Positions 1-64,000 of a stretch of 64,000 nt of DNA are shown piece by piece (the stretch's first letter is position 1; each line of letters starts with the position of its first letter). Origin of the DNA: Eubacteriales bacterium (GTDB lineage: Bacteria; Bacillota; Clostridia; Oscillospirales; CAG-272); NCBI GenBank assembly GCA_045128515.1, contig JBGVRO010000062.1, positions 4,776 through 68,775 on the forward strand. The letters are read 5' to 3'. The position numbers and the translations under genes are program-made. A model generated the notes under the pieces. It was not told where the DNA came from. It ran no database searches and saw only the letters and a program-made list of their open reading frames with translations.

Positions 1-1
1 C

Positions 2-697
2 AGCAGCGGCTGGGGTGTTGAACACTTCTTCTTCTCGACAGGCTGTGAATCAAGATGGACGGTAAACAAGAACTTTGAGTTTGTGGCTCTTGACGATAAC
101 TACAACTCCAACGCAGGTATTGCCGCTATGAAAGGGCTTGCAAAGTTAGCCGGCTCATCTGCATTCAATGACGAAACCTACGGCTATAATTACGGTAACG
201 ATACTGCGGTAATCATTTCAGAGATCAACAACAGATGGACCGCCGAAAATACATTTGGCGAGAATCTTGGCGTTGCCATTATGCCCTCGTTCACCGTAGA
301 CGGCGAAAACTATCAGATGAAGAGTGTCGGAAACACCTTCTTAATGGGAATCTCTCCTACCGAGGATTCCGAAAAGGCCGAGCTGCTATCCCGCCTTGCT
401 CTGTGGCTTTCGGACGAGGAGTGCCAATTAGAGCGATTCGAGAACTTCATGTGGTGTCCTACCAATATTGCCGCGCAGACAAGCGAGAAAATAGAGTCGG
501 ATCCCTACCGTAAGATACAAATACAACAGTATAATATATCGGTTCCCGAACGACACAAAAATCTTTATTGGTCGACCATCGCCGGCGATCTTTACCTCGA
601 CGCAAAGGAAGCAAAAACCGATGAAGAAATCATCGCCGCCCTAAACAGATATGACGAGCGCGTAGCACTTCTTTTTGAAAAGGGCGAATATTCATAA
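2..697 (+). CDS. ABC-transporter extracellular solute-binding protein, C-terminal fragment (5' end outside window)
   Basis: The frame is open from the window edge; track ORF 83..697 is only the first in-window Met. It is collinear with the C-terminal half of the 533-aa binding protein at 49597..51198: FGENLGVAIMPSFTVDGENY vs FGENFGVTDLPSFTVDGESY, and ECQLERFENFMWCP vs ECQLDRYNEFQWGP. Confidence 0.8.
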   Translation, partial: SSGWGVEHFFFSTGCESRWTVNKNFEFVALDDNYNSNAGIAAMKGLAKLAGSSAFNDETYGYNYGNDTAVIISEINNRWTAENTFGENLGVAIMPSFTVDGENYQMKSVGNTFLMGISPTEDSEKAELLSRLALWLSDEECQLERFENFMWCPTNIAAQTSEKIESDPYRKIQIQQYNISVPERHKNLYWSTIAGDLYLDAKEAKTDEEIIAALNRYDERVALLFEKGEYS

Positions 698-702
698 CAA
701 AC

Positions 703-751
703 AAAAAAACAGCCATTTTGCAGCTTTTAGTTTGCATTTTGGCTGTTTTTT
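703..751. terminator. possible bidirectional terminator between convergent genes
   Basis: An 8-bp stem AACAGCCA/TGGCTGTT is preceded by an A-run and followed by a T-run. The loop is long (about 24 nt), so this is a weak call. Confidence 0.35.
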
Positions 752-770
752 GTATTCTATATTCTACACC

Positions 771-908
771 AAGGCTCCCTCCGGGAGGGGGCTCCCGACA
801 AGGTCGGGTGGAGGAGTAGGTGCTTGTTAGCTCTAACAAAACTGAGTGCATACATACGCTTACTCCTTCAGTCACCTTCGGTGCCAGCTCCCTCTCAGAG
901 GGAGCCTT
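771..908. repeat. MITE-like 138-bp element with terminal inverted repeats
   Basis: The left end is AAGGCTCCCTCCGGGAGGG (771..789). The reverse complement of the right end (890..908) is AAGGCTCCCTCTGAGAGGG, a 17/19 match. Each end is itself palindromic, and there is an internal hairpin CCCGAC-AAG-GTCGGG. No ORF with coding character. Confidence 0.45.
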
Positions 909-927
909 TAATCAAATCTGCACTTAA

Positions 928-1842
928 TTAAATTTCCTCAAGAAATTTAATTGCCGCAAGGGCTGCGGTAGCACCGTCAGCGGTGGCTGTGGTTACCTGA
1001 CGGACGGTTTTGGTACGGCAATCGCCTGCTACGAAGATACCGTCAGGCGCGCCTGTGGGTCGGCAATCCTCGCCTGCGGTGATGTATCCGCGCTCGTCTA
1101 TAGGAGCAACCGAGGTGAATGGCTCGTTCTCGGGTGCCTGACCGATGCAGACGAACATACCGTCAACGTTAAGGGCATATTCGTCACCGCTTTCGGTGTT
1201 CTTAATTTCTATCATACGAAGGCTGTCCGTACCGACAAGTCGGCTGACAACCGAGGAGCAGATGATCTCAACGTTGGGTCGGTCTGCAAGGATCATCTGC
1301 AAACGGCTCTCGCCTGTAAGATAGGGGAGATTCTGCACGATATAGACCTTCTCGCAACCGTCGGAGAGCAAAACCGCATCCTGAAGGGCGGTGTTTCCAC
1401 CACCGATAACCGCAACCGTCTGTCCGCGGAAGAATGCGCCGTCACAAACCGCACAGTAGGAAACACCAATACCTGTAAGTCTTTCCTCGCCCTCAATACC
1501 AAGCTTGCGATGGTGAGAGCCTGCGGCAATAATTACGCTTTTGCCCTTGTATTCCTTATATTCACCCTTGACTGTAAAGTCACCGGGTGTTCCTTCAATT
1601 CCCACCACGCGATCAAGCTCGATCATTGCGCCCTGAGAAATAGTCTGCTCAATAAGTCTGTCGGCAAGCTCGTTGCCGCTGATCTGTGTAAAACCGGGAT
1701 AATTCTCCACCTTGGGCGAGGATGTGATCTGTCCGCCAAAGGTGTCCTTCTCAATAACGAGCACCGATTTTTCTGCTCGTCTTGCGTATATTGCGGCGGT
1801 AAGACCTGCAGGTCCCGCGCCGATGATTATTATGTCGTACAC
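928..1842 (-). CDS. trxB: thioredoxin-disulfide reductase
   Basis: FAD motif IIIGAGPAGLTAAIYA, redox-active CAVCDG and NAD(P)H motif VIGGGNTALQDA, with typical length. GTG start at 1842 with an AGGA RBS. Confidence 0.9.
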   Translation of the reverse strand: MYDIIIIGAGPAGLTAAIYARRAEKSVLVIEKDTFGGQITSSPKVENYPGFTQISGNELADRLIEQTISQGAMIELDRVVGIEGTPGDFTVKGEYKEYKGKSVIIAAGSHHRKLGIEGEERLTGIGVSYCAVCDGAFFRGQTVAVIGGGNTALQDAVLLSDGCEKVYIVQNLPYLTGESRLQMILADRPNVEIICSSVVSRLVGTDSLRMIEIKNTESGDEYALNVDGMFVCIGQAPENEPFTSVAPIDERGYITAGEDCRPTGAPDGIFVAGDCRTKTVRQVTTATADGATAALAAIKFLEEI

Positions 1843-1865
1843 AATTTTTTCCTTTCAGGAAAAAT

Positions 1866-1900
1866 AATGCAAAATGCAAAATGCAGAATGCAGAATACAA
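1866..1900 (+). repeat. heptamer tandem array 1 (AATGCAR x5)
   Basis: Reads AATGCAA AATGCAA AATGCAG AATGCAG AATACAA, directly upstream of the trxB start. Confidence 0.85.
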
Positions 1901-1940
1901 GGTGTAAATCTATTTTTCCTAATTTAAAAAGTATTTTTTA

Positions 1941-1959
1941 GGGAGGCAAAATGCCTCCC
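1941..1959 (-). terminator. hairpin, probable nrdD terminator
   Basis: GGGAGGC-AAAAT-GCCTCCC. On the minus strand it is followed by TAAAAAATACTTTTT, an interrupted U-tract. Confidence 0.5.
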
Positions 1960-1992
1960 ATAATTATTTAAGCCTATATGATGCTATAATTC

Positions 1993-2048
1993 ATTCTGCA
2001 TTCTGCATTCTGAATTCTGCATTCACTCTGCACTCTGCATTCTGCACC
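1993..2048 (-). repeat. heptamer tandem array 2 (ATTCTGC-type x8, inverted relative to array 1)
   Basis: Reads ATTCTGC ATTCTGC ATTCTGA ATTCTGC ATTCACT CTGCACT CTGCATT CTGCACC. Positions 1993..2009 are the perfect reverse complement of 1880..1896. Confidence 0.85.
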
Positions 2049-2050
2049 AA

Positions 2051-2160
2051 CTCTTGAAACATAGTCGCATATTCTGCCTCGATACACTCGGCAGCCTCTG
2101 CTCCTTGTTTCTGCGCATTCGCTACGACAAAAACAACACTCAGTTGTTTTTGTCTGCTCA
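2051..2160 (-). repeat. dispersed intergenic repeat, short copy (related to 6425..6719)
   Basis: The reverse complement reads TGAGCAGACAAAAACAACTGAGTGTTGTTTTTGTCGTAGCGAATGCGCAGAAACAAGGAG...CTGCCGAGTGTATCGAGGCAGAATATGCGACTATGTTTCAAGAG. It matches three blocks of 6425..6719 in the same order. Confidence 0.7.
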
Positions 2161-2192
2161 CTGCATTTTGCATTCTGAATTCTGCATTCATC
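2161..2192 (-). repeat. heptamer tandem array 3 (CTGCATT-type), abutting the nrdD stop codon
   Basis: Reads CTGCATT TTGCATT CTGAATT CTGCATT CATC. Confidence 0.8.
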
Positions 2193-4592
2193 TTACGCCT
2201 TTACGCAGATCTTATCCACGAACGCCTTGATATTAGAGGGATTTGCCACGATCTCTGCGCTATTACCGCGGATAACAACGAGGGTGGGCGCTTCCTTAAT
2301 GCCATAGGCAGATACAAGCGAGGGATTCTCCTCGGAGATAAGTGTGTCGTAGTGAAGTCCCGCCTGATCGAGGAACATCTTAGCCATACGGCACTTGGGA
2401 CAGGTCTTGGTGGTAAAGAGGAGAAGCTGCTCGGGTGCGCACTCGCACTCCGCTGTCTGCACCTCTTCACTCTGCACTCCGCCCTCTGCACTCAAATAAA
2501 GCGGCTGCTTGCCTGTAAGCTTAGACTCGGCATAAACAACTCTGTCCTTATATTCCTGACTCTTACCGTCATTCCAGTTCTGTACGGGACGGTAGTAGCC
2601 TGTGATTCTGGAGTAGACCTCGGTTTTCTCTCCACAGTGAGGACAGCTGAACTGCTCGCCTGCAAGGTAGCCGTGGTTCTTACATACAGAGTAGGTGGGA
2701 GAGATAGAGTAGTAAGGCAATCTGTAATTCTCGGCAATGGTGCGCACGAGAAGGGCGGCAGACTTCCAAGAGGGAAGCTTTTCGCCAAGATATGCGTGGA
2801 ATACTGTACCAGAGGTATAGAGGGTGTGAAGCTCGTCCTGCATATCAAGAGCCTCGAAGATATCGTCGGTATAGCCAACGGGAAGGTGGCTGGAGTTGGT
2901 GTAATAGGGAGTACCGCCATTCTTATCGGATGCGGTGATAATGTCGGGATAGAACTTTCTGTCATGCTTTGCAAGACGGTAGGAGGTAGACTCGGCAGGA
3001 GTCGCCTCAAGGTTGTAGAGGTCACCGTACTTCTCCTGATAGTCGGAGAGGCGCTCACGCATATGGTTAAGCACGTTCTTGGTGAACTCACGTGTCTCGG
3101 CATGGGTCATATCCTTGCGCAGCCACTTTGCATTAAGACCTGCCTCGTTCATACCAACAAGACCGATGGTGGAGAAGTGGTTGGCAAAGGTGCCGAGATA
3201 ACGCTTGGTGTAGGGATAAAGTCCCTCGCCAAGGAGCTTTGTAATAACGTCACGCTTGATCTTAAGCGATCTTGCGGAAATATCAAGCATATGGTCAAGG
3301 CGCTTGTAGAAGTCAGCCTCGTCCTCTGCGAGATATGCGATTCTGGGCATATTGATTGTAACGACACCGATAGAGCCTGTGGACTCACCCGAACCGAAGA
3401 AGCCGCCCGACTTTTTGCGCAGCTCACGAAGGTCAAGACGGAGTCTGCAGCACATAGAACGTACGTCCGAGGGCTCCATATCGCTGTTAATATAGTTTGA
3501 GAAATAAGGTGTGCCGTACTTTGCGGTCATCTCGAAGAGCAGACGGTTGTTCTCTGTCTCCGACCAGTCAAAGTCGCGTGTGATCGAATAGGTAGGAATA
3601 GGATACTGGAAGCCACGGCCGTTTACGTCACCCTCAAGCATGGTTTCGATAAACGCCTTGTTTACCATATCCATCTCAGCCTTACAGTCACCGTAGGTGA
3701 AATCCATTTCCTTGCCGCCAACGATAGCAGGCAGGTTCTTAAGATCCTCGGGAACCGTCCAGTCGAGAGTAATGTTGGAGAAGGGCGCCTGTGTACCCCA
3801 TCTTGAAGGGATATTTACACCGTAGATAAAGGACTCGATGCACTTCTTGGTCTGCTCGTAGGTAAGGTTGTCCACCTTTACGAAGGGCGCAAGATAGGTG
3901 TCAAAGGATGAGAATGCCTGCGCGCCTGCCCACTCGTTCTGCATAATGCCAAGGAAGTTGACCATCTGGTTACAGAGAGAGGAGAGGTGCTTTGCAGGAG
4001 CAGAGGTGATCTTACCGGTAACACCGCCGAGACCCTCTTTAATAAGCTGTTTCAGCGACCAGCCTGCACAGTAGCCTGTAAGCATAGAGAGGTCGTGGAG
4101 ATGAATATCTGCGTTTCTGTGCGCGTTTGCGATCTCGTCGTCATAGATCTCGGAGAGCCAATAGTTGGCGGTGATAGCGCCCGAATTTGAGAGGATAAGA
4201 CCGCCTACCGAGTAGGTAACGGTAGAGTTCTCCTTAACTCGCCAGTCGCTGACCTTTACGTAGTTATCAACGGTGGTCTTGTAGTCAAGCACGGTGGAAC
4301 GCATCTCACGAAGTCTGGCATGCTGACGGCGATAGAGGATATACGCCTTCGCCACGTCGTCATATCCTGCCTGAATAAGCACCGACTCAACGCTGTCCTG
4401 AATGTCCTCGACGCTAACGTGTCCGTCCTTGATCTTGGGTTCAAAATCGGCGGTAACCTTCAGGGCGAGGAAATCTATGATATTGGGTGTATAATTGCGC
4501 TCCTGCGCCTCAAAAGCGAGGGCGATAGCACCCGAAATCTTACTTATATCAAATTCGACGATCTTGCCGTCTCTTTTTAACACGGTATACAT
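2193..4592 (-). CDS. nrdD: anaerobic (class III) ribonucleoside-triphosphate reductase with C-terminal glutaredoxin/NrdH-like thioredoxin-fold domain
   Basis: N-terminal ATP-cone (VLKRDGKIVEFDISKI), a long class III body, Zn-ribbon CKNHG...CPHCG and glycyl-radical motif SRITGYYRP. A 79-aa tail follows, LLLFTTKTCPKCRMAKMFL...APTLVVI, with CPKC and a cis-Pro-like APT (nt 2196..2432). Confidence 0.9.
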   Translation of the reverse strand: MYTVLKRDGKIVEFDISKISGAIALAFEAQERNYTPNIIDFLALKVTADFEPKIKDGHVSVEDIQDSVESVLIQAGYDDVAKAYILYRRQHARLREMRSTVLDYKTTVDNYVKVSDWRVKENSTVTYSVGGLILSNSGAITANYWLSEIYDDEIANAHRNADIHLHDLSMLTGYCAGWSLKQLIKEGLGGVTGKITSAPAKHLSSLCNQMVNFLGIMQNEWAGAQAFSSFDTYLAPFVKVDNLTYEQTKKCIESFIYGVNIPSRWGTQAPFSNITLDWTVPEDLKNLPAIVGGKEMDFTYGDCKAEMDMVNKAFIETMLEGDVNGRGFQYPIPTYSITRDFDWSETENNRLLFEMTAKYGTPYFSNYINSDMEPSDVRSMCCRLRLDLRELRKKSGGFFGSGESTGSIGVVTINMPRIAYLAEDEADFYKRLDHMLDISARSLKIKRDVITKLLGEGLYPYTKRYLGTFANHFSTIGLVGMNEAGLNAKWLRKDMTHAETREFTKNVLNHMRERLSDYQEKYGDLYNLEATPAESTSYRLAKHDRKFYPDIITASDKNGGTPYYTNSSHLPVGYTDDIFEALDMQDELHTLYTSGTVFHAYLGEKLPSWKSAALLVRTIAENYRLPYYSISPTYSVCKNHGYLAGEQFSCPHCGEKTEVYSRITGYYRPVQNWNDGKSQEYKDRVVYAESKLTGKQPLYLSAEGGVQSEEVQTAECECAPEQLLLFTTKTCPKCRMAKMFLDQAGLHYDTLISEENPSLVSAYGIKEAPTLVVIRGNSAEIVANPSNIKAFVDKICVKA

Positions 4593-4722
4593 AGCATTTT
4601 TTCCTTTTTTTTGATTTTTTATACGGTTTTTATGGTTATTTTAAGGCAGATTTTTAACCTCAAAAAAATAGCGATAAAGTACGCCCATTATACCATATTT
4701 AGTATAAAAAGTCAATAAAATT

Positions 4723-4770
4723 ACACAAGATTTTGTGTCAAAACGGCATTTTCGTCACAATATATAGTTC
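4723..4770 (-). promoter_or_regulatory. tandem NrdR boxes upstream of nrdD
   Basis: ACACAAGATTTTGTGT (4723..4738) is a near-perfect 16-bp palindrome of the ACACwAtATaTwGTGT type. TCACAATATATAGTTC (4755..4770) is the second box. Centres are 32 bp apart, the usual tandem spacing, about 130-180 bp upstream of the nrdD ATG. Confidence 0.65.
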
Positions 4771-4995
4771 GCAAATAAAAGTTTACAAAATGTGCACGTG
4801 GCAGTAAAAGTTATATTTTTCAAGGGGTTTCGGGGGCTTTTTCTTTAATAAATCACATTTTGCAAAAATCGGTCTTTGTGCATATTGCTAAAACACCCCG
4901 ATTTTTTGTAAAAAAATGCCAAAAAATAGAGTTTTTTCTTCCGATCGGCGATAAAAAATGCGGTCACCCGACATCTCTGCCTAATAACCGCGTTT

Positions 4996-5559
4996 TCATT
5001 GTAAAATTAACCCCGAGAGTATCGGGTCAAGATTTTTAAGATTATGGTCTTCGCCCTCGAGGATGCGAACGTTCGCGTGCTTTTCCACAAAGGGAACGTA
5101 CTTGTAAGACGGATCAAGGCTGCCGTAGACCATTGTCAGCCTGTCCCTGCCCAGCTTTTTGACACCGGGGAGAGTTTTGCCGTGATAATTGATCATAAGG
5201 GGCGCGTTGACGCTGACCATTCTGACGATCCTCGGCTCGTCACAGCCGTGCCAGATGCCGATTAGTCCCCCTTTCGAAACACCGAGATAGTATATCTCAA
5301 AATCCTCTCTGCCGAGAGTCTGCTCTACGGTGCGAATATCCATTAAAAAAGAGTCCTTTGTGTCAACCGTTGTCGCGGAAACGAATACCGAAAAGCCCAA
5401 GCGATCGTTTATCTCATTACCAAGCTTAAGATAGCTGTTATCTTTGCCGTAGATCGAGCCGCCCTGCCCCGTCTTGATAAACAGAACCTTGTCCGAGCCG
5501 GGTATGTAACCTACCGTCAGATCATCAGCGCTGATGATGCTTACAAAATCTCTCTCCAT
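4996..5559 (-). CDS. alpha/beta-hydrolase-fold protein (function unknown)
   Basis: Nucleophile elbow GVSKGG, with downstream acidic (GSLDPS) and His (GEDHNL) positions in catalytic-triad order. 187 aa. Confidence 0.55.
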   Translation of the reverse strand: MERDFVSIISADDLTVGYIPGSDKVLFIKTGQGGSIYGKDNSYLKLGNEINDRLGFSVFVSATTVDTKDSFLMDIRTVEQTLGREDFEIYYLGVSKGGLIGIWHGCDEPRIVRMVSVNAPLMINYHGKTLPGVKKLGRDRLTMVYGSLDPSYKYVPFVEKHANVRILEGEDHNLKNLDPILSGLILQ

Positions 5560-5564
5560 AAGCC

Positions 5565-6269
5565 CTACCTTATCTCGGCAGACGGAATATAAGCTTTTAG
5601 AACAGCCAAAAGCTCCCCCGTCTCCTCGGGCGAGAATGCCGTAAAGCCGCCGACAAGCAGATCTCCCTCATCGCGATAGGTCTGCAGAAAATACTTTTCG
5701 CCACCCGACAGCCACTTGCCGATCGCCTCAAGGTCGTCTGCGGTGTGCAGCTCCTTTACAAGGGTGGTTCGGAACTCAAAGTCCACCCTGCCCTGCATAA
5801 GCAGCGCCGCGCTTTCGCGTACAGCGTTGAAATTCGAAATTTGAAATTCGGAATTCGAAATTAAACCTGTTGTCAAGGCATATTTGTCGGGAGAGTTCTT
5901 TATATCCATCGCCACGTAGTCCACAAGACCGTCAGCGATAAGCAACGAAAGCATCTCGGGATTTGTGCCGTTGGTGTCAAGCTTTACCTCAAAACCACGT
6001 GACTTTATCTCGCCGATAAGCGCAGGAAGATCGGGGTGAAGCGTAGGCTCACCACCGCTGATGCAAACCGCCTGCAGTCTGCCGCGCCTTGAATCAAGAA
6101 AGGCAAGAAGCTCCTCGACAGACATTATTCCGTCGGAATCGCCACCGAGAGCAAGTCCGCCGTTGTGACAAAACGGACAGCGGAAATTACAGCCGCCAAG
6201 AAACACCGTACAGGCAATCCTGCCCGGATAATCAAGCAGCGTAAGCTTTTGTAATCCATGAATCGTCAT
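5565..6269 (-). CDS. nrdG: anaerobic ribonucleotide reductase activating protein (radical SAM)
   Basis: CNFRCPFCHN cluster motif, GGEPTL SAM-binding motif, and nrdD context. Contains an unusual in-frame heptamer repeat at 5831..5865. Confidence 0.85.
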   Translation of the reverse strand: MTIHGLQKLTLLDYPGRIACTVFLGGCNFRCPFCHNGGLALGGDSDGIMSVEELLAFLDSRRGRLQAVCISGGEPTLHPDLPALIGEIKSRGFEVKLDTNGTNPEMLSLLIADGLVDYVAMDIKNSPDKYALTTGLISNSEFQISNFNAVRESAALLMQGRVDFEFRTTLVKELHTADDLEAIGKWLSGGEKYFLQTYRDEGDLLVGGFTAFSPEETGELLAVLKAYIPSAEIR

Positions 6270-6406
6270 TTTTATGCCTTTCTACCATTTACTTTATATA
6301 CATTTTACCTTAAACCCAATAAATATGCAATAGCTTTTGCAAAATAACTTGACAAATCGCCCTTGTTTTGATATAATGGTTAGGCTAAAAAGAATAAATA
6401 ATATTT

Positions 6407-6424
6407 CGAGGTGTAGCGCAGTTG
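6407..6424 (+). pseudogene. 18-nt 5' fragment of tRNA-Pro
   Basis: CGAGGTGTAGCGCAGTTG is identical to tRNA positions 1-18 (6983..7000). Confidence 0.6.
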
Positions 6425-6719
6425 TGAGCAGGCAAAAACAACTGAGTGTTGTTTTTGGCGTAGCGAAGCGGCGTGAGGGTATTGAATGACAGTCCGGTGG
6501 ACTGTCAGACCCCGAACGTGACCGAGCAGCAGCGAGTAGCGAATGCGCAGAAACAAGGAGAACGAGAAGAAAATAGTTAATAACTGTTTTCGCCGAAGTG
6601 ATGTCTCGCGTTGCGAGCAGAGTGAGCGAGGTTTACCTTGCGAAACTATGCGACACAAAAGCAGACGGGAAAATGCTGCCGAGTGTATCGAGGCGGAGAG
6701 TACGACTATGTTTCAAGAG
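6425..6719 (+). repeat. dispersed intergenic repeat, long copy (related to 2051..2160)
   Basis: Same three blocks as 2051..2160 plus two insertions. Contains perfect hairpins CAAAAACAAC-TGAGT-GTTGTTTTTG and TGACAGTCC-GGT-GGACTGTCA. Track ORFs here lack coding character. Confidence 0.7.
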
Positions 6720-6788
6720 AGAGCGCCATCTTGGGCGCGCGGAAAAACGAGCACAATGACATAGCAAATCTAAAATAAACAACAATTT

Positions 6789-6826
6789 CGAGGTGTAGCG
6801 CAGTTGGTAGCGCGCCAGTTTCGGGT
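6789..6826 (+). pseudogene. 5' half of tRNA-Pro (positions 1-38), truncated in the anticodon loop
   Basis: 38 nt identical to 6983..7020. It diverges immediately after TTCGGGT. Confidence 0.8.
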
Positions 6827-6982
6827 GCAAACCACCGATTTCAAATCTAAAATTTTGAAAAACGCCCAAATCCCTTGAAAACACTGATTTTTTTGGCTCT
6901 CCCGAAGTCTTAAAAGTTCGCAAATTTTCGGTCTGACCACATGTTTGACCACTTACAGAAAATCGCATAAAAATCATCAAAA

Positions 6983-7058
6983 CGAGGTGTAGCGCAGTTG
7001 GTAGCGCGCCAGTTTCGGGTACTGGAGGCCTGGAGTTCGAATCTCCACACTTCGACCA
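6983..7058 (+). tRNA. tRNA-Pro (anticodon CGG)
   Basis: Manual cloverleaf. Acceptor CGAGGTG/CACTTCG (one G-U), D arm GCGC-AGTTGGTA-GCGC, anticodon arm CCAGT-TTCGGGT-ACTGG, variable AGGCC, T arm TGGAG-TTCGAAT-CTCCA, discriminator A and encoded CCA. 76 nt. Confidence 0.9.
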
Positions 7059-7275
7059 AAAAGAAAGTGCTGAAACCCTTTGATTTTACTGGGTTTTCGG
7101 CACTTTTTCATTTTCTTATTTTCGCTCCAAAATCTCTCCAAAACTTGTTTTGACCACATAACTGACCACAACAAAATTCTTTTTATACCGCTTTTTACTT
7201 AATTATTACGTATACAACTACGGAAAGATTATCCGTTTAACCTCGCTAAAGAAGACCGTCACGGCTTTGTTTCGT

Positions 7276-7310
7276 GACGGTCTTCTCTTTGTTTAAGGCG
7301 TTGTAATTTT
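7276..7310 (+). repeat. 35-bp direct repeat, copy 1 (left boundary of AbiH cassette)
   Basis: GACGGTCTTCTCTTTGTTTAAGGCGTTGTAATTTT is 33/35 identical to 10412..10446. It is preceded by the hairpin AAGACCGTCAC...GTGACGGTCTT. Confidence 0.8.
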
Positions 7311-7414
7311 AGCCGACTCACTTGAGTGGTGCTATCATTATGATCACAGATATAACTTGAGAATTTTGTGGCGAATTATCTTTTGCGTGATCTTTTGTTA
7401 ACTTTCGATTTGCG

Positions 7415-8641
7415 TTAATTCCACGGAGCTGTTATGTGAATAATCTCTTCTCCAAAATTTGAATTTAGGTGTAATGAAAAATCTGATAGATCCGTATCTA
7501 GAGAGTAAAATGTTAGTTTTTTGTTTTTCTTCAAATCGTCAAAACCATCTTTACCAAATATTTTTATCAAGTTCTTAATGTAGTCTTTTTTAGCCATTTC
7601 GCTATGATACAGTATGTAAATTTCACTAGCGTGTAAGAACACCTCTTCTAATATATCTTTATCTGTGTCATCTAAAGAATGCCCCATTATTGTTAAATAA
7701 TAGTCCTCGTTCGCTTCGTTTATGTCTCTGATCCACTCTAGATATTTATAATCGGTTCCAAATAAGGTTCTTTGATAATATTTTTTAAACGCTATAAAAG
7801 AAACATTAATGGTTTCAACATTATCGTTCGAGTCGGGGTTGACGCCTATAATGATTCTATCAGTTACCTTTCCGTGTATGTGATAAATTGTGTTTTGAGA
7901 ATACAATTTTTCATATGTATCAGTATAATTAAATGATATCGTATAATCCATATTCTTAACCGCGCTGCATATTGGTGTACTAGACTGATTAACAATGCCA
8001 CTCAAACTAACATCAACAAAGCATTCCAAATATAATTTTAATGCTTTGGCTACTTCATCGAGCATCACCGACATTTTTTCAATTATCTTCGCTTTGTTTA
8101 TCGTTAGATTTTTGGATCCCTGTGGATATTCAATAATGTATTCATCAATTATTTTATGTGTTGTAGTCCCAAATATGCTATCAATTTTAGTTTCCATAAA
8201 AAAACCAAAATGTTTTATCAAATAATATGCCGCTGTGTCTACTCTTGATAAGTTGGGGTTAACAGAAGCAATTGAAAGGAACTTAAAAAACACCTCTATT
8301 ACATAAGTGATTTCTCGTTCAAAATCTATCCACCCAAGATCTTTATTAAACGATTTTGTAAAGTAAGAAAACCATAAGTTTTTAGAGCATATACGAATAA
8401 TTTCATTTATCTTTTCTGCATTCAGCGGCATGCTATCATAAATTTCTTTGTGCCGTTCATAACACTTTGCTATATATGGATCGTCCTCCTGTAGCAATTC
8501 ATCTGAAAAAACAGATCCTATCGTTTTATATTCCTCGCTATAGTATTCAACAAGATAGTTAACCACGTTTAAAAAATTATGATATTTTGTAGGAAGGTAA
8601 TGATATATATCAAATCCGTTTCCAAGCAATAAAACATTCAT
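7415..8641 (-). CDS. AbiH-family abortive-infection protein
   Basis: The N-terminus MNVLLLGNGFDIYHYLPTKYHNFL matches the AbiH hallmark (IGNGFDLAHGLPT.Y.DF), and IMGHSLDDTDKDILEEVF matches the C-terminal AbiH motif. Start moved to the ATG at 8641 (RBS GAGGTG). Confidence 0.75.
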   Translation of the reverse strand: MNVLLLGNGFDIYHYLPTKYHNFLNVVNYLVEYYSEEYKTIGSVFSDELLQEDDPYIAKCYERHKEIYDSMPLNAEKINEIIRICSKNLWFSYFTKSFNKDLGWIDFEREITYVIEVFFKFLSIASVNPNLSRVDTAAYYLIKHFGFFMETKIDSIFGTTTHKIIDEYIIEYPQGSKNLTINKAKIIEKMSVMLDEVAKALKLYLECFVDVSLSGIVNQSSTPICSAVKNMDYTISFNYTDTYEKLYSQNTIYHIHGKVTDRIIIGVNPDSNDNVETINVSFIAFKKYYQRTLFGTDYKYLEWIRDINEANEDYYLTIMGHSLDDTDKDILEEVFLHASEIYILYHSEMAKKDYIKNLIKIFGKDGFDDLKKNKKLTFYSLDTDLSDFSLHLNSNFGEEIIHITAPWN

Positions 8642-8824
8642 TTTTACACCTCTGTATGATAAAATTAGACAAATTAAACTTAACACTAACATTATATCAC
8701 GCAAATCTACACGTTTCAATATAGCCATGATTTTTTATTGAAAATGTGTTTTTTTAGTGATGAAAATCCCGTTACGGTTATTTCCGTGATGGGATTTTCA
8801 TTTATGATTTTAGCTGCACGCCTT

Positions 8825-10315
8825 TTATAAACACAGTGATACAATCCTCTCAAATTGAGACTCATATATACCCGACTCAATTAGGTAAGTGTTCTCGTTT
8901 ATGCCATGCCGAGCAAAAATCTGTTGCAAATCCCGCCCCTCACCCGAAAATGTTTTTTCGCAATTGTATTTTTCTTCAAATATTTTTTCCGCTAACGACG
9001 GATTGTCCTTGTAGGTTTGTAATAGGATTTCAAATTCATTTATATTAACTAACCAGAAACTTCCAACATTGTTATATTCCGGATGTCTCTTAAACCACTC
9101 GTTAAGAGTTTCGCTTTTGAAATACTCTTCGTATACTAGAATTATTTTTATTGTATCACTAAGATTATACGCTTTTTCGGTACTTATCAATTGATCTACA
9201 GCTTCCTTCCAAGTGCTTTCCATATGTTTTAGCATAGCATCTGTATTTGGGTGTGTTTGTTTTATCGAAAGCATAGCCAGACCAGATTTTTGTTCAATAA
9301 AAATAGTCTTGTTAGCAATTTTTAGTAGCCAATCTGCTCGTTTCCCATTGTTTTCCTCTATACGTGAATACAAAGAAGAATCTATACATTTTTGTAACAC
9401 CTCTTTTACATACATCTCGAAAAAAGTTCCGAATGCATTTATGAAGTGTTGCGATTTATACTGCATATAATGATTTCGCATAACCCAATATTCTGAGTTG
9501 GCAAATAAAAACATCAGTAAAATAGGATTTATAGCTACGTATGTTTTCTCATTCAATTTTACAATAGGTTTTGAGTAGAAAACTTGTCGTTTCAAAGGAC
9601 TGTTTCTGGCTTCATTTAAAATAACTGAATATTTTTGTATTATCTTTTTAAAATTGGCAGAATTAATTATTTCATTTGAGCTGTCTATAATAGGATCTTT
9701 AGGCAACGAATCCGTGTCGATAATAAAGCTTAATTGAGTAAAATAAGCAAAAACGGAAAACAACAAACATGCATGCTGATCTGTTGTAAATCCGGTTATT
9801 TCTAAAAATTCTTTCGGTACATTAATGTCATAAATGTTTTCTGGGTCTTCCCTTACCGAAAGTATATCTAGTATGTATTTTTCTCTGGAAAATTCTTCGT
9901 TTGCGTGTGCTGCTCTTTGAAAACGGATTTGTTCCCCTAACATACCATAAACATTTAGCATCGGACTAACCTTATTGCCAGATAATCTCTTGGCACTTTT
10001 GTCATTAGCATAATCATTATGAAGCGCGATTAGATGCAAGGTTTCGTTTTTTGTTATATTTTTGTGACCGTCTAAATTGTTTACAATCAAATCATATGCT
10101 AAATCTAAAAGCCAAGGCTGTACGATAGTAACTTTTCCAAAATGCATTCCGTTATCATTGGGTATCTTATATTTCCTGGATGAAGCAAAGTGACCAAACT
10201 GAGGATCCTCGTGTTGAAAAAGCTCATTAGACCAATATGCTATAGATGCTAGCATTGACTTTAGGGAATAATTTGCAGCATAGAGTAAAAATTTATGTGG
10301 TAATATCACTTTCAT
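8825..10315 (-). CDS. hypothetical protein with predicted PD-(D/E)xK nuclease motif
   Basis: The C-terminal half has FEMYVKE ... RADWLLKIANKTIFIEQKSG, an E...D-x13-ExK pattern. Start moved to the ATG at 10315 (RBS AAGGA), because the longer track ORF would overlap the integrase gene. Confidence 0.45.
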   Translation of the reverse strand: MKVILPHKFLLYAANYSLKSMLASIAYWSNELFQHEDPQFGHFASSRKYKIPNDNGMHFGKVTIVQPWLLDLAYDLIVNNLDGHKNITKNETLHLIALHNDYANDKSAKRLSGNKVSPMLNVYGMLGEQIRFQRAAHANEEFSREKYILDILSVREDPENIYDINVPKEFLEITGFTTDQHACLLFSVFAYFTQLSFIIDTDSLPKDPIIDSSNEIINSANFKKIIQKYSVILNEARNSPLKRQVFYSKPIVKLNEKTYVAINPILLMFLFANSEYWVMRNHYMQYKSQHFINAFGTFFEMYVKEVLQKCIDSSLYSRIEENNGKRADWLLKIANKTIFIEQKSGLAMLSIKQTHPNTDAMLKHMESTWKEAVDQLISTEKAYNLSDTIKIILVYEEYFKSETLNEWFKRHPEYNNVGSFWLVNINEFEILLQTYKDNPSLAEKIFEEKYNCEKTFSGEGRDLQQIFARHGINENTYLIESGIYESQFERIVSLCL

Positions 10316-10411
10316 ATTGTCAATCCTTGTAATCTTCTTTTCATTATTATAGCATATTTTAAATGCATTTTCAATTGTTTTATATATCGTGACCGCCGCG
10401 ATAATTTCCGC

Positions 10412-10446
10412 GACGGTCTTTTCTTTGTTTAAGGCGGTGTAATTTT
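10412..10446 (+). repeat. 35-bp direct repeat, copy 2 (right boundary of AbiH cassette, abuts integrase stop codon)
   Basis: GACGGTCTTTTCTTTGTTTAAGGCGGTGTAATTTT, preceded by the hairpin GACCGCCGCG...CGCGACGGTC. Confidence 0.8.
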
Positions 10447-11867
10447 TAACCGTTTTTCTTGAGTTCGGCAATCTCGATTTTCATCTCTTTTATTAGCTCT
10501 ACAAGCTTCGCCTCGCACTCTTCTTCGGTATGAGCATACACGTTTCTTGGCATTCTTTTGCCGTTTACAGTTGGTGTGTATCGCCCTTCCCATAGGTGAT
10601 CGTTTATCTTCGTTATGCAACCGGTGCCGGGCTTTCGGTATTTGCTCTTTACGGGCTCAAATTTCTGTTTTGGTGCGGTTTTATCACCATCCGTGTTAAG
10701 TTCTCCGATTGTTTTCTCTTTTGTCGACACACCGCGAATTCCTCGGTCAATACTCCTTGCTGCTTCCTTTTGCATCTTGTCGGTGCTATGCAGGTAAATG
10801 TCGAGAGTCGTTGACGATGACACGTGACCGATTATTGAGGAGAGTGTTTTTATATCCATTCCGTTCGCAAGTGCGGTTGTTGCAAAGGTGTGCCTTAGGT
10901 CATGGAATCTTATTCGTTTACAGTCGGCTCTTTCAAGCACCTTGCGTATCTTCTTTTGCAGGGTGTTCGGGTTTCTCGGTACGTCATCAACCTTTGGCGA
11001 TGGGAACATCCAGCGAGAGTGAGTTTCCTCTTTCAATTTCTTCAAGACTTCGAGAACTGCTTCGGGAAGCTTTATCGTTCTTATCGAGCTTTTTGTTTTC
11101 GGCTCGTTTGTCTGCATCTTACCGTTTAAGTAGTAGGCTTGTCTTCTTATTTCAAGCATACCCGTGTTAAAGTCTAGGTCTTGCCACTGGAGACCCATTA
11201 TCTCACCTCTACGCATACCAGTGGTGAGTGCAAGAAGGCAGATTTCAAAGTATCCGTCATACTTTGCTTGTATAAGGAATCTCTGCATTTCTTCCTCGGT
11301 CAGTGTGTTCATCTCCTTGGCTTTCTTCGGAGGTATCTTGCAACCGACTGCAACATTTGTATGTACGAGTCCGTCTTCAAGTGCCTTTTCAAGTGCTGAT
11401 CTGCAATGTGCGTGACATGCTCTTACCATTCTGTCAGACATTCCCTCACCGAGCGTGTCTTTGTATTGCAGTCTTCCGTTCTTTTTCATTCTTGCATAGA
11501 ACTGCTCAAGGTCGTTTGCGTTGAGTCTTTCGAGGACTATCTTGCCTATTTCGGGGATTATGTGCTTATAGATCACGTTCTCGTAAGCTGCTTGAGTTGA
11601 TGGGCGGAGCGAGAGCTTTTTATAATTCTGATACCAAAAGTCTATCCACTCCCCGAAGAGCATATTCGATGTAACCTTATCTCGTCTTACTATTCCTATC
11701 TCGCTTTTGAGCTTTTCAAGCTTCGCTTCGCACTCCATCTTCGTTTTTGCGAGTACGTTCTTGGTCTTGGGAAGTCCTTTTTCATCGTAGCCTACAAGTA
11801 CTCGTCCTTCCCATCTGCCGTCACTTCTTTTGCGGACTGTTCCGCTTCCTCTGTCTCTTCTTCCCAT
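10446..11867 (-). CDS. tyrosine recombinase/integrase (N-terminal and extra C-terminal arm-binding-like domains)
   Basis: N-terminus GSGTVRKRSDGRWEGRV. Catalytic region RFHDLRHTFAT ... GHVSSSTTLDIYLH. The C-terminal 80 aa repeat the N-terminal pattern (ITKINDHLWEGRYTP...EEECEAKLVELIKEMK). RBS AGGAGG. Confidence 0.85.
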   Translation of the reverse strand: MGRRDRGSGTVRKRSDGRWEGRVLVGYDEKGLPKTKNVLAKTKMECEAKLEKLKSEIGIVRRDKVTSNMLFGEWIDFWYQNYKKLSLRPSTQAAYENVIYKHIIPEIGKIVLERLNANDLEQFYARMKKNGRLQYKDTLGEGMSDRMVRACHAHCRSALEKALEDGLVHTNVAVGCKIPPKKAKEMNTLTEEEMQRFLIQAKYDGYFEICLLALTTGMRRGEIMGLQWQDLDFNTGMLEIRRQAYYLNGKMQTNEPKTKSSIRTIKLPEAVLEVLKKLKEETHSRWMFPSPKVDDVPRNPNTLQKKIRKVLERADCKRIRFHDLRHTFATTALANGMDIKTLSSIIGHVSSSTTLDIYLHSTDKMQKEAARSIDRGIRGVSTKEKTIGELNTDGDKTAPKQKFEPVKSKYRKPGTGCITKINDHLWEGRYTPTVNGKRMPRNVYAHTEEECEAKLVELIKEMKIEIAELKKNG

Positions 11868-11868
11868 A

Positions 11869-13038
11869 CTAACCTCCTATGATATCACCGAATAAGCTCT
11901 CGGTGAAGTTACCCACTATGTTGGATGCTCTCTCTTGCATATCACTCGTTACGTGGGTGTATGTATCCAAGGTAAAGCTTGCGTTGGTATGCCCGAGGAT
12001 TTTCGAAAGTGTCTTGGCATCCACTCCACTCGTCAGTGCGTGGGTTGCGAAGGTGTGTCTTAGGTCGTGGAATCTTATGCTCGGCAGACCTGCCGATTTG
12101 AGAATCTTTTTCAGCTTATGGTAAGCGCTGTTTGGCAGCATTGGATCTTCGGGTCTATACGGATTCGGGAATATCCACTCGGTGAGAGATTGCTTTTTTC
12201 TATCCTTTAATATATTAACAGTGCTTTCGGGGAGATATATTATTCTCTTTCCGGTTTCGGTTTTAGTTTCACCGATTTCTACTCCTCCGCCACTCTTTGC
12301 GCTCGCACTTCTCTGTATCGTAAGCGTTCCGTTTTTCTCATGGAAGTCCGACCATTTGAGCCCGCATATTTCACCTCTGCGAAGACCTGTAGTTAACTCC
12401 GTATAGAAGAAGTCTCGCCATATTTCGTCCTTGTCCACCTCTACAAGAAATCTATCGAGCTCTTCCTTGTTAAGCACTTTGAGATCACCTCGACTCTTCT
12501 TCGGTATCGTAGTACCTTTCGTAGGATTCCTCGATATGAGCCTTTGCTTTACTGCAGTATCCAAAGCCTGATGCAGAATCATATGTACCGCTCTTACTAC
12601 CGAGTCGGATAGCAACGCGCCATATTTATCTACACCGCTTATTCTTCCATTCTCTTTAACATCTACATACATTTTCTGCACGTCGTTTGTTGTGATGAAT
12701 GAAATCTTTTTATCCCCAAGGCGAGGATTTATATAACACTCCACGGCTCTTCTGTATTTTTCAAGTGTCCTCGGGCGGAGCTCATTTTCCTTGTACTCGA
12801 TGAGCCACCTTTCAAGCCACTCGGCAAGTGTCATTGAGCTATCTTCTGATAACTCTACGCCCCTATATTCAAGTATTTTTGCGTGAAGCTTTTTCGTTAA
12901 CTCTTTTTGCGTTTGAGCAAGAACATATCTGAATATTGGTTTGCCATCGTCCTTGTGTCCGACTACTATTCTACCTTCCCATCGACCGTCATTTCGTTTT
13001 CTGACTAGTCCGTCTCCGTCAGGTCTTTTGTTTCCCAT
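11869..13038 (-). CDS. tyrosine recombinase/integrase (paralogue)
   Basis: N-terminus GDGLVRKRNDGRWEGRI. Catalytic region RFHDLRHTFATHAL ... GHTNASFTLDTYTH. Its stop TAG lies 1 nt before the next integrase ATG. Start set at 13038 (RBS AAAGGAG). Confidence 0.85.
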   Translation of the reverse strand: MGNKRPDGDGLVRKRNDGRWEGRIVVGHKDDGKPIFRYVLAQTQKELTKKLHAKILEYRGVELSEDSSMTLAEWLERWLIEYKENELRPRTLEKYRRAVECYINPRLGDKKISFITTNDVQKMYVDVKENGRISGVDKYGALLSDSVVRAVHMILHQALDTAVKQRLISRNPTKGTTIPKKSRGDLKVLNKEELDRFLVEVDKDEIWRDFFYTELTTGLRRGEICGLKWSDFHEKNGTLTIQRSASAKSGGGVEIGETKTETGKRIIYLPESTVNILKDRKKQSLTEWIFPNPYRPEDPMLPNSAYHKLKKILKSAGLPSIRFHDLRHTFATHALTSGVDAKTLSKILGHTNASFTLDTYTHVTSDMQERASNIVGNFTESLFGDIIGG

Positions 13039-13151
13039 AGATTTCTCCTTTCTGTTTTTTTGTAACACAACAATATCACAGGTTCAACCAAATATCCAGA
13101 CATTTTTCAATGTTTTTGAAAAGAATTGTTTGCATTTTGAAAAAATCAAAG

Positions 13152-13565
13152 CTACCACCTGATAGCATCTTCGTAAGAAATCGTACCGTTTATTTTCTTG
13201 ACTTCCGTTATGCAATCATTACGCAACTTGTTTAATGCGACGTCGCTGATTCCATGTCGTATTGCAAGTAAATTTTTTATCATACTTATTTCAACAGCAA
13301 TTCTGAAGAGCGAACCGTTGTGCCTGTTTTCGCTATCATGCATTATACTTTTCAAGGTGGATAATACAACTTGCGGAACGTAATCCTGGTTCATATTTGT
13401 ATTGCTAACGTACCCACCGTAAAACTGAATTGCCCTGCAAATGAACTCGCTGACACTTCTGCAATTGTCCTTCTCATACAAGTCCTTGGCGATGTCCAAG
13501 ACCGAATCCTGAATGTAAAGTGCGAATTTGTGCTTGCTATCTTGTTCTTTCATGTTTTCTTTCAT
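13152..13565 (-). CDS. hypothetical protein, possible ribbon-helix-helix DNA-binding N-terminus
   Basis: KFALYIQDSVLDIAKDLYEKDNCRSVSEFICRAIQFY has a strand-helix-helix pattern. Start set at 13565 (RBS AAAGGAAAG). Confidence 0.35.
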   Translation of the reverse strand: MKENMKEQDSKHKFALYIQDSVLDIAKDLYEKDNCRSVSEFICRAIQFYGGYVSNTNMNQDYVPQVVLSTLKSIMHDSENRHNGSLFRIAVEISMIKNLLAIRHGISDVALNKLRNDCITEVKKINGTISYEDAIRW

Positions 13566-13822
13566 AATGCTTTCCTTTCTTTTGTGACCCATAAAATAAT
13601 CTATGGGAATTTGCTTTGAAATCTGCGAAAAAGCGGTCGATGACCCTTTATTCTGCGTCAAAGGCGTTTTACCGACGTACACTTTTATAAAGAGGCAAAA
13701 GTGCCAAAAACCCTTACGCTGTCGGCACTGCCGTCAGCTGTGATATGGGTGAAAGTCGGTTACCGACGTACACCCTTTCTCCTGCTTAAAAATCGACCGA
13801 ACTTTTAAGGCTGGTTTTTGCC

Positions 13823-14185
13823 TTAGTTTGACCCCCAAAGTTTGCTCTTCCACTCGTCTTTGGGAATGAATTTAGGTTCGTTTTTTGTCTCACTTATTGT
13901 TGCGCTCGACTCCCGCTTTTCACCTCGAAGCTTGTTCATTTGCTCCCTGGCTTTTGCTCGCTTTTCGTCCGACGGTGGCTTCATACACCTGAATGTGAAG
14001 TTGTCCTTGTTGACCTCGAACTCCATATATCCGTCCTCGTCGCTTGTTACGAGTCTGCAAAGCTCCGGGCATTCTTCTGCGAACTCGGCAAGTCTGTTCT
14101 TTAACTTGGTATTATAGGTGCATACGGTAGTGTTTGCATCTGCTTCATTGAAGAAAATACTCGTTGTTTTATCCCTCTTTTTCAT
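13823..14185 (-). CDS. hypothetical protein
   Basis: ORF with RBS AAAGGA before the ATG at 14185. Lys/Glu-rich C-terminus; no recognisable motif. Confidence 0.4.
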   Translation of the reverse strand: MKKRDKTTSIFFNEADANTTVCTYNTKLKNRLAEFAEECPELCRLVTSDEDGYMEFEVNKDNFTFRCMKPPSDEKRAKAREQMNKLRGEKRESSATISETKNEPKFIPKDEWKSKLWGSN

Positions 14186-14537
14186 ATTTCGTCCTTTCTG
14201 CAAAAGTGCTTGATTTTTCGCTCAAAAAGCCTTGGTCTAGAGCGTAAGAATATGTCGAATTTTCAAATGAAACCCGCCTTTTCGTATATGTGTGCGAATA
14301 CCGTTGCAAATATGGTAAACTCTGAAATTGCCTTGGTCTAGACCTAGTTTCTGAAAACTCGTTTTTTAGGCGACTTTTTTAGGTTTTTTTGTCTTAGGCG
14401 GTATATTTTTTGCTCTATAAACGCGAAAAAGGTCGATACAATCAGCATTTAACATAGCACATTACTATGTCGTTTTGCTTTTTGTATCGACCCTTTTGTT
14501 TCCCGAATTCACTGCCGGGAGGATGATATTATTTTCA

Positions 14538-14753
14538 TTATGCCGTTACAAGCGGAGCTGTATTATGTAACGGTTTGATGGTTAATCCAACAACTTTTCT
14601 GCATTTTGGGCATTGAATATAGTAATCTGCTCCGTCCGTTACCGTTAACTCAAGCGAGTTTTTCAGCGTAGGTGTTCTTGAATCTACGACTCGTGAGTCG
14701 CAATAAGGGCAACGAGATTTGGGCATATTTCTTCTGCCGTCATCGTTTTTCAC
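14538..14753 (-). CDS. small zinc-ribbon protein
   Basis: CPYC ... CPKC four-Cys pattern. GTG start with RBS GGGGGTG, immediately after the LexA-like gene stop. Confidence 0.5.
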   Translation of the reverse strand: MKNDDGRRNMPKSRCPYCDSRVVDSRTPTLKNSLELTVTDGADYYIQCPKCRKVVGLTIKPLHNTAPLVTA

Positions 14754-14766
14754 GATTACACCCCCA

Positions 14767-15378
14767 TTACAATTTCTTATAAATACCTATGGCAACTCCC
14801 TGGATACGAAGCTTTGCTCTGTCCTCTCCCTTGATTACGATAGGCTGCATCGAATCATTTTCCGGGCAAAGATATATAGCATCTTCGGACTGCTTATACC
14901 TTTTGAGCGTTGTTTGCTGATTATCATAGAGGAAAGCAACGATATTTCCTTGCTTAGCCGTCTCTTGCTTGCGTATAAGAACGAGGTCACCGTCATCAAT
15001 TCCGGCTTTGATCATCGACTCACCGCGTGCGCGAAGCATAAAGAATTCGCCCTCTCCGGTGATTGATTTTGGCAAACGAAGGTGTTCTATCTCCTCGTCT
15101 ATCACGTCATCAAGCGCACCGCAAGGAATGCTATTACCCATCTGTACGCGACTTGTATCCATTATTTCACGCATAAATGAGGTAACAATACTTCTATGAC
15201 CGTCGTATTCAATTTCACCACGTTCACGTAAAACCTGCAGATATCTCTGCACAGTAACGTGAGAGAGTCCTATCTCGCCCTCGATTTCCCTGGTAGACGG
15301 GGAGCGACCATTCTTCTCAAAGTAACGGTTTACGAACTCAATTATCTCACCGAACACAGCTTCGTTCTTGATTCTCAT
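14767..15378 (-). CDS. LexA/phage-repressor-like protein (wHTH + S24 peptidase domain)
   Basis: N-terminus SPSTREIEGEIGLSHVTVQRYLQVL (LexA-type wHTH). C-terminus RARGESMIKAGIDDGDLVLIRKQ...TLKRY (S24 Ser/Lys dyad region). ATG at 15378 with RBS GGAGGTG. Confidence 0.8.
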   Translation of the reverse strand: MRIKNEAVFGEIIEFVNRYFEKNGRSPSTREIEGEIGLSHVTVQRYLQVLRERGEIEYDGHRSIVTSFMREIMDTSRVQMGNSIPCGALDDVIDEEIEHLRLPKSITGEGEFFMLRARGESMIKAGIDDGDLVLIRKQETAKQGNIVAFLYDNQQTTLKRYKQSEDAIYLCPENDSMQPIVIKGEDRAKLRIQGVAIGIYKKL

Positions 15379-15398
15379 ATGCACCTCCAAGATATGAT

Positions 15399-15446
15399 TA
15401 CCATTTGGTACATTTAGATTATATCATATAAAAATCAAGTTGTCAA
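15399..15446 (-). promoter_or_regulatory. sigma-A-type promoter with downstream palindromic operator for the LexA-like gene
   Basis: On the minus strand: TTGACA (15441..15446), 17 nt, TATAAT (15418..15423). The perfect palindrome TACCA-NN-TGGTA (15399..15410) lies between the -10 and the RBS. Confidence 0.6.
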
Positions 15447-15499
15447 GAGGGAGATGTAGATTCACAAGAATATTTAACTTCTATTTCTACATTCATGAT

Positions 15500-16252
15500 T
15501 TAATATAAAAAATCAGACCTGTTTACAATGCCAGATCTGATTTTATAGTTGTTAAATATATATGATATAATACCTGAAACCTTTAAAAAATTTTCGCATA
15601 TGAGAAATTCCAAGTAGAAGGATGCGTTCCGTAAGTATGGATAACTTAAAGCGGACCTCAACTGCCTATCTAGAATCATTTGTAAATTGGAATAACCTTT
15701 TGTACACAAATTTAGGATCAATGCTGGCCTTAGTGCTTTAAGTCGATCAACAATATCAGCATATCCTCCGTGATTATTAAATATATTCAACCAGTTAACA
15801 TCACGATTTAGTTTGTTATTGCTATTATTCAACGGTAATCCCAAACTACATTGAAATTGTACAGCATTTACAAGTATTACATCATAAACCGCACTTAAAT
15901 AATGGTGATTCAGGACCGATTGCGAAAACATATTTTGAAATTTACTGTCAAACAATCTACCTGTTGTACCTCTCGCTGGACCTAATGGTCGTCCTGCATT
16001 ATATTCGTCTTTGTGAGGACTTTCAAGAACAACTGCAATCACCGGATGTACTATTGGAATATTACCAGCATATGTTGTTTGACCAAGTGAAGAGTTATAA
16101 TCAATATCCAGTCGATTCAATGGCGCAGCTGGTTTAAAAATTCCTTTATCATATTCCCCTCTATGCTGGTCAGGGCATGGATTAGGATTTATTCCCGACA
16201 TAGCTCTAGGTATGCTAACCATACTGGTAGCAGACAAAAAATTAACTGCCAT
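15500..16252 (-). CDS. uracil-DNA-glycosylase-superfamily-like protein (divergent)
   Basis: VLESPHKDEYNAGRPLGPARGTTGRLF is collinear with the family-4 UDG motif GEAPG..ED..G.PFVG.AG.LL. ILVNAVQF ... NRDV ... RPALILNLCTKG is collinear with the NvvkcRP...NR.P...P.vivaLG blocks. Confidence 0.4.
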   Translation of the reverse strand: MAVNFLSATSMVSIPRAMSGINPNPCPDQHRGEYDKGIFKPAAPLNRLDIDYNSSLGQTTYAGNIPIVHPVIAVVLESPHKDEYNAGRPLGPARGTTGRLFDSKFQNMFSQSVLNHHYLSAVYDVILVNAVQFQCSLGLPLNNSNNKLNRDVNWLNIFNNHGGYADIVDRLKALRPALILNLCTKGYSNLQMILDRQLRSALSYPYLRNASFYLEFLICENFLKVSGIISYIFNNYKIRSGIVNRSDFLY

Positions 16253-16315
16253 ACGATACCTTTCCTACATAAATTTAATATTTTATGGTTCTAGTTGCTT
16301 ATACATCATTCTTTA

Positions 16316-16903
16316 TTATCGCTCAATGCTGCTTCGGACAAAGTTTGATATGGTAGCATAAACGAATTCAATCTCTTCCGTGTCATTTAACGCGGATAGA
16401 TAAAAATCTGCATTTTTAATTTGTGGAGTGTTCTGAACTCTTAATAGCATTTCTTCTTCGGTTTTATGGCTCTCAAACTGCGTTACGCCAGTAACAACCG
16501 GATACTGATTGGTTATGCTTAACGCTACATGCCTCGATCCATCGTTAATTCTTTCGTTGTACCTTTTGGCTGCAATTTGAGGAGAAACACTTAATTGAAT
16601 ACAAATTATGTTAATTATATGCTTCGGTACTTCTTGAATGATGATATCTGTGTCCACATACCATTTATCAACTATTAAATCTGTTCCGGATTTTGCACTG
16701 CAAACTATTTCCCGATATACTTGATCTTCCGCGAGTTTATCCAGCTCGCGTTTTTCTTCGCTTGAACTAAACCTATGCTTTTCGTAATAGTCAAGTTTGA
16801 ATTCATCTTTAGATATGCATTTGATTCCTAGTTCTTGGGCAAGTTTTTGCGAAACTGTTGTTTTTCCTGAACCAGGTATTCCTGAAATCAATATTAAATT
16901 CAT
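16316..16903 (-). CDS. P-loop NTPase/kinase (AAA_33 / nucleotide-kinase-like)
   Basis: MNLILISGIPGSGKTTVSQKLA Walker A at the extreme N-terminus, about 195 aa. Start set at 16903, 4 nt after the ABC ATPase stop. Confidence 0.6.
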   Translation of the reverse strand: MNLILISGIPGSGKTTVSQKLAQELGIKCISKDEFKLDYYEKHRFSSSEEKRELDKLAEDQVYREIVCSAKSGTDLIVDKWYVDTDIIIQEVPKHIINIICIQLSVSPQIAAKRYNERINDGSRHVALSITNQYPVVTGVTQFESHKTEEEMLLRVQNTPQIKNADFYLSALNDTEEIEFVYATISNFVRSSIER

Positions 16904-16907
16904 ATTT

Positions 16908-17687
16908 TCACACCAATGACAAAATGCAAATGTTGCAATCGTTCGTTGCTTTGAGAACGACATTGTCTCCATACAGCGTACGTAAGTTCTCTTGTGTAAT
17001 ACAAGAAGACGCTATTCCAGAGGCAATTGCTTGTCCGTCTTTGATCATACATACATTGGCATCAAGAACAAGTGCATGATTGGGATTGTGAGAAGAAAAA
17101 AGTATCGTTTTCTTCTGCCTTTGTAGCTCTTTTATTAGCTTCAATATCTTAACTTGATTACCCAAATCAAGAGCTGACATCGGTTCGTCCATTAGTATGA
17201 TAGGCGTTTCTTGAACCAATGCACGTGTGATTAAAACTAACTGCAACTCTCCACCGCTTAGGTGTTGTATATTCTTAGATAACAAGTGTGAAATTCCAAC
17301 CATCGAAGAATATTTTTCAGATATTAAGTACTCTTTTTTGCCTGGGATTGAAAAAGAATTTAAGTATGGAGTTCTTCCTTCAACCAAATAATCTCTAACA
17401 ATACAATCTAAATTATTTACTGCGTTAATTTGAGGAACGAAACTCATAATCCTAGATAGTTCCTTCAAATTCATATTTTCGAGAGGAACAGAGTCGATCA
17501 TAATAGTTTTATGATCAATTTTCAATTGCTTCATTAAACATGCAAACAACGTTGATTTTCCAGCACCATTTGCTCCCAACAGTACAGTTATCGTATTTTC
17601 CTCTGTTGAAAAAGAGCAATCCTGTAGTACAGGCTTGTCACCATAACTGAAGTTTAACTTGTTAACCTCAATAACTATTTTTTCCAT
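16908..17687 (-). CDS. ABC transporter ATP-binding protein (FepC/BtuD type)
   Basis: Walker A GANGAGKST, signature LSGGELQ and Walker B ILMDEP. Start at 17687 (RBS AAGGAGAG), overlapping the permease 3' end. Confidence 0.85.
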   Translation of the reverse strand: MEKIVIEVNKLNFSYGDKPVLQDCSFSTEENTITVLLGANGAGKSTLFACLMKQLKIDHKTIMIDSVPLENMNLKELSRIMSFVPQINAVNNLDCIVRDYLVEGRTPYLNSFSIPGKKEYLISEKYSSMVGISHLLSKNIQHLSGGELQLVLITRALVQETPIILMDEPMSALDLGNQVKILKLIKELQRQKKTILFSSHNPNHALVLDANVCMIKDGQAIASGIASSCITQENLRTLYGDNVVLKATNDCNICILSLV

Positions 17688-18726
17688 CTTGCACTCTCCT
17701 TGCAACGAGAACAATGACAAACAAACAAGCACCTAGAGCACCAGATAAAATACCAACGGGTATTTCTGACTTAGTTAGTGTTCTTGACAAAAGATCGCAT
17801 GTTGCAGTAAAAACCATACCATATACTATTGTGAGTGGCATTAATCGTTTACTATCGTTGCTGACAAAAATACGCATTAAATTGGGAATAGCCAAACCAA
17901 TCCAGCCAATCGTTCCACTTATGCAAACTGAAAGTGCAGTGATAATCGTTGATACTACAATTACACCATAGCGCAAAGCAGTTGCATTGATTCCGTGCAT
18001 TTTCGCATCCAAATCGCCATTTCTAAGCATCAAGATTTTCCAGCGCAACAAATACAACAGAATTAAACCTGCTGAAATAATAGGAACGACAAGCGTCAAT
18101 TGTTTATATGTTACATTGTTAAATCCACCCAACAGCCAAAATGTTATCGTTGCAAGTTGAGTATCGCTTGAAACATATTTAAATAGTCCAAGTAAAGAAT
18201 TCATTAATCCCGCAATAACAATTCCGCTCAGTATTAACGCTATTGATTTGTTCGTTCGTCCAAATAAATTTGATACAACAATGGTTAATGTAACGGCTAT
18301 TATGCCGCCTAAAAATGACATAACTCCCACCATTGAAAATCCAAGCCCCATAATGATTGCAAAGGAAGCTCCGCATCCTGCTCCTGCTGAGACTCCCAAT
18401 AGATCAGGAGAAGCCATTCTATTCAGAAAAATGTCTTGATAAACCAATCCTGCCACCGAGAGCGCAGCACCCACAAAGAGTGCTGCAATCAATCGTGGGA
18501 CACGGCTTAATGTGATAATTCTGTATACCTGAGAGTGGCCGTCCGGATTTATAATTGCGTTCACTACATCTTTCAGAGATGTGTGATAATTTCCACAAGC
18601 AAGTGATAAGCAAACAGTTCCAAGAAGCAACGACACGCCAATTGCCATCAAAGCTAAAAACAATCTCTTTGATGCCTTGTAATGCTTCTCCTCGGCAATA
18701 ATACTTACTTTTTCAACTGATCGCAT
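17668..18726 (-). CDS. FecCD-family ABC permease (iron-chelate/cobalamin type)
   Basis: 352 aa and polytopic. Typical FecCD features: N-terminal R/K then TM, and Gly-rich ...GAGCGASFAIIMGLGF... segments. Confidence 0.8.
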   Translation of the reverse strand: MRSVEKVSIIAEEKHYKASKRLFLALMAIGVSLLLGTVCLSLACGNYHTSLKDVVNAIINPDGHSQVYRIITLSRVPRLIAALFVGAALSVAGLVYQDIFLNRMASPDLLGVSAGAGCGASFAIIMGLGFSMVGVMSFLGGIIAVTLTIVVSNLFGRTNKSIALILSGIVIAGLMNSLLGLFKYVSSDTQLATITFWLLGGFNNVTYKQLTLVVPIISAGLILLYLLRWKILMLRNGDLDAKMHGINATALRYGVIVVSTIITALSVCISGTIGWIGLAIPNLMRIFVSNDSKRLMPLTIVYGMVFTATCDLLSRTLTKSEIPVGILSGALGACLFVIVLVARRVQDGKNSY

Positions 18727-19778
18727 ATAGCTTCACCATTGGGTGCCAATCCATTCATCATTTTTTCCATGTCAGCGTCGCTGAAATCTATACCGTAATA
18801 TTCAAGGTAAAAATCATGTGCCATTTCTTTCATAGAAAAGTCGGTCTGATCAGGATACATACACGAGTATACGAAATAGATCATCATAGGATATTCTACA
18901 GAACAATCATTCCAATAACAGCTTCCAACAGGAACAATATGTACATTTTCATTTTTAACGGCACTAATATCTGCCCACTTTTCATCCGCGAACAAATCTT
19001 TTTCAAGCTGTGAACAATATGTACCACCTATGAAAATAATATCCGGATTCGTTTCAAGTATCTCTTCTTCAGTAGGTGCCGCAGTGTTATAATCGCCAAA
19101 ATCTTTGGTAGCAATAATGCCGCCACCGTACTGCAACCACGCTTGTGCCATGCCATAATTGGTTCTGAAAAGACCTCTGTATTTGTCTCCAATTATTTCA
19201 TATGCGACAGGCTTATCTGCATCAGCTACATTTTCCCACTTCTGCGCAACAGTCGCAATCGAATCGTTTAACAAAGCTATCCATTTGTCTCCACGAGTTT
19301 TAGCATCCCCACCAAATATCTTTTCGAGAAGTTGCACTGCTTCTTTTATTTCTTCGGGGGTGTAGAAGCGGATACAAAGCGCGCAAACGCCTTTTTCGCG
19401 AAGTCCAGCCGCCCACTCCTGTGTAGGAACGAAAATCAAATCCACGCCCATGGCTATCAAACTTTCAGCTTCCGGCTGATATGAACTCAAAACCGTGAGA
19501 TTGCTAGCATTTTGATAAAATTTCTCAAACCAGGGATTATCGAAAATTGTCTTATATGAAGCAACCAACTTGTCACCCTCGCCCAGCGCGATAAGCATAT
19601 TGGAACACGGATTTGACGTTGAAGCAATTTTTTCAATATTATCGGGCAAAACTATAGTATCTCCAGCCATGTCAACCACTTCTTTTTCGCCTTCATACTC
19701 GTTGTTGCAACCAGCAAACATTAATAGAGAACTTGTCAACATAAGCATTGCCGTAACTAAACAAATAATTTTCTTCAT
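18705..19778 (-). CDS. ABC substrate-binding lipoprotein (siderophore/haem/corrinoid-binding class)
   Basis: Lipobox LMFAGC. Periplasmic-binding-protein pattern ...IVLPDNIEKIASTSNPCSNMLIALG..., and operon context with the FecCD permease. Its ATG is 16 nt after the upstream stop. Confidence 0.75.
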   Translation of the reverse strand: MKKIICLVTAMLMLTSSLLMFAGCNNEYEGEKEVVDMAGDTIVLPDNIEKIASTSNPCSNMLIALGEGDKLVASYKTIFDNPWFEKFYQNASNLTVLSSYQPEAESLIAMGVDLIFVPTQEWAAGLREKGVCALCIRFYTPEEIKEAVQLLEKIFGGDAKTRGDKWIALLNDSIATVAQKWENVADADKPVAYEIIGDKYRGLFRTNYGMAQAWLQYGGGIIATKDFGDYNTAAPTEEEILETNPDIIFIGGTYCSQLEKDLFADEKWADISAVKNENVHIVPVGSCYWNDCSVEYPMMIYFVYSCMYPDQTDFSMKEMAHDFYLEYYGIDFSDADMEKMMNGLAPNGEAICDQLKK

Positions 19779-19794
19779 TTTTCTATCCCCTTAA

Positions 19795-22011
19795 TTAGTC
19801 ATTTTTGTTATTATTCCAAACGATTCTGGTATCCAAGATTTCTTTTCTGCACTCGCAGTCCTCATTATAATCTACTATAGTATCAACATCAACCCAAACT
19901 ATATCATCAAAGAAATAACCCAATTCATCTGATTTGAAAAGTTGCACGAGACTTGAATCAGAATTCAACAAACAGTTTTGTCTGATAATAAGCAAATTGC
20001 TGTTGTACTTCATGGTGAGAAACATACTATACAGATTAAATTCACTGTCTTTATAGAGCAACATTCCCGTAGCGAGCTTTGTGCAGATAGAGTTCAATCT
20101 TGAAGTATTAAAGATTGGACTCCCCTCAGATGTTACAGCATTTTTATATCCATTTTCATAACTTGCATATCGATCTTTGAGTATTTCTCTTTGACAATAT
20201 TGTGTTACCCCAGGATACCAAAATATGACTTCGGATGTTTCACCTTTTGCATGATGCTGTGCAGAAAGAAAAGGTAAATCATACTTTAATGCTAGTCTGC
20301 TAAGACGAGCCTGAGCTTCAAAACTATCGGTAAATGCGCACAAGAGGATATTGCCACTTTTATTACACTTGGAAAGGATCTCGGTTTCAAACCAAATATC
20401 ATTTTTTGAGTCATCGAGCATTTCCGGAATAGAGACAACGTTGACAGTTGAATTGATTCTCAAGATGTTCGTTCGCGTTACATCGGTCTTAGAGAGACCG
20501 ATTTCATCGTTATAAACATTTTGGCTTGCAATGTTTTGAACGGATACTTTGTCTCCATCCATCAAGAAAAAATTCTCAACACCGATTCGCGCCATATCTA
20601 GATAAAACTCTCTGGCTCCACCACATCCTACACCTATCACGGTGCACTGTTTTAGAAAATCAACGTTTAATACACTTTCAACTCTTGCAAACGGTGATTC
20701 AGATGGCTCATCTAATACTGGAGAAAAACCAGCATCAAATCGTTTCATGATTTCTTCTTCGCTAAGAGAAGATTCACCGACTTCATCTATCTGAATCACA
20801 TCAAGCTGCACACTTTTAATATTACAAGGAACAACCTTACCATTAGCTTTTACGATAAAACCGAAAACTCTGAACTTGCCGCCAGCAGAGCTATTTACAA
20901 GTGGCATAAACAACTCTTGAAGAGATACTGCACGCATAATTCTTATAGCATACTCGATGTCCGCGCTTGACAGTTCAGATCCATTAAAAGGATGACTATG
21001 TACAAAACCTTTAAAAGAAACGTCCGACCACTCCTCTTCCAAAACTTGATTTAAAAACTTCGTATTTGGTGAGTATTCTGCAGTACCAGTGTTTGCGTTC
21101 TTATCAAAAACGAAGCAATCAATGATTTTGCCATCTGTACTACCCAACATACCACCTTTTTCGGGTTTGAGCGTTCCAATAGTTTCAAGGATTTGTTGGT
21201 ATACTTCTTCCGACATTGTAATTGTAGGCTTAGAATTTGTTTTGAAATTGCTGTTTTTATTACGAAGAGCGCGAAAAGTGCCCGTAGGAAGGATTCCTTT
21301 ATTTTTAACTCTGTGATGGGCCGAACTTTCGTTAAGCTCACCATTCTGAATATAAGAAACCAAAAGTTTAACGTAACGCTTAGCCCATGTAATCATTACC
21401 GCATTTGCGTCCTGGAAATCTGTTACAAGTGAATTCCAGCAAATAGAAGGCCGGTCTGCAGGCAAATTGTAATAATGGAATGCCGAACGATCTTGGCACC
21501 ATTCTTTATAAGGCGCCTCAATTACATAAATCGTATAGCCAGTTCCAGAAAAACGAGTACCGTCATCGTAAGCCCTGCGCTGATATTCCTGTACTATGCG
21601 AAACTTGAAATAGTAAGTTTTATGATCGTTGCCTTCGAGTCTGAACTCTTTGATAAATCTAAAGGTTCCGTCAGGAAGTTTAATTCCGCCACCGTTTCGC
21701 CCACCTTTATTGCCAACTCTATTACCGCCTCCGTTTCTTAATTGACTTGCGGTATTGCTCATAATTCTACTATAATTATTGATTATACGCACTTCGTTGG
21801 GGCCAACATTAATATATGCAGAATTGCCATGATCTATTTGATTTCTTAGATCCACAAGTCGTACGATTGTGACACGGTCATCATAATCGATAATACCTGC
21901 TCTAACTGCTTTTGCTGCCCAATCCTTAGCATTTCCTCCGATGATCATTTCAGCCTTTTTATTTAACTTATCAACAGCATCGCTAAATTGCATGTTATAT
22001 GTATTAGACAT
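19795..22011 (-). CDS. multidomain polyprotein: HEPN-like N-domain, Gly-rich linker, E2/UBC-like, JAB/JAMM peptidase, E1/ThiF-like adenylase
   Basis: RBS GGAGG 7 nt before the ATG at 22011. Numbering from that Met:
- LRNQIDH (55-61), an Rx4H motif
- SQLRNGGGNRVGNKGGRNGGG (89-109)
- FHYYNLPADRPSICWNSL (178-195), resembling the E2 HPN...C loop
- EKGGMLG and HSHPFNGSELSSAD (338-351), the JAMM HxHx7Sx2D motif
- IGVGCGGA (459-466) and DGDKVSVQNIASQ (485-497), ThiF/E1 Rossmann
The JAB and E1 calls are strong; the E2 and HEPN calls are tentative. Confidence 0.7.
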   Translation of the reverse strand: MSNTYNMQFSDAVDKLNKKAEMIIGGNAKDWAAKAVRAGIIDYDDRVTIVRLVDLRNQIDHGNSAYINVGPNEVRIINNYSRIMSNTASQLRNGGGNRVGNKGGRNGGGIKLPDGTFRFIKEFRLEGNDHKTYYFKFRIVQEYQRRAYDDGTRFSGTGYTIYVIEAPYKEWCQDRSAFHYYNLPADRPSICWNSLVTDFQDANAVMITWAKRYVKLLVSYIQNGELNESSAHHRVKNKGILPTGTFRALRNKNSNFKTNSKPTITMSEEVYQQILETIGTLKPEKGGMLGSTDGKIIDCFVFDKNANTGTAEYSPNTKFLNQVLEEEWSDVSFKGFVHSHPFNGSELSSADIEYAIRIMRAVSLQELFMPLVNSSAGGKFRVFGFIVKANGKVVPCNIKSVQLDVIQIDEVGESSLSEEEIMKRFDAGFSPVLDEPSESPFARVESVLNVDFLKQCTVIGVGCGGAREFYLDMARIGVENFFLMDGDKVSVQNIASQNVYNDEIGLSKTDVTRTNILRINSTVNVVSIPEMLDDSKNDIWFETEILSKCNKSGNILLCAFTDSFEAQARLSRLALKYDLPFLSAQHHAKGETSEVIFWYPGVTQYCQREILKDRYASYENGYKNAVTSEGSPIFNTSRLNSICTKLATGMLLYKDSEFNLYSMFLTMKYNSNLLIIRQNCLLNSDSSLVQLFKSDELGYFFDDIVWVDVDTIVDYNEDCECRKEILDTRIVWNNNKND

Positions 22012-22088
22012 TTTAATCCTCCGATCCAAAAGTATTTTGTTTAATTATGCTGAGTTCACAATTTCGAACATCTAAATCTGCTAAACAA

Positions 22089-22117
22089 ATTATACCATAA
22101 AAATATAATAAAATCAA
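22089..22117 (-). promoter_or_regulatory. sigma-A-type promoter for the polyprotein gene
   Basis: On the minus strand: TTGATT (22112..22117), 17 nt, TATAAT (22089..22094), with an upstream TG (TGgTATAAT extended -10). Confidence 0.55.
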
Positions 22118-22143
22118 TTATACAGTTTGTCATTCTATGATTT

Positions 22144-22980
22144 TTATATTCCCTTCGCTTTGGAATAAGCTCTTATTGATACTTTCCCTTTGACTAATAT
22201 TCCGAGTGAAACGTCGTCACCCGTGCCAAGTTTAGTGCCAACTTGACTAACGAATGCGGAAAGCTGCTCGAATTTGCCAAGGTATAGGTTCATTATCGCG
22301 GGAGCAATAAGCCCCGAACTGAAATTGGATAAATTCTGATAAGGGTTTATCATGCCGTCGGTACATACGACAGCGCCATCGTAAGCGGACAACTCATGCA
22401 CCGATACTGAGAGGTGCGAGAAGGCATCGTCCTGGCAGAGTGAGTAGGTTATGTTCGCTACCGGTTCGTCCTCATCCTCTGTAAATGCAGGGATAACAAC
22501 ACCGCTTTTAACTAAGAAGCAACCACCGTCACCGATGGAAACGCAGATAAGCTTCGTACCGAGGATCATAGCCGCATTAAGCGTTGTTCCGTACGCTTTG
22601 ATCGGATTCTTGCGAAGTGACAAAATCTCGGCTTCGGTAAGTTCGGATACCTCTGACATACGAATCGGATTCTTCGCAAGATGCCCCTCGACAAGCGCAT
22701 TCCAACGGCAAAGGATATTGAGCCTTATGTTCTCGATAACGGCTTCTTTCTTGGCTTTGTGAAATGCCGTTCTCTCGATCTCGCGGAGAACGTCTATAAC
22801 CGCATCCGAGGCAAATTTTGAGCCTAAATGACTACGAATATATGCATTTCCGCCATGTCCGTCGCATGCGGTTACGATTGTGCGCTCCTCGTCGCTATAA
22901 CTTGCAGAGAAGTCTTGACAGCGTTTGTTAGCGGTTACGTGGGAGTAACCTATTGATGTTTTAGTAAAGAAAATGCTCAT
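22144..22980 (-). CDS. PP2C-family Ser/Thr phosphatase (TerY-P module)
   Basis: QDFSAS...TACDGHGGNAYI, ...SIGDGGCFLV... and ...VCTDGM... give PP2C metal-binding Asp motifs in canonical order. Confidence 0.8.
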   Translation of the reverse strand: MSIFFTKTSIGYSHVTANKRCQDFSASYSDEERTIVTACDGHGGNAYIRSHLGSKFASDAVIDVLREIERTAFHKAKKEAVIENIRLNILCRWNALVEGHLAKNPIRMSEVSELTEAEILSLRKNPIKAYGTTLNAAMILGTKLICVSIGDGGCFLVKSGVVIPAFTEDEDEPVANITYSLCQDDAFSHLSVSVHELSAYDGAVVCTDGMINPYQNLSNFSSGLIAPAIMNLYLGKFEQLSAFVSQVGTKLGTGDDVSLGILVKGKVSIRAYSKAKGI

Positions 22981-22981
22981 T

Positions 22982-23692
22982 TTACCACTCCCAATCTACT
23001 TCTTCAAGCGCTTGTTTAACCTCTTGTACAACCTGCTCGTTTTTCGGCACAGGCTTCGATGCGTTAACACCTGTGGTTGAGGATTTTACCTTTGAAGCAG
23101 TCAAGACGATAATCTTGATTATGTTCTTAAGAAGGCTCGCATCGTAGCAATCTATAACGTCACCGTTACCCGAAACGAACTCGTCAAGCACATTTCGTGT
23201 TCTATCGTCGTTGAGCATGATTGCGATTCCGTACTTAAGAGCCTCGCGAAACCAAGGAAGTTTCTTTAACTCATCCATCTCTTTGTGAAGCGGATACTTC
23301 GTGGGGTGACCGTCGGTCATAAGAAGTATAATGGGAGCTACTCCACCAAAGTCGGGCATTATGCCGCCCTTTGACTGCTTTGTTAGTATCTCTGAAAGCT
23401 TTCTGTAGGCGAGGTGGAGGTTGCTCCACCCACCGCCCTTGAGATCGTGAAACTTGAAGTGCTCAATTTCCTTCGACCTATCGTTATTGAGAAAGCTTGC
23501 GTCGTTTGAGAAAGGAATGACCGTGATTGCGAAGCTGACGTTCGTGTTCTCGTCCTGCATTTCAACAAGGTGATCGCGAATATCTCGAAGAGCCTTATTT
23601 ACTTGAGATATACGCTCGCCCTGCATGCTCTTGGACGTATCCACAAGGATAATGACGTTCAACTGCTGTTTTGCTATTCTGTCTGCTACCAT
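22982..23692 (-). CDS. vWA-domain protein (TerY-like), copy 1
   Basis: MIDAS motif VDTSKSMQG. The PIILLMTDGHPT block is typical of TerY-type vWA. C-terminal tail EEVDWEW. Confidence 0.8.
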   Translation of the reverse strand: MVADRIAKQQLNVIILVDTSKSMQGERISQVNKALRDIRDHLVEMQDENTNVSFAITVIPFSNDASFLNNDRSKEIEHFKFHDLKGGGWSNLHLAYRKLSEILTKQSKGGIMPDFGGVAPIILLMTDGHPTKYPLHKEMDELKKLPWFREALKYGIAIMLNDDRTRNVLDEFVSGNGDVIDCYDASLLKNIIKIIVLTASKVKSSTTGVNASKPVPKNEQVVQEVKQALEEVDWEW

Positions 23693-23704
23693 AGTGCACC
23701 TACC

Positions 23705-24439
23705 TTACCATTCTACGTCGTCTATATCTTCAAGCTTGTCCTTAATTTCCTCTTGCGCTACCGCGTTATTATTACGCACGCCCCCTTGGTTTCCACCGTT
23801 TACAGAACCTGAGGAGGACTTAACCTTAGATGCGGTTACCGCGATAACCTTGATAACCTTGCGGAGCGCCTCGGCAGTATGCACCTTCAGTACTGTCTCG
23901 GGGTTTCCGGTAAACTTTTTGAGCACGTCCATAGCCTCGTCGGTATCAATGCTTATTGCGAGAGCATATTTAAGAGCGACCTTGAACCATCCCTTTTTCT
24001 TAAGGGTGTCAAGGTGCTTTTCCCAATCGTAGCTTGTGGGAAGACCGTCTGTCATAAGAATAATGATAGGTGCTACACCACCGATGTCTGGCATCTGACC
24101 ACCGTTAGACTTCTTTGAGAGCCATACGGCAAGCTTGTCGTAAGCTGCAGAAAGATCGGTGCCGCCATCAGCATTCAGATCCTTCCACTTAAAATCGGGT
24201 ATATCCTTCGGTTCGGGAAAGATCCACTCTGCTTTGTCAGAAAATTTTAGCGCAGAAATCTTGATAACCGCATCCGAGGTGTCCTCTTGAATCTCGGGCA
24301 TAATGCTCATAACGTCACGGATCGCGTTATTTACCGCACCGATCTTCTCGCCCTCCATCGAGCCCGAGTTATCGATAACGAAAAGTACGTTCAGCTCCTG
24401 TCTGGCGATACCCTCGCCAAGCTCCATTCTATCCTTCAT
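23705..24439 (-). CDS. vWA-domain protein (TerY-like), copy 2
   Basis: MIDAS motif IDNSGSMEG, the block PIIILMTDGLPT and tail EDIDDVEW. Start set at 24439 (GGAGG RBS inside the upstream gene end). The longer track ORF would overlap the upstream gene by 150 nt. Confidence 0.8.
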   Translation of the reverse strand: MKDRMELGEGIARQELNVLFVIDNSGSMEGEKIGAVNNAIRDVMSIMPEIQEDTSDAVIKISALKFSDKAEWIFPEPKDIPDFKWKDLNADGGTDLSAAYDKLAVWLSKKSNGGQMPDIGGVAPIIILMTDGLPTSYDWEKHLDTLKKKGWFKVALKYALAISIDTDEAMDVLKKFTGNPETVLKVHTAEALRKVIKVIAVTASKVKSSSGSVNGGNQGGVRNNNAVAQEEIKDKLEDIDDVEW

Positions 24440-24440
24440 A

Positions 24441-24866
24441 TCAGTTTTCCTCCCATACGTAAGATTTAGCTTTAAGCTCCGGCACGATTCCCTCGGAGCT
24501 TGTGAGCATCTTGATAGACAACTCAACGAAGTCCTCGGGATAGAAGTCGCATGTGAATGCACTTGACAGGCACACGAATGCTCCATCAATATGGAAATTC
24601 TCGAAAATCACGTCGTCTGTATCGGTCTGCATATAAAGATTCTCAAGGCGTTCTCTCTCGTTTACCGACAACTCTTCCTTAAGGTTAAACTCGGCACTAT
24701 ATCCGAAAACCTCGTCTTCGATCGGGTAGAAGGAAAACTTAACGCCACCGATATTGCAATCGAATTCTATGCGCTCGTCATCGGTGCATTTGGGTGAGTA
24801 TCCGTTCTTTACGAGTGTGGCAAAGCTCTGCTCAGAAATCTCTTTAAGTGTAAGTATGTTGTTCAT
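24441..24866 (-). CDS. hypothetical 141-aa protein inside the TerY-P operon
   Basis: Tightly coupled: a 4-nt overlap with the kinase gene and 1 nt before the vWA gene. Acidic, with no motif recognised; vaguely YbjN-like. Confidence 0.5.
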   Translation of the reverse strand: MNNILTLKEISEQSFATLVKNGYSPKCTDDERIEFDCNIGGVKFSFYPIEDEVFGYSAEFNLKEELSVNERERLENLYMQTDTDDVIFENFHIDGAFVCLSSAFTCDFYPEDFVELSIKMLTSSEGIVPELKAKSYVWEEN

Positions 24867-26173
24867 CTTATTTCTCCTATTGTTTTATCGTTGAATTTGA
24901 TTTTGAGATTACGAATAATCGGGATAACTCCGTCCTTTGCGACTATCTTGGTCTTGCCTGCCGAGTCCTTAATCTCCACGTCCGTGTCAAGCGCCAGCTT
25001 GATACCCCAAAGGGATGGATTATTCTTATTAGATACGACACGCCCCACCACGTTCCCGTACTTTGACGAGAACTTGTCCACGTGTGGCTCGTATACTCTC
25101 TTGCCAAGGTCGAGTGCAATGTCGCTCCTACCGATATGAAGTGTGCAGAAGTCCTTAGTGGGAGTATTGCAGGACGGACATTCGGTGTATCGCTTCTTCT
25201 CTGCGTAGCCTACGATGTAATCGTAACCGCACTTACCGCAAGTAATAAGCTCATCGCGATAACGTGAGAGGAGCTTGACCCATTCGAGAGGTGTTGTGCG
25301 CTCATTCTCTCTATCTCGAAGTCCGTCAACGAAAGTGCGGTGGAAGGCTTCCTTAATATAGATCGGCACGTACGCCCATCTACGAAGCACGGCAGAGTGA
25401 TAACCCCTGATAGGACGGTTGGACTTGTCTGTCTTGTGATAAACGAACACCGGATCTTTGCCGAACATCTCGTACTCCGCGTCCTCATCCACGATGTCAT
25501 AGTTCTTAAGCCTCTCACCCTCAAAAGGATTGCCAAGGCACAAAGCCATAAAGAGTATGACGGCAAGAGAGAATCTATCCGAATGAACGTCGGGAAGCTG
25601 CACCGAGCCACTACGGGTCTTATCTCCTCTGACAATCTCGGGAGCCATATAGCGCATCTTGCCAAGGACTCCAAGGTTCTTCTTGTCTGCCGTTACGTTA
25701 TCGTTGTCGCAAATAAGGAGCGCACCGGTGTCGGGATCGAAAAAGAAACTACCGTCGTTAAGATCCTGGTAAGAATATCCCTCCTCGTGAAGCTTCTTGA
25801 AAGCGGTGCAAAGGGATATGCACCACTTGAGCATCACACTCTTGTCGGCAAACTTGTTCTTACCGGTGAGATACGACACGAATGAAACGTAGTTCTTCGG
25901 TCGAAGATCCATTATGTACCCAAGATCTCCGTCGTCAAAATCCAGAAGCTCGATAGGCCAGAGAAACTCCGAGGAAGGAGCGCCCTTTGCTATGTTGTTC
26001 TTAAGGTTGTAGCGGAAGTCAGCGCTTACTCGATCTTTGTAGATCTTAAGCGCGTATTCGCTACCCTCGCACTCAACGAGATAAACCTCACCTTGACCGC
26101 CCTCCCCGAGAAAGTCTGTGACGGTGTAGGTCTTCTCACCCTGAGTTATAGTGTCGTTTCGTTTAAACTTCAT
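24863..26173 (-). CDS. Ser/Thr protein kinase with C-terminal zinc ribbon and FHA-like domain (TerY-P module)
   Basis: G-loop LGEGGQGEVY, ALKIY Lys, catalytic YQDLNDGS, ICDNDN and YMAPE. Then CGKCG...CPSCN, and a beta-rich tail (GRSDIALD...NPSLWGIKL...) with an FHA-like pattern. Confidence 0.8.
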   Translation of the reverse strand: MKFKRNDTITQGEKTYTVTDFLGEGGQGEVYLVECEGSEYALKIYKDRVSADFRYNLKNNIAKGAPSSEFLWPIELLDFDDGDLGYIMDLRPKNYVSFVSYLTGKNKFADKSVMLKWCISLCTAFKKLHEEGYSYQDLNDGSFFFDPDTGALLICDNDNVTADKKNLGVLGKMRYMAPEIVRGDKTRSGSVQLPDVHSDRFSLAVILFMALCLGNPFEGERLKNYDIVDEDAEYEMFGKDPVFVYHKTDKSNRPIRGYHSAVLRRWAYVPIYIKEAFHRTFVDGLRDRENERTTPLEWVKLLSRYRDELITCGKCGYDYIVGYAEKKRYTECPSCNTPTKDFCTLHIGRSDIALDLGKRVYEPHVDKFSSKYGNVVGRVVSNKNNPSLWGIKLALDTDVEIKDSAGKTKIVAKDGVIPIIRNLKIKFNDKTIGEIR

Positions 26174-27023
26174 CTGTTACCTCCTTCTTTGCATCGTGTA
26201 TTCTCGAATAAAATATTGAGGACACCTTGTTCACAACTTCTGCGACTATACCGAGAGAATGAATCTTCTCTACAATATCGTAGGCACTTTCCATGTCGCC
26301 CTTCCAAATCGCATCTATCAGCATTCTTTCAACCACACCGGTTCGAAAAGCATGCTTCGCGCATAACTCTATCGCACGAGTCTTCACCTCACTATCAAGA
26401 GAGCTTGCCGTGCGCTCCATATCGGAAAACGTCAGCTTTACTCCGCGCTCCGTGTTAACGTCACATCCAACTCCAACCAAGAGCATAAAGCCTAAATGCT
26501 TCTCGTATTTAAGTTCCCCAAGATTATAGTAATGCTCCGCTATCATAAACTGGACGGTTTCCCAGAAATCACGTTCCAAAATAGCCGCATTACGCTCGTC
26601 TTCCGAGGTTGTTTTTTCGGCTTTGATTGCTGAAATGCGTTCAAGATGCGCGATGGCTTCTTTGTATCCTTGCTTTGCAAGATCTAAATATTTCTTGTAG
26701 GTAAGCTTGCTGAATGAGGGCTTCTCCTCGTTACCGTTTGCCTCGTTCTCTCTCGCGATAACCCTTTCAAGAAAATCCTTTGCGTACATTCCGTTAAAAC
26801 TATCGTTTCTCATCTTGTTTACTCCCTCTTCGTTCAAAATAATCGTGTAGTCCTTTCCTGCGGTTGCTATTCCCGACTCAAGCATTCTGTCAACTATCTC
26901 GCGTGCTGCTCCGTAACCTATCGCAAGCTTTCGCTGAAATAGAACGCAGGATGCCTTGCCGTGTTCTTTGAGTAACCTAACTCCTTCCTTATAGAGTAAT
27001 TCCTGTCTTTCTGTGTGTTCCAT
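26163..27023 (-). CDS. FtsK-gamma-like winged-helix protein with helical-repeat C-terminal region
   Basis: N-terminus KASCVLFQRKLAIGYGAAREIVDRMLESGI resembles the FtsK gamma motif (S.s.lQRrlriGYnRAarlid.mE..Giv). The rest is helical. Overlaps the kinase gene by 11 nt. Confidence 0.5.
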   Translation of the reverse strand: MEHTERQELLYKEGVRLLKEHGKASCVLFQRKLAIGYGAAREIVDRMLESGIATAGKDYTIILNEEGVNKMRNDSFNGMYAKDFLERVIARENEANGNEEKPSFSKLTYKKYLDLAKQGYKEAIAHLERISAIKAEKTTSEDERNAAILERDFWETVQFMIAEHYYNLGELKYEKHLGFMLLVGVGCDVNTERGVKLTFSDMERTASSLDSEVKTRAIELCAKHAFRTGVVERMLIDAIWKGDMESAYDIVEKIHSLGIVAEVVNKVSSIFYSRIHDAKKEVTDEV

Positions 27024-27073
27024 GATAATTTCTCCTTTCTACTTCAATGGTTGGCAATGTTTCGCGCGCCGTG

Positions 27074-27343
27074 TTATGATGTGTTCGAACACCTTGTTCT
27101 GTTCAATGACAATCCGTCAACCAACGAATAAATCTCTTTAACTTTCATCAACCTGCGTGCTTTTACAGCACCGTTTGAATCTTTTGCTATTTTCAATAAT
27201 ATTTCTGTGGCATAAATTAAGTTGTTTCTTGTAGCACGGAAATCTTGCTCACTTAGAAATGCAATCCCTCTGTGATAATGGAATGCAAAAGAGTCAAACA
27301 AAAAACATGTATTATCCATATTTAAACTTCTTACCCAGCTCAT
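27074..27343 (-). CDS. small helical protein, MIT/TPR-like
   Basis: 89 aa. HYHRGIAFLSEQDFRATRNNLIYATEILLKIAKDSNGAVKARRLMKVKEIYSLVDGL follows the three-helix MIT spacing. Weak call. Confidence 0.35.
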   Translation of the reverse strand: MSWVRSLNMDNTCFLFDSFAFHYHRGIAFLSEQDFRATRNNLIYATEILLKIAKDSNGAVKARRLMKVKEIYSLVDGLSLNRTRCSNTS

Positions 27344-27382
27344 ATGTATCCATCCTAAGTTTTTACAGTATTTATCGCAATG

Positions 27383-28033
27383 TCAATAAGCTGCGACACG
27401 GCAAGCGTTGCGGAAAGGATTAAAGGTGTACGAATCCACCATGTCGGACCTAATAAGGTAAGGGCTTAAAGTAATGACTTCCTCGCACTGCACCTTTTCA
27501 AAAAGCCTAGCTGTGTTACGAGCATCAATTAGAGCATCATGAGCTCCTTCGTCGTAATCTATATCAGCTATAATCAATGCTTCAGACAATCTAAAGCGTT
27601 TATTTGAATCCAGTCTATCTGCAAAAAGCGCTTGGCAATCTATCCAATACTCCTCTCCCATATACATATCAAGTCTTGGTATATTAATTTCTTTGCCCCT
27701 AATCTCTCTTTGTATTTGATTTCTGTCATTATCGCTCCATGCGACAAGACAAGCATCATCAGGCAACCAATTAACAAATGATTCAAGTGCATCCTTAGTA
27801 GAAGGTGCATGTTCGGTGTGTTTACGCGTAATACCGGTTAAGCGTTGAATAAAAGAATCAATCGCACCAAATTGAGGTGCAACATATGTCATAAAAGAAT
27901 CCATAATATGATAGTTCTCATCCACCAAAACAGCACCGATTTGAATAAGTTCGCTTGCCGCCTGAAACGTTCCCTTTCTTGCTCCTTGAGGAACATTGCA
28001 CATCTCCAAATCAACAATAACATAATTACTCAT
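27383..28033 (-). CDS. DEDD-family 3'-5' exonuclease (DnaQ/KapD/ERI-1-like)
   Basis: ExoI VIVDLEM, ExoII ...LVAWSDNDRN... and ExoIII HDALIDARNTARLF (DEDDh). Confidence 0.75.
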   Translation of the reverse strand: MSNYVIVDLEMCNVPQGARKGTFQAASELIQIGAVLVDENYHIMDSFMTYVAPQFGAIDSFIQRLTGITRKHTEHAPSTKDALESFVNWLPDDACLVAWSDNDRNQIQREIRGKEINIPRLDMYMGEEYWIDCQALFADRLDSNKRFRLSEALIIADIDYDEGAHDALIDARNTARLFEKVQCEEVITLSPYLIRSDMVDSYTFNPFRNACRVAAY

Positions 28034-28219
28034 AAATATGACCTCCTATAATAGCACATTAATTTGGCAAGAGCCATTTGACAATTTAATTATACTATAA
28101 ACTATCTATTTATAAAATGAACAGTTACATTCAGTATTTAGTTCCTGTTTAAGCTGTATTTTTAGATTTTCGCTTCATAATAGTTCCTGATGCAAGTAAC
28201 TTTGTCGCTAAAAATGTTC

Positions 28220-28245
28220 AAAACCGTGCACTTTAACACGGTTTT
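28220..28245 (-). terminator. terminator after the HslV-like gene
   Basis: AAAACCGTG-loop-CACGGTTTT, followed on the minus strand by GAACATTTTT. Confidence 0.5.
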
Positions 28246-28268
28246 GTCCTGAACTACTTGTAGTTTGC

Positions 28269-28880
28269 TTAATTTTTTGATGCTAGATCTTTCTCATAAA
28301 ACACCTTAAACTCACAGCTTTCGGTATCGGTTATAACGATGGGATAATCTACGTAGATATCACTAGCAGCAGAGGCTTTAATTGCCTTTTTAATGCGATC
28401 CTCACATAGCTCGCCCTCGGTAGAGAGAAGGCTTCCGATTGCCTCGCACTCGCCCGAACCGATAGCGACGTAATCGTCGATCTCGATAACGGTGGCATTG
28501 CCTGATATGTAGAAGAGCTTGTCCTTATACGCAAAGAGGAACGACGACTCAAACTCCGGTGGGTTGTCTCCTTTTTTTATTGCTCGGTACTCCTCCAGCT
28601 CCTCGAACATAGCGGGGATCAGACGCTTTACAACGAAGGAGAAATCCACTCTGTCTTTGAGCTGTGCCATCTCGGGCACAAGGTCACGCGCAACGCGGAT
28701 AATGTTAGCTTCTCTTACAAGTCCCACCTGAGCAAAGAGGCAATTTTCTGCATCAAGCACCTTCCATACCTTGTAATTGTTAGGGTTAGAAAGAGTTCTT
28801 CTCGTACCGCCTCTCGTGCACTGGCTATCTGCTCCTATTGTTACTTTTCCGTTCTCTTTAATTGCTACAACTACGCTCAT
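28269..28880 (-). CDS. HslV/proteasome-beta-like Ntn hydrolase with N-terminal Ser
   Basis: MSVVVAIKENGKVTIGADSQ aligns to HslV TTIVSVRRNGHVVIAGDGQ, and YVAIGSGECEAIGSLL to HslV IAIGSGG. The C-terminus SDIYVDYPIVITDT aligns to ICIYTNHFHTIEEL. The residue after Met is Ser. Confidence 0.65.
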   Translation of the reverse strand: MSVVVAIKENGKVTIGADSQCTRGGTRRTLSNPNNYKVWKVLDAENCLFAQVGLVREANIIRVARDLVPEMAQLKDRVDFSFVVKRLIPAMFEELEEYRAIKKGDNPPEFESSFLFAYKDKLFYISGNATVIEIDDYVAIGSGECEAIGSLLSTEGELCEDRIKKAIKASAASDIYVDYPIVITDTESCEFKVFYEKDLASKN

Positions 28881-28905
28881 CCTATATTCTCCTTTATATT
28901 CTTAA

Positions 28906-29949
28906 TTACGCTACTCTAACACCCGAAATTGCTCTCATAATATCTGCTTCGGTGATATTCGTGTTTTCGGGAGCACCTGCAATAATACTTCTAATGACAG
29001 ACTGCTTTGCCTTTTCACAGACATATTCAATCTCCGCACCCGAAAAACCTTCTGTATTATTGGCAAGACGTACATAGCTTGTAATCTGACACGGTATACC
29101 ATTCAGATGCTTTTCAAACATCAACTGTCTGGTTTGCATATCCGGCAACGGAACATATATTTTCTCATCGAACCTTCCGGGGCGAATTATCGCTCGATCA
29201 AGAATATCCGGTCGGTTTGTAGCGGCAATAACGGTAACGTTTCCGGAAGAACGATTTATACCGTCCAGCTGTGTTAACAACTCTGCTACCATACGGTTTG
29301 CAATAGTATCATTATTACGCTTTGAGGCTATAGAATCAATTTCATCGAAGAAAATAACCGCACTTTCTTCTTTCCTTGCCTCGTCGAATAAAGCTTTTAT
29401 CTTTCCTTCGGTTTCGCCAAACCATTTACTGCCAAGATCGGAAAACTTTATTGAAAAGAAGGTGGATTCGGTTTCGTTTGCAATAGCTTTGGCAATCATT
29501 GTTTTACCGTTTCCGGGAGGGCCGTACAAAAGAATACCACCTCCCACCTTTTTGTTGAATTTTTTATAAAGTTCCTTATACCGTCTTGGATAAAGTATCT
29601 TGTCGTATATCTGACTTTTAACTTCGTCAAGACCGATGACATCCGAGAATGATACGTTAGGTATTTCGGATTTATCAAATGCAAATTTTTCGTCACTCTG
29701 AACCTTCACAGAAGAGCTACGCTTTAACTTTAGCTTGATATATTTTTCAAGCTCTCTTACATGCGCCACCATCTCCAGCAACCAATCGCGCATTTCGTCT
29801 TGCTCCTCATCACATAGCCCCTGCACGTATTCCTTTAATTGCATCGCTGCGCCCTCAAAATATTTGATTGCCAGCTCCGGTTCGTCTTTAGCTAAATACA
29901 TAATACCGTTTGCGTATGCTGATAAAAAACGATCGTTATTATTACTCAT
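28906..29949 (-). CDS. classical-clade AAA+ ATPase with N-terminal MIT-like domain (Vps4/spastin/katanin-like)
   Basis: Walker A LLYGPPGNGKT, Walker B VIFFDEIDS and SRH ATNRPDILDRAIIRPGRFD. PNVSFSDVIGLDEVK parallels Vps4 PNVKWSDVAGLEGAK. The N-terminal 70 aa follow three-helix MIT spacing. Confidence 0.75.
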   Translation of the reverse strand: MSNNNDRFLSAYANGIMYLAKDEPELAIKYFEGAAMQLKEYVQGLCDEEQDEMRDWLLEMVAHVRELEKYIKLKLKRSSSVKVQSDEKFAFDKSEIPNVSFSDVIGLDEVKSQIYDKILYPRRYKELYKKFNKKVGGGILLYGPPGNGKTMIAKAIANETESTFFSIKFSDLGSKWFGETEGKIKALFDEARKEESAVIFFDEIDSIASKRNNDTIANRMVAELLTQLDGINRSSGNVTVIAATNRPDILDRAIIRPGRFDEKIYVPLPDMQTRQLMFEKHLNGIPCQITSYVRLANNTEGFSGAEIEYVCEKAKQSVIRSIIAGAPENTNITEADIMRAISGVRVA

Positions 29950-29961
29950 ATGTATATCTCC

Positions 29962-31173
29962 TTACTTCAAATTGCTTGTACTTTTTTGCAACTCGAAAAA
30001 CTCCTTTACTTTATAAAAGACGCTTTCGAACGCATGATATGTTTGAGGTAGATACTTTTGAACATTAGTAAGTAAATCATCTCGTCCTGTTATTTTCAAA
30101 GAAAAGAGATTTGCCCAAAGCTCATCCACCTGATAGGCTTCGTCTTTTCTGTAATAGGCCGAAGTGTGTATTTGCAAGTTGTAGGGATGTTCCATGTCGC
30201 AAACTGATGACAACACATCCAAAATAGCCTCGTTATCCTCGCAGAACTGTTTGTGAGCCCTACAATGTATCATTTTTTCTCTAGTGGCAATCATTGATTT
30301 TTCAACAATCAATTTGCTCATCTCTTGATACTTTTCGTATTTTTTTTGGAAATCAGGAGTTTTTTGACGATTGCTCTTAAACGACGGGATAAATATTCCG
30401 CAGCATCCACCAAGAGATCTCGACAGCTTGTAATACTCGGCAAGGAAAGTGCTGTTTTCAGCAATTGCAGAATACTCCACTTCACTAAGTTCACCTACAA
30501 CCGCTGCTTTATGTGCCTCCAGTATTTTTTCTTTAATCGTTCCTTCGTTCTCTGAAATTTCTCTCTTTAGGACATCGGCAAGTGTACCTTCCCCCAAAAT
30601 TTGCATAGACAACAAATCGTATGATTGTGTTCGATCTCCAAATAAGCACTGTGCTCCGGCATGTCCTAATTCATGAAAAAGCGTGCTTCCATCTATGTCA
30701 TCAATGGTGGAAAAAACTTTAATTCTAATGTTACCGTCTGAATCCTTTCCTGATGTACAATATTGTGTTCTATCAATAGAAAATTGCACATCGTTTACGG
30801 TTATGATATTATAGACAAACTCCAAGAACTCATCTTTTATATTTGTTATAGCTCTCGTAAGTTTCTCTTCGTCTATAATCTGATATTTTTTAATATTCTT
30901 CTCGTTAACATACCTGTGTTTGTACTGATTAATAATATCTTCGTGTGAAATTGTCGAATCCAGACCAGCCTCGTGCTCTAATTCGCATGCTTCAATCATT
31001 CGATTAAGTTCAGACTCTTCCTCTTCGCTTAATTCAAATGAATAGGATGAGATAAACTCTTCATACATAGCATCTATTTCCTCCTCACTGACAGACCTTT
31101 GTCCTTTGCTGTTTGACATTACCCCAACTCCTTCGCATCCGATGTTTTTGGCGTTTTTCTTTGAATTTTCCAT
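29962..31173 (-). CDS. HExxH zinc-metallopeptidase-like protein
   Basis: STLFHELGHAG motif mid-protein, acidic N-terminal region, RBS AAGGAGA. Its stop lies 12 nt before the AAA+ start. An alternative start at 31119 also has an AAGGAG RBS. Confidence 0.5.
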   Translation of the reverse strand: MENSKKNAKNIGCEGVGVMSNSKGQRSVSEEEIDAMYEEFISSYSFELSEEEESELNRMIEACELEHEAGLDSTISHEDIINQYKHRYVNEKNIKKYQIIDEEKLTRAITNIKDEFLEFVYNIITVNDVQFSIDRTQYCTSGKDSDGNIRIKVFSTIDDIDGSTLFHELGHAGAQCLFGDRTQSYDLLSMQILGEGTLADVLKREISENEGTIKEKILEAHKAAVVGELSEVEYSAIAENSTFLAEYYKLSRSLGGCCGIFIPSFKSNRQKTPDFQKKYEKYQEMSKLIVEKSMIATREKMIHCRAHKQFCEDNEAILDVLSSVCDMEHPYNLQIHTSAYYRKDEAYQVDELWANLFSLKITGRDDLLTNVQKYLPQTYHAFESVFYKVKEFFELQKSTSNLK

Positions 31174-31310
31174 TAGTAATTCTCCTTATCAACAAATTAT
31201 GCAAACAGCTAAACTCATAGATGGTATTTCAAACCCTCTTTTACGTTGGCATAGGAAGATCAGTTTCAACGTCCTTAATAAGCCTCAACAGTTTGCTTTT
31301 GACATATACA

Positions 31311-31339
31311 ATTATACCCCCATTCTACTTGTTTGTAAA
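31311..31339 (-). promoter_or_regulatory. sigma-A-type promoter for the peptidase/AAA+/HslV-like operon
   Basis: On the minus strand: TTTACA (31334..31339), 17 nt, TATAAT (31311..31316). Confidence 0.5.
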
Positions 31340-31433
31340 CGAACATATAACACGGAGGATTTGTTCCTGTTTTTGAATATTTTACAGCTTATTCATTGTT
31401 TTGTGGGTATATTAATGGAACTTTTGGCATATA

Positions 31434-31486
31434 AAAAATAAAAAAACGGCATAAAATTGATACTATCATGTATCAATTTTATGCCG
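31434..31486 (-). terminator. rho-independent terminator after the 290-aa gene
   Basis: A perfect 16-bp stem CGGCATAAAATTGATA / TATCAATTTTATGCCG with an 8-nt loop, followed on the minus strand by a T-run of 7 or more. Confidence 0.8.
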
Positions 31487-31505
31487 TTGGTCTTATAGTA
31501 TAAAA

Positions 31506-32378
31506 TTAAAAATTCTTAGATACTGTGGTTTTAATTTGCTTTGATTTGAATATTCCTATTTTATATACTACCACAATAGAAGCCTCTATATTTCCACCAT
31601 AGGTGTCGGTGGGCAAATCAAATTCCGTAGTGCTCTCCAATTGAGTAGGAAGTTTCTTCTCGAGCTGGTCACCTTTACCTTTGAGAGATGCAGTAATGCT
31701 TGAAATTTTCAATCCTTCTTGATTCTGAATAGAAACTTTAAGCTTAAAGTTTACCATTCCTTTTTTGTTAAAAAGACCTTTTGTATATCTACCTTCTCCT
31801 CTCTCGAGAGTTGCTTTCAGCTTCAAATTACCATCTGCTGTCGCACCAGATTCAGCAGGTCTTCCAGTTTTGTGTTGCGCTGAAGTGGGTTTAGAGGAAT
31901 TTGAACTAACGGTGTTTCGAGATGGCGTGCGAGAAGGTTGATCTATAGGAGCCTTTCTAACAATCATGTGTTCAAGGGATCTCAAACCGTATTTGTCTGC
32001 AATTCTAGTGACAAGATTGTTATATGTGGTTACACATCTTAACATATCGATATTAACATTATCTACTATAGCATGCTTATTACGGTTTCCTTTGTCGTTT
32101 ATTCCTATGTCATCAAACGTTTCTATCAATCCGACGTTGTCCAGTACGGTTTCACATAAATAGTTGATACTGGTATAACAATACGCAATATTTGGGCCGT
32201 TTGAAACCTCTGAGACCATGATGCCGAGTTTTGTAATCAATATTTGCATATTGGTGATAAATGGATTTACAAATCCTCTTGCATAATTTTCACAAACACT
32301 TTTATAATAAGCCCTGACCGAGTTTTTGAAAATTTTTTCCTTGATTTTTGCATCAGCACCGGGAACTAATTTTATCAT
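31506..32378 (-). CDS. hypothetical protein: helical N-domain (possible DUF4145/HEPN-like), low-complexity linker, beta-rich C-domain
   Basis: Start set at 32378 (RBS AAGGAG). A GNRNKHAIV segment resembles GNxxxH of DUF4145. A Ser/Pro/Thr-rich linker is followed by alternating-pattern beta strands. Confidence 0.45.
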   Translation of the reverse strand: MIKLVPGADAKIKEKIFKNSVRAYYKSVCENYARGFVNPFITNMQILITKLGIMVSEVSNGPNIAYCYTSINYLCETVLDNVGLIETFDDIGINDKGNRNKHAIVDNVNIDMLRCVTTYNNLVTRIADKYGLRSLEHMIVRKAPIDQPSRTPSRNTVSSNSSKPTSAQHKTGRPAESGATADGNLKLKATLERGEGRYTKGLFNKKGMVNFKLKVSIQNQEGLKISSITASLKGKGDQLEKKLPTQLESTTEFDLPTDTYGGNIEASIVVVYKIGIFKSKQIKTTVSKNF

Positions 32379-32419
32379 ATGTATATCTCCTTGTTGATAT
32401 TGCATCTAGAGCAATAATT

Positions 32420-33547
32420 CTATTCGTCAAATGTAGCCGAGTCACATTCTTGTCTTACATATTTGTCATAAGCGTCTTTGTAGCGTTGAATAAACTTGTT
32501 TCGCGTTATCTCCGGAGAGAGAATTTCTACATCGCGCGCAAGTTTGAAGAAATAGTTAATCGCCTGAACTTCAGTGCATTTAAACAAGTATGTATTTTTT
32601 TCTTCATTAAGAACCTCAAAATCGTTGGGGCGCATATAAAGTTGCCGATTAAAGCTTTCTACTCCTTTATCGGTGAACCTTACTTTTAATTCAATAACTT
32701 CTCCTGCTAAAAATTGGGGTTCTTTTTCCGAGACCATTTTGTCGATAGCCTCTCTGTCTGCTTTTGAAATAAAACCGCTCTTACTCAAGCTAATACGAGG
32801 ATGATCTATTCTGGAAATTCGATAGCAAACCGCTCTTCTAGGCCGGGTTTCGTTGCTATCCTGTTTTACCTCCTCAGAATAACCAATTACATAGTTAAAC
32901 ATCCTTGTTTTATCTTGAATGATTTTATAAGGAACCAAATAAAATTTTCGAGTATAGGTTTCATTGCTGTTAGGATTAATCTTTTTTAAGATAGACATGC
33001 TCACACTCTTCTTTTGAGAAATCGCACTTTGAAGAATGTCCATGATATCTCTGAAATAGATTTGTTCGCGCTCAAACATTGGTTTTAATGCATATTCTTC
33101 AAAAACAGCTTTTAGATATGCTCCAATAGCATTGTTGTAGTAAATGTTTTCTGATGATTCTCTTAAGATTTCAACATTTTCTTTGTTAATTCTAAACTTG
33201 CGTCCTTCGCCCTTTTCGTAGCTACCAACCTTCGCTATAAGCTCTTTTTCATAAACATCAAGTATTTTAGATATATATAAATCAGTAGTTTTTTTGTCCA
33301 TGGATTTGAATTCCTTGGACGAAAACATAGCCACAAGCTCTTCGTTCTTTTTCAGAAAACGTTGTGATATAGTTGCTTCTGCTTCTTGATAGAAATTAGT
33401 AAATATGCGATTTAAAAATCCAGCTAAATTATATTTGGCGCCATTGCTAAAGTTTTTAACGTCCTCGTCTATAACAAGCCACGCTGATGTTGAAAGATTA
33501 AGGTGTTGTTTCAACTCAGTTTCCAAATCCGCTATATAGAACCCCAT
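32420..33547 (-). CDS. WYL-domain protein with WCX-like C-terminus and no obvious N-terminal HTH
   Basis: RKFYLVPYKIIQDKTRMFNYVIGYS...RRAVCYRISRI has the WYL-domain pattern. ...IELKVRFTD...YLFKCTEVQAINYFFKLARDVEILSPEITRNKF has the WCX pattern. Confidence 0.55.
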   Translation of the reverse strand: MGFYIADLETELKQHLNLSTSAWLVIDEDVKNFSNGAKYNLAGFLNRIFTNFYQEAEATISQRFLKKNEELVAMFSSKEFKSMDKKTTDLYISKILDVYEKELIAKVGSYEKGEGRKFRINKENVEILRESSENIYYNNAIGAYLKAVFEEYALKPMFEREQIYFRDIMDILQSAISQKKSVSMSILKKINPNSNETYTRKFYLVPYKIIQDKTRMFNYVIGYSEEVKQDSNETRPRRAVCYRISRIDHPRISLSKSGFISKADREAIDKMVSEKEPQFLAGEVIELKVRFTDKGVESFNRQLYMRPNDFEVLNEEKNTYLFKCTEVQAINYFFKLARDVEILSPEITRNKFIQRYKDAYDKYVRQECDSATFDE

Positions 33548-33612
33548 ATCTACCTCCGCTTATTTCTTGTAAATTTTATCGTTATCGTAAATCTAATCGT
33601 AGTGTATACGTA

Positions 33613-33641
33613 ATTATATCACAAAAATATGCAAAATTCAA
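33613..33641 (-). promoter_or_regulatory. sigma-A-type promoter for the WYL gene
   Basis: On the minus strand: TTGAAT (33636..33641), 17 nt, TATAAT (33613..33618). The leader carries three ACGAT direct repeats (33578..33600). Confidence 0.5.
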
Positions 33642-33657
33642 CATCTACGATGATAAT

Positions 33658-33924
33658 TCAGTTCTTTTTTATTATATCAAGTATCATTTGTGCTCCTAGT
33701 TTGAAAGCATATTCGAAGATAGCTGCTTCTGCGCGGCTCACGTATTCATCCCAGCAGTCGTGTAGCTTCTCATACAGTTCCTTTTGCTCTGCATTAAAGG
33801 TCTTATCTAAATCCTCGTGATGCCTGGCGATGTAGCCTAGCAGTTCCTTCATCTCTTTTGTGTTCGTTCTGCTGTCCTCTTGGGGCACGATATTTCCGTG
33901 CCATAGTTCTTTTATTATGTTCAT
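33658..33924 (-). CDS. hypothetical small helical protein
   Basis: ATG at 33924 with a GGAGG RBS. MNIIKELWHGNIVPQE... 88 aa. Confidence 0.5.
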   Translation of the reverse strand: MNIIKELWHGNIVPQEDSRTNTKEMKELLGYIARHHEDLDKTFNAEQKELYEKLHDCWDEYVSRAEAAIFEYAFKLGAQMILDIIKKN

Positions 33925-34102
33925 TCTTATTACCTCCGGTAGCACAACACAATACCACACAAATTTCGTAAAGTCCAGACTTTTGGAGAAAGAAAAAACG
34001 ACGATTTTACTCGTCGCTATTCTTTGTTTCAGGCAGTAAAGATTTTTGCCATTGTGTTTTGTCGTCCATGCTATAGTTCCTCAAGAAAATGCATAAAATA
34101 AT

Positions 34103-34131
34103 ATTGACAAAATCACGGTATCGTGATATAA
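34103..34131 (+). promoter_or_regulatory. consensus sigma-A promoter with embedded inverted repeat
   Basis: TTGACA (34103..34108), 17 nt, TATAAT (34126..34131). The spacer contains ATCACG-GTAT-CGTGAT. Confidence 0.7.
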
Positions 34132-34165
34132 TATTAATGCAAGTAATTGAAAAAGGAGTTTTCCA

Positions 34166-34420
34166 ATGCCTGTATTATCTCAATTTTACGGAATTATAAT
34201 TAGAATGTACTTTTTGCAAAGTGAGCACAATCCTCCGCACATTCACGCAATCTACAACGAGGATGTTGCTGCTATAGATTTTATGACGGGTGAGGTTCTT
34301 GAAGGTCATCTTCCGCCCAAAGCTTTGAGCATGGTTAAGGAGTGGCTCGCGCTCCATAAGAACACCTTGATGGAGATTTGGAAGACACAAGAATTCAAGA
34401 AGATACCGCCGCTGGAATAA
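34166..34420 (+). CDS. DUF4160-family protein
   Basis: FYGIIIRMYF...EHNPPHIHA is the family hallmark. RBS AAAGGAG. Confidence 0.75.
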   Translation: MPVLSQFYGIIIRMYFLQSEHNPPHIHAIYNEDVAAIDFMTGEVLEGHLPPKALSMVKEWLALHKNTLMEIWKTQEFKKIPPLE

Positions 34421-34431
34421 GGAGATTTACT

Positions 34432-34872
34432 ATGTTTCACAAAATAAAAAACATTTCGGCTTTGCCGGATTTTAAGCTCTCGGCTCAGTTCTCCGAGGGA
34501 GTAACAAAAATTTACGACGTTAAGCCTTTGTTTGAGAAAATACCGTTCTTTGCTACGCTCAAGGATCAGCCCGAAGTCTTTGCTTCGGTAACCGTTGATG
34601 TCGGTGGCTACGGCATCGTTTGGAATGATGAGCTCGACCTTTCTTGTGATGAGCTTTGGGAGAACGGTGTGCAAGTTGATACCCCCTTCGACGGACTCCT
34701 GGCATTTAGTGACGCGACTGAACTTTGGGGACTTAACGAGAGCACTCTCCGCAAGGCAATCACCTACGGCAAGCTCGTGAACGGAGTTGACGTGTGCAAG
34801 TTTGGCAAGCAGTGGGTCGTGTCAATCGAAGCCATGAAACGCGAGTACGGCAACGCTGGGGATCGCGTATAA
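34432..34872 (+). CDS. DUF2442-family protein with C-terminal helix-turn-helix extension
   Basis: The pattern ...LSAQFSEGVTKIYDV...VDVGGYGIVWNDELDLSCDELW is DUF2442-like. The C-terminus ATELWGLNESTLRKAITYGKL is HTH-like. ATG at 34432 with a GGAG RBS. Confidence 0.65.
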   Translation: MFHKIKNISALPDFKLSAQFSEGVTKIYDVKPLFEKIPFFATLKDQPEVFASVTVDVGGYGIVWNDELDLSCDELWENGVQVDTPFDGLLAFSDATELWGLNESTLRKAITYGKLVNGVDVCKFGKQWVVSIEAMKREYGNAGDRV

Positions 34873-35305
34873 TATCGAGCCGGTATTCTTTGTTTAGTGT
34901 TGACTAATTTTCGATCAGTGCAAGGCGCTTTTCATTGTCTTAGGCATAGTGATTTTTCACGATTGATCTTTGTATAAGGCTGATAAGATTTTTATCATCA
35001 AAAGCTCTTGCTTTTTCTTCGTTTTAGAGTTACAATACAGCAAACCAAGCGTATATTTCGTGCATATTTCTTAACACGGGTACGGTTTGTTAATGGGGGA
35101 GAAAAGTTCATTAACTTTCAATTTTCCATTTTCAACTGTCCACTGTCAAACCGTTTGCAAAGCAAAAACGGTTTGACCACATAACTGACCACAACGGGAA
35201 TTGTTCTATACGGAAACAACGGAAACAATGTGCAAAATGGTGCGTTTTAGCGGAATATACGGACTATATGTAAACAAAAGTGTTGAAAAAACGAATAAAG
35301 GTCGC

Positions 35306-35354
35306 TTCGGGTACTGGAGGCCTGGAGTTCGAATCTCCACACTTCGACCAAAAA
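35306..35354 (+). repeat. attR: displaced 3' part of tRNA-Pro (positions 32-76 plus 4 nt)
   Basis: 49/49 identical to 7014..7062. Followed by its own hairpin GAAAAGAGAGCC...GGTTCTCTTTTC plus a T-run. Confidence 0.9.
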
Positions 35355-35515
35355 AGGAAAAGAGAGCCCTTGCGGTTCTCTTTTCTTTTTTTGCCGGTGT
35401 GGGTGATGAGAACTACATTCTTGCGCAGCAAGAAGGAGTTCGTTTTTCAAACGAAGCCGTCGAAAAGCTTGCTTTTCAGTGGCAAGTGCAGAAATTCTGC
35501 CCTAAAGGGCAGTAC

Positions 35516-35536
35516 CTCCACACTTCGACCAAAAAG
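35516..35536 (+). repeat. older tRNA 3'-end remnant
   Basis: CTCCACACTTCGACCAAAAAG is identical to the tRNA 3' end. Followed by the hairpin AGAGATAGGGTC...GACCCTATCTCT. Confidence 0.7.
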
Positions 35537-35795
35537 AGATAGGGTCGCCCTTGCGATGACCCTATCTCTTTTCCTTTTGGTCGATGTGTTGCTCGATTCG
35601 ACTCCATTTGCGCCTTGCGCAAAGGAGTATTGCCGCTCGGGGGTTAATAAGTGCTAATTCCGCTTTTTGTACTACCGTAGCTTCCATCTCCTCGCCGGGC
35701 AAGATACCGCAAGCGGTATGCGCATATCCCTTACGAAGATCGACAAGCTTGCTTGTCAGGCGAAGTAAGAGGATATCTTCACCAAAGGTGAATAC

Positions 35796-35816
35796 CTCCA
35801 CACTTCGACCAAAAAG
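35796..35816 (+). repeat. older tRNA 3'-end remnant
   Basis: The same 21-mer. It shares the upstream TAC context with the 35516 copy rather than with the live tRNA. Followed by the hairpin AAAAACAGCCTA...TAGGCTGTTTTT. Confidence 0.7.
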
Positions 35817-36510
35817 TGCATTTTGCACTAGAAAAACAGCCTATTTCGCAGGATTTAGGCTGTTTTTTCTTTGTTTTATTATAATCGGGAGAAGTCCTTT
35901 TTTATCCCTTATTCGAACATCAAGAAAAGTTCAGGATATTCTGATTGAAGCTAATGTGCTTGGAAAGCTTTACGCAGTAAACACAAAAAAATAGACTCGC
36001 CTAACCTTAAGGTCGCTAAAAATAGCGTTGCCCGTGGGTATGACAGAGTCTACGGATATAGTATAGCACAATTTTTGAAAGATGTCAATGGGGTATTTGA
36101 CGATACGTTTTCCACCGATGTTTATCAAAAACTTGGCACTACACGCAGGAACAGTGATTTTTCCAAAAATCTGATGTACTCGGAGAGAGACTATAGCGAA
36201 GGCTTAAGTGCAGAAGACAAAGCAGTCGCAGACAAAGTCATCAAGAGCCTCAAGCAACAGAAGATGGCATCCACGTATGGTGTCAGAAATTTAGCAACAT
36301 ATACTGCAGATCGAATGAGCTAAGGTCGTGCTATACCGTAGGGAAACTTCATCCAAAAGAATACACGCCCAATAAGAAAAAACCGACGGCATAAGCCTCG
36401 GGTGCTAAAGGACAGTAAAATAGCCAATACGGAATAAAATCCATATTGACTATTTTTTATTGCACCGCCGCGTTCGGTGGTGAGTAAGTGCGCATTTCCT
36501 GATAGTTTTG

Positions 36511-36690
36511 AGTGATATGCTGTCTTCGACAGCGTGATATTTTTGCTACCGCAAAAGTGATATTACTCTGCAGGCAGAGCGGTTATATTCTATTCGCCCA
36601 TAAACTTGCGTAGCAAATACCACTCGTCGCAAGACGAATATCACTGCGATGCAATATAACTCGCCGGGAGGCGAATAGAGTTGGCGTTGT
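36511..36690. repeat. degenerate ~23-nt tandem units, each GTGATAT-like word plus a different short hairpin
   Basis: GAGTGATAT-GCTGTC-TTC-GACAGC, then GTGATAT-TTTTGC-TAC-CGCAAAA, then GTGATAT-TACTCTGC-AG-GCAGAG, then GGTTATAT... The block sits inside a 13-bp long-range inverted repeat (36377..36389 / 36716..36728). Confidence 0.5.
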
Positions 36691-36737
36691 GTCCTTAGGG
36701 ACCCAACGCCTAAACCGTCGGTTTTTTATCTGAAAAA

Positions 36738-37214
36738 TTAGCCGTTGTTCTGAAGGAACTGCTCAAGAGAGATCTTTCCGTCGTTAAGATCGGAGAGCTG
36801 ATCGTTGTACTTATCAATGGTATGGCACGCGATGGAAACCATATACTTGAAAAGCTCCTCGCCAAGGAGGCTCTCTCTGAAGCTTGCGGTAAGTCTGAAC
36901 ATGATATGACCCTCATCAAGGTCGAAGTCAAAGCTACCGTCAGCAAGAACGTAGTTGATAACGCAGGTTGCAACAGCACCCTCAACGCGCTTGTCGGAGT
37001 TCATCTTGAAAGGAAGGAGCGAAAGAAGTCTTACAAGCTGTCTTTCCGCATCGATGATGATAAGGAAGTTCATGGGAAGATCGTCGCCGCCAACGCCGAA
37101 CATGATCTTCAGCTCATCTTCCATTCTGTTATATTTCCAGCCAATATTATCAAGTGCTCTGCAAAGGGTGTTATATGCTTCCTTTGCATACATTAACTTT
37201 TTGCTATCTTCCAT
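36738..37214 (-). CDS. YbjN-like (type III secretion chaperone-like fold) protein
   Basis: The pattern ...LCRALDNIGWKYNRMEDELKIMFGVGGDDLPMNFLIIIDAERQLVRL... is typical of the YbjN family. Paralogue of the next gene. Confidence 0.55.
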   Translation of the reverse strand: MEDSKKLMYAKEAYNTLCRALDNIGWKYNRMEDELKIMFGVGGDDLPMNFLIIIDAERQLVRLLSLLPFKMNSDKRVEGAVATCVINYVLADGSFDFDLDEGHIMFRLTASFRESLLGEELFKYMVSIACHTIDKYNDQLSDLNDGKISLEQFLQNNG

Positions 37215-37219
37215 TTTTC

Positions 37220-37699
37220 TTACTCCTTTGTAAATTTAATGAAGTCCTCAAGCGACATTGCGTGCTTAACTACCATAAGAAGCTTGTCGTTATAATTATC
37301 AACGGTTGCGCAGGAAACGTAGAGCATATACTGGAATGCATCCTTGCCAACAAGGCTTTCTCTGAAGCTGGTGGTTAATCTGAAAATAATTGCGCCGCTT
37401 GCGAGATTATAGTCAAAGCTACCGTCAACCATATTATAGTTTGCTGCTGTAACTGCAACCGCGCCGAGAACTCTCTCCTCCTCCGGAACCTTGAAGGGGA
37501 GCTGGGAAAGAAGGGTAACAAGCTGCTTGTCAGCATCAACGCTGATTCTGATGTCAATAGGAAGGTCCTCTCCGTTTGCTCCGCACTCTATGCGAAGATT
37601 CTCATCATCTCTCTGATACTTCCAATCCTGGTCGTCAAGCATAGCACAGAGGGTGTTGAAGGCGTTCTGCGCCTGTTTCATTTCCTTTAAATCTGCCAT
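37220..37699 (-). CDS. YbjN-like protein (paralogue)
   Basis: Collinear with 36738..37214 (LCAMLDDQDWKYQRDDENLRIECGANGEDLPIDIRISVDADKQLVTL). Confidence 0.55.
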   Translation of the reverse strand: MADLKEMKQAQNAFNTLCAMLDDQDWKYQRDDENLRIECGANGEDLPIDIRISVDADKQLVTLLSQLPFKVPEEERVLGAVAVTAANYNMVDGSFDYNLASGAIIFRLTTSFRESLVGKDAFQYMLYVSCATVDNYNDKLLMVVKHAMSLEDFIKFTKE

Positions 37700-37719
37700 T
37701 TGCCTATTTCTCCTTTAAA

Positions 37720-39738
37720 TTAATTTACAAAACCGATCTTACTGCTCTTCTTCTCTGCGGCGAAGGAGAATTCCTTGTCGCTGATAGAACGCTCAAAATC
37801 GTCCTTGATCAAAATAATGTCGCCAATTTTCTCGAGCTGGCATCTCATAGAAGCCTTCGCCCACGTTCTCTCGAACAGGTTGCGAACGAATCTGGCATTA
37901 CTGAATTCCTTAGAGGTTAAAACATGGTCGGGAATACTCATAAAGTATTCCTTTGCCGCATCAAGCATATCGTCGTTGTAGCCGAAGCGACCCTTAACCA
38001 TAGATACGAATATATCGTAAAGCTGTTCTCTTGTAAAGTTGGGGAACTCAATTACGTAGGGCATTCTGCTGGCAAGACCTGCGTTGCCCTCCATAAGAGT
38101 ATTCATATCATCTGTATAGCCCGCCATAATTACCACAAGGTCGGTGCGATGGTTCTCCATCTCGGCAATAAGAGTGTCAAGCGCCTCTCTGCCGTAATCA
38201 CGGTCATTACCGTCACCGCGGTAAAGCGAATACGCCTCGTCGATAAACAGAACAGAGCCGTAGGCATCTCTGCAGATAGCCGCAGTCTTGGGAGCAGTCT
38301 CGCCTATATAACGGCCGCACAGGTCTCTGCCTGCAAACTCGTAGAAATTACCCACTCGGAGAATTCCCTTCTCCTTAAGGATCTTACCAACGATTCTTGC
38401 AACGGTGGTCTTACCTGTACCGGGGTTACCCACGAATCTCATATGTATACAGGGTATCTGAACGTCGGGACTGCGTCTTGCAAACTCGATCTGGGCGATG
38501 ATCTCGTTGATCTTCGACTTGAATACCTCGCCGCCCACCATATTATCAAGCATATCGTAGCCCGAGATGGCAGAATCAAGAAGGCTTACGCATATCTGCG
38601 ACGAATCGTCAAGGGTTATATTGGTATCGCTCTTGCCACCGCGTGCATTGGAAAGCTGTTTCTTATAAAGAAGCTCCTTAACGACCTTTCTGACGGTGTT
38701 GACACCGTAGAACTTTCCGTCTCTCTTTTCCTCTGCAATACGGCTATGGAAGCCCTGCCAAGCCTCGTCGGACATAGTAAATCCATATCTCTCAAGCTCG
38801 GTGTTGGCACAAGCCTGAAGCTCCTCCTTATCAAAGGGAGCAATAGAAACGGTACGGATAAACATAAGGTCATTAAGCGAAAGTCTGATCTTATTCAAAA
38901 CCTCCTTGTCCACGAAGGGAACGCGGAAGATGATGATAGATTCGGACATATGCTTGGAGATCTCAACAAGTAATTTCTTGAAGGAACGGCTGTTCGTCTT
39001 ATTGATCCACTCGCTGATGTCAATGCAGATGATCTTGATGCTGTTCTTTCTTGAGAATCTGAAATGATTTGATACGGATTCGAACAGATCGTCACCGTCG
39101 CCCTTAGGCGCAGGAAGTGTCTCCTCGACCACACCATCGACAGAAGAAACGCCGTTAATGTTAAGCGACTTCAAAAGATTTTCAAGGGCGGAAAGATATG
39201 TAGTAAGTCCGTAACCGTCGTTTACGGAGAACAGATATGCCTGATAGGAAAGAATATCGAAGGTCTTGTTCTTAATGATCTGGGGAGCGATGTCCACGAT
39301 CTCCTTGGCAAGAGCCTTGAATTCCTCTGCGCCGACAAGCTTGTCAATCTCATCAAGCGCCTTCTCCATACCCGACGCATCCTTTGTCTCGGTGCTCTCG
39401 CCGGGCTCGCTATTCTGCTTCGGCTGTTCGGCAGGCTTCTTCTCCGGTTCGGAAGAGACCTCGTCCTTGGCTACGTGAGTCTTGATAAGCAGAACGCTGT
39501 TGTCATCTGCAAGAGAATAATGCTCGCAGAATATCTTGCGAATCTGAGCGACGATGGTGTCTGCACTGTCGCTACCCTTAACGTTAAGAACAAACTCGGT
39601 AATGCCGGAATCCTCAACCTCAAGCTTACCTGCAAACTTATCACCAACGACCTTTATAAGATAGTCAACGGGAAGGATGTCATCCTCGCGGTGAGAAAGC
39701 ACCCAAGAGCCCGAAAGTGATATAACTAATTTGACCAT
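37720..39738 (-). CDS. SpoVK/CbxX-type AAA+ ATPase with long N-terminal region (degenerate first ATPase-like module)
   Basis: C-terminal module: Walker A FVGNPGTGKTTVAR, Walker B VLFIDEAYSL and ...VIMAGYTDDM.... The N-terminal 400 aa lack a Walker A. Confidence 0.7.
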   Translation of the reverse strand: MVKLVISLSGSWVLSHREDDILPVDYLIKVVGDKFAGKLEVEDSGITEFVLNVKGSDSADTIVAQIRKIFCEHYSLADDNSVLLIKTHVAKDEVSSEPEKKPAEQPKQNSEPGESTETKDASGMEKALDEIDKLVGAEEFKALAKEIVDIAPQIIKNKTFDILSYQAYLFSVNDGYGLTTYLSALENLLKSLNINGVSSVDGVVEETLPAPKGDGDDLFESVSNHFRFSRKNSIKIICIDISEWINKTNSRSFKKLLVEISKHMSESIIIFRVPFVDKEVLNKIRLSLNDLMFIRTVSIAPFDKEELQACANTELERYGFTMSDEAWQGFHSRIAEEKRDGKFYGVNTVRKVVKELLYKKQLSNARGGKSDTNITLDDSSQICVSLLDSAISGYDMLDNMVGGEVFKSKINEIIAQIEFARRSPDVQIPCIHMRFVGNPGTGKTTVARIVGKILKEKGILRVGNFYEFAGRDLCGRYIGETAPKTAAICRDAYGSVLFIDEAYSLYRGDGNDRDYGREALDTLIAEMENHRTDLVVIMAGYTDDMNTLMEGNAGLASRMPYVIEFPNFTREQLYDIFVSMVKGRFGYNDDMLDAAKEYFMSIPDHVLTSKEFSNARFVRNLFERTWAKASMRCQLEKIGDIILIKDDFERSISDKEFSFAAEKKSSKIGFVN

Positions 39739-39842
39739 TTTCTGCTACCTCTCATTTTTCCTTGAAAAAATATCTCTACATTGTACATTATAACATTTTT
39801 ATTGCCAAAAAGCAAGGTATTTTTATACATTTTTACAACAAA

Positions 39843-39875
39843 CAGGCTGCTCCTGGTGTATACCAAGGCAGCCTG
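39843..39875 (-). terminator. terminator after the 740-aa membrane-protein gene
   Basis: CAGGCTGC...GCAGCCTG stem, followed on the minus strand by TTTGTTGT. Confidence 0.5.
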
Positions 39876-39893
39876 CGCAATAATTATTTGATT

Positions 39894-42116
39894 TTACTCT
39901 TCCATCGCTCTCTTTTTGATGATCTTAAATCCGTTCTTTGAGAGCAGCCAATAAGCATCGTCGAGGAGCTGATAATCATACTTGATAACGTCGTTTTCCG
40001 CTTCGGAATTACCGTCACGGGCGGTGAGCATCTGTCTATATTCCACAAGTCCGTCAAAGGTGGTAAGATTTCCGTGTCGTCTGACAGAATAGTTTCTTCC
40101 GTTGGAATGCTTAAGCTTACCATCGACAACGATCTTCTCATTCATGATCTGGTCACAGCTTGAAGGAATCATTCCTCGGCTTATCATAAAGGAGTTCCAA
40201 CGCTGATGCTCGTGGATAGCCATATTTCTGCGGCGCGAGCTCTTAAACTTAAGTCCGTACTGCAGGATGCGTTTGCCGTTTATAGCAAATGAATAGCCGG
40301 CGTCTACGGGCATATCGTCGGAAGCATATATTTTAAGATATTCCGCCTCACCGATCTCGGGGATACCTTCGTTACCCTTCACAGGACAGTAATCAAGTCC
40401 CATAAGATTAAGCTTTGAACGAAGGCTCAGACAAGCGTAAAGGCTGGAATCCCTCTCCATCTGGGACTTTTCCTTATACCACTTTTCATAGGATTCCTCA
40501 TAGCTTTCAACAAAGTAAGCCTCGTTGATTTTTGACTTATCCTTCTCGTGAGTAACCTTGTACTCAAGATCATAGGTTTCGTTACGCATCTGCGCCATCT
40601 TGTAAAGCTTGCTTCTGGTGATCTTTTCAATATCGTAAATGCAATCGTTCTCGTTGCCTATGAAATAACAGCCCTTTTCCTCAAGGAGAGTCTGCTCCTT
40701 ATGCCATTTTCTGACCTTAACGAATATCGCGAGATTATGAAGATCCCATTCCTTGCGCTTTTCAACAAGCTTCTGCGCCATATCAAGGTTCTCAAGATCG
40801 CTGCCGAAGGCGATTATGATGAAATTGGCATCGAGAGGATTCCTTGACACAATACCGCGGATCTCATTATAGAAATCCTTGCTGTTTATATCAAGAAGGA
40901 ATGGATATTCCTCTGCAGGAAGGCTGGGCAAAGGAAGATAGGGATTATCCTTGCTACGAGGATCTATTCCGCTACACTCGTGCTTGAAGCGGTAGTAGCT
41001 GTGGTTAAGATTCTTGTTGTTCTCAGCAGGGTCCTTATCAAAGATGAAATACTTTACGGGCTTAAGCACGGGGTCGCCCTCGCCCTTTGTAAGGAACTGA
41101 TTATTCGCAACAGAGGTAAGGAATATCTGCTGATTGGTTTTGCCAAAGCCGATAAGACAAACGTTAATATCCACACCGTCCTTAACGAGGGAGCTATTGT
41201 AATCCACCTGCTTTTCATTCATGAATTTAGCAAAGGGATAACGGTCTACGAAATCAACGGCGATCTTCTGATATTTATTCACATAGTGAATACAGCCATA
41301 GCCGCTTGATATAATGTCCTCATAAATAGCCTGGTATCTGGGATCTCCGAATACGAATACCTTAAGACAGAGAAACAGCTTATTCTTCGTATTTTCGTCT
41401 GCCGCCTCGATCTCGTCGATCACGGCGGTGCAAAGCTGAATATTTTTCTCCTCGTCACCGGTATTGATAATATAGATCTGTTCCTTATCAAGATCGATCT
41501 TCTTTTCGTGCAGAAGAAGATCTCTCAGCTGGCCTTCAGGATTTTCGGTCGAAATATATGGTATGCGATTCAGATAGAACCTGTCGCCGTCCTCATCGGA
41601 AATGTTATCAATAATAAACTTGCTTCTCTTTTTGTCGCTGTTATAAATGGCTATGCTCTGAGGATTGTTGCCGAAGATATAAAGCTTATCCTCTGTGGTG
41701 TCGAAGGCTATTTTCTTCTGATTTTTCACCCAGATGCGCTGAATAAAGAGAGAGAAGGTGAATATCGCGGCTGTTACGCCAATAAGGAGATATGCTCCGT
41801 ATACCGTCCATTCATACAACGGATTAACGCGCATCAGACCCTCCATATCCTTAAAATCATATTTAAGCACCACAAGGTTTATCATTCTGTTAACGGAAAG
41901 ATAAATCGAACCCATAACGCCCTTGCCTGCATATATATGTCCCATCATAACAAGGAAGAACGTGGTGATATAAACAGCCAAGTACTTGATCTTTTTAAAT
42001 TCCTTGAGATAGTTGATCATCTCCTTTGGACTCTTATTAACGAGGCCTCTGCAGAAATAAAATATTTCAACCAGATATGCAACTATAAATAATGCTGTCA
42101 GAATATAGTAAATCAA
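39894..42116 (-). CDS. large membrane protein with cytoplasmic Rossmann-like and RyR-like regions (function unknown)
   Basis: About 4 N-terminal hydrophobic helices. VCLIGFGKTNQQIF is a Rossmann-like turn. The C-terminus NMAIHEHQRWNSFMISRGM resembles the bacterial RyR-domain pattern aIHe.w... Confidence 0.4.
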   Translation of the reverse strand: MIYYILTALFIVAYLVEIFYFCRGLVNKSPKEMINYLKEFKKIKYLAVYITTFFLVMMGHIYAGKGVMGSIYLSVNRMINLVVLKYDFKDMEGLMRVNPLYEWTVYGAYLLIGVTAAIFTFSLFIQRIWVKNQKKIAFDTTEDKLYIFGNNPQSIAIYNSDKKRSKFIIDNISDEDGDRFYLNRIPYISTENPEGQLRDLLLHEKKIDLDKEQIYIINTGDEEKNIQLCTAVIDEIEAADENTKNKLFLCLKVFVFGDPRYQAIYEDIISSGYGCIHYVNKYQKIAVDFVDRYPFAKFMNEKQVDYNSSLVKDGVDINVCLIGFGKTNQQIFLTSVANNQFLTKGEGDPVLKPVKYFIFDKDPAENNKNLNHSYYRFKHECSGIDPRSKDNPYLPLPSLPAEEYPFLLDINSKDFYNEIRGIVSRNPLDANFIIIAFGSDLENLDMAQKLVEKRKEWDLHNLAIFVKVRKWHKEQTLLEEKGCYFIGNENDCIYDIEKITRSKLYKMAQMRNETYDLEYKVTHEKDKSKINEAYFVESYEESYEKWYKEKSQMERDSSLYACLSLRSKLNLMGLDYCPVKGNEGIPEIGEAEYLKIYASDDMPVDAGYSFAINGKRILQYGLKFKSSRRRNMAIHEHQRWNSFMISRGMIPSSCDQIMNEKIVVDGKLKHSNGRNYSVRRHGNLTTFDGLVEYRQMLTARDGNSEAENDVIKYDYQLLDDAYWLLSKNGFKIIKKRAMEE

Positions 42117-42117
42117 T

Positions 42118-42690
42118 TTATTTTTCCTCCTCCGAGATTATTTTTTTGCCGTCGGAAAACGCCCGACCAACCTTCTCGCCAAAGCTCCAATAAGCGTGAC
42201 TGACACTGTCGTAAATAATTGGATCAAGCTTTTTTGCATCGACCCTGCCGTTTTCATCAAGAACGCCTTCGTCTGCCGAAACGTTTACTATCTCACCGAT
42301 GCAGATGCCGTCCTCGTTGAATTTAAGCAGCTTACATTCAACGGTCATGGGAAGCTCGTCGATTATGGGAGCATTCACAAGGTCGCTTTTTGTAGCATGG
42401 AAGCCTGCTTTGTCAAATTTGTCAGGGCAGTCATTTGCAGACACGATACCTACGTAATCGGCTGCTGTTACCGTAGAGGTGGTAGCAAAGCTTATAGTAA
42501 ACGCGCCGCTTTTCTTTATATTGTCGGTGGTCTTATGATCGTCTGCAAGACAGACCATGACAAGGTTGGTGTCATATATGCCTCCCCACGCAGCATTCAT
42601 CGCATTGGGAACGCCGTTTTCGTCATAGCTACCTACGATAAGCACAGGCATGGGATAAAGCCAGGTTTTTGCTCCAAAATTCTTACGCAT
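42118..42690 (-). CDS. flavin reductase-like (FMN-binding split-barrel) protein
   Basis: The pattern PMPVLIVGSYDENGVPNAMNAAWGG... is typical of the flavin reductase family. 190 aa. Confidence 0.7.
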   Translation of the reverse strand: MRKNFGAKTWLYPMPVLIVGSYDENGVPNAMNAAWGGIYDTNLVMVCLADDHKTTDNIKKSGAFTISFATTSTVTAADYVGIVSANDCPDKFDKAGFHATKSDLVNAPIIDELPMTVECKLLKFNEDGICIGEIVNVSADEGVLDENGRVDAKKLDPIIYDSVSHAYWSFGEKVGRAFSDGKKIISEEEK

Positions 42691-42767
42691 AATCTACTGT
42701 CCTCTATAAAAAGTATTGCAAATACATTATAGCAAATAGGATCGCTATTTGCAAGAAGAAAACAAAA

Positions 42768-42797
42768 AAAGCTGCTCCATGTTTTCAAAGCAGCTTT
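42768..42797 (-). terminator. terminator after the carboxylesterase gene
   Basis: AAAGCTGC...GCAGCTTT, flanked by an A-run and a T-run. Confidence 0.5.
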
Positions 42798-42821
42798 TTT
42801 CATAGATATAGGCTAACGGAG

Positions 42822-44156
42822 TTATTCTCCGACAGCCTTATTGGTAAACATAATTTTGATAAGTCTGAGAAGCGAAGGGTTCTTCATCTCGGTCTTTCCC
42901 TCGCCAAAATGCATCACCTTTTTGCCATCGTTATATGTGTTCCAAATCGGCTGATTTTCGCCATTAGGATTGCCATTTTTAGCGAAATTGCAAAGATAAG
43001 TTGTCATTTGGTCGGAAATTTCATAATCCTTCTGCTCGAACGGGCGCCATCCATTCTCTAAGGTACCGAACCAATACCACAGATCTGCGCTGTGCCATGC
43101 ACCGCAGTTATCACCGGGGAGCATACGGTCAAAGTGGTAAATATATCTTTGGGGCAAAATTTTCGAGCACCACTTTTTTCCAAGAGAATAGAGAACGGGA
43201 GGTGCCATATCATGACTGTTTGCGCCAATGATATAAGAAATCTGCTTCGGACCTACACCGTCCACAACAAAATGACCGTCCTTAACGGGAGTGGTTGACA
43301 TAACACCGCCCTTGACCTCCCTTTTTGCACTCTGCCATTCGGCAAAGAGCTTTTCGGGTGAAACCTGACGGAACTCATCAAGAGTAGAGCACCCAAGGCG
43401 CTTCATAACCTCCTGCCAGAAGGGATAAACCTTCTCAGGCGTGGACATAAGCATATTGCCCATACCGCATCCGCTGGACATAACAGCGCCGCGAAAGAGA
43501 CCCTCGCTGAGAGGAGACAGGCACTGCTGCTGAACGCTCATAGCACCTGCGCTCTGACCCATAATAGTGACCTTTTCGGGATCACCGCCAAAGGATGCAA
43601 TGTTATCGTGCACCCATTTGATCGCACAAAGCTGATCGTAAAGACCGTAGTTGCCGCAATGACCTGCCTCCTCAGTAAGCTCGGGAAGGCAAAGGAAGCC
43701 CATCGGGCCAAGACGGTAGTTGATAGTTACAGCCACAACACCCTTGGTAGGCCATACAGGATCGTCAAAGTGCTTCTCGTGACCGCATCCACCTGTATAT
43801 CCACCACCGTGAATATATACGATTACAGGTAATTTGCTTATATCCGTAGCATCGTCGGGAGTCCACACGTTAAGGAACAAGCAATCCTCGCTATAAGTAT
43901 AGGTTGCGCCCTTACGGAACTCGTTGTAATAGAAAATCTTCTTAAGGTTTTCTTCTTCGTTGTAAAAGGCTCTGGGCTGATAGGAGCAATGACCGTATTT
44001 TGTCGCGTCATATATTCCCTTCCACTCTGTCACCTGCTTGGGGTATTCCCATCTGCCTGCAGTGGCATAGCGAATTCCCTTAAAGGCTGTTACACCTGTC
44101 AGACGACATGAGGTGCCCTGAATTTCACCGCAAGGTGTCTTAATTATTTTTTCCAT
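42822..44156 (-). CDS. type-B carboxylesterase/lipase-family protein
   Basis: EDCLFLNVWTP, VYIHGGGYTGG oxyanion region and the nucleophile elbow GQSAGA. Confidence 0.8.
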   Translation of the reverse strand: MEKIIKTPCGEIQGTSCRLTGVTAFKGIRYATAGRWEYPKQVTEWKGIYDATKYGHCSYQPRAFYNEEENLKKIFYYNEFRKGATYTYSEDCLFLNVWTPDDATDISKLPVIVYIHGGGYTGGCGHEKHFDDPVWPTKGVVAVTINYRLGPMGFLCLPELTEEAGHCGNYGLYDQLCAIKWVHDNIASFGGDPEKVTIMGQSAGAMSVQQQCLSPLSEGLFRGAVMSSGCGMGNMLMSTPEKVYPFWQEVMKRLGCSTLDEFRQVSPEKLFAEWQSAKREVKGGVMSTTPVKDGHFVVDGVGPKQISYIIGANSHDMAPPVLYSLGKKWCSKILPQRYIYHFDRMLPGDNCGAWHSADLWYWFGTLENGWRPFEQKDYEISDQMTTYLCNFAKNGNPNGENQPIWNTYNDGKKVMHFGEGKTEMKNPSLLRLIKIMFTNKAVGE

Positions 44157-44211
44157 ATTTATGACCCATCTTTCATAAAAGATTTTTGGTCGGTAGATCT
44201 ACCGTTTTTAA

Positions 44212-45609
44212 TTACTCCTCGATCGCGGGAGCTTCTTCCTTGCTTGCAGCCTTAAATGCTGCCATTTTTTCGCGAATCTCGGGAGTGATATTCCAAACGA
44301 ACTTAAATGCCGCCCAAGAGCCGAGAATGAAGAGTGCGGGAGCAAGAACGCAAAGGATCTTGAAGCCGAATACAGTTGCATCACCCTGCACCTCAAGCTT
44401 AGGGTTATATCCGATCCAATCAAGCGCAAAGAAGCTGAAGCCAAGACCGACGGTCTGACCGATTCGACGGGCAAGGTTGAAGGTTCCGTAAATAGATCCC
44501 TCGGTACGCTTGCCTGTAAGATACTCGTTGTAGTCGATAGCCTCACCTACAAGGCCCCACTGCATCTGAATGGAAACCATAGCCATACCCGAGCCTGTAC
44601 CGAGAATAACACCGTGAACGAGAGGATTTACATCCATAAAGAGATGCATTACGAAGAGAAGTCCGCAGATAGCACCGCCCACAAGAAGAGTGTAACGGAT
44701 AATCTTTTCAAGACCGAACTTCTTACACAGGAAGGGAACGCCAACCATCGCGCCTACCATAAAGGGTGCGGAAAGCACGGAAGCAATGGTCTTATATGTA
44801 ACGTCATTGTAAACTGCATCATACATATACATACTGATATTTTCTGCAAGATACTGCATAGTACAGATGCATACGCCGTGGATACAAAGAGCAATAAATG
44901 CGCGGTTCTTCTTAACTACGTCAAGAATGTCGGTAAGCTTAATATCATCAGCCTTGGTTTCCTCGTTAACGATCTGACGCTCCTCTGTAAGAGCATAATG
45001 AAGCAGACAAACTACGAAGCCACCGATAGCACAAGCAACACCTGTGATCATATAGCCTGCGGAATTGGTATCGCCAAACATACCGATGATAACAGGACCG
45101 ATCATACCGGGGATCATATTACCGAACATAGATCCAACACCTCTTGCAGATGAGAGAGACGCACGCTCGGTGTCGTTGGTAGACATAGCGGAGAGAAGCG
45201 AGCCCATGGGAATATTGAACATCGTGTAGGACGCCTCGTAAAGGATCTTGAAGGAGAAGAGTGCTACGAGCAGAGGAATTCCGTCAAGAAGAGTGGGCAC
45301 TGTCCAAAGTGCTATCGCAGTAACAGCAAGGAGAGGAGTTGCGCGGAGAAGCCAAGGACGGAATTTACCTCTCTTGTTCTTATTGCGTGCAAACGCCTTA
45401 TCCATAATTGCACCCATAATGGGGTCGTTAATTGCGTCCCAAATGGTCCAGATAATAGTAAGCACACCCATTACGCTTGCCTTTACTCCAAGTACGTTGG
45501 TACAGTACATAGAGAATATGCTTGCCATAAGTGCGAAGGTCATACAGCCACCGAAGTCACCGAACATATAGCCAAGCCAATGCTTGGTAGTAAGGCCACC
45601 CTTAGCCAC
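44212..45609 (-). CDS. GPH-family glycoside/pentoside/hexuronide:cation symporter (MelB-like MFS)
   Basis: 12-TM profile. N-terminus WLGYMFGDFGG and the DAINDPIMG motif characteristic of GPH transporters. Confidence 0.75.
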   Translation of the reverse strand: MAKGGLTTKHWLGYMFGDFGGCMTFALMASIFSMYCTNVLGVKASVMGVLTIIWTIWDAINDPIMGAIMDKAFARNKNKRGKFRPWLLRATPLLAVTAIALWTVPTLLDGIPLLVALFSFKILYEASYTMFNIPMGSLLSAMSTNDTERASLSSARGVGSMFGNMIPGMIGPVIIGMFGDTNSAGYMITGVACAIGGFVVCLLHYALTEERQIVNEETKADDIKLTDILDVVKKNRAFIALCIHGVCICTMQYLAENISMYMYDAVYNDVTYKTIASVLSAPFMVGAMVGVPFLCKKFGLEKIIRYTLLVGGAICGLLFVMHLFMDVNPLVHGVILGTGSGMAMVSIQMQWGLVGEAIDYNEYLTGKRTEGSIYGTFNLARRIGQTVGLGFSFFALDWIGYNPKLEVQGDATVFGFKILCVLAPALFILGSWAAFKFVWNITPEIREKMAAFKAASKEEAPAIEE

Positions 45610-45662
45610 TTTGTTTTTAGTCTTAAGTATAATATTTCGCCTTTCTTTATTCTTGCTTAATA

Positions 45663-45691
45663 ATTATATCACACTAATATCCATTTGTCAA
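45663..45691 (-). promoter_or_regulatory. consensus sigma-A promoter for the GPH transporter gene
   Basis: On the minus strand: TTGACA (45686..45691), 17 nt, TATAAT (45663..45668). Confidence 0.65.
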
Positions 45692-45703
45692 ATTAAATAA
45701 AAA

Positions 45704-45729
45704 GGTCGGATGCCGTAAGACATCCGACC
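45704..45729 (-). terminator. rho-independent terminator after the sugar ABC ATPase gene
   Basis: GGTCGGATG-loop-CATCCGACC, followed on the minus strand by TTTTTATTT. Confidence 0.75.
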
Positions 45730-45743
45730 AAAATACGTATTGA

Positions 45744-46868
45744 TTATACGAGAAGGTTGGTCTGGCTTTCTTCATCGAAGAAGTGCATAACCTTACCCTC
45801 GAAGGTAACGTAAATAGTTGTTCCCTGAACGAGGGACTTTCTCTGCTCATCGGTAAGAGAAACGGTGGGAATACGAACGATAAGCTTATCACCGTTGTTA
45901 GTAACAACGTGAAGATGAAGCTCGCTACCCATCATCTCGTTAACGAGAATGTCGCAGGAAATAGCATCCTTGTCACCTGCATTAGCAAGAACAAAGTGCT
46001 CGGGACGAACGCCGAGAATAACCTCTCTGGATCCAACACCCTTTGCTTTAAGAGCAGGTGCCTTATCACCGGTAACCTCGATCTTAGCGCCGTAGGGAGT
46101 TACGTAATACTTGCCGCCCTCGCAAACGAGGTTGGTCTTGAAGGTATTCATCTTGGGAGCGCCGATGAACTCTGCAACGAAGAGGTTACAGGGCATATCG
46201 AATACCTCAGTAGGAGTACCTACCTGCTGGATGATACCGTCCTTCATAATAACGATACGGTCACCAAGAGTCATAGCCTCGGTCTGGTCGTGAGTAACGT
46301 AGATGAAGGTGGTGTCGATCTTCTTACGGAGAAGAATGATCTCTGCTCTCATCTGGTTACGAAGCTTGGCATCAAGGTTGGAAAGAGGTTCGTCCATAAG
46401 GAATACCTTGGAATCACGAACCATCGCACGTCCGATAGCAACTCTCTGACGCTGACCGCCGGAAAGAGCTCTGGGCTTTCTGGTAAGATACTCGGTAATG
46501 CCGAGGATCTCAGCCGCCTCGGTAACCTTCTTATAAACCTCATCCTGAGGAACCTTCTTAAGACGAAGGGAGAACGCCATGTTCTCAAATACGGTGAGGT
46601 GAGGATAAAGCGCATAGTTCTGGAATACCATGGCGATATCTCTGTCACGGGGCTGAAGATCGTTTACAACAACACCGTCAATCTCAACTGTACCGCCGGA
46701 AATATCCTCGAGACCTGCGATCATACGGAGAGTGGTAGACTTACCGCATCCCGAAGGACCTACGAAAACGATGAATTCCTTATCAGCGATATCAAGGTTG
46801 AAGTTATCAACCGCAAGAGTGTTCTTGCCGTATATTTTCTTTACATTAGTTAATTTTACACTAGCCAT
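45744..46868 (-). CDS. sugar ABC transporter ATP-binding protein (MalK/MsmK/UgpC type)
   Basis: Walker A GPSGCGKST, LSGGQRQRVAIGRA, Walker B FLMDEPLSNLD, and a C-terminal regulatory TOBE-like domain. Confidence 0.9.
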   Translation of the reverse strand: MASVKLTNVKKIYGKNTLAVDNFNLDIADKEFIVFVGPSGCGKSTTLRMIAGLEDISGGTVEIDGVVVNDLQPRDRDIAMVFQNYALYPHLTVFENMAFSLRLKKVPQDEVYKKVTEAAEILGITEYLTRKPRALSGGQRQRVAIGRAMVRDSKVFLMDEPLSNLDAKLRNQMRAEIILLRKKIDTTFIYVTHDQTEAMTLGDRIVIMKDGIIQQVGTPTEVFDMPCNLFVAEFIGAPKMNTFKTNLVCEGGKYYVTPYGAKIEVTGDKAPALKAKGVGSREVILGVRPEHFVLANAGDKDAISCDILVNEMMGSELHLHVVTNNGDKLIVRIPTVSLTDEQRKSLVQGTTIYVTFEGKVMHFFDEESQTNLLV

Positions 46869-46880
46869 TATTTATTCTCC

Positions 46881-47765
46881 TTATCCTTTTACTGCACCAC
46901 CGGTAACACCCTCAACGTAGTATTTCTGCAATGCAAGGAATACCGCGGTAACGGGAACTGAAACTGTAACACCTGCTGCACAGAATCTTGTATACATTTC
47001 GCTGGGGTTTGAAGCCTGAAGCCATCCCCACATACCAACCGCTACGTTCTTACCAAGATCATCTCCTGCAGCCAAGAATCTTGCGAGCATGAAGTCACCC
47101 CAGGGTGCCATAAAGCCCATAAGAATGGTGTAGATGATAATAGGCTTGGAAAGAGGCATAATAACCTTGTAGAATACCTGCCAACGGGTTGCACCGTCAA
47201 TTCGTGCAGCCTCGTCAAGGCTCTTGGAAATAGTATCAAAGAAGCCCTTGGATACGTAGTATCCCATACCTGAGGATGCGCAATAAACGATGATCAGTCC
47301 GACGGGTGCGTTAGAATGTGTAATTCCCAAATCTCCGAATACCTTATAAATAAGAATCATGGTAAGGAAGCCGGGGAACATACCAAGGATAAGCATGAAG
47401 TTCATAAGAAGCTTTCTGCCCTTGAATCTAAGACGTGAAAGCGTATAGGACATTGACAGAACGAAGAAGGTCTGCAAAACCGCGGTAGCTACACCCATCA
47501 GAAGGGTGTTACCGAACCAAGTGGGGAAATTAGTCTTAGTAAAGAGATAAACGTAATTTCCAATACCCCATTCCTTAGGTAACATATAGTCAACACGTCC
47601 TGTGCTCTCCATTCTGAGAGACTCGAAAACGATACCGAAATAAGGGAATATCCAAATAAAGGTCATGCAGATAAGCACTATGTAAACAAGTGTGTTGGAT
47701 ATAGTTCTGCTCGCCCTTGCGCCAAGGCCGGACTTTTTAATAGAAGACGTATTATTCTTTTTCAT
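46881..47765 (-). CDS. sugar ABC permease (MalG-like)
   Basis: 6-TM profile and the EAA loop DEAARIDGATRWQVFYKVIMP. Confidence 0.85.
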   Translation of the reverse strand: MKKNNTSSIKKSGLGARASRTISNTLVYIVLICMTFIWIFPYFGIVFESLRMESTGRVDYMLPKEWGIGNYVYLFTKTNFPTWFGNTLLMGVATAVLQTFFVLSMSYTLSRLRFKGRKLLMNFMLILGMFPGFLTMILIYKVFGDLGITHSNAPVGLIIVYCASSGMGYYVSKGFFDTISKSLDEAARIDGATRWQVFYKVIMPLSKPIIIYTILMGFMAPWGDFMLARFLAAGDDLGKNVAVGMWGWLQASNPSEMYTRFCAAGVTVSVPVTAVFLALQKYYVEGVTGGAVKG

Positions 47766-49417
47766 TAGCCAAAGTCCTCCTCATTCTTAGTAGACGGAAT
47801 TGCGTTATAGACGATAAGCGAAAGCACTGCAACAACAACAAATATAAGAATACCGAGCGCCGATGCAAGATAGTATCTCGCGCCCGAACCACTACCCGTA
47901 CTCAACTTAAAGAGCCATGTGATAAGCAGGTCGGTATGACCGGGCACCAAGCCCTCAAGGCTTGGGATATTCATACCCGGTATAGGCTTTCCACCACCGG
48001 TCAGCAAGTATATAACGTTGAAGTTGTTAAGGTTACCTACAAAGCTGGTAAGAAGGTAGGGACCTGTTACGAAGAGCATATAAGGAAGGGTGATCTTTGT
48101 AAACTGCTGGAAGCCGTTAGCACCGTCGATACAAGCAGACTCGTAAAGATCGGCAGGAATATTCATAAGAATACCTGTAGCCATAAGCATTACGTAAGGA
48201 ATACCTATCCAAATATTAATTACAATAACCATAAGTCTGGAAACCCATTGAATATCCCAAAGAGTATTTGTATTGTTTGCTCTAAGGAAATCTCTAATCG
48301 CAGGAATGTTGTTATATACAAACGATCCGATAAATCCGTTGAAGTCAAACATCTTGGAGATATAAAGAAGGGACACGAACTGAGGAATTGCAATGGTCAT
48401 AACCAGAACGGTACGCCAGAATTTCTTCATCTTAATTCCCTTCTTATTGATCATAATAGCAACCAACATACCAAGGAAGTAGTTTGTGAAGGTTGCGCAT
48501 ACAGACCAGATAAGTGTCCATACAAGAAGCTCTCCGAAGGCAACGCCTATGCCGCCCTCACCGAAGTTAAGAAGGTCGGCAAGGTTCTTAAATCCAACCC
48601 ACTCATACAGCTGGCTGGTACCGTTAAGCATACCCTTTGAACCCATAACGTCACTGTAGTTAGTGAAGGCGATAAGGATCATAAAGATCATGGGAAGAAC
48701 GGTGAACATAAGAATACCGAGAAGGGAGGGAGTAAGAAGAGTCTTATGGAACTGATCGTCAAGAAGCGACTTAAGGTCATCCTTGCCGCTCTTGATCTTC
48801 TTACCGCTTGCAGTAATGTCCATACAGATACGGCACTGCTTTACCTGCATTCTCCAAGTGAAGATGAATGCAACGATAAAGATAACTGCGAGAAGCGCGT
48901 TGAAGAGAACTCTGGTAGAGTCCTCACCGGGAAGTGTAACGAATACGTCCAGATCAGGATCGTATACGTTAGCCTGCTGCTGGAAATCACCTACGGTGTT
49001 GCTGTCACCGAGACCGAACCAGTTAACACTCTTAAGCCAGTTTGCACCGCTCTGAATACGGTAGTTAGGCAGCTGTGTAACAGGGTCTACGCTTGTAGGG
49101 ATCGCAAACATATACACGAAGAAGGCAACCTCAAAAAGAAGGAAAAGAATTCCTCGTGCGATCTGACCGTAATAAAGGTTACCGAATCCGAAGATAAGGA
49201 AGGAAAGCTTTACAGCCCAGTTACCCTTAACAAAGGTCATAATGATATCTAAAAATCCATCCTTGATACGGATGGCTGCATCCTTTACGATGGCAAAGAA
49301 TTTAACGAAAAGGCCAACGAACCAACCGGGGATGGCACAGAAAAATTCTTTTGCATCATAAAGAAATCTTTGAAGCTTGTTCAGCTTCAAGTATTCCAAT
49401 GAGTTTAATTTTTTCAT
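47765..49417 (-). CDS. sugar ABC permease (MalF-like, long N-terminal extension)
   Basis: EAA loop YESACIDGANGFQQFTKITLP. 550 aa with extra N-terminal TMs, as in MalF. Confidence 0.85.
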   Translation of the reverse strand: MKKLNSLEYLKLNKLQRFLYDAKEFFCAIPGWFVGLFVKFFAIVKDAAIRIKDGFLDIIMTFVKGNWAVKLSFLIFGFGNLYYGQIARGILFLLFEVAFFVYMFAIPTSVDPVTQLPNYRIQSGANWLKSVNWFGLGDSNTVGDFQQQANVYDPDLDVFVTLPGEDSTRVLFNALLAVIFIVAFIFTWRMQVKQCRICMDITASGKKIKSGKDDLKSLLDDQFHKTLLTPSLLGILMFTVLPMIFMILIAFTNYSDVMGSKGMLNGTSQLYEWVGFKNLADLLNFGEGGIGVAFGELLVWTLIWSVCATFTNYFLGMLVAIMINKKGIKMKKFWRTVLVMTIAIPQFVSLLYISKMFDFNGFIGSFVYNNIPAIRDFLRANNTNTLWDIQWVSRLMVIVINIWIGIPYVMLMATGILMNIPADLYESACIDGANGFQQFTKITLPYMLFVTGPYLLTSFVGNLNNFNVIYLLTGGGKPIPGMNIPSLEGLVPGHTDLLITWLFKLSTGSGSGARYYLASALGILIFVVVAVLSLIVYNAIPSTKNEEDFG

Positions 49418-49461
49418 AAATCAAAATATAAACCGAGTTTATATAACTCCTTTTTATAATG

Positions 49462-49556
49462 AAAGGCATTGTTAGTCGATACACAAGGCATATGTTGTCC
49501 TTGTATGCCGGCTAACAATGCCTTTTTGTCTGTCGGGTGAGCCCGAAGGCCCACCC
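49462..49556 (-). other. two intercistronic stem-loops between binding-protein and permease genes
   Basis: A long hairpin AAAGGCATTGTTAG...CTAACAATGCCTTT (49462..49525, with inner stem ATACAAGG/CCTTGTAT) and GGGTGAGCC-CGAA-GGCCCACCC (49535..49556). No clear U-tract on the coding strand, so they could be a transcript-stabilising or attenuating element. Confidence 0.5.
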
Positions 49557-49596
49557 GAAGAACAATTAGCTATTGAATTTTAATTCACACTAAAAA

Positions 49597-51198
49597 TTAG
49601 TTAGCGGGAACGAGCTCAACGGTAGCGTTATGAGTGCCCTCTTCCCAAGTAAGCTTAATGAAGTACTTACCTGCGGTCTCAACAACGATGTTGCCGGGCT
49701 CATCTGCGCCGTCCATAAGTCTTGCATAGTAACCGGAAGCGGTCTCACCGGTCTTCTCGTTAGCAACACCAACCTGAACGTTCCAAGCCTTACCCTGACG
49801 AAGCTTGAACTGATCATCGGTAGTGATGTCATATGCCTTAAGAGTCTGCCATACGTTCTTAGAAAGCTCTTCCATCTCAAGGTCTACCTTCCACTCAGTG
49901 CCGTTGATAGAACCGATTACGGACCAAGCTCTGAGCTCCTCATCAGTCATCTTGAAGAGGCCGTTGATAGTTTCGGTGTAAGTATTAAGAGCAAGCTGAA
50001 GGTCCTCGTCAGAGTTTGCATTCTTGGACTCACCGCCAAGAAGCTTAGCGATATCCCACCAAGAACCGTGGATATTGCCCTGAGGAATAGCGTACTGGTT
50101 CTGAAGCGCAAGAGCTGCAAGAGATGCGTTAGCCTTTACGTCAGGGTCGTTCTGAGCCTCAAGGTTAGAGGGACCCCACTGGAACTCGTTGTATCTATCA
50201 AGCTGGCACTCAGTGTTAGTAAGGTACTGAGCAAGCTTGTGGAGCATAGAGAGCTTCTGAGAGTCAGCCTGAGGCTTAACACCCATAAGCTTGTTACCGG
50301 AGAAGGAAGCAAGGTGATAGGACTCACCGTCAACAGTGAAGGAAGGAAGATCGGTTACACCAAAGTTCTCACCGAAAGCCTCTTCAGCAGTGTTAGCATT
50401 CCAGATACCGGTGATAACGATACCAGCCTTCTCGAATTCGCTAGAAGTGTTAACGTACTTCTCAGACTTAGTAACGATCTGCATACCCTTCATAGCAACG
50501 AGACCTGCTGCAGAATTGTAGGTATCCTTAACACCGGTGAACTTACCGTTCTCGTTCATAGTCCAGTTGTTAACACAGCCGGTAGCCATGAAGAAGGAAG
50601 CGGTGTACCAAGCGTTCTCAAGCTCGAAGCAAACATACTTGTCTGCAGCCTCACAATCAGCAACGATCTGTGCAAGATCGTCGGGATTGGTAACTACGCT
50701 GGTATCATAATACATGTAGTAACCGTTGTCAGAAGTAAGGGGGTACGCATAAAGAGTACCTGCAACGGATGCAGCGGAAACAGAAATAGCGTCGTTAGCA
50801 GCCTTAACGTTTGCGGTAGCCTGCTGACCGGGGATTGCAAGAGCATCAGCCTGAACAAGACGAGCGAGCTGGTCCTGTGCAAAGCAGTAGATGTCAGGAG
50901 CAAGTGCAACGTCGGCAAGAACCTGAGAAGCAGCGTCTGCCTCAGAAACGCCGGATACCTCGAAGGTATACTTAGCATCGTAATCGGGGTTTGCAGCAAG
51001 GAATTCAGCGATCTGTTCTTCAGCAAGTGCCTTTGCACCTTCCTTCTCAGATACCCAAACCTTTACAACCTCTTTCTTAGGGCCATTATTGCCCTGATCG
51101 CCCTGGTTGCCCTGGTTGCCGTTAGGCTTACATGCTACGAAGCAAGAAAGAAGCATAACGAGAACAAGAACGAGAGATAAGATCTTACTCATTTTCAT
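49597..51198 (-). CDS. maltodextrin/oligosaccharide-binding lipoprotein (MalE-like) with extra C-terminal beta-rich domain
   Basis: Lipobox LLSCFVAC and a family-1 SBP body. About 110 extra C-terminal aa (WSVIGSINGTEWKVDL...KLRQGKAWNVQVG...) resemble starch-binding-type modules. Confidence 0.8.
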   Translation of the reverse strand: MKMSKILSLVLVLVMLLSCFVACKPNGNQGNQGDQGNNGPKKEVVKVWVSEKEGAKALAEEQIAEFLAANPDYDAKYTFEVSGVSEADAASQVLADVALAPDIYCFAQDQLARLVQADALAIPGQQATANVKAANDAISVSAASVAGTLYAYPLTSDNGYYMYYDTSVVTNPDDLAQIVADCEAADKYVCFELENAWYTASFFMATGCVNNWTMNENGKFTGVKDTYNSAAGLVAMKGMQIVTKSEKYVNTSSEFEKAGIVITGIWNANTAEEAFGENFGVTDLPSFTVDGESYHLASFSGNKLMGVKPQADSQKLSMLHKLAQYLTNTECQLDRYNEFQWGPSNLEAQNDPDVKANASLAALALQNQYAIPQGNIHGSWWDIAKLLGGESKNANSDEDLQLALNTYTETINGLFKMTDEELRAWSVIGSINGTEWKVDLEMEELSKNVWQTLKAYDITTDDQFKLRQGKAWNVQVGVANEKTGETASGYYARLMDGADEPGNIVVETAGKYFIKLTWEEGTHNATVELVPAN

Positions 51199-51251
51199 TA
51201 GAGTAAATCCTCCTTTGATATAAAATTTTTATTGCGTTTTCGCGCATAGAG

Positions 51252-51280
51252 ATTATAACACTTTTATACATTTTTGTCAA
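51252..51280 (-). promoter_or_regulatory. consensus sigma-A promoter for the malE-like operon
   Basis: On the minus strand: TTGACA (51275..51280), 17 nt, TATAAT (51252..51257), preceded by TGt (extended -10). Confidence 0.7.
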
Positions 51281-51675
51281 CATCAAATGTCCGGTAATTG
51301 TTAAAATCAGCAAAATGCACAAATCACCCTGCGTTTTTTTAACATTCCGGCAAGGTGATTTGTTACTATTTTATAAAACTAATGTTAATCTAACGTTAGA
51401 GCAAAACAGCTTCGGGCGAGGTTACCATTGTAAGACCTTAAAGCGTGCCATTTTACTCCGCTTTAGACAGTATTTTATCCTCGATTCACAACGCACAGAT
51501 TCAGCACTACTATAAATAATTTAGGTAACGAAAATTTAGGCTCGATGAACCATGGTAGTAGTGAGCATTCCAAAAATCCAATGACGCAATTCAAACACAA
51601 ATTCAAAAGCCAAAGATCGACGATAAACATTAGTTTTGTTGTTTTTTTGTAGGTTTTTGTAAAGTTTTATTTACT

Positions 51676-53325
51676 TTATTTGAGAATTACACTGGTTTGA
51701 CCGTCGATAGTGAGCATAGTTCCTTCAAGGGTTGCTGCTCCTACTCCGACGTAATCGCAAATCTGTGAGGGGGTGTATCCATCAAGAGCCTTGCACTGAC
51801 TGAGGTCGATAGTAATAGACTCAATGGAGTTGTTGTGCATAATTACAAGGGACTCCTCTCCATACTCAACCAAAAATCCTGCGACGTTTTTATTATCAGT
51901 GGTAACGATGCTGTAATCACCGCGAGCAATAGCAGAATACTTATTACGCACAGAGATCAGCTTCGTGTAATGATTAAGCATGCTTGCCTCGTCCTGCAGC
52001 TGGGTCTGCACGTTGGTCAATATCTGACCGTGTGCCGGGTACGTCGTACCCTCGGGATCTTCAATGGTATCACCGTCGCCCCAAAGCATTGCAAGTCTAC
52101 GGTTAGCATCGGTGCTTGCTCCGCCTCTTGATCCTCTGATGCCAATTTCCTCTCCATAATAAATGAAGTGAGAGCCGGGAGAAAGAAGATAAAGATTAGC
52201 AAGCATCTTCATCTGTTCGGGATATGCAAACGCACCTGCAATTCTATCCTGGTCGTGATTTGAGAGGAACTGAATAGGCATACCGTTGGGATTCGCCGCC
52301 TGAACCTTTTCCTGATATCTTACAACGTAGCTAAGGAAAGCTCCGAGATCTCTTCCCTTTGCTGCGGTCGCAGCCGAGCTTTCAGGTCCGGACATAGCAA
52401 AATTGAAGCAATTCATAGCATCGTAATAGCTAAGGATCTCGCTTTCAGCAGACCAGCACTCACCTACGCAGTAAATATCGGGCGAATATGCTTTAAGCTC
52501 GCCCATATACCATTTCCAGAAATCAACCGATGCTTCGGTATCGCCATAATAAATGTACTTAACGGCATCAAATCTGAATCCGTCAACGCCAAGGTCGAGA
52601 TAATACTTTGCTACGTTAAGCATTTCCTGCTTGACTGCGGGATTATCGTAATTAAGCTCGGGCATTCCGCCTGTAAAGTTACATTCGTAATAATAGTTAC
52701 AACCGGATATCTTCTGATAGGTTCTGCCACCTACCTGCTCTCCGGCAGGAACGCAGGAGTAGTAATTGTAATACTTGTTAGAGGTATCACCGCTTCGTCT
52801 TGCCTTTCTGAACTCAACGAACCAGGGGTGACTGTCGGAGGTGTGATTGACAACAAGGTCGAGAATGACCTTAACGTTACGCTCGTGGCAAAGAGCAAGA
52901 AGCTCCTTAAGATCATCCTCTGTACCAAACTTCGGGTCTACCTTATAATAATCGGTGGTATCATACTTGTGATATGTAGGCGATACGAAGATGGGAGAAA
53001 GCCAGATTCCCTGTATACCAAGGTCGTTTCCGCTGTTTATATCACCGTCATTGAGATAATCGATACGGTTAATAATGCCCTTGAGATCGCCAATACCGTC
53101 TCCATTAGAGTCGGAGAATGAGCCGACGAATATCTGATAAAACGTTCTGTAATTATCGTCAATAGGGTCAACTACCTTTTCCGGCTTCTTGTTGAATAAT
53201 GAGCATGAAGCCATATTGAAGATCATTGTTATTAAAAGTAATATAGCCGCAGTAGAAACGGCAATAGCTCTTGCAATTCTCGGTGATCTTTTATTCTCAC
53301 CTATACATGTTTTTGTGTTATTCAT
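51676..53325 (-). CDS. GH13 alpha-amylase-family enzyme, lipoprotein-anchored
   Basis: GH13 regions VILDLVVNHTS, GVDGFRFDAVKYI, VGECW and FLSNHDQDR. N-terminal TM/lipobox NMASC. Confidence 0.85.
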   Translation of the reverse strand: MNNTKTCIGENKRSPRIARAIAVSTAAILLLITMIFNMASCSLFNKKPEKVVDPIDDNYRTFYQIFVGSFSDSNGDGIGDLKGIINRIDYLNDGDINSGNDLGIQGIWLSPIFVSPTYHKYDTTDYYKVDPKFGTEDDLKELLALCHERNVKVILDLVVNHTSDSHPWFVEFRKARRSGDTSNKYYNYYSCVPAGEQVGGRTYQKISGCNYYYECNFTGGMPELNYDNPAVKQEMLNVAKYYLDLGVDGFRFDAVKYIYYGDTEASVDFWKWYMGELKAYSPDIYCVGECWSAESEILSYYDAMNCFNFAMSGPESSAATAAKGRDLGAFLSYVVRYQEKVQAANPNGMPIQFLSNHDQDRIAGAFAYPEQMKMLANLYLLSPGSHFIYYGEEIGIRGSRGGASTDANRRLAMLWGDGDTIEDPEGTTYPAHGQILTNVQTQLQDEASMLNHYTKLISVRNKYSAIARGDYSIVTTDNKNVAGFLVEYGEESLVIMHNNSIESITIDLSQCKALDGYTPSQICDYVGVGAATLEGTMLTIDGQTSVILK

Positions 53326-53328
53326 TTT

Positions 53329-55281
53329 TTACTCCTTTACAGAATTAAGCATTGCATCGTCAACGCTTCCCCAAGCACCGCCGTTAGCCTTTACGTATAT
53401 GCCAACTACGATAGAATCACCCTCGGTGTAACTAAATTCAGGGATAAGCGAGGTGTGCCACTCATCATGGGCAGTAAAGCTTGCGTCTGCCTTATATACG
53501 ATTGCTCCGTTAATTTTTACGTAAATATAGGCTTCATAATCGGTACAATCTCCGCCCATAGTAGACATGGAGAATTTATACACGCCACTCTTAAGCCCCA
53601 AAATCTCTTGCTCGAGAGTAAACTCAACGGGATTTGAGGTATTGCCCCAGAAGTGATAGTGCTTCGTTCCGGTCAAACTATCGGTAACCTTGTCCATAAC
53701 CTTAAGCTCATCGAACTTATGAATGGCAGTAGCGTTCCAACCACCGCCTGTCGTATCATCCTCAAAGCTCCAATTCTCTACGTAGTTATATTCAACCATA
53801 GAAACGTAGCAGACTGCTTCCATTCCGCCCGCCGTGCCGAGAATCGTGTACTTGGCAGGACCGCTGTTTTTCATTTTATTATAATCAACGTTATGCCATA
53901 CAACGTCGACCTGCTGCTTCGAGTTGTCATTCATGATGGAATTTACCTTGCTCGGAAGGACTATCTTATCATTAAGATCTATGATAAGATTCGTATCCTC
54001 TATGGCATCGGGCTTTACCTTCACGGTATTGCCCTTTCTCACAAGGCCAAACACCTTAAGCGACTCGCGCGCCTTGCCGTTTTCATCAAAGAATGCCTGA
54101 TTGTCAACCGAGCATCCTCCGTACCATTGACCAGCGTCATCAGGATCGTACTCACCGGCATAGGATGATGCCCAACCTGAGCCGTATTTTTCCCATATCG
54201 CAGAGTTCTCCTCCCAGCTTTCTCCGCCAACCGAGATCCACGTTCCTTCCCAGTAGCAGATACCAATACAATTATTCATTTTATTGACAGCCGTGTCGGT
54301 CAGCTCTCTGATATGGTTTGCCTGTCCCTGCTCGGTAAAGGGATATTCCTTAACACCGTCGGTTCCTGTATTACCGTAAAAATCGGTATCCTCAAGAGTA
54401 TTAACGTATGCCGTCTCGATGATCATGGTCTTCTTGCCGTATTTATCCGCCACCTTATTAAGCACCGTTGCAAGATTTTCAAGCGTACCGTGCCATGCAG
54501 GGTAATAGGATGATGCAAATACGTCATAATCTACTTTATAATAATCGAGATTTGCGCTATAGCTCTCAAAATTAGTTACTTTTTCGGGGTTTGTAAAGTG
54601 AACGGCAACCAGAGCTTTTGGACAAACCTCGCGAACCGCCTTTGATCCGGCAGACATAAGCTTTGTTATCTTTGCCCAACCGCCAATCGCAGCGCTCGAT
54701 TCACCGCACATAGCTCCGTTTGTTTCGTTGCCTATCTGCACCATTCCGATGTCAACGCCTGCATCGACAAGCTCTTCAAGGCAATTCTTCGTATAATCGT
54801 AAAGCGCATCGCACTTTCTATCTATACTCATATACTCCCAATCCTTCGGAGCCATCTGCTTTGCAGGATCAGCCCAGAAGTCGGAGTAATGGAAGTTGAC
54901 GAGCAGCTTCATGCCGTATTTTGTGGCGCGCTTACCAACCTCGATAGCGTTCTCAAGATCGCAATTTCCGCCACCGTATCCGTTGCCTTCCTTATCAAAA
55001 GGATCGTTCCAAATGCGAACTCTGATATAATTAACTCCGTTTTCGCTGAGGATCTTATAGACGTCCTTTTCCTTTCCCTTATGGTCGTAATACTTTACGC
55101 CGCTCGCCTCAAGCGAAGGAACGCAGGATGCATCCATACCCATGATAAAATCCTTGGGCATGTTCTCAACCTTATCAACGTAAAGGGTCTTGGAGCTTTT
55201 GACCTTTTTACAGGATGCGAAACAAAGCAAAAGCATTACCGACAAAATTAAGAATATGAAGATTTTTGCGTATTTTTTCAT
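53329..55281 (-). CDS. GH53 arabinogalactan endo-beta-1,4-galactanase with C-terminal carbohydrate-binding region, lipoprotein
   Basis: FIMGMDASCVPSLEASGVKYYD...NYIRVRIWNDP...VQIGNETN... has the GH53 pattern. Lipobox CFASC. Start at 55281 (GGAG RBS). Confidence 0.8.
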   Translation of the reverse strand: MKKYAKIFIFLILSVMLLLCFASCKKVKSSKTLYVDKVENMPKDFIMGMDASCVPSLEASGVKYYDHKGKEKDVYKILSENGVNYIRVRIWNDPFDKEGNGYGGGNCDLENAIEVGKRATKYGMKLLVNFHYSDFWADPAKQMAPKDWEYMSIDRKCDALYDYTKNCLEELVDAGVDIGMVQIGNETNGAMCGESSAAIGGWAKITKLMSAGSKAVREVCPKALVAVHFTNPEKVTNFESYSANLDYYKVDYDVFASSYYPAWHGTLENLATVLNKVADKYGKKTMIIETAYVNTLEDTDFYGNTGTDGVKEYPFTEQGQANHIRELTDTAVNKMNNCIGICYWEGTWISVGGESWEENSAIWEKYGSGWASSYAGEYDPDDAGQWYGGCSVDNQAFFDENGKARESLKVFGLVRKGNTVKVKPDAIEDTNLIIDLNDKIVLPSKVNSIMNDNSKQQVDVVWHNVDYNKMKNSGPAKYTILGTAGGMEAVCYVSMVEYNYVENWSFEDDTTGGGWNATAIHKFDELKVMDKVTDSLTGTKHYHFWGNTSNPVEFTLEQEILGLKSGVYKFSMSTMGGDCTDYEAYIYVKINGAIVYKADASFTAHDEWHTSLIPEFSYTEGDSIVVGIYVKANGGAWGSVDDAMLNSVKE

Positions 55282-55848
55282 AAGCAACTCCATTCTACTG
55301 TTAGATCAGATGTATAACGTATTATTTGCGTATTAAAATTGTAACACTTTTGTTCAAAAAAATCAATAACACATTCTTACCAAAAATTAGATGTTAGTTT
55401 TGTTAGATATATCCATAAAGAAAAATAAAAGCGAGTTAGATTTAAAGCCAAGTGGCTGGACAAAAATCACAAAAAGCATTTTTTGTTTTTTCAAAAAAGA
55501 TAGGATTTTTTTGTGTTAAAATGCGTATTTTGACTATTATACTTTACATTTTGTCTGATTATCATACCATTTTTAGGACCGCAGCATTTTGATTCGCCAA
55601 AATATCTTTTCACATTTTTTGTTTGACGTTAATCTTGGATTTGACACAGCAGGATATAAATTTGTGTTTTTTGTGCATTTTAGATAAAATTCGGTTTTAT
55701 TTTTATTTATTTTTTTCTTTTTTTATTTCCAATAAAGAGTTGATTTTATCTATTAATTATGTTAAAATGTATTCGGTATAGTTTTGCTATTAATATTAAT
55801 TGTATATTTTAGGCTCTTTTATCGAGCCACAGAGCAAAGGAACGCGCA

Positions 55849-56619
55849 ATGATCTACGATTTACAAAAAGCTGATATATGGAAGCGCGCATCAGCAGCGC
55901 TGCTTGATTTTATACTTACCGTTATACTTGCCACCGGTTTTGTTTTTGTTCTTTCACTTATAGTGGGATTTCAGGGATATTCCGATCAGTACGAAGCCCG
56001 TCAGGATGTATTTGAAAGCAAGTACGGTGTTAACTTTGATGAAATAGATACTATTGAGAAATACGAGGCTCTCCCCGAGGAACAAAAAGCAATATTTGAC
56101 GTTGCCTTTGGAGAGTTTGCTAAAGATGATGAGGCAATATACCTTTACAACATGCTTTTCAATCTCACCATTCTCACGATCTCCATCGGTATTCTTCTTG
56201 CTTTCGCGGTGCTTGAGTTCATCGTTCCGCTTCTTTTGAAGAATGGACAAACCATCGGTAAAAAGGTGTTCGGTATTGCGGTTATGCGCCTTGATCACGT
56301 GAAGGTAACAGCACCCTTCATCTTTACCAGAAATATTCTCGGTAAATATACCGTAGAAACTATGATTCCCGTTCTTCTCATTATCTTGATCGTGTTTAAT
56401 CTTGTTGGAGTTATGGGTCCGGTTGTTATTCTTTTGGTCCTCCTCAGCAATATCATTATGATGATCGCAACGAAAACCAACTCCGGTATTCACGATATGC
56501 TTGCCAGCACGGTTGTTGTTGACCTTGCAAGCCAGATGATATTCGACAGTCCCGAGGCTGTGCTTGAATACAAGACAAAGATCCACGAAGAAGAAGTTAA
56601 GCAAGCAAAATATTTCTAA
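55849..56619 (+). CDS. RDD-family membrane protein
   Basis: WKRASAALLDFILTVILA plus ...GQTIGKKVFGIAVMRLD... RDD-domain pattern. 3-4 TMs. Confidence 0.65.
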   Translation: MIYDLQKADIWKRASAALLDFILTVILATGFVFVLSLIVGFQGYSDQYEARQDVFESKYGVNFDEIDTIEKYEALPEEQKAIFDVAFGEFAKDDEAIYLYNMLFNLTILTISIGILLAFAVLEFIVPLLLKNGQTIGKKVFGIAVMRLDHVKVTAPFIFTRNILGKYTVETMIPVLLIILIVFNLVGVMGPVVILLVLLSNIIMMIATKTNSGIHDMLASTVVVDLASQMIFDSPEAVLEYKTKIHEEEVKQAKYF

Positions 56620-56734
56620 TTTAATACCTTAAGTAATTCAGAACTTTATCCGGCAAATATCCTATCTTATTTTTCATCTCGCGTTATCCCCTTTGGGTTA
56701 CGATATTTATTTTTTCTTAAAGAAAGGAAGATAT

Positions 56735-57835
56735 ATGAAAGTCGAATTGCAAAATCTCACCAAAATCTTCCCCAGCAGAAACAAGAAGTCCGGTGAAGAA
56801 GTAAAGGCGGTTAACAACTTTACCTTTACTATTCCTGACGGCCAGCTCGTTGGTCTTCTCGGTCCTTCCGGTTGCGGTAAGTCCACCACTCTTTATATGA
56901 TTAGTGGTCTTCAGCAGCCCTCTGGCGGAAAAATTCTCTTCGGAGATGACGACGTAACTGATTTACCTGCTGAGAGCAGAGGCGTTGGTCTGGTGTTCCA
57001 GAACTATGCGCTCTACCCCCACATGACGGTAAAGCAGAACATCCTTTTCCCCTTGCAGAACCTTAAGGGTCCTGATAAGATGACAAAGGAAGCTATGCTC
57101 GAGAGAGCATACGAGGCAGCAAGACTTGTACAGATCGACGAGCTTATGGACAGAAAGCCCAGCGAGCTTTCCGGCGGTCAGCAGCAGAGAGTTGCTATTG
57201 CCAGAGCGCTTGTTAAGATGCCCAGAGTTCTCCTTCTCGACGAGCCCCTCTCCAACCTTGACGCACGTCTGCGTCTTCAGACCCGTGAGGAGATCAGAAG
57301 AATTCAGAGAGAGACCAAGATCACTACCGTATTCGTAACACACGACCAGGAAGAGGCTATGTCCATCTCCGATATGATCGTTGTAATGAAGCTCGGTGTT
57401 GTTCAGCAGGTTGGTAAGCCCCAGGAGGTTTATGACAACCCTGTTAACCTCTTTGTTGCAAAGTTCCTCGGTACTCCTCCCATCAACGTATTTGAAGGTA
57501 GAGTTGTTGGCGAGAAGCTTTACATTGGTCAGACCGCAGTTCTCGACACTCCCGGTGTGGCAGACCGTGAGGTATTCATCGGTATCCGTCCCGAGGCATT
57601 TATCCTTGACGAGAACGGTCCTCTTACCTGTCAGGTTAGTGGCGTTGAGGTAATGGGTCGTGACGTAAGCATCGTTTCCACAAACGAGAATTCTATCAAC
57701 CCTGTTATTCGTTCTATCATCAACTCGGATGCCAACATCAACCCAGCGGCTACCGAGGTTAGCTATTCTCTTAAGCCTCACAAGGTATTTATCTTCGACA
57801 AGGAAACCGAAGAAAGAATTTACTTCGAGGTGTAA
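56735..57835 (+). CDS. sugar ABC transporter ATP-binding protein (MsmX/UgpC type)
   Basis: GPSGCGKST, LSGGQQQRVAIARA and LLLDEPLSNLD. ATG at 56735 with RBS AAAGGAAG. Confidence 0.9.
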   Translation: MKVELQNLTKIFPSRNKKSGEEVKAVNNFTFTIPDGQLVGLLGPSGCGKSTTLYMISGLQQPSGGKILFGDDDVTDLPAESRGVGLVFQNYALYPHMTVKQNILFPLQNLKGPDKMTKEAMLERAYEAARLVQIDELMDRKPSELSGGQQQRVAIARALVKMPRVLLLDEPLSNLDARLRLQTREEIRRIQRETKITTVFVTHDQEEAMSISDMIVVMKLGVVQQVGKPQEVYDNPVNLFVAKFLGTPPINVFEGRVVGEKLYIGQTAVLDTPGVADREVFIGIRPEAFILDENGPLTCQVSGVEVMGRDVSIVSTNENSINPVIRSIINSDANINPAATEVSYSLKPHKVFIFDKETEERIYFEV

Positions 57836-57838
57836 GCT

Positions 57839-58840
57839 ATGGCAAATGAATCTAGTGCTACCAAATCTTATTTTTGGTACAATTTAGGAAAAAAAGCAAA
57901 CGCATTTGCTAAAAAGGTCAAGTTTGACCAGTGGAAGGGCTGGGTTTATCTCGCTCCTGCAATCGTTCTGCTTATGATATTCACCGTTTGGCCTATTTTC
58001 AACACCGTTCGTATGTCTCTCCTCGAGGGCTACACCACTATGAAAGAGGTTAACGGCGCAATATTCAAGGTTGGTATTGGCAACTTCAAGAGAGTTCTTG
58101 ATTACCCCGGTTTCATCACTTGCTTGAAGAACACCATGCTTCTGACTGTTCTTACAGTTCCGATTTCCACATTCCTTGCACTTCTTATTGCAGTTTGTCT
58201 TAACTCTATCAAGGCTCTTTCCAGAACCCTTCAGACAATCTTCTTCCTCCCCTACGTTACCAACTCCATCGCGATAGGCATGGTATTCGCTGCAATGTTC
58301 AATATGATCATCGGCGGTAGCGATCGTCCCGACTCTGTTGGTATCGTAAACAACGTGCTTGAGGCTCTCGGCTTTGAATACGTTAACTGGATGAACGCAG
58401 GCTCGGAGTACTGGGCAAACATTGTCGTTATGACGGTTTACATCGTATGGAACGCTCTTCCCTTCAAGATCCTCATCCTTCTCGGCGGTCTTCAGTCTGT
58501 AAACAAGCAGTACTATGACGCAGCTAAGGTTGACGGTACAAGCAGAGCAAGAGTATTCACAAGAATTACCGTTCCGCTTCTCTCTCCCATGATCGCATAC
58601 GTTGTTATCACCGGCTTTATCGGTGGATTCAAGGAGTACTCCTCCATCGTCGGCGTATTCGGTGAGAGCATGGGTCCTGTTGGAAACGACAAGGCGCTTG
58701 ACACCATGGTAGGATTTATCTACCGTGCTATCGGTAACCAGGAGGGTACTGCATCCGCTGCGGCTCTTATCCTGTTCGCCATTATCTTTGTTGTTACGAT
58801 GATTAACCTCTACGTAAGCAAAAAGAAGACTCATTATTAA
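57839..58840 (+). CDS. sugar ABC permease
   Basis: EAA loop YYDAAKVDGTSRARVFTRITVP. 6 TMs. Confidence 0.85.
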   Translation: MANESSATKSYFWYNLGKKANAFAKKVKFDQWKGWVYLAPAIVLLMIFTVWPIFNTVRMSLLEGYTTMKEVNGAIFKVGIGNFKRVLDYPGFITCLKNTMLLTVLTVPISTFLALLIAVCLNSIKALSRTLQTIFFLPYVTNSIAIGMVFAAMFNMIIGGSDRPDSVGIVNNVLEALGFEYVNWMNAGSEYWANIVVMTVYIVWNALPFKILILLGGLQSVNKQYYDAAKVDGTSRARVFTRITVPLLSPMIAYVVITGFIGGFKEYSSIVGVFGESMGPVGNDKALDTMVGFIYRAIGNQEGTASAAALILFAIIFVVTMINLYVSKKKTHY

Positions 58841-58852
58841 GGAGGTGCCGAA

Positions 58853-59746
58853 ATGTCTGAAATCAAAGTTATGAAACAGAAGGATATGCAGCAGGTAACG
58901 GCACAGCAGAGAGTTGTTAAGGTTGTTGTAAGAGCAATAACATACGCTTTCCTTCTCCTGATGGCACTTATTATCATCTTCCCCTTCTATTGGATGATCA
59001 TTTCATCTCTTAAGACTGTTGAAGAGTACAGACTTGCCATCCCCACACTTTTCCCCAAGTATATTGACTGGAGAAACTACATTCAGGTATTCACTAACGA
59101 AGACCTTCTTCTTGGTCGTCTGTTTGCGAACACTCTTTACGTTGGTGTTGTTTCTACTATTCTTTCGCTTGTTATCACCGTTCTCTCGGCGTTTGCATTC
59201 GCACGTCTTGAGTTCAAGGGCAAGAACGCGCTCTTTGCATTCCTTCTTGCAACCATGATGATCCCCGGCGAGTTGTTCACTATCACCAACTTCCAGACAG
59301 TATATAACTTCGGTTGGAGAAACACCTTCACCGTACTTATCGTTCCCTTCCTGGTAAGTGTATTCTACATCTACCTCCTCCGTCAGAACTTCCTTCAGAT
59401 CCCCAACGAGCTTTACCTCGCGGCGAAGGTTGACGGAACCAACGACCTTAAATATCTTTGGAAGGTTATGATCCCCCTTTCACTCCCCAACCTTATTTCC
59501 ATTACCATTCTTAAGATGATGGGCTCCTGGAACTCTTACATGTGGCCCAGACTCGTTGCAAACGATGCAGCGCACAGACTTATTACAAACGGTCTTCGTA
59601 CAGCCTTCACCGACGCGTCGGGTAACACCGATATTCCCGTACAGATGGCTGCGGTTGCGCTTGTATCTCTCCCTCTCTTCCTCGTATTCGTATTCCTTCG
59701 TAAGTACATTATGAAGGGCGTATCGAGAAGCGGTATTAAGGGTTAA
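58853..59746 (+). CDS. sugar ABC permease
   Basis: EAA loop LYLAAKVDGTNDLKYLWKVMIP. 6 TMs. Confidence 0.85.
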   Translation: MSEIKVMKQKDMQQVTAQQRVVKVVVRAITYAFLLLMALIIIFPFYWMIISSLKTVEEYRLAIPTLFPKYIDWRNYIQVFTNEDLLLGRLFANTLYVGVVSTILSLVITVLSAFAFARLEFKGKNALFAFLLATMMIPGELFTITNFQTVYNFGWRNTFTVLIVPFLVSVFYIYLLRQNFLQIPNELYLAAKVDGTNDLKYLWKVMIPLSLPNLISITILKMMGSWNSYMWPRLVANDAAHRLITNGLRTAFTDASGNTDIPVQMAAVALVSLPLFLVFVFLRKYIMKGVSRSGIKG

Positions 59747-59805
59747 TCTGTGTGTCAAAAGGACATACTATTAATAAAAAAATAAAAGAAAAGGATGAAA
59801 ACACA

Positions 59806-61278
59806 ATGAAAAGAATCATCGCAACTCTCCTCCTCTGTGTTGTCCTTGTTACCGGCATGCTTACATCTCTTACGAGCTGTAATATCATCGGTGGCAATCA
59901 GGGAAACAACGGCGGCAACAACACTGCTTTTGAGATTCCCGAGGGCGGCTTCGACACCGAGAAACCTGTAACCATCAAGTTCTATCACTCGATGGGTGCA
60001 AACCTTCAGGAAGTTCTCAATGATGCTATCAAGGAGTTCAACAAGCTCTACCCCAACATCACCATTGAGCACGAGTCCTACGGCGATTACAACGGCGTTC
60101 GTGACCAGATCAAGACCGAGATCGCAGTTGGCGGTCAGCCCCACATTGCATACTGCTATCCTGACCACATCGCTCTCTACAACGAGGCAGGCGCAGTTCA
60201 GACTCTTGACGATCTTATCGCAAGCACCATCGAGATCACCCGTGCAGACGGTTCTACCGAGATCCTTGGTTACACTCAGGATCAGCTTAACGACTTTATC
60301 CAGGGATACTACAACGAGGGTAAGGCTTTCGGTGACAACCTGATGTACTCTCTCCCCATCTCCAAGTCTACCGAGGTTCTTTATTACAATAAGACCTTCT
60401 TCGAGGCAAACAAGCTTAAGGTTCCCACCACTTGGGAAGAAATGGCAGAGGTTTGTGAGCAGATCAAGACAATTGATCCCAAGTGCATTCCTCTCGGCTA
60501 CGACTCCGAGTCCAACTGGTTCATCACCATGTGCGAGCAGTACGGTTCTCCCTACACCTCCGCAACCGGTGACAACTTCCTCTTCGACAACTATACCAAC
60601 CGTAACTTCGTAAAGATGTTCAGAGAGTGGTATCAGAAGAAGTGGGTTACCACCGAGGCTCTTTCCGGCGGTTACACCTCCGCACTCTTCACCGGTGAGT
60701 CCAGCTCCTCCGCAAACAGCACCGTTGAGGCAGGTACTCGTTGCTACATGTGTATCGGTTCTACCGGTGGTGCTACCTACCAGCAGCCCACCAGCACAAA
60801 CGGTGTTTACGAGTTCGAGGTTGGTATCACCTCTATTCCTCAGGTAAATCCCGAGCAGCCCAAGGTTATTTCTCAGGGTCCCTCTGTTACTATCTTCAAG
60901 AAGAGCAATCCTCAGGAAGTTGTTGCTACCTGGCTCTTCGCTAAGTACCTTACCACCAACGTTGATTTCCAGGCTCGTATGTCCATGACTAACGGTTACG
61001 CTCCCGTAATTAAGTCTGTTACCGAGAACGAGATCTACGCTAACTTCCTTGCATCCGCTTCCACCGAGAACATCCAGGCTTATGCTGTTAAGGTTGCTCT
61101 TGAGCAGGAAAAGGCATACTACGTATCTCCCGCATTCAACGGTTCCTCCGTTGCTCGTGACGAGGTTGGTCTTCTTATCCAGAAGTGCTTCACTCTTGAG
61201 GCTGCAGACATCGACGCTGCTATCAAGAAGGCGTTCGAGGAGAGCGTAGCTGAGTGTAAGTATCAGTCCGGTCAGTAA
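59806..61278 (+). CDS. sugar ABC substrate-binding lipoprotein
   Basis: Lipobox LTSLTSC and a family-1 SBP pattern. ATG at 59806. Confidence 0.8.
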   Translation: MKRIIATLLLCVVLVTGMLTSLTSCNIIGGNQGNNGGNNTAFEIPEGGFDTEKPVTIKFYHSMGANLQEVLNDAIKEFNKLYPNITIEHESYGDYNGVRDQIKTEIAVGGQPHIAYCYPDHIALYNEAGAVQTLDDLIASTIEITRADGSTEILGYTQDQLNDFIQGYYNEGKAFGDNLMYSLPISKSTEVLYYNKTFFEANKLKVPTTWEEMAEVCEQIKTIDPKCIPLGYDSESNWFITMCEQYGSPYTSATGDNFLFDNYTNRNFVKMFREWYQKKWVTTEALSGGYTSALFTGESSSSANSTVEAGTRCYMCIGSTGGATYQQPTSTNGVYEFEVGITSIPQVNPEQPKVISQGPSVTIFKKSNPQEVVATWLFAKYLTTNVDFQARMSMTNGYAPVIKSVTENEIYANFLASASTENIQAYAVKVALEQEKAYYVSPAFNGSSVARDEVGLLIQKCFTLEAADIDAAIKKAFEESVAECKYQSGQ

Positions 61279-61317
61279 TTTTTATCTATTCTACAATAAT
61301 TATAAGAAAGTGAAGCT

Positions 61318-62691
61318 ATGAAGAACATTTTTTCTAGATTGATTTCACTGCTTCTCCTTCTTTGCATCGTAATTGGTTGCGTTTCCTCCTGCGATCTCAT
61401 CCCAAAGCCCGACGACGGCAACGATGAGCAGCAGGGTGGAAACGAAACTACTCACGTAGACTACGTCAGCCAGGTTAAGCTTGACCTTGACTCGCCTACT
61501 ATGAAGCAGGAAGTTACCATGAAGATGCATATCGACGGAGACACAACCCACCTTAAGGTTCCTTACACCGTTGACACAAACGGATATATTAAGGCAAGAT
61601 ATCTTGCGGTTAATACTCCCGAGTCCACAGGTAAGATCGAGGAGTGGGGCAAGGCAGCTTCCAGATTTACTGAAGAAAAGCTGACCAATGCACACAAGAT
61701 CATCGTTGAGAGTGACAGCGAGAGTTGGAACTTCGACGGTAACGGCAGATACCTTGTTTGGGTATGGTATCAGCCCAGCGAGGGTGCGGAGTTCCGTAAC
61801 CTCAACATTGAGCTTCTCCAGGAAGGTCTTGCAGTTGGTTCTAAGGCGAGCAGCACCCGTTACGGTGACATCGCTGTAAAGGCAATTGCTCAGGCAACCA
61901 GCGAAAAGCTTTACATCTTCTCTAACAAGACTGACCCCGACTTCCCCTATGGTGCAGCGCAGAGCGTAACTCTTAAGGAGCTTCGCACCAACACTGCAGA
62001 ATACTCGGGTCAGAAGGTTTCTGTTGAGGGTGTTGTAACCTACAACAGCAACTACACCGTTTACATCGAAGCATACGATGCAGAGAGCGATCTCTACTAC
62101 GGTATGCAGGTATTCTACGGCTACAACTCCTCTCTCCACTCAGTGCTTGCACAGGGTAACAGAGTTCGTGTTGTTGGCGTAGTAAGCGATTTCCACGGCA
62201 CATGGCAGATTTCCGGCTTGGAATACAACCCCATGAAGCCTAACGATCCCGCAAATACCGCAAAGCTTGAGGGTGGCGTTGGCGTCTCCTTCAACGAGAT
62301 CACCATGGACAAGTTCTACAGCGACGTAACTGTTTCTATGGGCGAAAACGAGAATGGCGAGATTGAGGAGCAGACCTTCAAGTTCACCAGACTCTGTGTT
62401 TCTACCGCAGTTGCAATGAAGAATCTTCAGGTTATTGACGTTTACACCACCAAGAACGGTGACAGCGCAGGCGCAATGACCCTTACCTGTAAGGTCGAAG
62501 GTTCCAGCAAAACTATTGACATCAGAACCGAGGTTCTGAAAAATGCCGAAGGTAAGCTTATTACCGAAGAGTACTTTATGTACAAAACCATTGACGTTCA
62601 GGGTCTTATCGACTACTTCGATCTCAATGACACCGGTAACGGTACTTATCAGATCAAGGTTTATACCTTGAATGACGTAACTGTTCACTAA
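61318..62691 (+). CDS. staphylococcal-nuclease (SNase)-like lipoprotein with C-terminal OB-fold-like region
   Basis: Lipobox VIGCVSSC. SNase motifs HIDGDTTHL ... ARYLAVNTPES ... FDGNGRYLVWVW ... NIELLQEGLA. Confidence 0.7.
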   Translation: MKNIFSRLISLLLLLCIVIGCVSSCDLIPKPDDGNDEQQGGNETTHVDYVSQVKLDLDSPTMKQEVTMKMHIDGDTTHLKVPYTVDTNGYIKARYLAVNTPESTGKIEEWGKAASRFTEEKLTNAHKIIVESDSESWNFDGNGRYLVWVWYQPSEGAEFRNLNIELLQEGLAVGSKASSTRYGDIAVKAIAQATSEKLYIFSNKTDPDFPYGAAQSVTLKELRTNTAEYSGQKVSVEGVVTYNSNYTVYIEAYDAESDLYYGMQVFYGYNSSLHSVLAQGNRVRVVGVVSDFHGTWQISGLEYNPMKPNDPANTAKLEGGVGVSFNEITMDKFYSDVTVSMGENENGEIEEQTFKFTRLCVSTAVAMKNLQVIDVYTTKNGDSAGAMTLTCKVEGSSKTIDIRTEVLKNAEGKLITEEYFMYKTIDVQGLIDYFDLNDTGNGTYQIKVYTLNDVTVH

Positions 62692-62750
62692 TTATTCACC
62701 TTATTCACCATTAATTTGATCTTCAAAAATTTTAATATAAGGAGAAAAAA

Positions 62751-64000
62751 ATGAAAAAGATTATTTCTTTAATCCTCATCGCCATTCTCTGCCTTGGTGT
62801 TCTCACCAGCTGCGCACAGCTTGGCGGCGTCGTTGACAGCATCAAGGACAAGCTTGGTATGGGCGGCGAACAGCCTGCAGAAGGCCCCTCTCTTGATGAT
62901 GCAGCTTCTTTCCTTCACAAGATCTACAAGGATAAGAAGGAAACTACAAGAACTGACTTCGACGTTGTTGCAGTTGTTGCAATTGACGGCGTTAAGTTCC
63001 CTGTAGCTTGGACCTCTGACAACGATAAGGTTGTTATCAGAGAGAGCACCAAGACCGGTTACTACACCGTTGATCTCCCCGACGTAAACAATGAGGAGTT
63101 CAGCTACACTCTTACCGCTACCATTTCTAATGCAGACGGCGAGACTGCAAGCAAGTCTTACACCTTTAAGGTTCCCGTAATCGACAACTCCGGTATCACC
63201 TCTACTCCCGTTGAAGGCGTAGCTTACAAGCTCTTCCTCCTTCAGGGCAACGAGAACAGAAGATACTACGCGCTCAACAATACTCAGAATAACGAAAACA
63301 AGTTCATCAACACCACCCTTAATCCTAAGGATGGCGCTGAGTTCTTCGTAGAAAAGGTTGACGGCGGCTACAAGGTTTACACCGAAGTAAACGGCGTTAA
63401 GAATTACATCTACGTAAACGTTACCAGAACCGAGTCTGAAGACGGTACTGTTAAGTACTCCAAGTTCATTGGCTTCTCCACCGAGGAAGGCACTGTTCTT
63501 ACTTACAGCGAAAAGATGGGCGGCACTTGGACCGCTACAATTCATGAAATGGTTTGGGGTATCGGTACTTACAACTCCTTCACCACCATCTCCGTATCTG
63601 AAGGCTCTTACTTCACTCCCGAAAAGGTTGGCTCCAGCCAGTTCGTAATGCAGTTCATCACTGCTGAATACGCAAACACTCTTGAGGAAGATAAGCTTCC
63701 CGATTCTCCCAGCGATGCTGAGGGTATTCTTAACCAGCTCTACGGTCTTGCAGACGGCGAGCAGGCAATAGGTTCCTTCACTCTTACCGGTAAGATCACC
63801 GCTCTTGATAACTACAACAACCCCACTATCGTTGTTGAAGGCTTCGAGAACATGCCCGTATACTGCTACAGACTTTCTGTAGAGAACAAGGTTGGCGACA
63901 CCATTACCGTTACCGCTACTACAATGAAGAACTACGGTGGTACATACGAGTTCATGAACTGTACTCTTGTTAGCGGTGGCAACCAGGGCGGCAACGAAGG
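62751..64000 (+). CDS. lipoprotein of unknown function, 3' end outside window (not in ORF track)
   Basis: RBS AAGGAGA, then ATG at 62751 and the lipobox LGVLTSC. By my reading the frame stays open to the window end, with host-like codon usage. Track ORFs 62769..63545(-) and 62794..63006(+) are shadows of it. Confidence 0.65.
   Translation, partial: MKKIISLILIAILCLGVLTSCAQLGGVVDSIKDKLGMGGEQPAEGPSLDDAASFLHKIYKDKKETTRTDFDVVAVVAIDGVKFPVAWTSDNDKVVIRESTKTGYYTVDLPDVNNEEFSYTLTATISNADGETASKSYTFKVPVIDNSGITSTPVEGVAYKLFLLQGNENRRYYALNNTQNNENKFINTTLNPKDGAEFFVEKVDGGYKVYTEVNGVKNYIYVNVTRTESEDGTVKYSKFIGFSTEEGTVLTYSEKMGGTWTATIHEMVWGIGTYNSFTTISVSEGSYFTPEKVGSSQFVMQFITAEYANTLEEDKLPDSPSDAEGILNQLYGLADGEQAIGSFTLTGKITALDNYNNPTIVVEGFENMPVYCYRLSVENKVGDTITVTATTMKNYGGTYEFMNCTLVSGGNQGGNE

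What the first reader, a model, noticed from the sequence alone, without database searches (positions are those of the whole stretch)
7014..35354. 28.3-kb genomic island inserted in the anticodon loop of tRNA-Pro(CGG)
**The repeat.**
- 7014..7062 and 35306..35354 are a perfect 49-bp direct repeat.
- It begins at tRNA position 32 (TTCGGGT loop) and runs through the CCA plus four A.
- This is the classic footprint of a tyrosine-integrase element that supplies a replacement 3' tRNA half.

**The content.**
- Between the repeats lie two integrase genes, a LexA/S24-type repressor and almost exclusively accessory genes.
- By eye, the composition is patchy. It is very AT-rich at 7.4-10.4 and 15.5-22 kb, and richer at 22-27 kb.
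- I recognise no capsid, terminase or tail genes and no relaxase or T4SS genes. So it is neither an obvious prophage nor a self-transmissible ICE.
Basis: partly seen in the sequence, partly recalled or inferred. Interest (0 to 1): 0.6.

Follow-up and report, generated by a model that had tools for sequence, protein, structure and literature searches.

The report
Defence island carrying its own tRNA-Pro
A 28.5-kb mobile island really is inserted in the anticodon loop of a proline tRNA gene of a gut Clostridia bacterium, but it cuts the host gene in two and brings a complete spare tRNA-Pro gene, a strategy so far described only for some phages.

Summary
The 49-bp perfect repeat (7014-7062 = 35306-35354) and tRNA-Pro(CGG) at 6983-7058 are real. 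An empty-site strain of the same species (L085) proves an insertion.

The empty site joins window 6826 directly to 35313 across the 7-nt anticodon loop TTCGGGT. It does not join at the intact tRNA. The inserted DNA is therefore 6827-35312 (28,486 bp). It includes a 156-bp left arm and the whole intact tRNA gene. The host gene survives as a 5' half (6789-6826) and a 3' half (35306-35354).

Relatives with 52-91% identical integrases show the same layout: host 5' half, then a 150-190 bp arm with YTGACCAC sites, then a complete tRNA-Pro. In many the island tRNA differs in sequence from the host halves (L094, L101, L110, L114, L141, L144). Several loci are nested, one element inside the tRNA of the previous one.

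The family normally carries a MobL relaxase and two tandem tyrosine integrases. The window copy lacks MobL and carries defence-like cargo.

The closest known mechanism is phage "tRNA-dependent lysogeny" (2024). The island itself and its target are right.

The parts
6349..6377 (+). Host promoter of the tRNA-Pro gene (TTGACA-17-TATAAT with TG extension)
   Evidence: It scores 12/12 in the consensus scan. It is conserved in L001, L094 and L085.
6403..6425 (+). F1, an old copy of the first 18-23 nt of tRNA-Pro followed by insert X (6426-6720). It is not part of the island.
   Evidence: (family D4). It is also present in the empty-site strain. Its origin is unexplained.
6789..6826 (+). Host 5' half of tRNA-Pro(CGG), positions 1-38. 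It ends with the anticodon loop TTCGGGT (6820-6826), which is the attL crossover core.
   Evidence: D3. The alignment with the empty site L085 shows that the native leader and this half are contiguous with the 3' half at 35306.
6827..6982 (+). Island left (P') arm of 156 bp. It holds the conserved box CCCTTGAAAACACT (6872-6885), arm-type site (a) TGACCACATGTTTGACCAC (6934-6952) and a weak promoter-like site (6945-6974).
   Evidence: It is absent from the empty site. It aligns with the left arms of L094, L139, L141 and L144. The arm motif has 3 hits against 0.00 expected. Promoter scan.
6983..7058 (+). Complete island-borne tRNA-Pro(CGG), the only intact copy at the locus
   Evidence: ARAGORN and Rfam at 64.5 bits. 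Both of its flanks are island DNA.
7014..7062 (+). Copy 1 of the 49-bp repeat, which is the 3' half of the island's own tRNA plus AAAA
   Evidence: D5
7151..7169 (+). Arm-type site (b), TGACCACATAACTGACCAC, identical to site (c)
   Evidence: (D8)
7311..10405 (-). AT-rich cassette (GC 0.32) holding AbiH (7415-8728) and a 548-aa protein of unknown family (8825-10471). It was inserted between the tRNA and the integrase operon and is flanked by a duplicated terminator (7270-7310 and 10406-10446, 90% identical).
   Evidence: (D7)
10446..11867 (-). Int1, a tyrosine recombinase of 473 aa. It has an N-terminal arm-binding-like domain and a second copy of that domain at the C terminus.
   Evidence: Pfam, internal repeat, structure model, and a family of more than 7,600 proteins
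11869..13068 (-). Int2, a paralogous tyrosine recombinase of 399 aa, 40% identical to Int1 and translationally coupled to it
   Evidence: The Int2-Int1 pair is conserved in all related elements.
13152..15390 (-). Backbone genes: a 176-aa protein (27% identical to the RHH protein that precedes MobL in relatives), a 126-aa protein, a 71-aa zinc-ribbon ORF (14538-14753) and a LexA/S24 repressor-like protein (14767-15390). There is no MobL.
   Evidence: The same MobL-less backbone occurs in L139, 90.5% identical at the nucleotide level.
15500..33547 (-). Variable cargo, in order:
- a P-loop kinase-like protein;
- an ABC importer (ATPase, FecCD, binding protein);
- a 744-aa JAB+E1 protein;
- a PP2C, two vWA proteins, a Ser/Thr kinase and an FtsK-gamma protein;
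- a DEDDh exonuclease;
- a proteasome-like protein next to an IetA-like AAA ATPase;
- three proteins without a Pfam match, one of which has a WYL domain by PADLOC.
   Evidence: The cargo differs between strains (L084 and L135).
33658..34872 (.). Conserved right-end module: DUF6809 (33658-33960, - strand), DUF4160 (34166-34420, + strand) and DUF2442+HTH_59 (about 34432-34872, + strand)
   Evidence: The same module lies at the right end of many related elements.
35174..35192 (+). Arm-type site (c) in the right (P) arm, 114-132 nt before the core
   Evidence: (D8)
35306..35354 (+). Displaced host 3' half of tRNA-Pro, which is copy 2 of the 49-bp repeat. The attR core TTCGGGT is at 35306-35312.
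   Evidence: It is contiguous with 6826 in the empty site. Island homology stops at the core in A4.
35355..35391 (+). Native terminator-like hairpin of the host tRNA gene
   Evidence: Read directly from the sequence. It is 98% conserved directly after the tRNA in L085. The consensus scan did not call it.
35515..35816 (+). Older 3'-end fragments R2 (35515-35536) and R3 (35795-35816), each inside a 77-nt repeat. They are outside the island and are also present in the empty-site strain.
   Evidence: (D1, D2)

Best explanation
**What it is**
- Window 6827-35305, plus one copy of the 7-bp core, is an integrative element. It belongs to a large Clostridia family of integrative mobilizable elements (IMEs).
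- The family backbone is: regulators, usually a MobL relaxase, Int2, Int1, then a tRNA-Pro gene.

**How it integrates**
- The attP site is a P arm with a YTGACCAC pair, the core TTCGGGT, and a P' arm with a second YTGACCAC pair.
- A complete tRNA-Pro(CGG) gene sits 156 bp inside the P' arm, in the same orientation as the target gene.
- The tyrosine integrases (Int1 with or without Int2) exchange strands within the 7-nt anticodon loop of the host tRNA-Pro(CGG) gene.
- attP and attB share only those 7 bp, so the host gene is split and not rebuilt.
- The island's own tRNA gene now lies just downstream of the strong host promoter and the orphan 5' half, and takes over the function.
- Precise excision through the two cores (6820-6826 and 35306-35312) would restore the host gene, as seen in strain L085.

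**This copy**
- It has lost, or never had, the relaxase.
- It carries mostly defence-type cargo: AbiH, an IetA-like ATPase with a proteasome-like protease, an E1/JAB protein, a kinase/PP2C/vWA cluster and an exonuclease.

**Shown and inferred**
- Shown: the insertion, its boundaries, the split host gene, the island-borne complete tRNA, the recurrence of this layout across the family, and the arm motifs.
- Inferred: which integrase acts, strand exchange exactly within the loop, expression of the island tRNA by read-through, SOS control by the LexA-like protein, and present-day mobility.
For: **1. Empty site**
- L085rc 4163-4290 equals window 6699-6826 (99%). L085rc 4284-4550 equals window 35306-35572 (98%). 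The two overlap by exactly TTCGGGT.
- The intact tRNA at 6983 has different flanks on both sides.

**2. Same layout around close integrase relatives, at other loci and in other hosts**
- L094: nrdG locus of a related species. The host 5' half has anticodon stem CCAGT, while the island tRNA has CGACG/CGTCG.
- L139/L140: next to pheST.
- L141: the host half is identical to the window's host tRNA, but the island tRNA is of another type.
- L101: 3 mismatches between host half and island tRNA, including a compensated stem pair.

**3. Complete elements with both host halves**
- L144 (13,235 bp): its left arm is 73% identical to the window's, with the same arm site.
- L114.
- In both, the two host halves join into a valid tRNA-Pro. 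Chimeras of host 5' half and island 3' half are not recognised as tRNA-Pro for L114, L094 and L144, though the L110 chimera still is.

**4. tRNA-Pro(UGG)-targeting relatives**
- They show host 5' half, then TTTGGGA, then an arm, then a complete and different tRNA. L110 is the clearest.
- Nested series of 2-3 broken 5' halves occur in L112, L121, L119, L122 and L142.
- L103 has an attP-like junction: P arm, core, P' arm, tRNA.

**5. Arm motif**
- TGACCACATNNYTGACCAC occurs three times in 64 kb, all at the island ends, against 0.00 expected.
- The P arm is conserved up to about 13 nt from the core, after which host-specific 3' halves follow.

**6. A sister branch is classical**
- The P0014 branch (65% Int1 identity) carries the 3' half of tRNA-Pro plus a whole tRNA-Val.
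- This mirrors the Boilgate/Fionnbharth pair in phages (PMC10865867).

**7. Integrases and composition**
- Both integrases retain the R..HxxR..Y motifs.
- GC and tetranucleotide content differ from the flanks.
Against: - No excised circle or attP junction of this island was found. The one metagenome hit to the predicted junction was a chance 20-mer.
- In the window the host halves and the island tRNA are 100% identical. This locus alone cannot exclude a two-step history. The argument rests on relatives.
- The bases next to the core in the reconstructed attP (GGTCGC|core|GCAAACC) do not resemble the attB half-sites (GCCAGT|core|ACTGGA), and they vary among relatives. The core-type binding sites are therefore undefined.
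- The island's tRNA promoter is weak (9/12), and expression is untested.
- tRNA-Pro(CGG) may be dispensable where tRNA-Pro(UGG) reads all four CCN codons (my own knowledge, not tested). The island tRNA may therefore not be needed for viability. In L144 the island tRNA has anticodon AGG.
- This copy has no relaxase and no recognisable excisionase.
Confidence: 0.8

Rival explanations
1. Two-step history. An earlier related element left a 194-bp scar (the 156-bp arm plus a new tRNA 5' half) in front of the tRNA. The present 28.3-kb island is then a classical element whose attP carries the 49-bp block from anticodon loop to 3' end, with arm sites (c) and (b), and which integrated into that already rearranged tRNA.
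For: - The 49-bp perfect repeat has identical arm sites (b) and (c) at roughly symmetrical distances on either side.
- A sister branch of the family really is classical.
- Recombination between the 49-bp repeats would leave exactly such a scar. Scar-like units exist at related loci.
- In the window the host halves and the island tRNA are identical, so the locus itself does not discriminate.
Against: - It needs two events where one suffices.
- The same 5' half, arm and complete tRNA precede the integrase module in every close relative examined, at different loci and in different hosts.
- In L094 and L139 the clear arm site lies in the 156-bp arm, and only a degenerate one follows the tRNA.
- In L144 and L114 the displaced 3' half pairs with the upstream 5' half, not with the island tRNA. 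No intermediate host tRNA exists there.
- No strain with the scar alone was seen for this species.
Confidence: 0.12
2. It is a degraded prophage or phage satellite rather than a conjugation-related element, and the tRNA is an ordinary phage-borne tRNA.
For: - IMG/VR and a faecal virome data set contain related contigs labelled viral or "Bacteriophage sp.".
- A LexA/S24 repressor and AbiH are common on prophages.
Against: - Pfam and PHROGs find no capsid, terminase, portal, tail or lysis gene.
- Relatives carry a MobL relaxase with an RHH accessory gene next to the integrases.
- The viral labels are unverified and unannotated records.
Confidence: 0.04
3. It is an assembly artefact or a segmental duplication. 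The repeated tRNA pieces caused a chimeric join, and no real insertion exists.
For: Contigs of the same strain from short-read assemblies break at these repeats (L081 ends at 6462 and L093 starts at 35325).
Against: - Independent assemblies show the same junction types in relatives.
- The empty site differs by exactly the predicted segment.
- The island has distinct composition, intact att-like ends and an integrase module.
Confidence: 0.02

Closest known systems
tRNA-dependent lysogeny of actinobacteriophages (Fionnbharth/subcluster K4 and cluster L; Guerrero-Bustamante & Hatfull, mBio 2024, PMC10865867)
   Same: - A tyrosine integrase with arm-type sites flanking attP.
- attB lies inside a host tRNA gene.
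- The common core is only about 7-10 bp, so the tRNA is not rebuilt.
[quoted passage not shown]
- Close integrase relatives use the classical long-core solution (Boilgate there, the P0014 branch here).
   Different: - This is not a phage. It is an IME-type island with relaxase-bearing relatives and defence cargo.
- The host is a gut Clostridia bacterium.
- The spare tRNA is built into the P' arm 156 bp from the core, in the orientation of the target. In Fionnbharth it lies elsewhere, overlapping gene 37 on the opposite strand.
- There are two tandem integrases.
- Nested serial insertions go into the previous element's tRNA.
- Dependence of viability on the island tRNA is untested, and doubtful for a CGG isoacceptor.
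Classical tRNA-targeting genomic islands and prophages (Reiter 1989; Williams 2002; Islander database, PMC4383910)
   Same: - The target is the anticodon-loop sublocation of a tRNA gene.
- A tyrosine integrase lies near the tRNA end.
- A displaced 3' fragment marks the far end.
- The site is a hot spot with fossils of earlier events.
   Different: - The regenerated gene is not a hybrid of host 5' half and island 3' half.
- A 5' fragment is left behind as well.
- The identity block is 7 bp.
- Tools that delimit islands by the tRNA and its 3' repeat place the left boundary 194 bp too far right.
Integrative and mobilizable elements of Firmicutes (Guedon et al. 2017, PMC5704250; Coluzzi et al. 2017, PMC5357655), including tandem and matryoshka composites (PMC12084326)
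   Same: - An integrase module plus, in relatives, a single relaxase (MobL, PF18555) with an RHH accessory protein.
- No T4SS.
- Variable cargo.
- Composite nested arrays.
   Different: - This copy lacks the relaxase.
- In the papers searched and opened I found no MobL IME family with paired integrases and an element-borne target tRNA.
Prophage Lj965 of Lactobacillus johnsonii (cited in PMC10865867 as a possible case outside Actinobacteria)
   Same: Integration is reported not to rebuild the tRNA, and the prophage encodes a cognate tRNA (as cited).
   Different: It is a prophage. I did not examine its sequence here.

Membership tests
tRNA-dependent integration (as defined for tRNA-dependent lysogeny, PMC10865867) | A tyrosine-family integrase with arm-type sites flanking attP | tested here: met
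   Int1 and Int2 match PF00589 and PF14659. YTGACCAC pairs lie on both arms, 3 hits against 0.00 expected.
tRNA-dependent integration (as defined for tRNA-dependent lysogeny, PMC10865867) | attB overlaps a host tRNA gene, and the common core is too short to rebuild it | tested here: met
   Comparing empty site L085 with the window gives a 7-bp overlap, TTCGGGT. The host gene is left as 6789-6826 and 35306-35354.
tRNA-dependent integration (as defined for tRNA-dependent lysogeny, PMC10865867) | [quoted passage not shown] | tested here: met
   A complete tRNA-Pro(CGG) lies at 6983-7058 inside the inserted DNA. The same holds in relatives whose tRNA sequences can be told apart from the host's.
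tRNA-dependent integration (as defined for tRNA-dependent lysogeny, PMC10865867) | The element tRNA is required for survival of integrants | not testable with these tools
   This needs genetics. The number of tRNA-Pro genes in the host genome is unknown from a 64-kb window.
tRNA-dependent integration (as defined for tRNA-dependent lysogeny, PMC10865867) | The element is a temperate phage | tested here: not met
   Pfam and PHROGs find no virion, packaging or lysis genes. Relatives carry MobL.
Classical tRNA-restoring genomic island (Williams 2002; Islander) | The intact tRNA at attL is a hybrid of the host 5' part and an island-supplied 3' part, and the island begins inside or just after it | tested here: not met
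   The upstream flank of the intact tRNA (6827-6982) is absent from the empty site. The host 5' half sits at 6789-6826. In L094, L114 and L144 the chimeras are not recognised as tRNA-Pro.
Classical tRNA-restoring genomic island (Williams 2002; Islander) | A direct repeat of the tRNA 3' segment at the distal end, and an integrase near the tRNA | tested here: met
   The 49-bp repeat. The integrase operon ends 250 bp from the tRNA once the AbiH cassette is discounted (D7).
Integrative and mobilizable element (IME) | Own integration/excision module | tested here: met
   Int1 and Int2 are full length with the catalytic R..HxxR..Y motifs retained. Cores and arm sites are intact at both ends. No excisionase was recognised.
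Integrative and mobilizable element (IME) | Own relaxase and/or oriT, without a T4SS | tested here: inconclusive
   The window has no relaxase (tblastn with L094 MobL gave only E > 1). Relatives L094-L101, L130 and L144 have MobL. An oriT was not identified. The MobL-less backbone is nevertheless found in another host and locus (L139).
Integrative and mobilizable element (IME) | Demonstrated excision as a circle and mobilisation by a helper | not testable with these tools
   The search for the circle junction gave only a chance hit.
Iet (IetAS) defence system | An IetA AAA ATPase paired with the IetS serine protease | tested here: not met
   28906-29949 matches IetA models (E = 7e-44). Its neighbour 28269-28880 is proteasome-like (PF00227), not IetS, and has no PADLOC hit.

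The most novel reading that the evidence does not exclude
A very large and so far undescribed family of integrative mobilizable elements in gut Clostridia uses "tRNA-dependent integration".
- Each element carries a complete tRNA-Pro gene inside its attP arm and recombines through only the 7-10 nt of the anticodon loop.
- It can therefore enter any tRNA-Pro gene regardless of the rest of that gene's sequence, and it replaces the host gene with its own.
- It then offers that new gene as the landing site for the next element.
- The result is Russian-doll arrays, trails of orphan 5' halves and short scars at tRNA-Pro loci.
- A pair of integrases drives this, one of which has arm-binding-like domains at both ends.
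- Standard island finders would misplace the boundaries of all of these elements.
Probability: 0.55. Interest if true: 0.7.

Novelty: new variant of a known kind. Interest (0 to 1): 0.6.

Why it matters
- It takes a mechanism described in 2024 for actinobacteriophages and shows it in a different kind of mobile element, a different phylum and an abundant human and animal gut lineage.
- The comparative evidence is natural: empty site, complete elements, and nested arrays.
- It explains orphan 5' tRNA halves, which the classical model cannot produce.
- Island-delimiting rules based on "tRNA plus 3' repeat" give wrong boundaries for such elements.
- Carrying the whole target gene may free an element from matching each host's tRNA sequence. 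That would be relevant to host range and to the spread of defence cargo.
- The attP arm, tRNA and integrase cassette could also serve as a compact integration tool for Clostridia, by analogy with the mycobacterial vectors of PMC10865867.

Tried and rejected
- **GTDB representatives via NrdG.** The best relative, L001 (72% NrdG identity), keeps nrdD-nrdG-tRNA-Pro synteny but has a different right flank. It was therefore useless as an empty site.
- **Exact-protein look-up of NrdG.** It returned only short contigs that break at the tRNA repeats.
- **Metagenome scan for the predicted circle junction GGTCGCTTCGGGTGCAAACC.** The single hit, L102, has no other similarity to the window and is a chance match.
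- **Viral-contig scan with Int1 alone.** It found nothing. Only the alignment query worked.
- **Exact look-ups of the DUF2442 ORF (from its TTG start) and of AbiH.** Neither is on record.
- **Rfam on the whole window and, permissively, on 6200-7400.** Only the tRNA was found, so F1-X and the left arm match no known RNA family.
- **MobL remnant in the window.** None was found.
- **Excisionase.** No HTH_17-type small ORF near the integrases.
- **Pfam on the isolated N- and C-terminal small domains of Int1 and Int2.** No hits.
- **Tandem classical insertion followed by deletion, as the origin of the 5' half.** I rejected this because classical integration never separates a 5' half from the loop-proximal 3' sequence.
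- **L134.** It looked like a minimal element, but it is a decayed remnant next to an intact host tRNA.

Full report
**1. The observation**

ARAGORN and Rfam find a single tRNA in the window, tRNA-Pro(CGG), at 6983-7058 on the + strand. The segments 7014-7062 and 35306-35354 are a 49-nt perfect direct repeat (family D5). The repeat starts at tRNA position 32, the loop TTCGGGT, and ends after CCA plus AAAA. Bases just outside it differ on both sides.

GC content is 0.397 between the repeats, against 0.482 and 0.450 in the flanks.

Pfam, NCBIfam, PADLOC and PHROGs confirm the stated gene content:
- two tyrosine integrases, Int1 (10446-11867) and Int2 (11869-13068);
- a LexA/S24 protein (14767-15390), which passes the NCBIfam LexA cut-off;
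- accessory genes, with no virion, relaxase or T4SS gene.

**2.

The repeat search also finds other pieces of the same tRNA.
- On the left are F1 (6403-6425, tRNA positions 1 to about 18) and F2 (6789-6826, positions 1-38, ending exactly with TTCGGGT).
- On the right, beyond the 49-bp copy, are R2 (35515-35536) and R3 (35795-35816). Both start in the T stem, and each has its own terminator-like hairpin.

Classical integration, in which the element supplies the 3' part, can leave 3' fragments. It cannot leave 5' halves.

**3. The organism and the empty site**

- NrdG homologues place the window in uncultured Eubacteriales/Clostridia from guts. The best species representative, L001, keeps nrdD, nrdG, the promoter, a leader and tRNA-Pro(CGG), but has another right flank.
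- An exact look-up of the right-flank protein (36738-37214) returned a contig from a conspecific strain, L085 (flanks 96-98% identical). In it that gene lies 1.5 kb from nrdG.
- L085 matches window 6699-6826 at 99% and then window 35306-35572 at 98%. The two matches overlap by the seven bases TTCGGGT.
- The uninterrupted host gene is therefore F2 plus the 3' copy at 35306, with the native leader upstream and the native terminator (35355-35391) downstream.
- The intact tRNA at 6983-7058 has neither of these flanks. The inserted DNA is 6827-35312 (28,486 bp). It includes a 156-bp arm and a complete tRNA gene.
- Other strains (L084, L088-L090) carry a different but related island at the same site. 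Its right end is 80% identical to the window's, and its cargo differs.

**4. One event or two?**

In the window the host halves and the island tRNA are identical in sequence. A two-step history, with an older 194-bp scar followed by a classical island, cannot be excluded from this locus alone. I therefore looked at relatives of Int1. The family is very large: more than 7,600 proteins at E < 1e-30 among the candidates scored.

Every close relative examined has the same order: host promoter and leader, host 5' half ending with the loop, a 150-190 bp arm, a complete tRNA-Pro, and then the integrases.
- **L094** (86% Int1 identity; nrdG locus of another species): the host half has anticodon stem CCAGT and loop TTCGGGT. 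The complete tRNA has CGACG/CGTCG and loop TTCGGGA.
- **L101** (63%): three differences, including a compensated stem pair.
- **L139/L140** (89%; 90.5% nucleotide identity to window 10405-15461): the same layout next to pheST in another host.
- **L141** (91%): the host half is identical to the window's host tRNA, but the island tRNA is of the L139 type.
- **L144** (MT835887.1): a complete 13,235-bp element with host DNA on both sides. Its left arm is 73% identical to window 6827-6982 and has the identical arm site. The upstream 5' half (stem CATGG) and the distal 3' half (CCATG) join into a valid tRNA-Pro(CGG). The element's own tRNA is different.
- **L114**: a decayed element that again has both host halves and a distinct element tRNA.

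ARAGORN does not recognise chimeras of host 5' half and element 3' half as tRNA-Pro for L094, L114 and L144. The L110 chimera is still called tRNA-Pro, so there the evidence is the outright sequence difference.

Relatives that target tRNA-Pro(UGG) show host half, then TTTGGGA, then GCATAGACGG, then an arm with TTGACCACAGATTTGACCAC, then a complete and different tRNA. L110 is the clearest case.

Several loci have two or three successive broken 5' halves, each followed by an element left arm (L112, L121, L119, L122, L142). This is what repeated insertion into the previous element's tRNA predicts. L103 shows the junction P arm, core, P' arm, tRNA. That junction is either the attP itself or a tandem array.

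This recurrence across loci, hosts and anticodons makes the one-step reading much the better one. I put it at 0.8, against 0.12 for the two-step history.

**5. Anatomy of the recombination sites**

- The motif TGACCACATNNYTGACCAC occurs three times in the window against 0.00 expected. The sites are:
  - 6934 in the left arm, 107 nt after the core;
  - 7151, after the island tRNA;
  - 35174 in the right arm, 114 nt before the core.
- Left arms of close relatives share the box CCCTTGAAAACACT and the arm site.
- Right arms are conserved up to about 13 nt before the core. After the core the sequence is the host-specific 3' half.
- The reconstructed attP (GGTCGC TTCGGGT GCAAACC) shares exactly 7 bp with attB (GCCAGT TTCGGGT ACTGGA). 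In L141 the shared core reaches 10 bp, and in the UGG group it appears to as well.
- The bases beside the core are not conserved, so core-type binding sites remain undefined.

**6. Integrases**

- Int1 and Int2 are 40% identical and both keep the catalytic motifs. The pair is conserved throughout the family.
- Int1 has a C-terminal repeat of its N-terminal arm-binding-like module (38% identity over 61 residues).
- That repeat is conserved in alignment A2 and is predicted as a second beta-sheet-plus-helix unit after a disordered linker (mean pLDDT 73.5).

**7. Expression of the island tRNA**

- The host promoter (6349-6377) scores 12/12. No terminator was called between it and the island tRNA. 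The island's own promoter-like site scores only 9/12.
- I infer transcription by read-through followed by normal tRNA processing. This is not shown.

**8. What kind of element it is**

- Relatives share a backbone of HTH_17, HTH_36, a small RHH-like protein, a MobL relaxase, Int2 and Int1. They also share a right-end module of DUF6809, DUF4160 and DUF2442/HTH. The family therefore looks like integrative mobilizable elements.
- The window copy has the right-end module, the RHH-like protein (176 aa, 27% identical), a 126-aa protein and the LexA-like gene. It has no MobL.
- L139 has the same MobL-less backbone in another host, so this variant has moved.
- An AT-rich cassette with AbiH and a 548-aa protein was inserted between the tRNA and the integrase operon. 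It is bounded by a duplicated terminator (D7).
- The remaining cargo is an ABC importer with a JAB+E1 protein, a PP2C/vWA/vWA/kinase/FtsK-gamma cluster, a DEDDh exonuclease, a proteasome-like protein with an IetA-like ATPase, and a WYL protein. It varies between strains (L084, L135).

**9. Comparison with what is known**

[quoted passage not shown] That rule is not met here.
- The closest described mechanism is tRNA-dependent lysogeny (PMC10865867). It combines a tyrosine integrase, an attB inside a tRNA, a common core of about 10 bp, no reconstruction of the tRNA, and a phage-encoded tRNA of the same isotype. A close relative there uses a 43-bp core.
- The same dichotomy exists in this family. 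The P0014 branch carries the 3' half of tRNA-Pro plus a whole tRNA-Val, and is found in tandem arrays.
- The differences are listed under Closest known systems. In brief: this is not a phage, the tRNA sits in the attP arm, there are two integrases, insertions are nested, and dependence on the tRNA is untested.
- Five literature searches found no description of this arrangement for IMEs or genomic islands. That library is incomplete.
- I therefore rate it a new variant of a known kind.

**10. Verdict**

The island is real and the target is right. The finding is moderately interesting in itself. It becomes more so as a window onto a large family that uses tRNA-dependent integration outside phages.

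Noticed in passing
window 6403-6720; also L085, L082/L083, L134 1630-1820, L097-L099, L108, L109, L120, L124, L142: - A copy of about 15 nt of leader plus the first 18-23 nt of tRNA-Pro (F1), followed by a 300-nt insert X, sits between the host promoter and the native leader.
- It is present in the empty-site strain, shortened in other strains, homologous in another species, and absent from L001, L094, L100 and L139.
- Related loci have similar units of 5' fragment plus 110-200 nt, up to three in tandem with a 204-bp period.
- These may be scars of earlier tRNA-carrying elements, or a small non-autonomous element. Rfam finds nothing.
   Followed up: partly
window 1990-2190 (upstream of nrdD) and 6426-6720: Parts of insert X recur in inverted orientation upstream of nrdD (2051-2159, 89-100% identity in pieces). 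There they are flanked by CTGCATT(C) tandem repeats. This looks like a small dispersed repeat.
   Followed up: partly
window 35515-35536 and 35795-35816 (within 77-nt repeats 35460-35536 and 35740-35816): Two further 3'-end fragments of tRNA-Pro start in the T stem, each followed by its own hairpin. They are also present in the empty-site strain. They are probably fossils of older insertions by elements that use another sublocation.
   Followed up: partly
window 36383-36732: A segment of about 350 bp is bounded by 38-nt inverted repeats (36377-36414 and 36690-36727, 79% complementary). It is present in the window and in L085/L086, and absent from L084, L087-L090 and L092. This looks like a MITE-like insertion polymorphism.
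   Followed up: partly
window 10446-10670 (Int1 residues about 400-473): Int1 carries a second copy of its N-terminal arm-binding-like module at the C terminus. The copy is conserved across the family and is predicted as a beta-sheet plus helix after a disordered linker. This architecture is unusual for a tyrosine integrase.
   Followed up: partly
window 28269-29949: An AAA ATPase that matches the IetA defence models (E = 7e-44) is paired with a proteasome-type (PF00227) protein rather than the IetS serine protease. It may be an Iet-like variant with a different protease.
   Followed up: no
window 16316-22029: A 744-aa protein with JAB and E1 (ThiF) domains, which gives weak hits to the CBASS-type E1-E2 and 6A-MBL Cap2/3 models, lies in one gene string with a FecCD/ABC importer and a P-loop kinase-like protein. 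The combination is odd.
   Followed up: no
window 22144-27023: This gene string encodes PP2C, two vWA proteins, a small ORF, a Ser/Thr kinase (with mad6 and PD-T4-6-like hits) and an FtsK-gamma winged-helix protein. From memory it resembles the "TerY-P triad" described by Anantharaman et al. 2012, which I did not test. L135 has 92% identical kinase and FtsK-gamma genes joined to a different neighbour.
   Followed up: no
L144 2466-2542 (MT835887.1): The tRNA carried by this related element has anticodon AGG (loop TTAGGGA), although the element disrupts a tRNA-Pro(CGG). Either the copy is mutated or its decoding is altered.
   Followed up: no
L095-L100 (P0014 branch): A sister element (65% Int1 identity) carries the 3' half of tRNA-Pro(CGG) plus a complete tRNA-Val(GAC) in its attP. 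It also has a 1,022-aa protein with weak RdRP (PF05183) hits. It is found in at least four different genomic contexts with identical integrases.
   Followed up: partly
window 14204-14540: The intergenic region between the 126-aa gene and the zinc-ribbon ORF holds a 21-nt direct repeat (14221-14241 and 14322-14342, CT.AAA..GCCTTGGTCTAGA). It could be an operator or an oriT.
   Followed up: no

What the first reader, a model, noticed from the sequence alone, without database searches (positions are those of the whole stretch)
7276..10446. AbiH + predicted PD-(D/E)xK nuclease cassette flanked by 35-bp direct repeats, wedged between attL and the integrase stop codon
**The repeats.**
- A 35-bp sequence (GACGGTCTTyTCTTTGTTTAAGGCGkTGTAATTTT, 33/35 identical) occurs at 7276..7310 and at 10412..10446.
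- The second copy ends exactly at the integrase stop codon.
- Each copy is preceded by a different GC-rich hairpin.

**The cargo.** The 3.1 kb between the copies is strikingly AT-rich and holds only two genes: an AbiH-family gene and a 496-aa gene with an E...D-x13-ExK motif.

**Why it looks like an insertion.**
- Removing the segment would put the integrase about 250 bp from the tRNA, the usual arrangement.
- This resembles site-specific accretion of an integrase-less cassette, comparable to CIME-type accretion next to streptococcal ICEs.
- It suggests AbiH and the nuclease work as a pair.
Basis: partly seen in the sequence, partly recalled or inferred. Interest (0 to 1): 0.55.

Follow-up and report, generated by a model that had tools for sequence, protein, structure and literature searches.

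The report
Defence-gene slot framed by island end-repeats
Two unrelated single-gene anti-phage genes (AbiH and a distant GapS1-type nuclease) sit in the variable cargo slot between the integrase and the tRNA-Pro attachment site of a 28-kb genomic island; the 35-bp repeats around them are two copies of a conserved "integrase-tail" element of this island family, so the locus is largely ordinary.

Summary
A 33/35 direct repeat lies at 7276-7310 and 10412-10446. Each copy overlaps the 3' arm of a stable hairpin. Between them is a 3.1-kb AT-rich segment with two genes, beside a tyrosine integrase.

- **Genes.** The 496-aa gene is a distant relative of GapS1, a stand-alone PD-(D/E)xK defence protein. 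AbiH and it have separate promoters and are not linked elsewhere.
- **Not one unit.** A relative (L090) keeps integrase, repeat and GapS1-like gene at 80% nucleotide identity. It has other genes in place of AbiH and only one repeat copy.
- **Not the att core.** The island's att core is a 49-bp tRNA-Pro 3' half (7014-7062 = 35306-35354).
- **What the 35-mer is.** It is a conserved box plus hairpin found after the integrase stop, near the tRNA and at module borders in about 80 related islands of gut Clostridia. All copies share the integrase strand. None occurs in 333 kb of flanking chromosome.
- **Likely origin.** Copy 1 resembles the integrase-tail of sister islands and is followed by about 40 nt that look like an integrase 3' end. 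The duplication most likely arose by fusion of two related islands followed by deletion. A relative (L034) shows such accretion clearly.

The slot is a cargo hotspot: 61 gene clusters in 45 loci.

The parts
6983..7058 (+). tRNA-Pro(CGG), the integration target; it forms the attL side of the island
   Evidence: ARAGORN; Rfam tRNA, 64.5 bits
7014..7062 (+). attL copy of the 49-bp att core (tRNA 3' half from the anticodon loop, plus 4 nt)
   Evidence: Perfect 49-nt direct repeat with 35306-35354 (D6)
7149..7188 (+). TGACCAC-N5-TGACCAC repeat (candidate arm-type site or tRNA-promoter-like box) inside attL. The same sequence recurs at 35172-35211.
   Evidence: D9. 30 nt are identical in L090, L002, L003, L004 and L085, but there the sequence lies just beyond the tRNA 5' end.
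7250..7286 (.). Hairpin 1 (15 bp). Its 3' arm overlaps repeat copy 1. On the + strand it reads as an intrinsic terminator facing the tRNA gene.
   Evidence: Terminator scan; fold -27.8 kcal/mol, z -5.7. The sequence type matches the integrase-proximal hairpin of L085 and L090.
7276..7310 (-). Repeat copy 1 (tRNA-proximal box)
   Evidence: nhmmer family profile 16.8 bits
7311..7350 (-). Probable relic of the last ~40 nt of a second integrase gene
   Evidence: Alignment A1. Anchored alignment to the integrase 3' ends of the window, L002, L003 and L090 gives p <= 0.001 by shuffles and <= 0.009 against cargo 40-mers. An unanchored test was not significant.
7415..8641 (-). AbiH-family abortive-infection gene (408 aa), with its own promoter-like site at 8719-8691
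   Evidence: Pfam PF14253, 3.2e-33, 116 bits; PADLOC AbiH 4e-11; promoter TTGAAA-17-TATAAT with TG
8759..8802 (.). Hairpin between the two genes. It marks the module border where homology with L090 ends.
   Evidence: -19.5 kcal/mol, z -6.5; blastn window versus L090 stops at 8769
8825..10315 (-). GapS1-like predicted PD-(D/E)xK protein (496 aa), with its own promoter-like site at 10374-10346
   Evidence: NCBIfam NF047931, 2.9e-14, below the family cut-off; invariant E300, D328, E341, K343; AF2 pLDDT 89.8; best fold matches are restriction-endonuclease-like folds, none significant
10391..10418 (.). Hairpin 2 (10 bp including a G-U pair). Its 3' arm overlaps repeat copy 2.
   Evidence: -20 kcal/mol, z -3.8
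10412..10446 (-). Repeat copy 2 (integrase-tail box). By the family profile it extends to 10451, into the Int1 stop codon.
   Evidence: nhmmer 27.9 bits
10446..11867 (-). Int1, a tyrosine recombinase (473 aa) whose C-terminal ~60 aa repeat its N-terminal arm-binding-like domain
   Evidence: Pfam Phage_integrase and SAM_3; N-terminus versus C-terminus BLASTP 43% identity, E 6e-12
11869..13068 (-). Int2, a second tyrosine recombinase (399 aa) in tandem
   Evidence: Pfam. The tandem pair is conserved in relatives.
34015..34046 (-). Degenerate box copy followed by a hairpin and a T-run, at the start of the island body
   Evidence: nhmmer 12.1 bits; sequence; fold
34881..34915 (-). Degenerate box copy about 390 nt inside the attR core. 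Together with 34015-34046 it brackets a DUF4160/DUF2442-HTH gene pair (34166-34872, + strand).
   Evidence: nhmmer 10.5 bits; Pfam
35306..35354 (+). attR copy of the 49-bp att core
   Evidence: D6

Best explanation
**Setting.** The locus is the cargo slot of a 28.3-kb island integrated in tRNA-Pro(CGG). The island carries two tandem tyrosine recombinases.

**Slot.** In this island family the stretch between the stop codon of the last integrase and the tRNA takes up unrelated genes, many of them anti-phage. Here it holds two independent single-gene defence systems, each with its own promoter:
- an AbiH-family gene;
- a distant GapS1-type PD-(D/E)xK protein.

**Repeats.** The 35-bp repeats are two copies of a family-specific unit: a conserved box of about 30-35 nt ending in AAACAAAGAA, plus a hairpin of variable sequence.
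- The unit normally follows the integrase stop and/or lies in the tRNA-proximal arm.
- Read from the tRNA side it is a hairpin followed by a U-tract, so it likely also terminates transcription running into the island.

**History (inferred).**
- Copy 2 is the tail of the resident Int1.
- Copy 1, with hairpin 1 and about 40 nt of integrase-like sequence, is the surviving integrase-tail and attL arm of a second, closely related island that integrated in tandem at the same tRNA.
- One deletion then removed that island's interior and the hybrid att site.
- Cargo is otherwise exchanged by recombination between the conserved frames (integrase plus unit on one side, tRNA or arm on the other).

**Shown versus inferred.** Anatomy, family-wide conservation, slot variability and independence of the two genes are shown. 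The order of events and the functions of the box are inferred.
For: **Island limits.** 49-nt perfect tRNA-derived direct repeat; tRNA.

**Slot variability.**
- The gap is 51-6350 nt in relatives.
- Seven islands with 88-92% identical Int1 (window, L002, L003, L004, L085, L086, L090) carry seven different low-GC cargos.
- 61 protein clusters in 45 loci include CBASS, ThsB, Fic, DRT and also transporters and oxidoreductases.

**Unit is family-wide and island-restricted.**
- It follows the integrase stop in integrases down to 51% identity.
- 102 profile hits lie on the integrase strand and 0 on the other.
- 0 hits in 333 kb beyond the tRNA, against 0.60 per kb in the slot.
- The box is 33-34/35 identical between the window, L002 and L090, while the adjacent integrase 3' ends are about 84% identical.
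- The hairpins show compensatory changes.

**Not one cassette.** Window versus L090 is 80% identical from 15461 to 8769 and then breaks. L090 has no AbiH and one box. An AbiH homologue (63%) sits directly after a box-like sequence without a GapS1-like gene in L100.

**Copy 1 is an integrase-tail.**
- 83% identity over 78 nt to the L090 integrase end, box and hairpin.
- The hairpin type equals that of L085 and L090.
- The adjacent 40 nt resemble integrase 3' ends, p <= 0.001.

**Accretion in the family.**
- L034 has a 216-nt, 90% direct repeat (box to the tRNA edge) around a 4-kb cargo in which no integrase-sized ORF was listed (not domain-checked). L041 is the empty counterpart.
- Tandem junctions are seen in L042 and L063.

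**Independent genes.** Separate promoter-like sites and an intervening hairpin. GapS1 works as a single protein.
Against: - No hybrid att core or arm relic remains inside the segment, so the accretion history is indirect.
- The integrase-relic signal is modest: anchored test only, and the unanchored test was not significant.
- In other double-copy islands the distal copies show no integrase relic. One mechanism may not explain all duplications.
- In the L049, L061 and L062 group both copies look like a stable frame of the slot rather than a recent fusion.
- The GTGGTCA-type repeats lie inside attL here but outside the tRNA in the closest relatives, which the model does not explain.
- All comparators are metagenome assemblies.
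- No excision or recombination data exist.
- The profile used to count boxes was seeded from slot sequences.
Confidence: 0.55

Rival explanations
1. The box (with or without its hairpin) is a genuine secondary recombination site. One of the tandem recombinases captures, excises and shuffles circular cargo modules there, in an integron-like or lox-like way. The 3.1-kb segment would then be a captured cassette flanked by the two product sites.
For: - Box copies are strictly co-oriented (102:0) and island-restricted.
- They bracket cargo in several independent lineages: L034, L047, L038, L049, L062, L075, L060.
- The box is more conserved than the neighbouring coding DNA.
- Module M2 of L062 and L067 sits exactly at the 3' edge of the unit.
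- Two or three tandem recombinases are present, and Int1 has a duplicated DNA-binding-like domain.
Against: - Repeated stretches differ in extent and include flanks (216, 81, ~95, ~75 nt).
- Many filled slots have a single copy, either integrase-proximal or tRNA-proximal.
- M2 is inserted without a new copy.
- The window segment is two separately inherited modules.
- Hairpin stems vary by compensatory changes and loops are 6-9 nt. That fits an RNA terminator, not a fixed protein-bound core.
- The box has no clear inverted-repeat core.
Confidence: 0.12
2. The two copies are an old, selectively maintained frame of the slot, with one terminator or insulator unit on each side. There was no accretion of a second island. 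Cargo is swapped inside the frame by homologous or illegitimate recombination, and the high identity of the 35-mer reflects purifying selection or gene conversion.
For: - The L049, L061 and L062 group shows a conserved unit and promoter upstream and a unit within the conserved attL arm downstream, with different cargo between.
- The box is under stronger constraint than the integrase 3' end.
- Each unit reads as a terminator toward the island.
Against: - The closest relatives of the window (L002, L003, L085, L086, L090) have only the integrase-proximal copy.
- Copy 1 carries integrase-like sequence and the hairpin type of sister islands. That points to a separate integrase-tail rather than an ancestral downstream frame.
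Confidence: 0.22
3. AbiH and the nuclease form a two-component defence system that moves as one cassette.
For: - The genes are adjacent, on the same strand and of similar low GC.
- The pair is also present in one short metagenome contig, L001, which is near-identical DNA and not an independent case.
Against: - Each gene has its own promoter-like site, and a hairpin lies between them.
- L090 and L091 have the GapS1-like gene without AbiH.
- The GapS1-like genes of L092-L095 have other neighbours.
- Five AbiH homologue contexts lack any GapS1-like gene.
- tblastn over 95 loci found no other co-occurrence.
- GAPS1 defends as a single protein.
Confidence: 0.05
4. The repeat is a chance match or a generic terminator without any link to the island.
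For: Each copy does include a hairpin followed by a T-rich run on the + strand.
Against: - 0 of 100 shuffles give a match.
- The box beyond the U-tract is conserved across about 80 islands and absent from 333 kb of flanking chromosome.
Confidence: 0.02

Closest known systems
CIME-type tandem accretion next to ICEs and IMEs (ICESt1/ICESt3 of Streptococcus thermophilus; definition in PMC5704250)
   Same: - Related elements pile up at one tRNA or att site and decay.
- The composite keeps one working integrase.
- L034 in this family is a good example: a 4-kb cargo with no integrase-sized ORF listed, lying between two copies of the tRNA-proximal arm.
- The window shows a relic integrase-tail next to the tRNA.
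   Different: - A CIME is bounded by the element's attL and attR. The window's 3.1-kb segment is bounded by a 35-mer that is not the att core, and it keeps no core relic.
- The likely relic is the ~290-nt tRNA-proximal piece, not the AbiH/GapS1-like segment.
- No conjugation or mobilisation genes were seen among the ORFs scanned from 13152-33547.
Defence or cargo hotspots of integrative elements. GMT islands carrying GAPS systems are documented in bioRxiv 10.1101/2023.03.28.534373. P2/P4 hotspots and SXT hotspot 5 are from my own knowledge. One search lists a survey titled 'Defense systems are pervasive across chromosomally integrated mobile genetic elements' (PMC10201445).
   Same: - A fixed position next to the recombination module holds fast-changing, low-GC, mostly single- or few-gene defence systems.
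- Close relatives differ only there.
   Different: - The hosts are uncultured gut Clostridia.
- The slot lies between the integrase stop and tRNA-Pro.
- It is framed by a conserved non-coding box plus hairpin that I have not seen described.
- The cargo is not only defence.
Tycheposons of Prochlorococcus (bioRxiv 10.1101/2020.12.28.424599)
   Same: - Tyrosine-recombinase elements at tRNA genes carry plug-in cargo.
- New arrivals push older ones inward and leave partial tRNAs and degenerate remnants.
- The window has extra tRNA 3' relics at 35516-35536 and 35796-35816.
   Different: - A different recombinase family, with two or three in tandem.
- No replication module was identified.
- A different host phylum.
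GAPS1/GapS1 single-protein defence system (Vibrio and E. coli)
   Same: - Length of about 450-500 aa.
- PD-(D/E)xK motif toward the C-terminal half, with the same D-to-K spacing of 15 residues (D313/K328 versus D328/K343).
- Carried as cargo of an integrase-bearing island.
- A profile match covers 320 of 455 model positions.
   Different: - It scores 52.8 bits against a family cut-off of 320, and only 14 of 32 homologues hit the model at all. It is a sister family, not a member.
- Trigger and target are untested.
- Some homologues are followed by a conserved 205-212-aa ORF.
Integron cassettes and attC sites (from my own knowledge)
   Same: Co-oriented repeats with a structure-conserved, sequence-variable hairpin separate unrelated genes next to a tyrosine recombinase.
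   Different: - The conserved part is a non-palindromic box.
- Cargo genes have their own promoters and either orientation.
- Many arrays have one copy only.
- The integrase is convergent with the tRNA and also mediates tRNA integration.
- No IntI-specific features were tested.
PeSL 'mobile regulatory cassettes' of T4-type phages (from my own knowledge)
   Same: Short conserved promoter and stem-loop units flank variable ORFs and are thought to mediate module shuffling by homologous recombination. The unit-plus-promoter frame of the L049 group looks alike.
   Different: A phage hyperplastic region versus the end of a chromosomal island. There is no sequence relation.

Membership tests
AbiH (Pfam PF14253) | Profile match above the curated gathering score | tested here: met
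   116.4 bits against a cut-off of 30.9, E 3.2e-33; PADLOC AbiH 4e-11
AbiH (Pfam PF14253) | Confers abortive infection as a single gene | not testable with these tools
   Only context evidence: its own promoter-like site, and homologues occur alone among other defence genes
GapS1 (NCBIfam NF047931) | Profile score at or above the curated cut-off (320 bits) | tested here: not met
   52.8 bits, E 2.9e-14. 14 of 32 homologues match at E <= 1e-3, best 6e-18.
GapS1 (NCBIfam NF047931) | Conserved PD-(D/E)xK active site (D...ExK) required for defence | tested here: met
   - E300, D328, E341 and K343 are invariant in 32 homologues.
- The D-to-K spacing of 15 equals D313/K328 of GAPS1.
- Top fold matches are restriction-endonuclease-like folds but none reaches E < 1e-3.
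- The requirement for defence was not tested.
GapS1 (NCBIfam NF047931) | Acts as a single protein | tested here: inconclusive
   It stands alone in the window and in L090. In L092-L095 it is followed by a conserved 205-212-aa ORF.
CIME (cis-mobilizable element) accreted to an integrative element | Bounded by attL and attR sites of the element family | tested here: not met
   The att core is the 49-nt tRNA 3' half. The 35-mers are unrelated to it. No core or arm relic lies in 7311-10411.
CIME (cis-mobilizable element) accreted to an integrative element | Lacks integration and transfer genes | tested here: met
   Only AbiH and the GapS1-like gene lie in the segment
tRNA-integrated genomic island with tyrosine integrase | Direct repeat of the tRNA 3' part at both ends, with the integrase next to one end | tested here: met
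   7014-7062 = 35306-35354, 49/49. Int1 and Int2 lie at 10446-13068. The same tRNA-Pro association is seen in 42 of the 45 relatives with a downstream tRNA; three sit at tRNA-Thr, -Arg or -Val.
Integron gene cassette | attC: an imperfect palindrome with conserved R''/R' core sites at the 3' end of each promoterless, co-oriented cassette | tested here: not met
   - The conserved part is a non-palindromic box.
- The genes have their own promoter-like sites.
- Cargo orientation varies.
- Single-copy slots are common.
Intrinsic (rho-independent) terminator | GC-rich stem-loop followed by a U-tract | tested here: met
   - Copy 1 was flagged on the + strand.
- Copy 2 has the same layout with a mismatched stem and was not flagged, but it folds at -20 kcal/mol.
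- The stems show compensatory changes across relatives.
- Termination itself was not measured.

The most novel reading that the evidence does not exclude
The conserved box plus hairpin unit is a dedicated landing pad. One of the tandem tyrosine recombinases recognises it; a candidate is Int1, which has a duplicated arm-binding-like domain. Cargo modules would then be captured, excised and exchanged between islands at this site. That would be a cassette system in gut Clostridia, distinct from integrons, which assembles defence arrays next to tRNA-Pro.
Probability: 0.12. Interest if true: 0.75.

Novelty: new member of a known kind. Interest (0 to 1): 0.35.

Why it matters
- **Cargo slot.** It documents a previously undescribed family of tRNA-Pro islands in uncultured ruminant and animal gut Clostridia. 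The integrase-to-tRNA slot turns over very fast (61 gene clusters in 45 loci). That makes it a practical place to mine new defence genes.
- **New nuclease family.** The slot includes a GapS1-like PD-(D/E)xK family with no Pfam model.
- **Caution on short repeats.** A short, near-perfect direct repeat around cargo need not be a recombination site. Here it is a conserved island-end element present twice.
- **Open question.** If the conserved box turns out to be protein-bound or recombinogenic, it would explain how such slots are refilled. That is the only part of the finding with real upside.

Tried and rejected
**Searches that gave little or nothing.**
- Megablast of the island body against the phage collection: no match.
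- Rfam on 6300-10700: only the tRNA.
- PDB sequence search with the 496-aa protein: nothing.
- Pfam and PADLOC on the 496-aa protein: nothing.
- Exact-protein look-up of Int1 found only one 4.2-kb contig with the same arrangement.
- The exact AbiH protein is not on record.
- A metagenome scan for the clade-specific box found 8 loci. Only two (L085, L086) were close island relatives, both with other cargo and one box copy. No empty site was found among the close relatives.

**Tests that were negative.**
- An unanchored local alignment of 7311-7414 to integrase 3' ends was not significant. Only the anchored test was.
- The same anchored test on distal copies in 17 other cases was negative. Integrase relics therefore cannot be generalised.
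- A search for tRNA core or att-arm relics inside the segment was negative.

**Ideas considered and dropped.**
- Target-site duplication by a transposon: 35-95 nt is too long, and there are no transposase genes or inverted repeats.
- oriT or rolling-circle origin: four copies per island and no relaxase or Rep gene were seen.
- Promoter in the box: the window's copies lack the TTGA of the family consensus.
- lox-like core in the hairpin: the stems covary and the loops vary from 6 to 9 nt.

Full report
**1. Observation**

- No other match with up to three mismatches exists in the 64-kb window, and none appeared in 100 shuffles.
- The repeat finder extends the pair to 41 nt at 90% (D8). A local alignment finds weaker similarity over about 7254-7346 versus 10390-10485.
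- Copy 2 ends on the last base of the stop codon of a 473-aa tyrosine recombinase, Int1 (10446-11867, minus strand). A second recombinase, Int2, follows in tandem at 11869-13068.
- Both hairpins are stable. The first bases of each repeat are the 3' arm of its hairpin, so hairpin and repeat form one unit.
- GC is 0.32-0.34 across the segment and 0.40-0.45 in the integrase genes.

**2. Island limits**

- tRNA-Pro(CGG) lies at 6983-7058.
- Its 3' half from the anticodon loop plus 4 nt (7014-7062) recurs perfectly at 35306-35354 (D6).
- These are attL and attR of a 28.3-kb island. The 35-mer is therefore not the att core.
- The ORFs scanned between 13152 and 33547 encode the following: a LexA/S24-type repressor; an ABC transporter; a ThiF-domain protein; PP2C, two VWA proteins and a protein kinase; an FtsK-gamma protein; an RNase T-like exonuclease; a proteasome-like subunit with an AAA+ ATPase.
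- No phage or conjugation genes were seen among those scanned ORFs, and there was no match in the phage collection.

**3. The two genes**

*AbiH.* The gene at 7415-8641 is a clear AbiH-family member (PF14253, 116 bits).

*The 496-aa protein (8825-10315).*
- It has no Pfam, PADLOC or PDB sequence match.
- It matches the NCBIfam model for GapS1 over 320 of 455 positions (E 2.9e-14), far below the family cut-off. 14 of 32 homologues do the same.
- E300, D328, E341 and K343 are invariant.
- GAPS1 is a single-protein PD-(D/E)xK defence system found in integrase-bearing GMT islands. D313 and K328 are essential, and a phage capsid protein triggers it. The D-to-K spacing is the same here.
- A confident model (pLDDT 89.8) has its best, though non-significant, PDB matches among restriction-endonuclease-like folds: BspD6I, Can2/Cdn1, LmuA, RecU and Hjc.
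- I file it as a sister family of GapS1, not a member.

**4. Not a pair**

- Each gene is preceded by a strong promoter-like site (TTGAAA-17-TATAAT with an extended TG) at 10374-10346 and 8719-8691. A hairpin at 8759-8802 lies between them.
- The closest GapS1-like homologue (81% identity) sits in L090 and L091 directly after the same Int2, Int1 and box. It is followed by two unrelated genes on the other strand, not by AbiH.
- More distant homologues have other neighbours.
- Five AbiH homologue contexts have no GapS1-like gene. In L100 an AbiH (63% identity) follows a box-like sequence directly.
- tblastn over 95 loci (1.19 Mb) found the pair only in L001, a near-identical copy of the window.

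**5. What the 35-mer is**

- Eighty relatives of Int1 were fetched from MAGs of animal-gut Clostridia (Acutalibacteraceae, Oscillospiraceae and others).
- Of the 45 relatives with a tRNA gene downstream of the integrase, 42 have tRNA-Pro.
- Immediately after the stop codon, or overlapping it, many carry the consensus TCAAAAATTGAGCCGCAGTAAACAAAGAAWA. This holds in integrases down to 51% identity. The window's 35-mer is the local variant.
- A profile of the box gave 102 hits on the integrase strand and none on the other.
- The density was 0.60 per kb in the integrase-to-tRNA slot, 0.035 per kb further inside, and zero in 333 kb of chromosome beyond the tRNA. This rules out a genome-wide terminator family.
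- The box is followed and/or preceded by a hairpin whose sequence varies with compensatory changes. Read from the tRNA side, the layout is hairpin, then U-tract (TTCTTTGTTTA), then box.
- The window itself has two further degenerate copies at 34015-34046 and 34881-34915. The latter lies about 390 nt inside attR. Together they bracket a DUF4160/DUF2442-HTH pair.
- In L011 a copy lies 300 nt inside attR and another about 70 nt from the tRNA.
- The unit is thus an element of island ends and module borders.

**6. The slot**

- The distance from integrase stop to tRNA ranges from 51 to 6350 nt.
- Minimal islands exist with gaps of 51-226 nt; four of them (L065, L036, L032, L013) show a single box copy, while L031, L014 and L056 have no profile hit. 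The window would have 251 nt without its segment.
- Seven islands with 88-92% identical Int1 each carry different low-GC cargo:
  - window: the GapS1-like gene plus AbiH;
  - L002: a 377-aa protein of unknown function;
  - L003: an AAA_15/AAA_21 ATPase;
  - L004: a metallophosphoesterase;
  - L085: a SEC-C protein;
  - L086: a HEPN-like protein;
  - L090: a GapS1-like gene plus two others.
- Across 45 loci, 71 ORFs fall into 61 clusters. They include CBASS cyclases and effectors, ThsB, Fic, DRT reverse transcriptases and NUDIX. They also include transporters, oxidoreductases and a two-component system.

**7. Origin of the duplication**

*Two modules.* Window and L090 are 80% identical from 15461 down to 8769. 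That stretch runs through both integrases, the box, hairpin 2 and the GapS1-like gene. Similarity ends at the hairpin before AbiH, and L090 has one box only. The "cassette" is therefore two separately inherited modules.

*Copy 1 looks like an integrase-tail.*
- It is 83% identical over 78 nt to the integrase end, box and hairpin of L090.
- Its hairpin is of the L085/L090 type rather than that of the window's own Int1.
- The 40 nt beyond it align to integrase 3' ends better than any of 5000 shuffles or nearly all cargo 40-mers (p <= 0.001 and <= 0.009). An unanchored test was not significant.

*Variable repeat extents in other islands.*
- L034: 216 nt at 90%, from the box to the edge of the tRNA, around a 4-kb cargo in which no integrase-sized ORF was listed. 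L041 is the empty counterpart.
- L047: 81 nt.
- L049 and L062: about 75 nt.
- L042 and L063 show tandem junctions.
- Variable extents that include flanks argue against a fixed crossover in the box. They fit homologous ends of related elements joined by different deletions.

*Most economical history for the window.*
- An Int1 island already carried the GapS1-like gene and AbiH in its slot.
- A second island of the same clade integrated at the tRNA.
- One deletion ran from just past AbiH to about 40 nt before the second integrase's stop.

*Points against this history.*
- No att core relic remains inside the segment.
- Distal copies in other islands show no integrase relic.
- In the L049 group the two units look like a stable frame.

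I therefore hold this history at moderate confidence.

**8. Function**

- Shown: conservation, strand bias, island restriction and hairpin covariation.
- Inferred, first role: the unit insulates the integrase and island from transcription coming from the tRNA gene or from cargo.
- Inferred, second role: its conserved box serves as a short homology patch for cargo replacement, or as a protein-binding site.
- A site-specific role is not excluded. Int1 has a C-terminal repeat of its N-terminal arm-binding-like domain, and two or three recombinases are present.

**9. Comparison and verdict**

- The locus works like the defence hotspots of other integrative elements and like accreted islands at tRNA genes (CIME-type accretion; tycheposons).
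- It fails the defining CIME test.
- The GapS1-like gene extends a known defence family.
- The finding is real but mostly ordinary. The conserved box is the one feature worth an experiment.

**Caveats**

- All comparators are metagenome assemblies.
- The box profile was seeded from slot sequences.
- No functional data exist.

Noticed in passing
window 6403-6429, 6785-6826, 6925-6955: Two partial copies of the 5' half of tRNA-Pro lie upstream of the intact gene. Between the nearer copy and the tRNA is a degenerate TGACCAC repeat that overlaps a promoter-like site (TTGACC-18-AAAAAT at 6945-6974). L090 and L002 have the same layout of tRNA, repeat and pseudo-tRNA. The origin is unexplained; it could be a relic mini-element or a duplicated tRNA gene.
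   Followed up: partly
window 7149-7188 and 35172-35211; L090 10149-10181: A 24-30-nt TGACCACATAACTGACCAC sequence is identical at both inner ends of the window's island. In the closest relatives it lies outside the island, about 18 nt upstream of the tRNA 5' end. Perfect conservation against an 80% background suggests a protein-binding site. Its changing position is unexplained.
   Followed up: partly
window 35516-35536 and 35796-35816 (with hairpins to 35572 and 35880): Two more relics of the tRNA-Pro 3' end lie to the right of attR, each followed by its own terminator-like hairpin. The outer one is next to half a box (AAAACAAAGAAAAA). This suggests older islands at this tRNA that were almost entirely deleted.
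   Followed up: partly
window 10446-11867 (Int1): The last ~60 residues of Int1 repeat its N-terminal arm-binding-like domain (43% identity over 56 aa, E 6e-12). Int2 lacks this extension. A tyrosine integrase with such a domain at both ends is unusual.
   Followed up: partly
window 34166-34420 and 34429-34872 (+ strand): A DUF4160 / DUF2442-HTH gene pair, opposite in orientation to the island body and bracketed by two degenerate box copies. It forms a second small module at the attR end and may be toxin-antitoxin-like.
   Followed up: partly
window 19795-31173: The island body carries a 744-aa ThiF-domain protein, then PP2C, two VWA proteins and a Ser/Thr kinase, then an FtsK-gamma protein, an RNase T-like exonuclease, and a proteasome-like subunit with an AAA+ ATPase. 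These look like further conflict or signalling systems. Several neighbouring ORFs (29962-33547) have no Pfam match.
   Followed up: no
L092 5001-7358, L093, L094, L095 5001-7147: More distant GapS1-like homologues (44-47% identity) are each followed by a conserved 205-212-aa ORF without a Pfam domain. This may be a partner protein that the window and L090 lack. In L092 the box follows the stop of a single 416-aa integrase, and a second copy lies upstream of its HTH genes.
   Followed up: no
L034 int stop +294..+509 and +4520..+4728; L041: A 216-nt direct repeat (90%) of the whole tRNA-proximal arm flanks a 4-kb cargo with no integrase-sized ORF listed. The inner copy ends in about 14 degenerate nt of the tRNA 3' end. 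L041 (95% identical integrase) is the unfilled version. This is a clean example of CIME-like accretion in the family.
   Followed up: yes
window 1982-2494: Five copies of a 30-nt CTGCATTCTGCATTCTGAATTCTGCATTCA-type repeat lie upstream of or within the 799-aa ORF at 2193-4592 (D1). They are unrelated to the finding.
   Followed up: no
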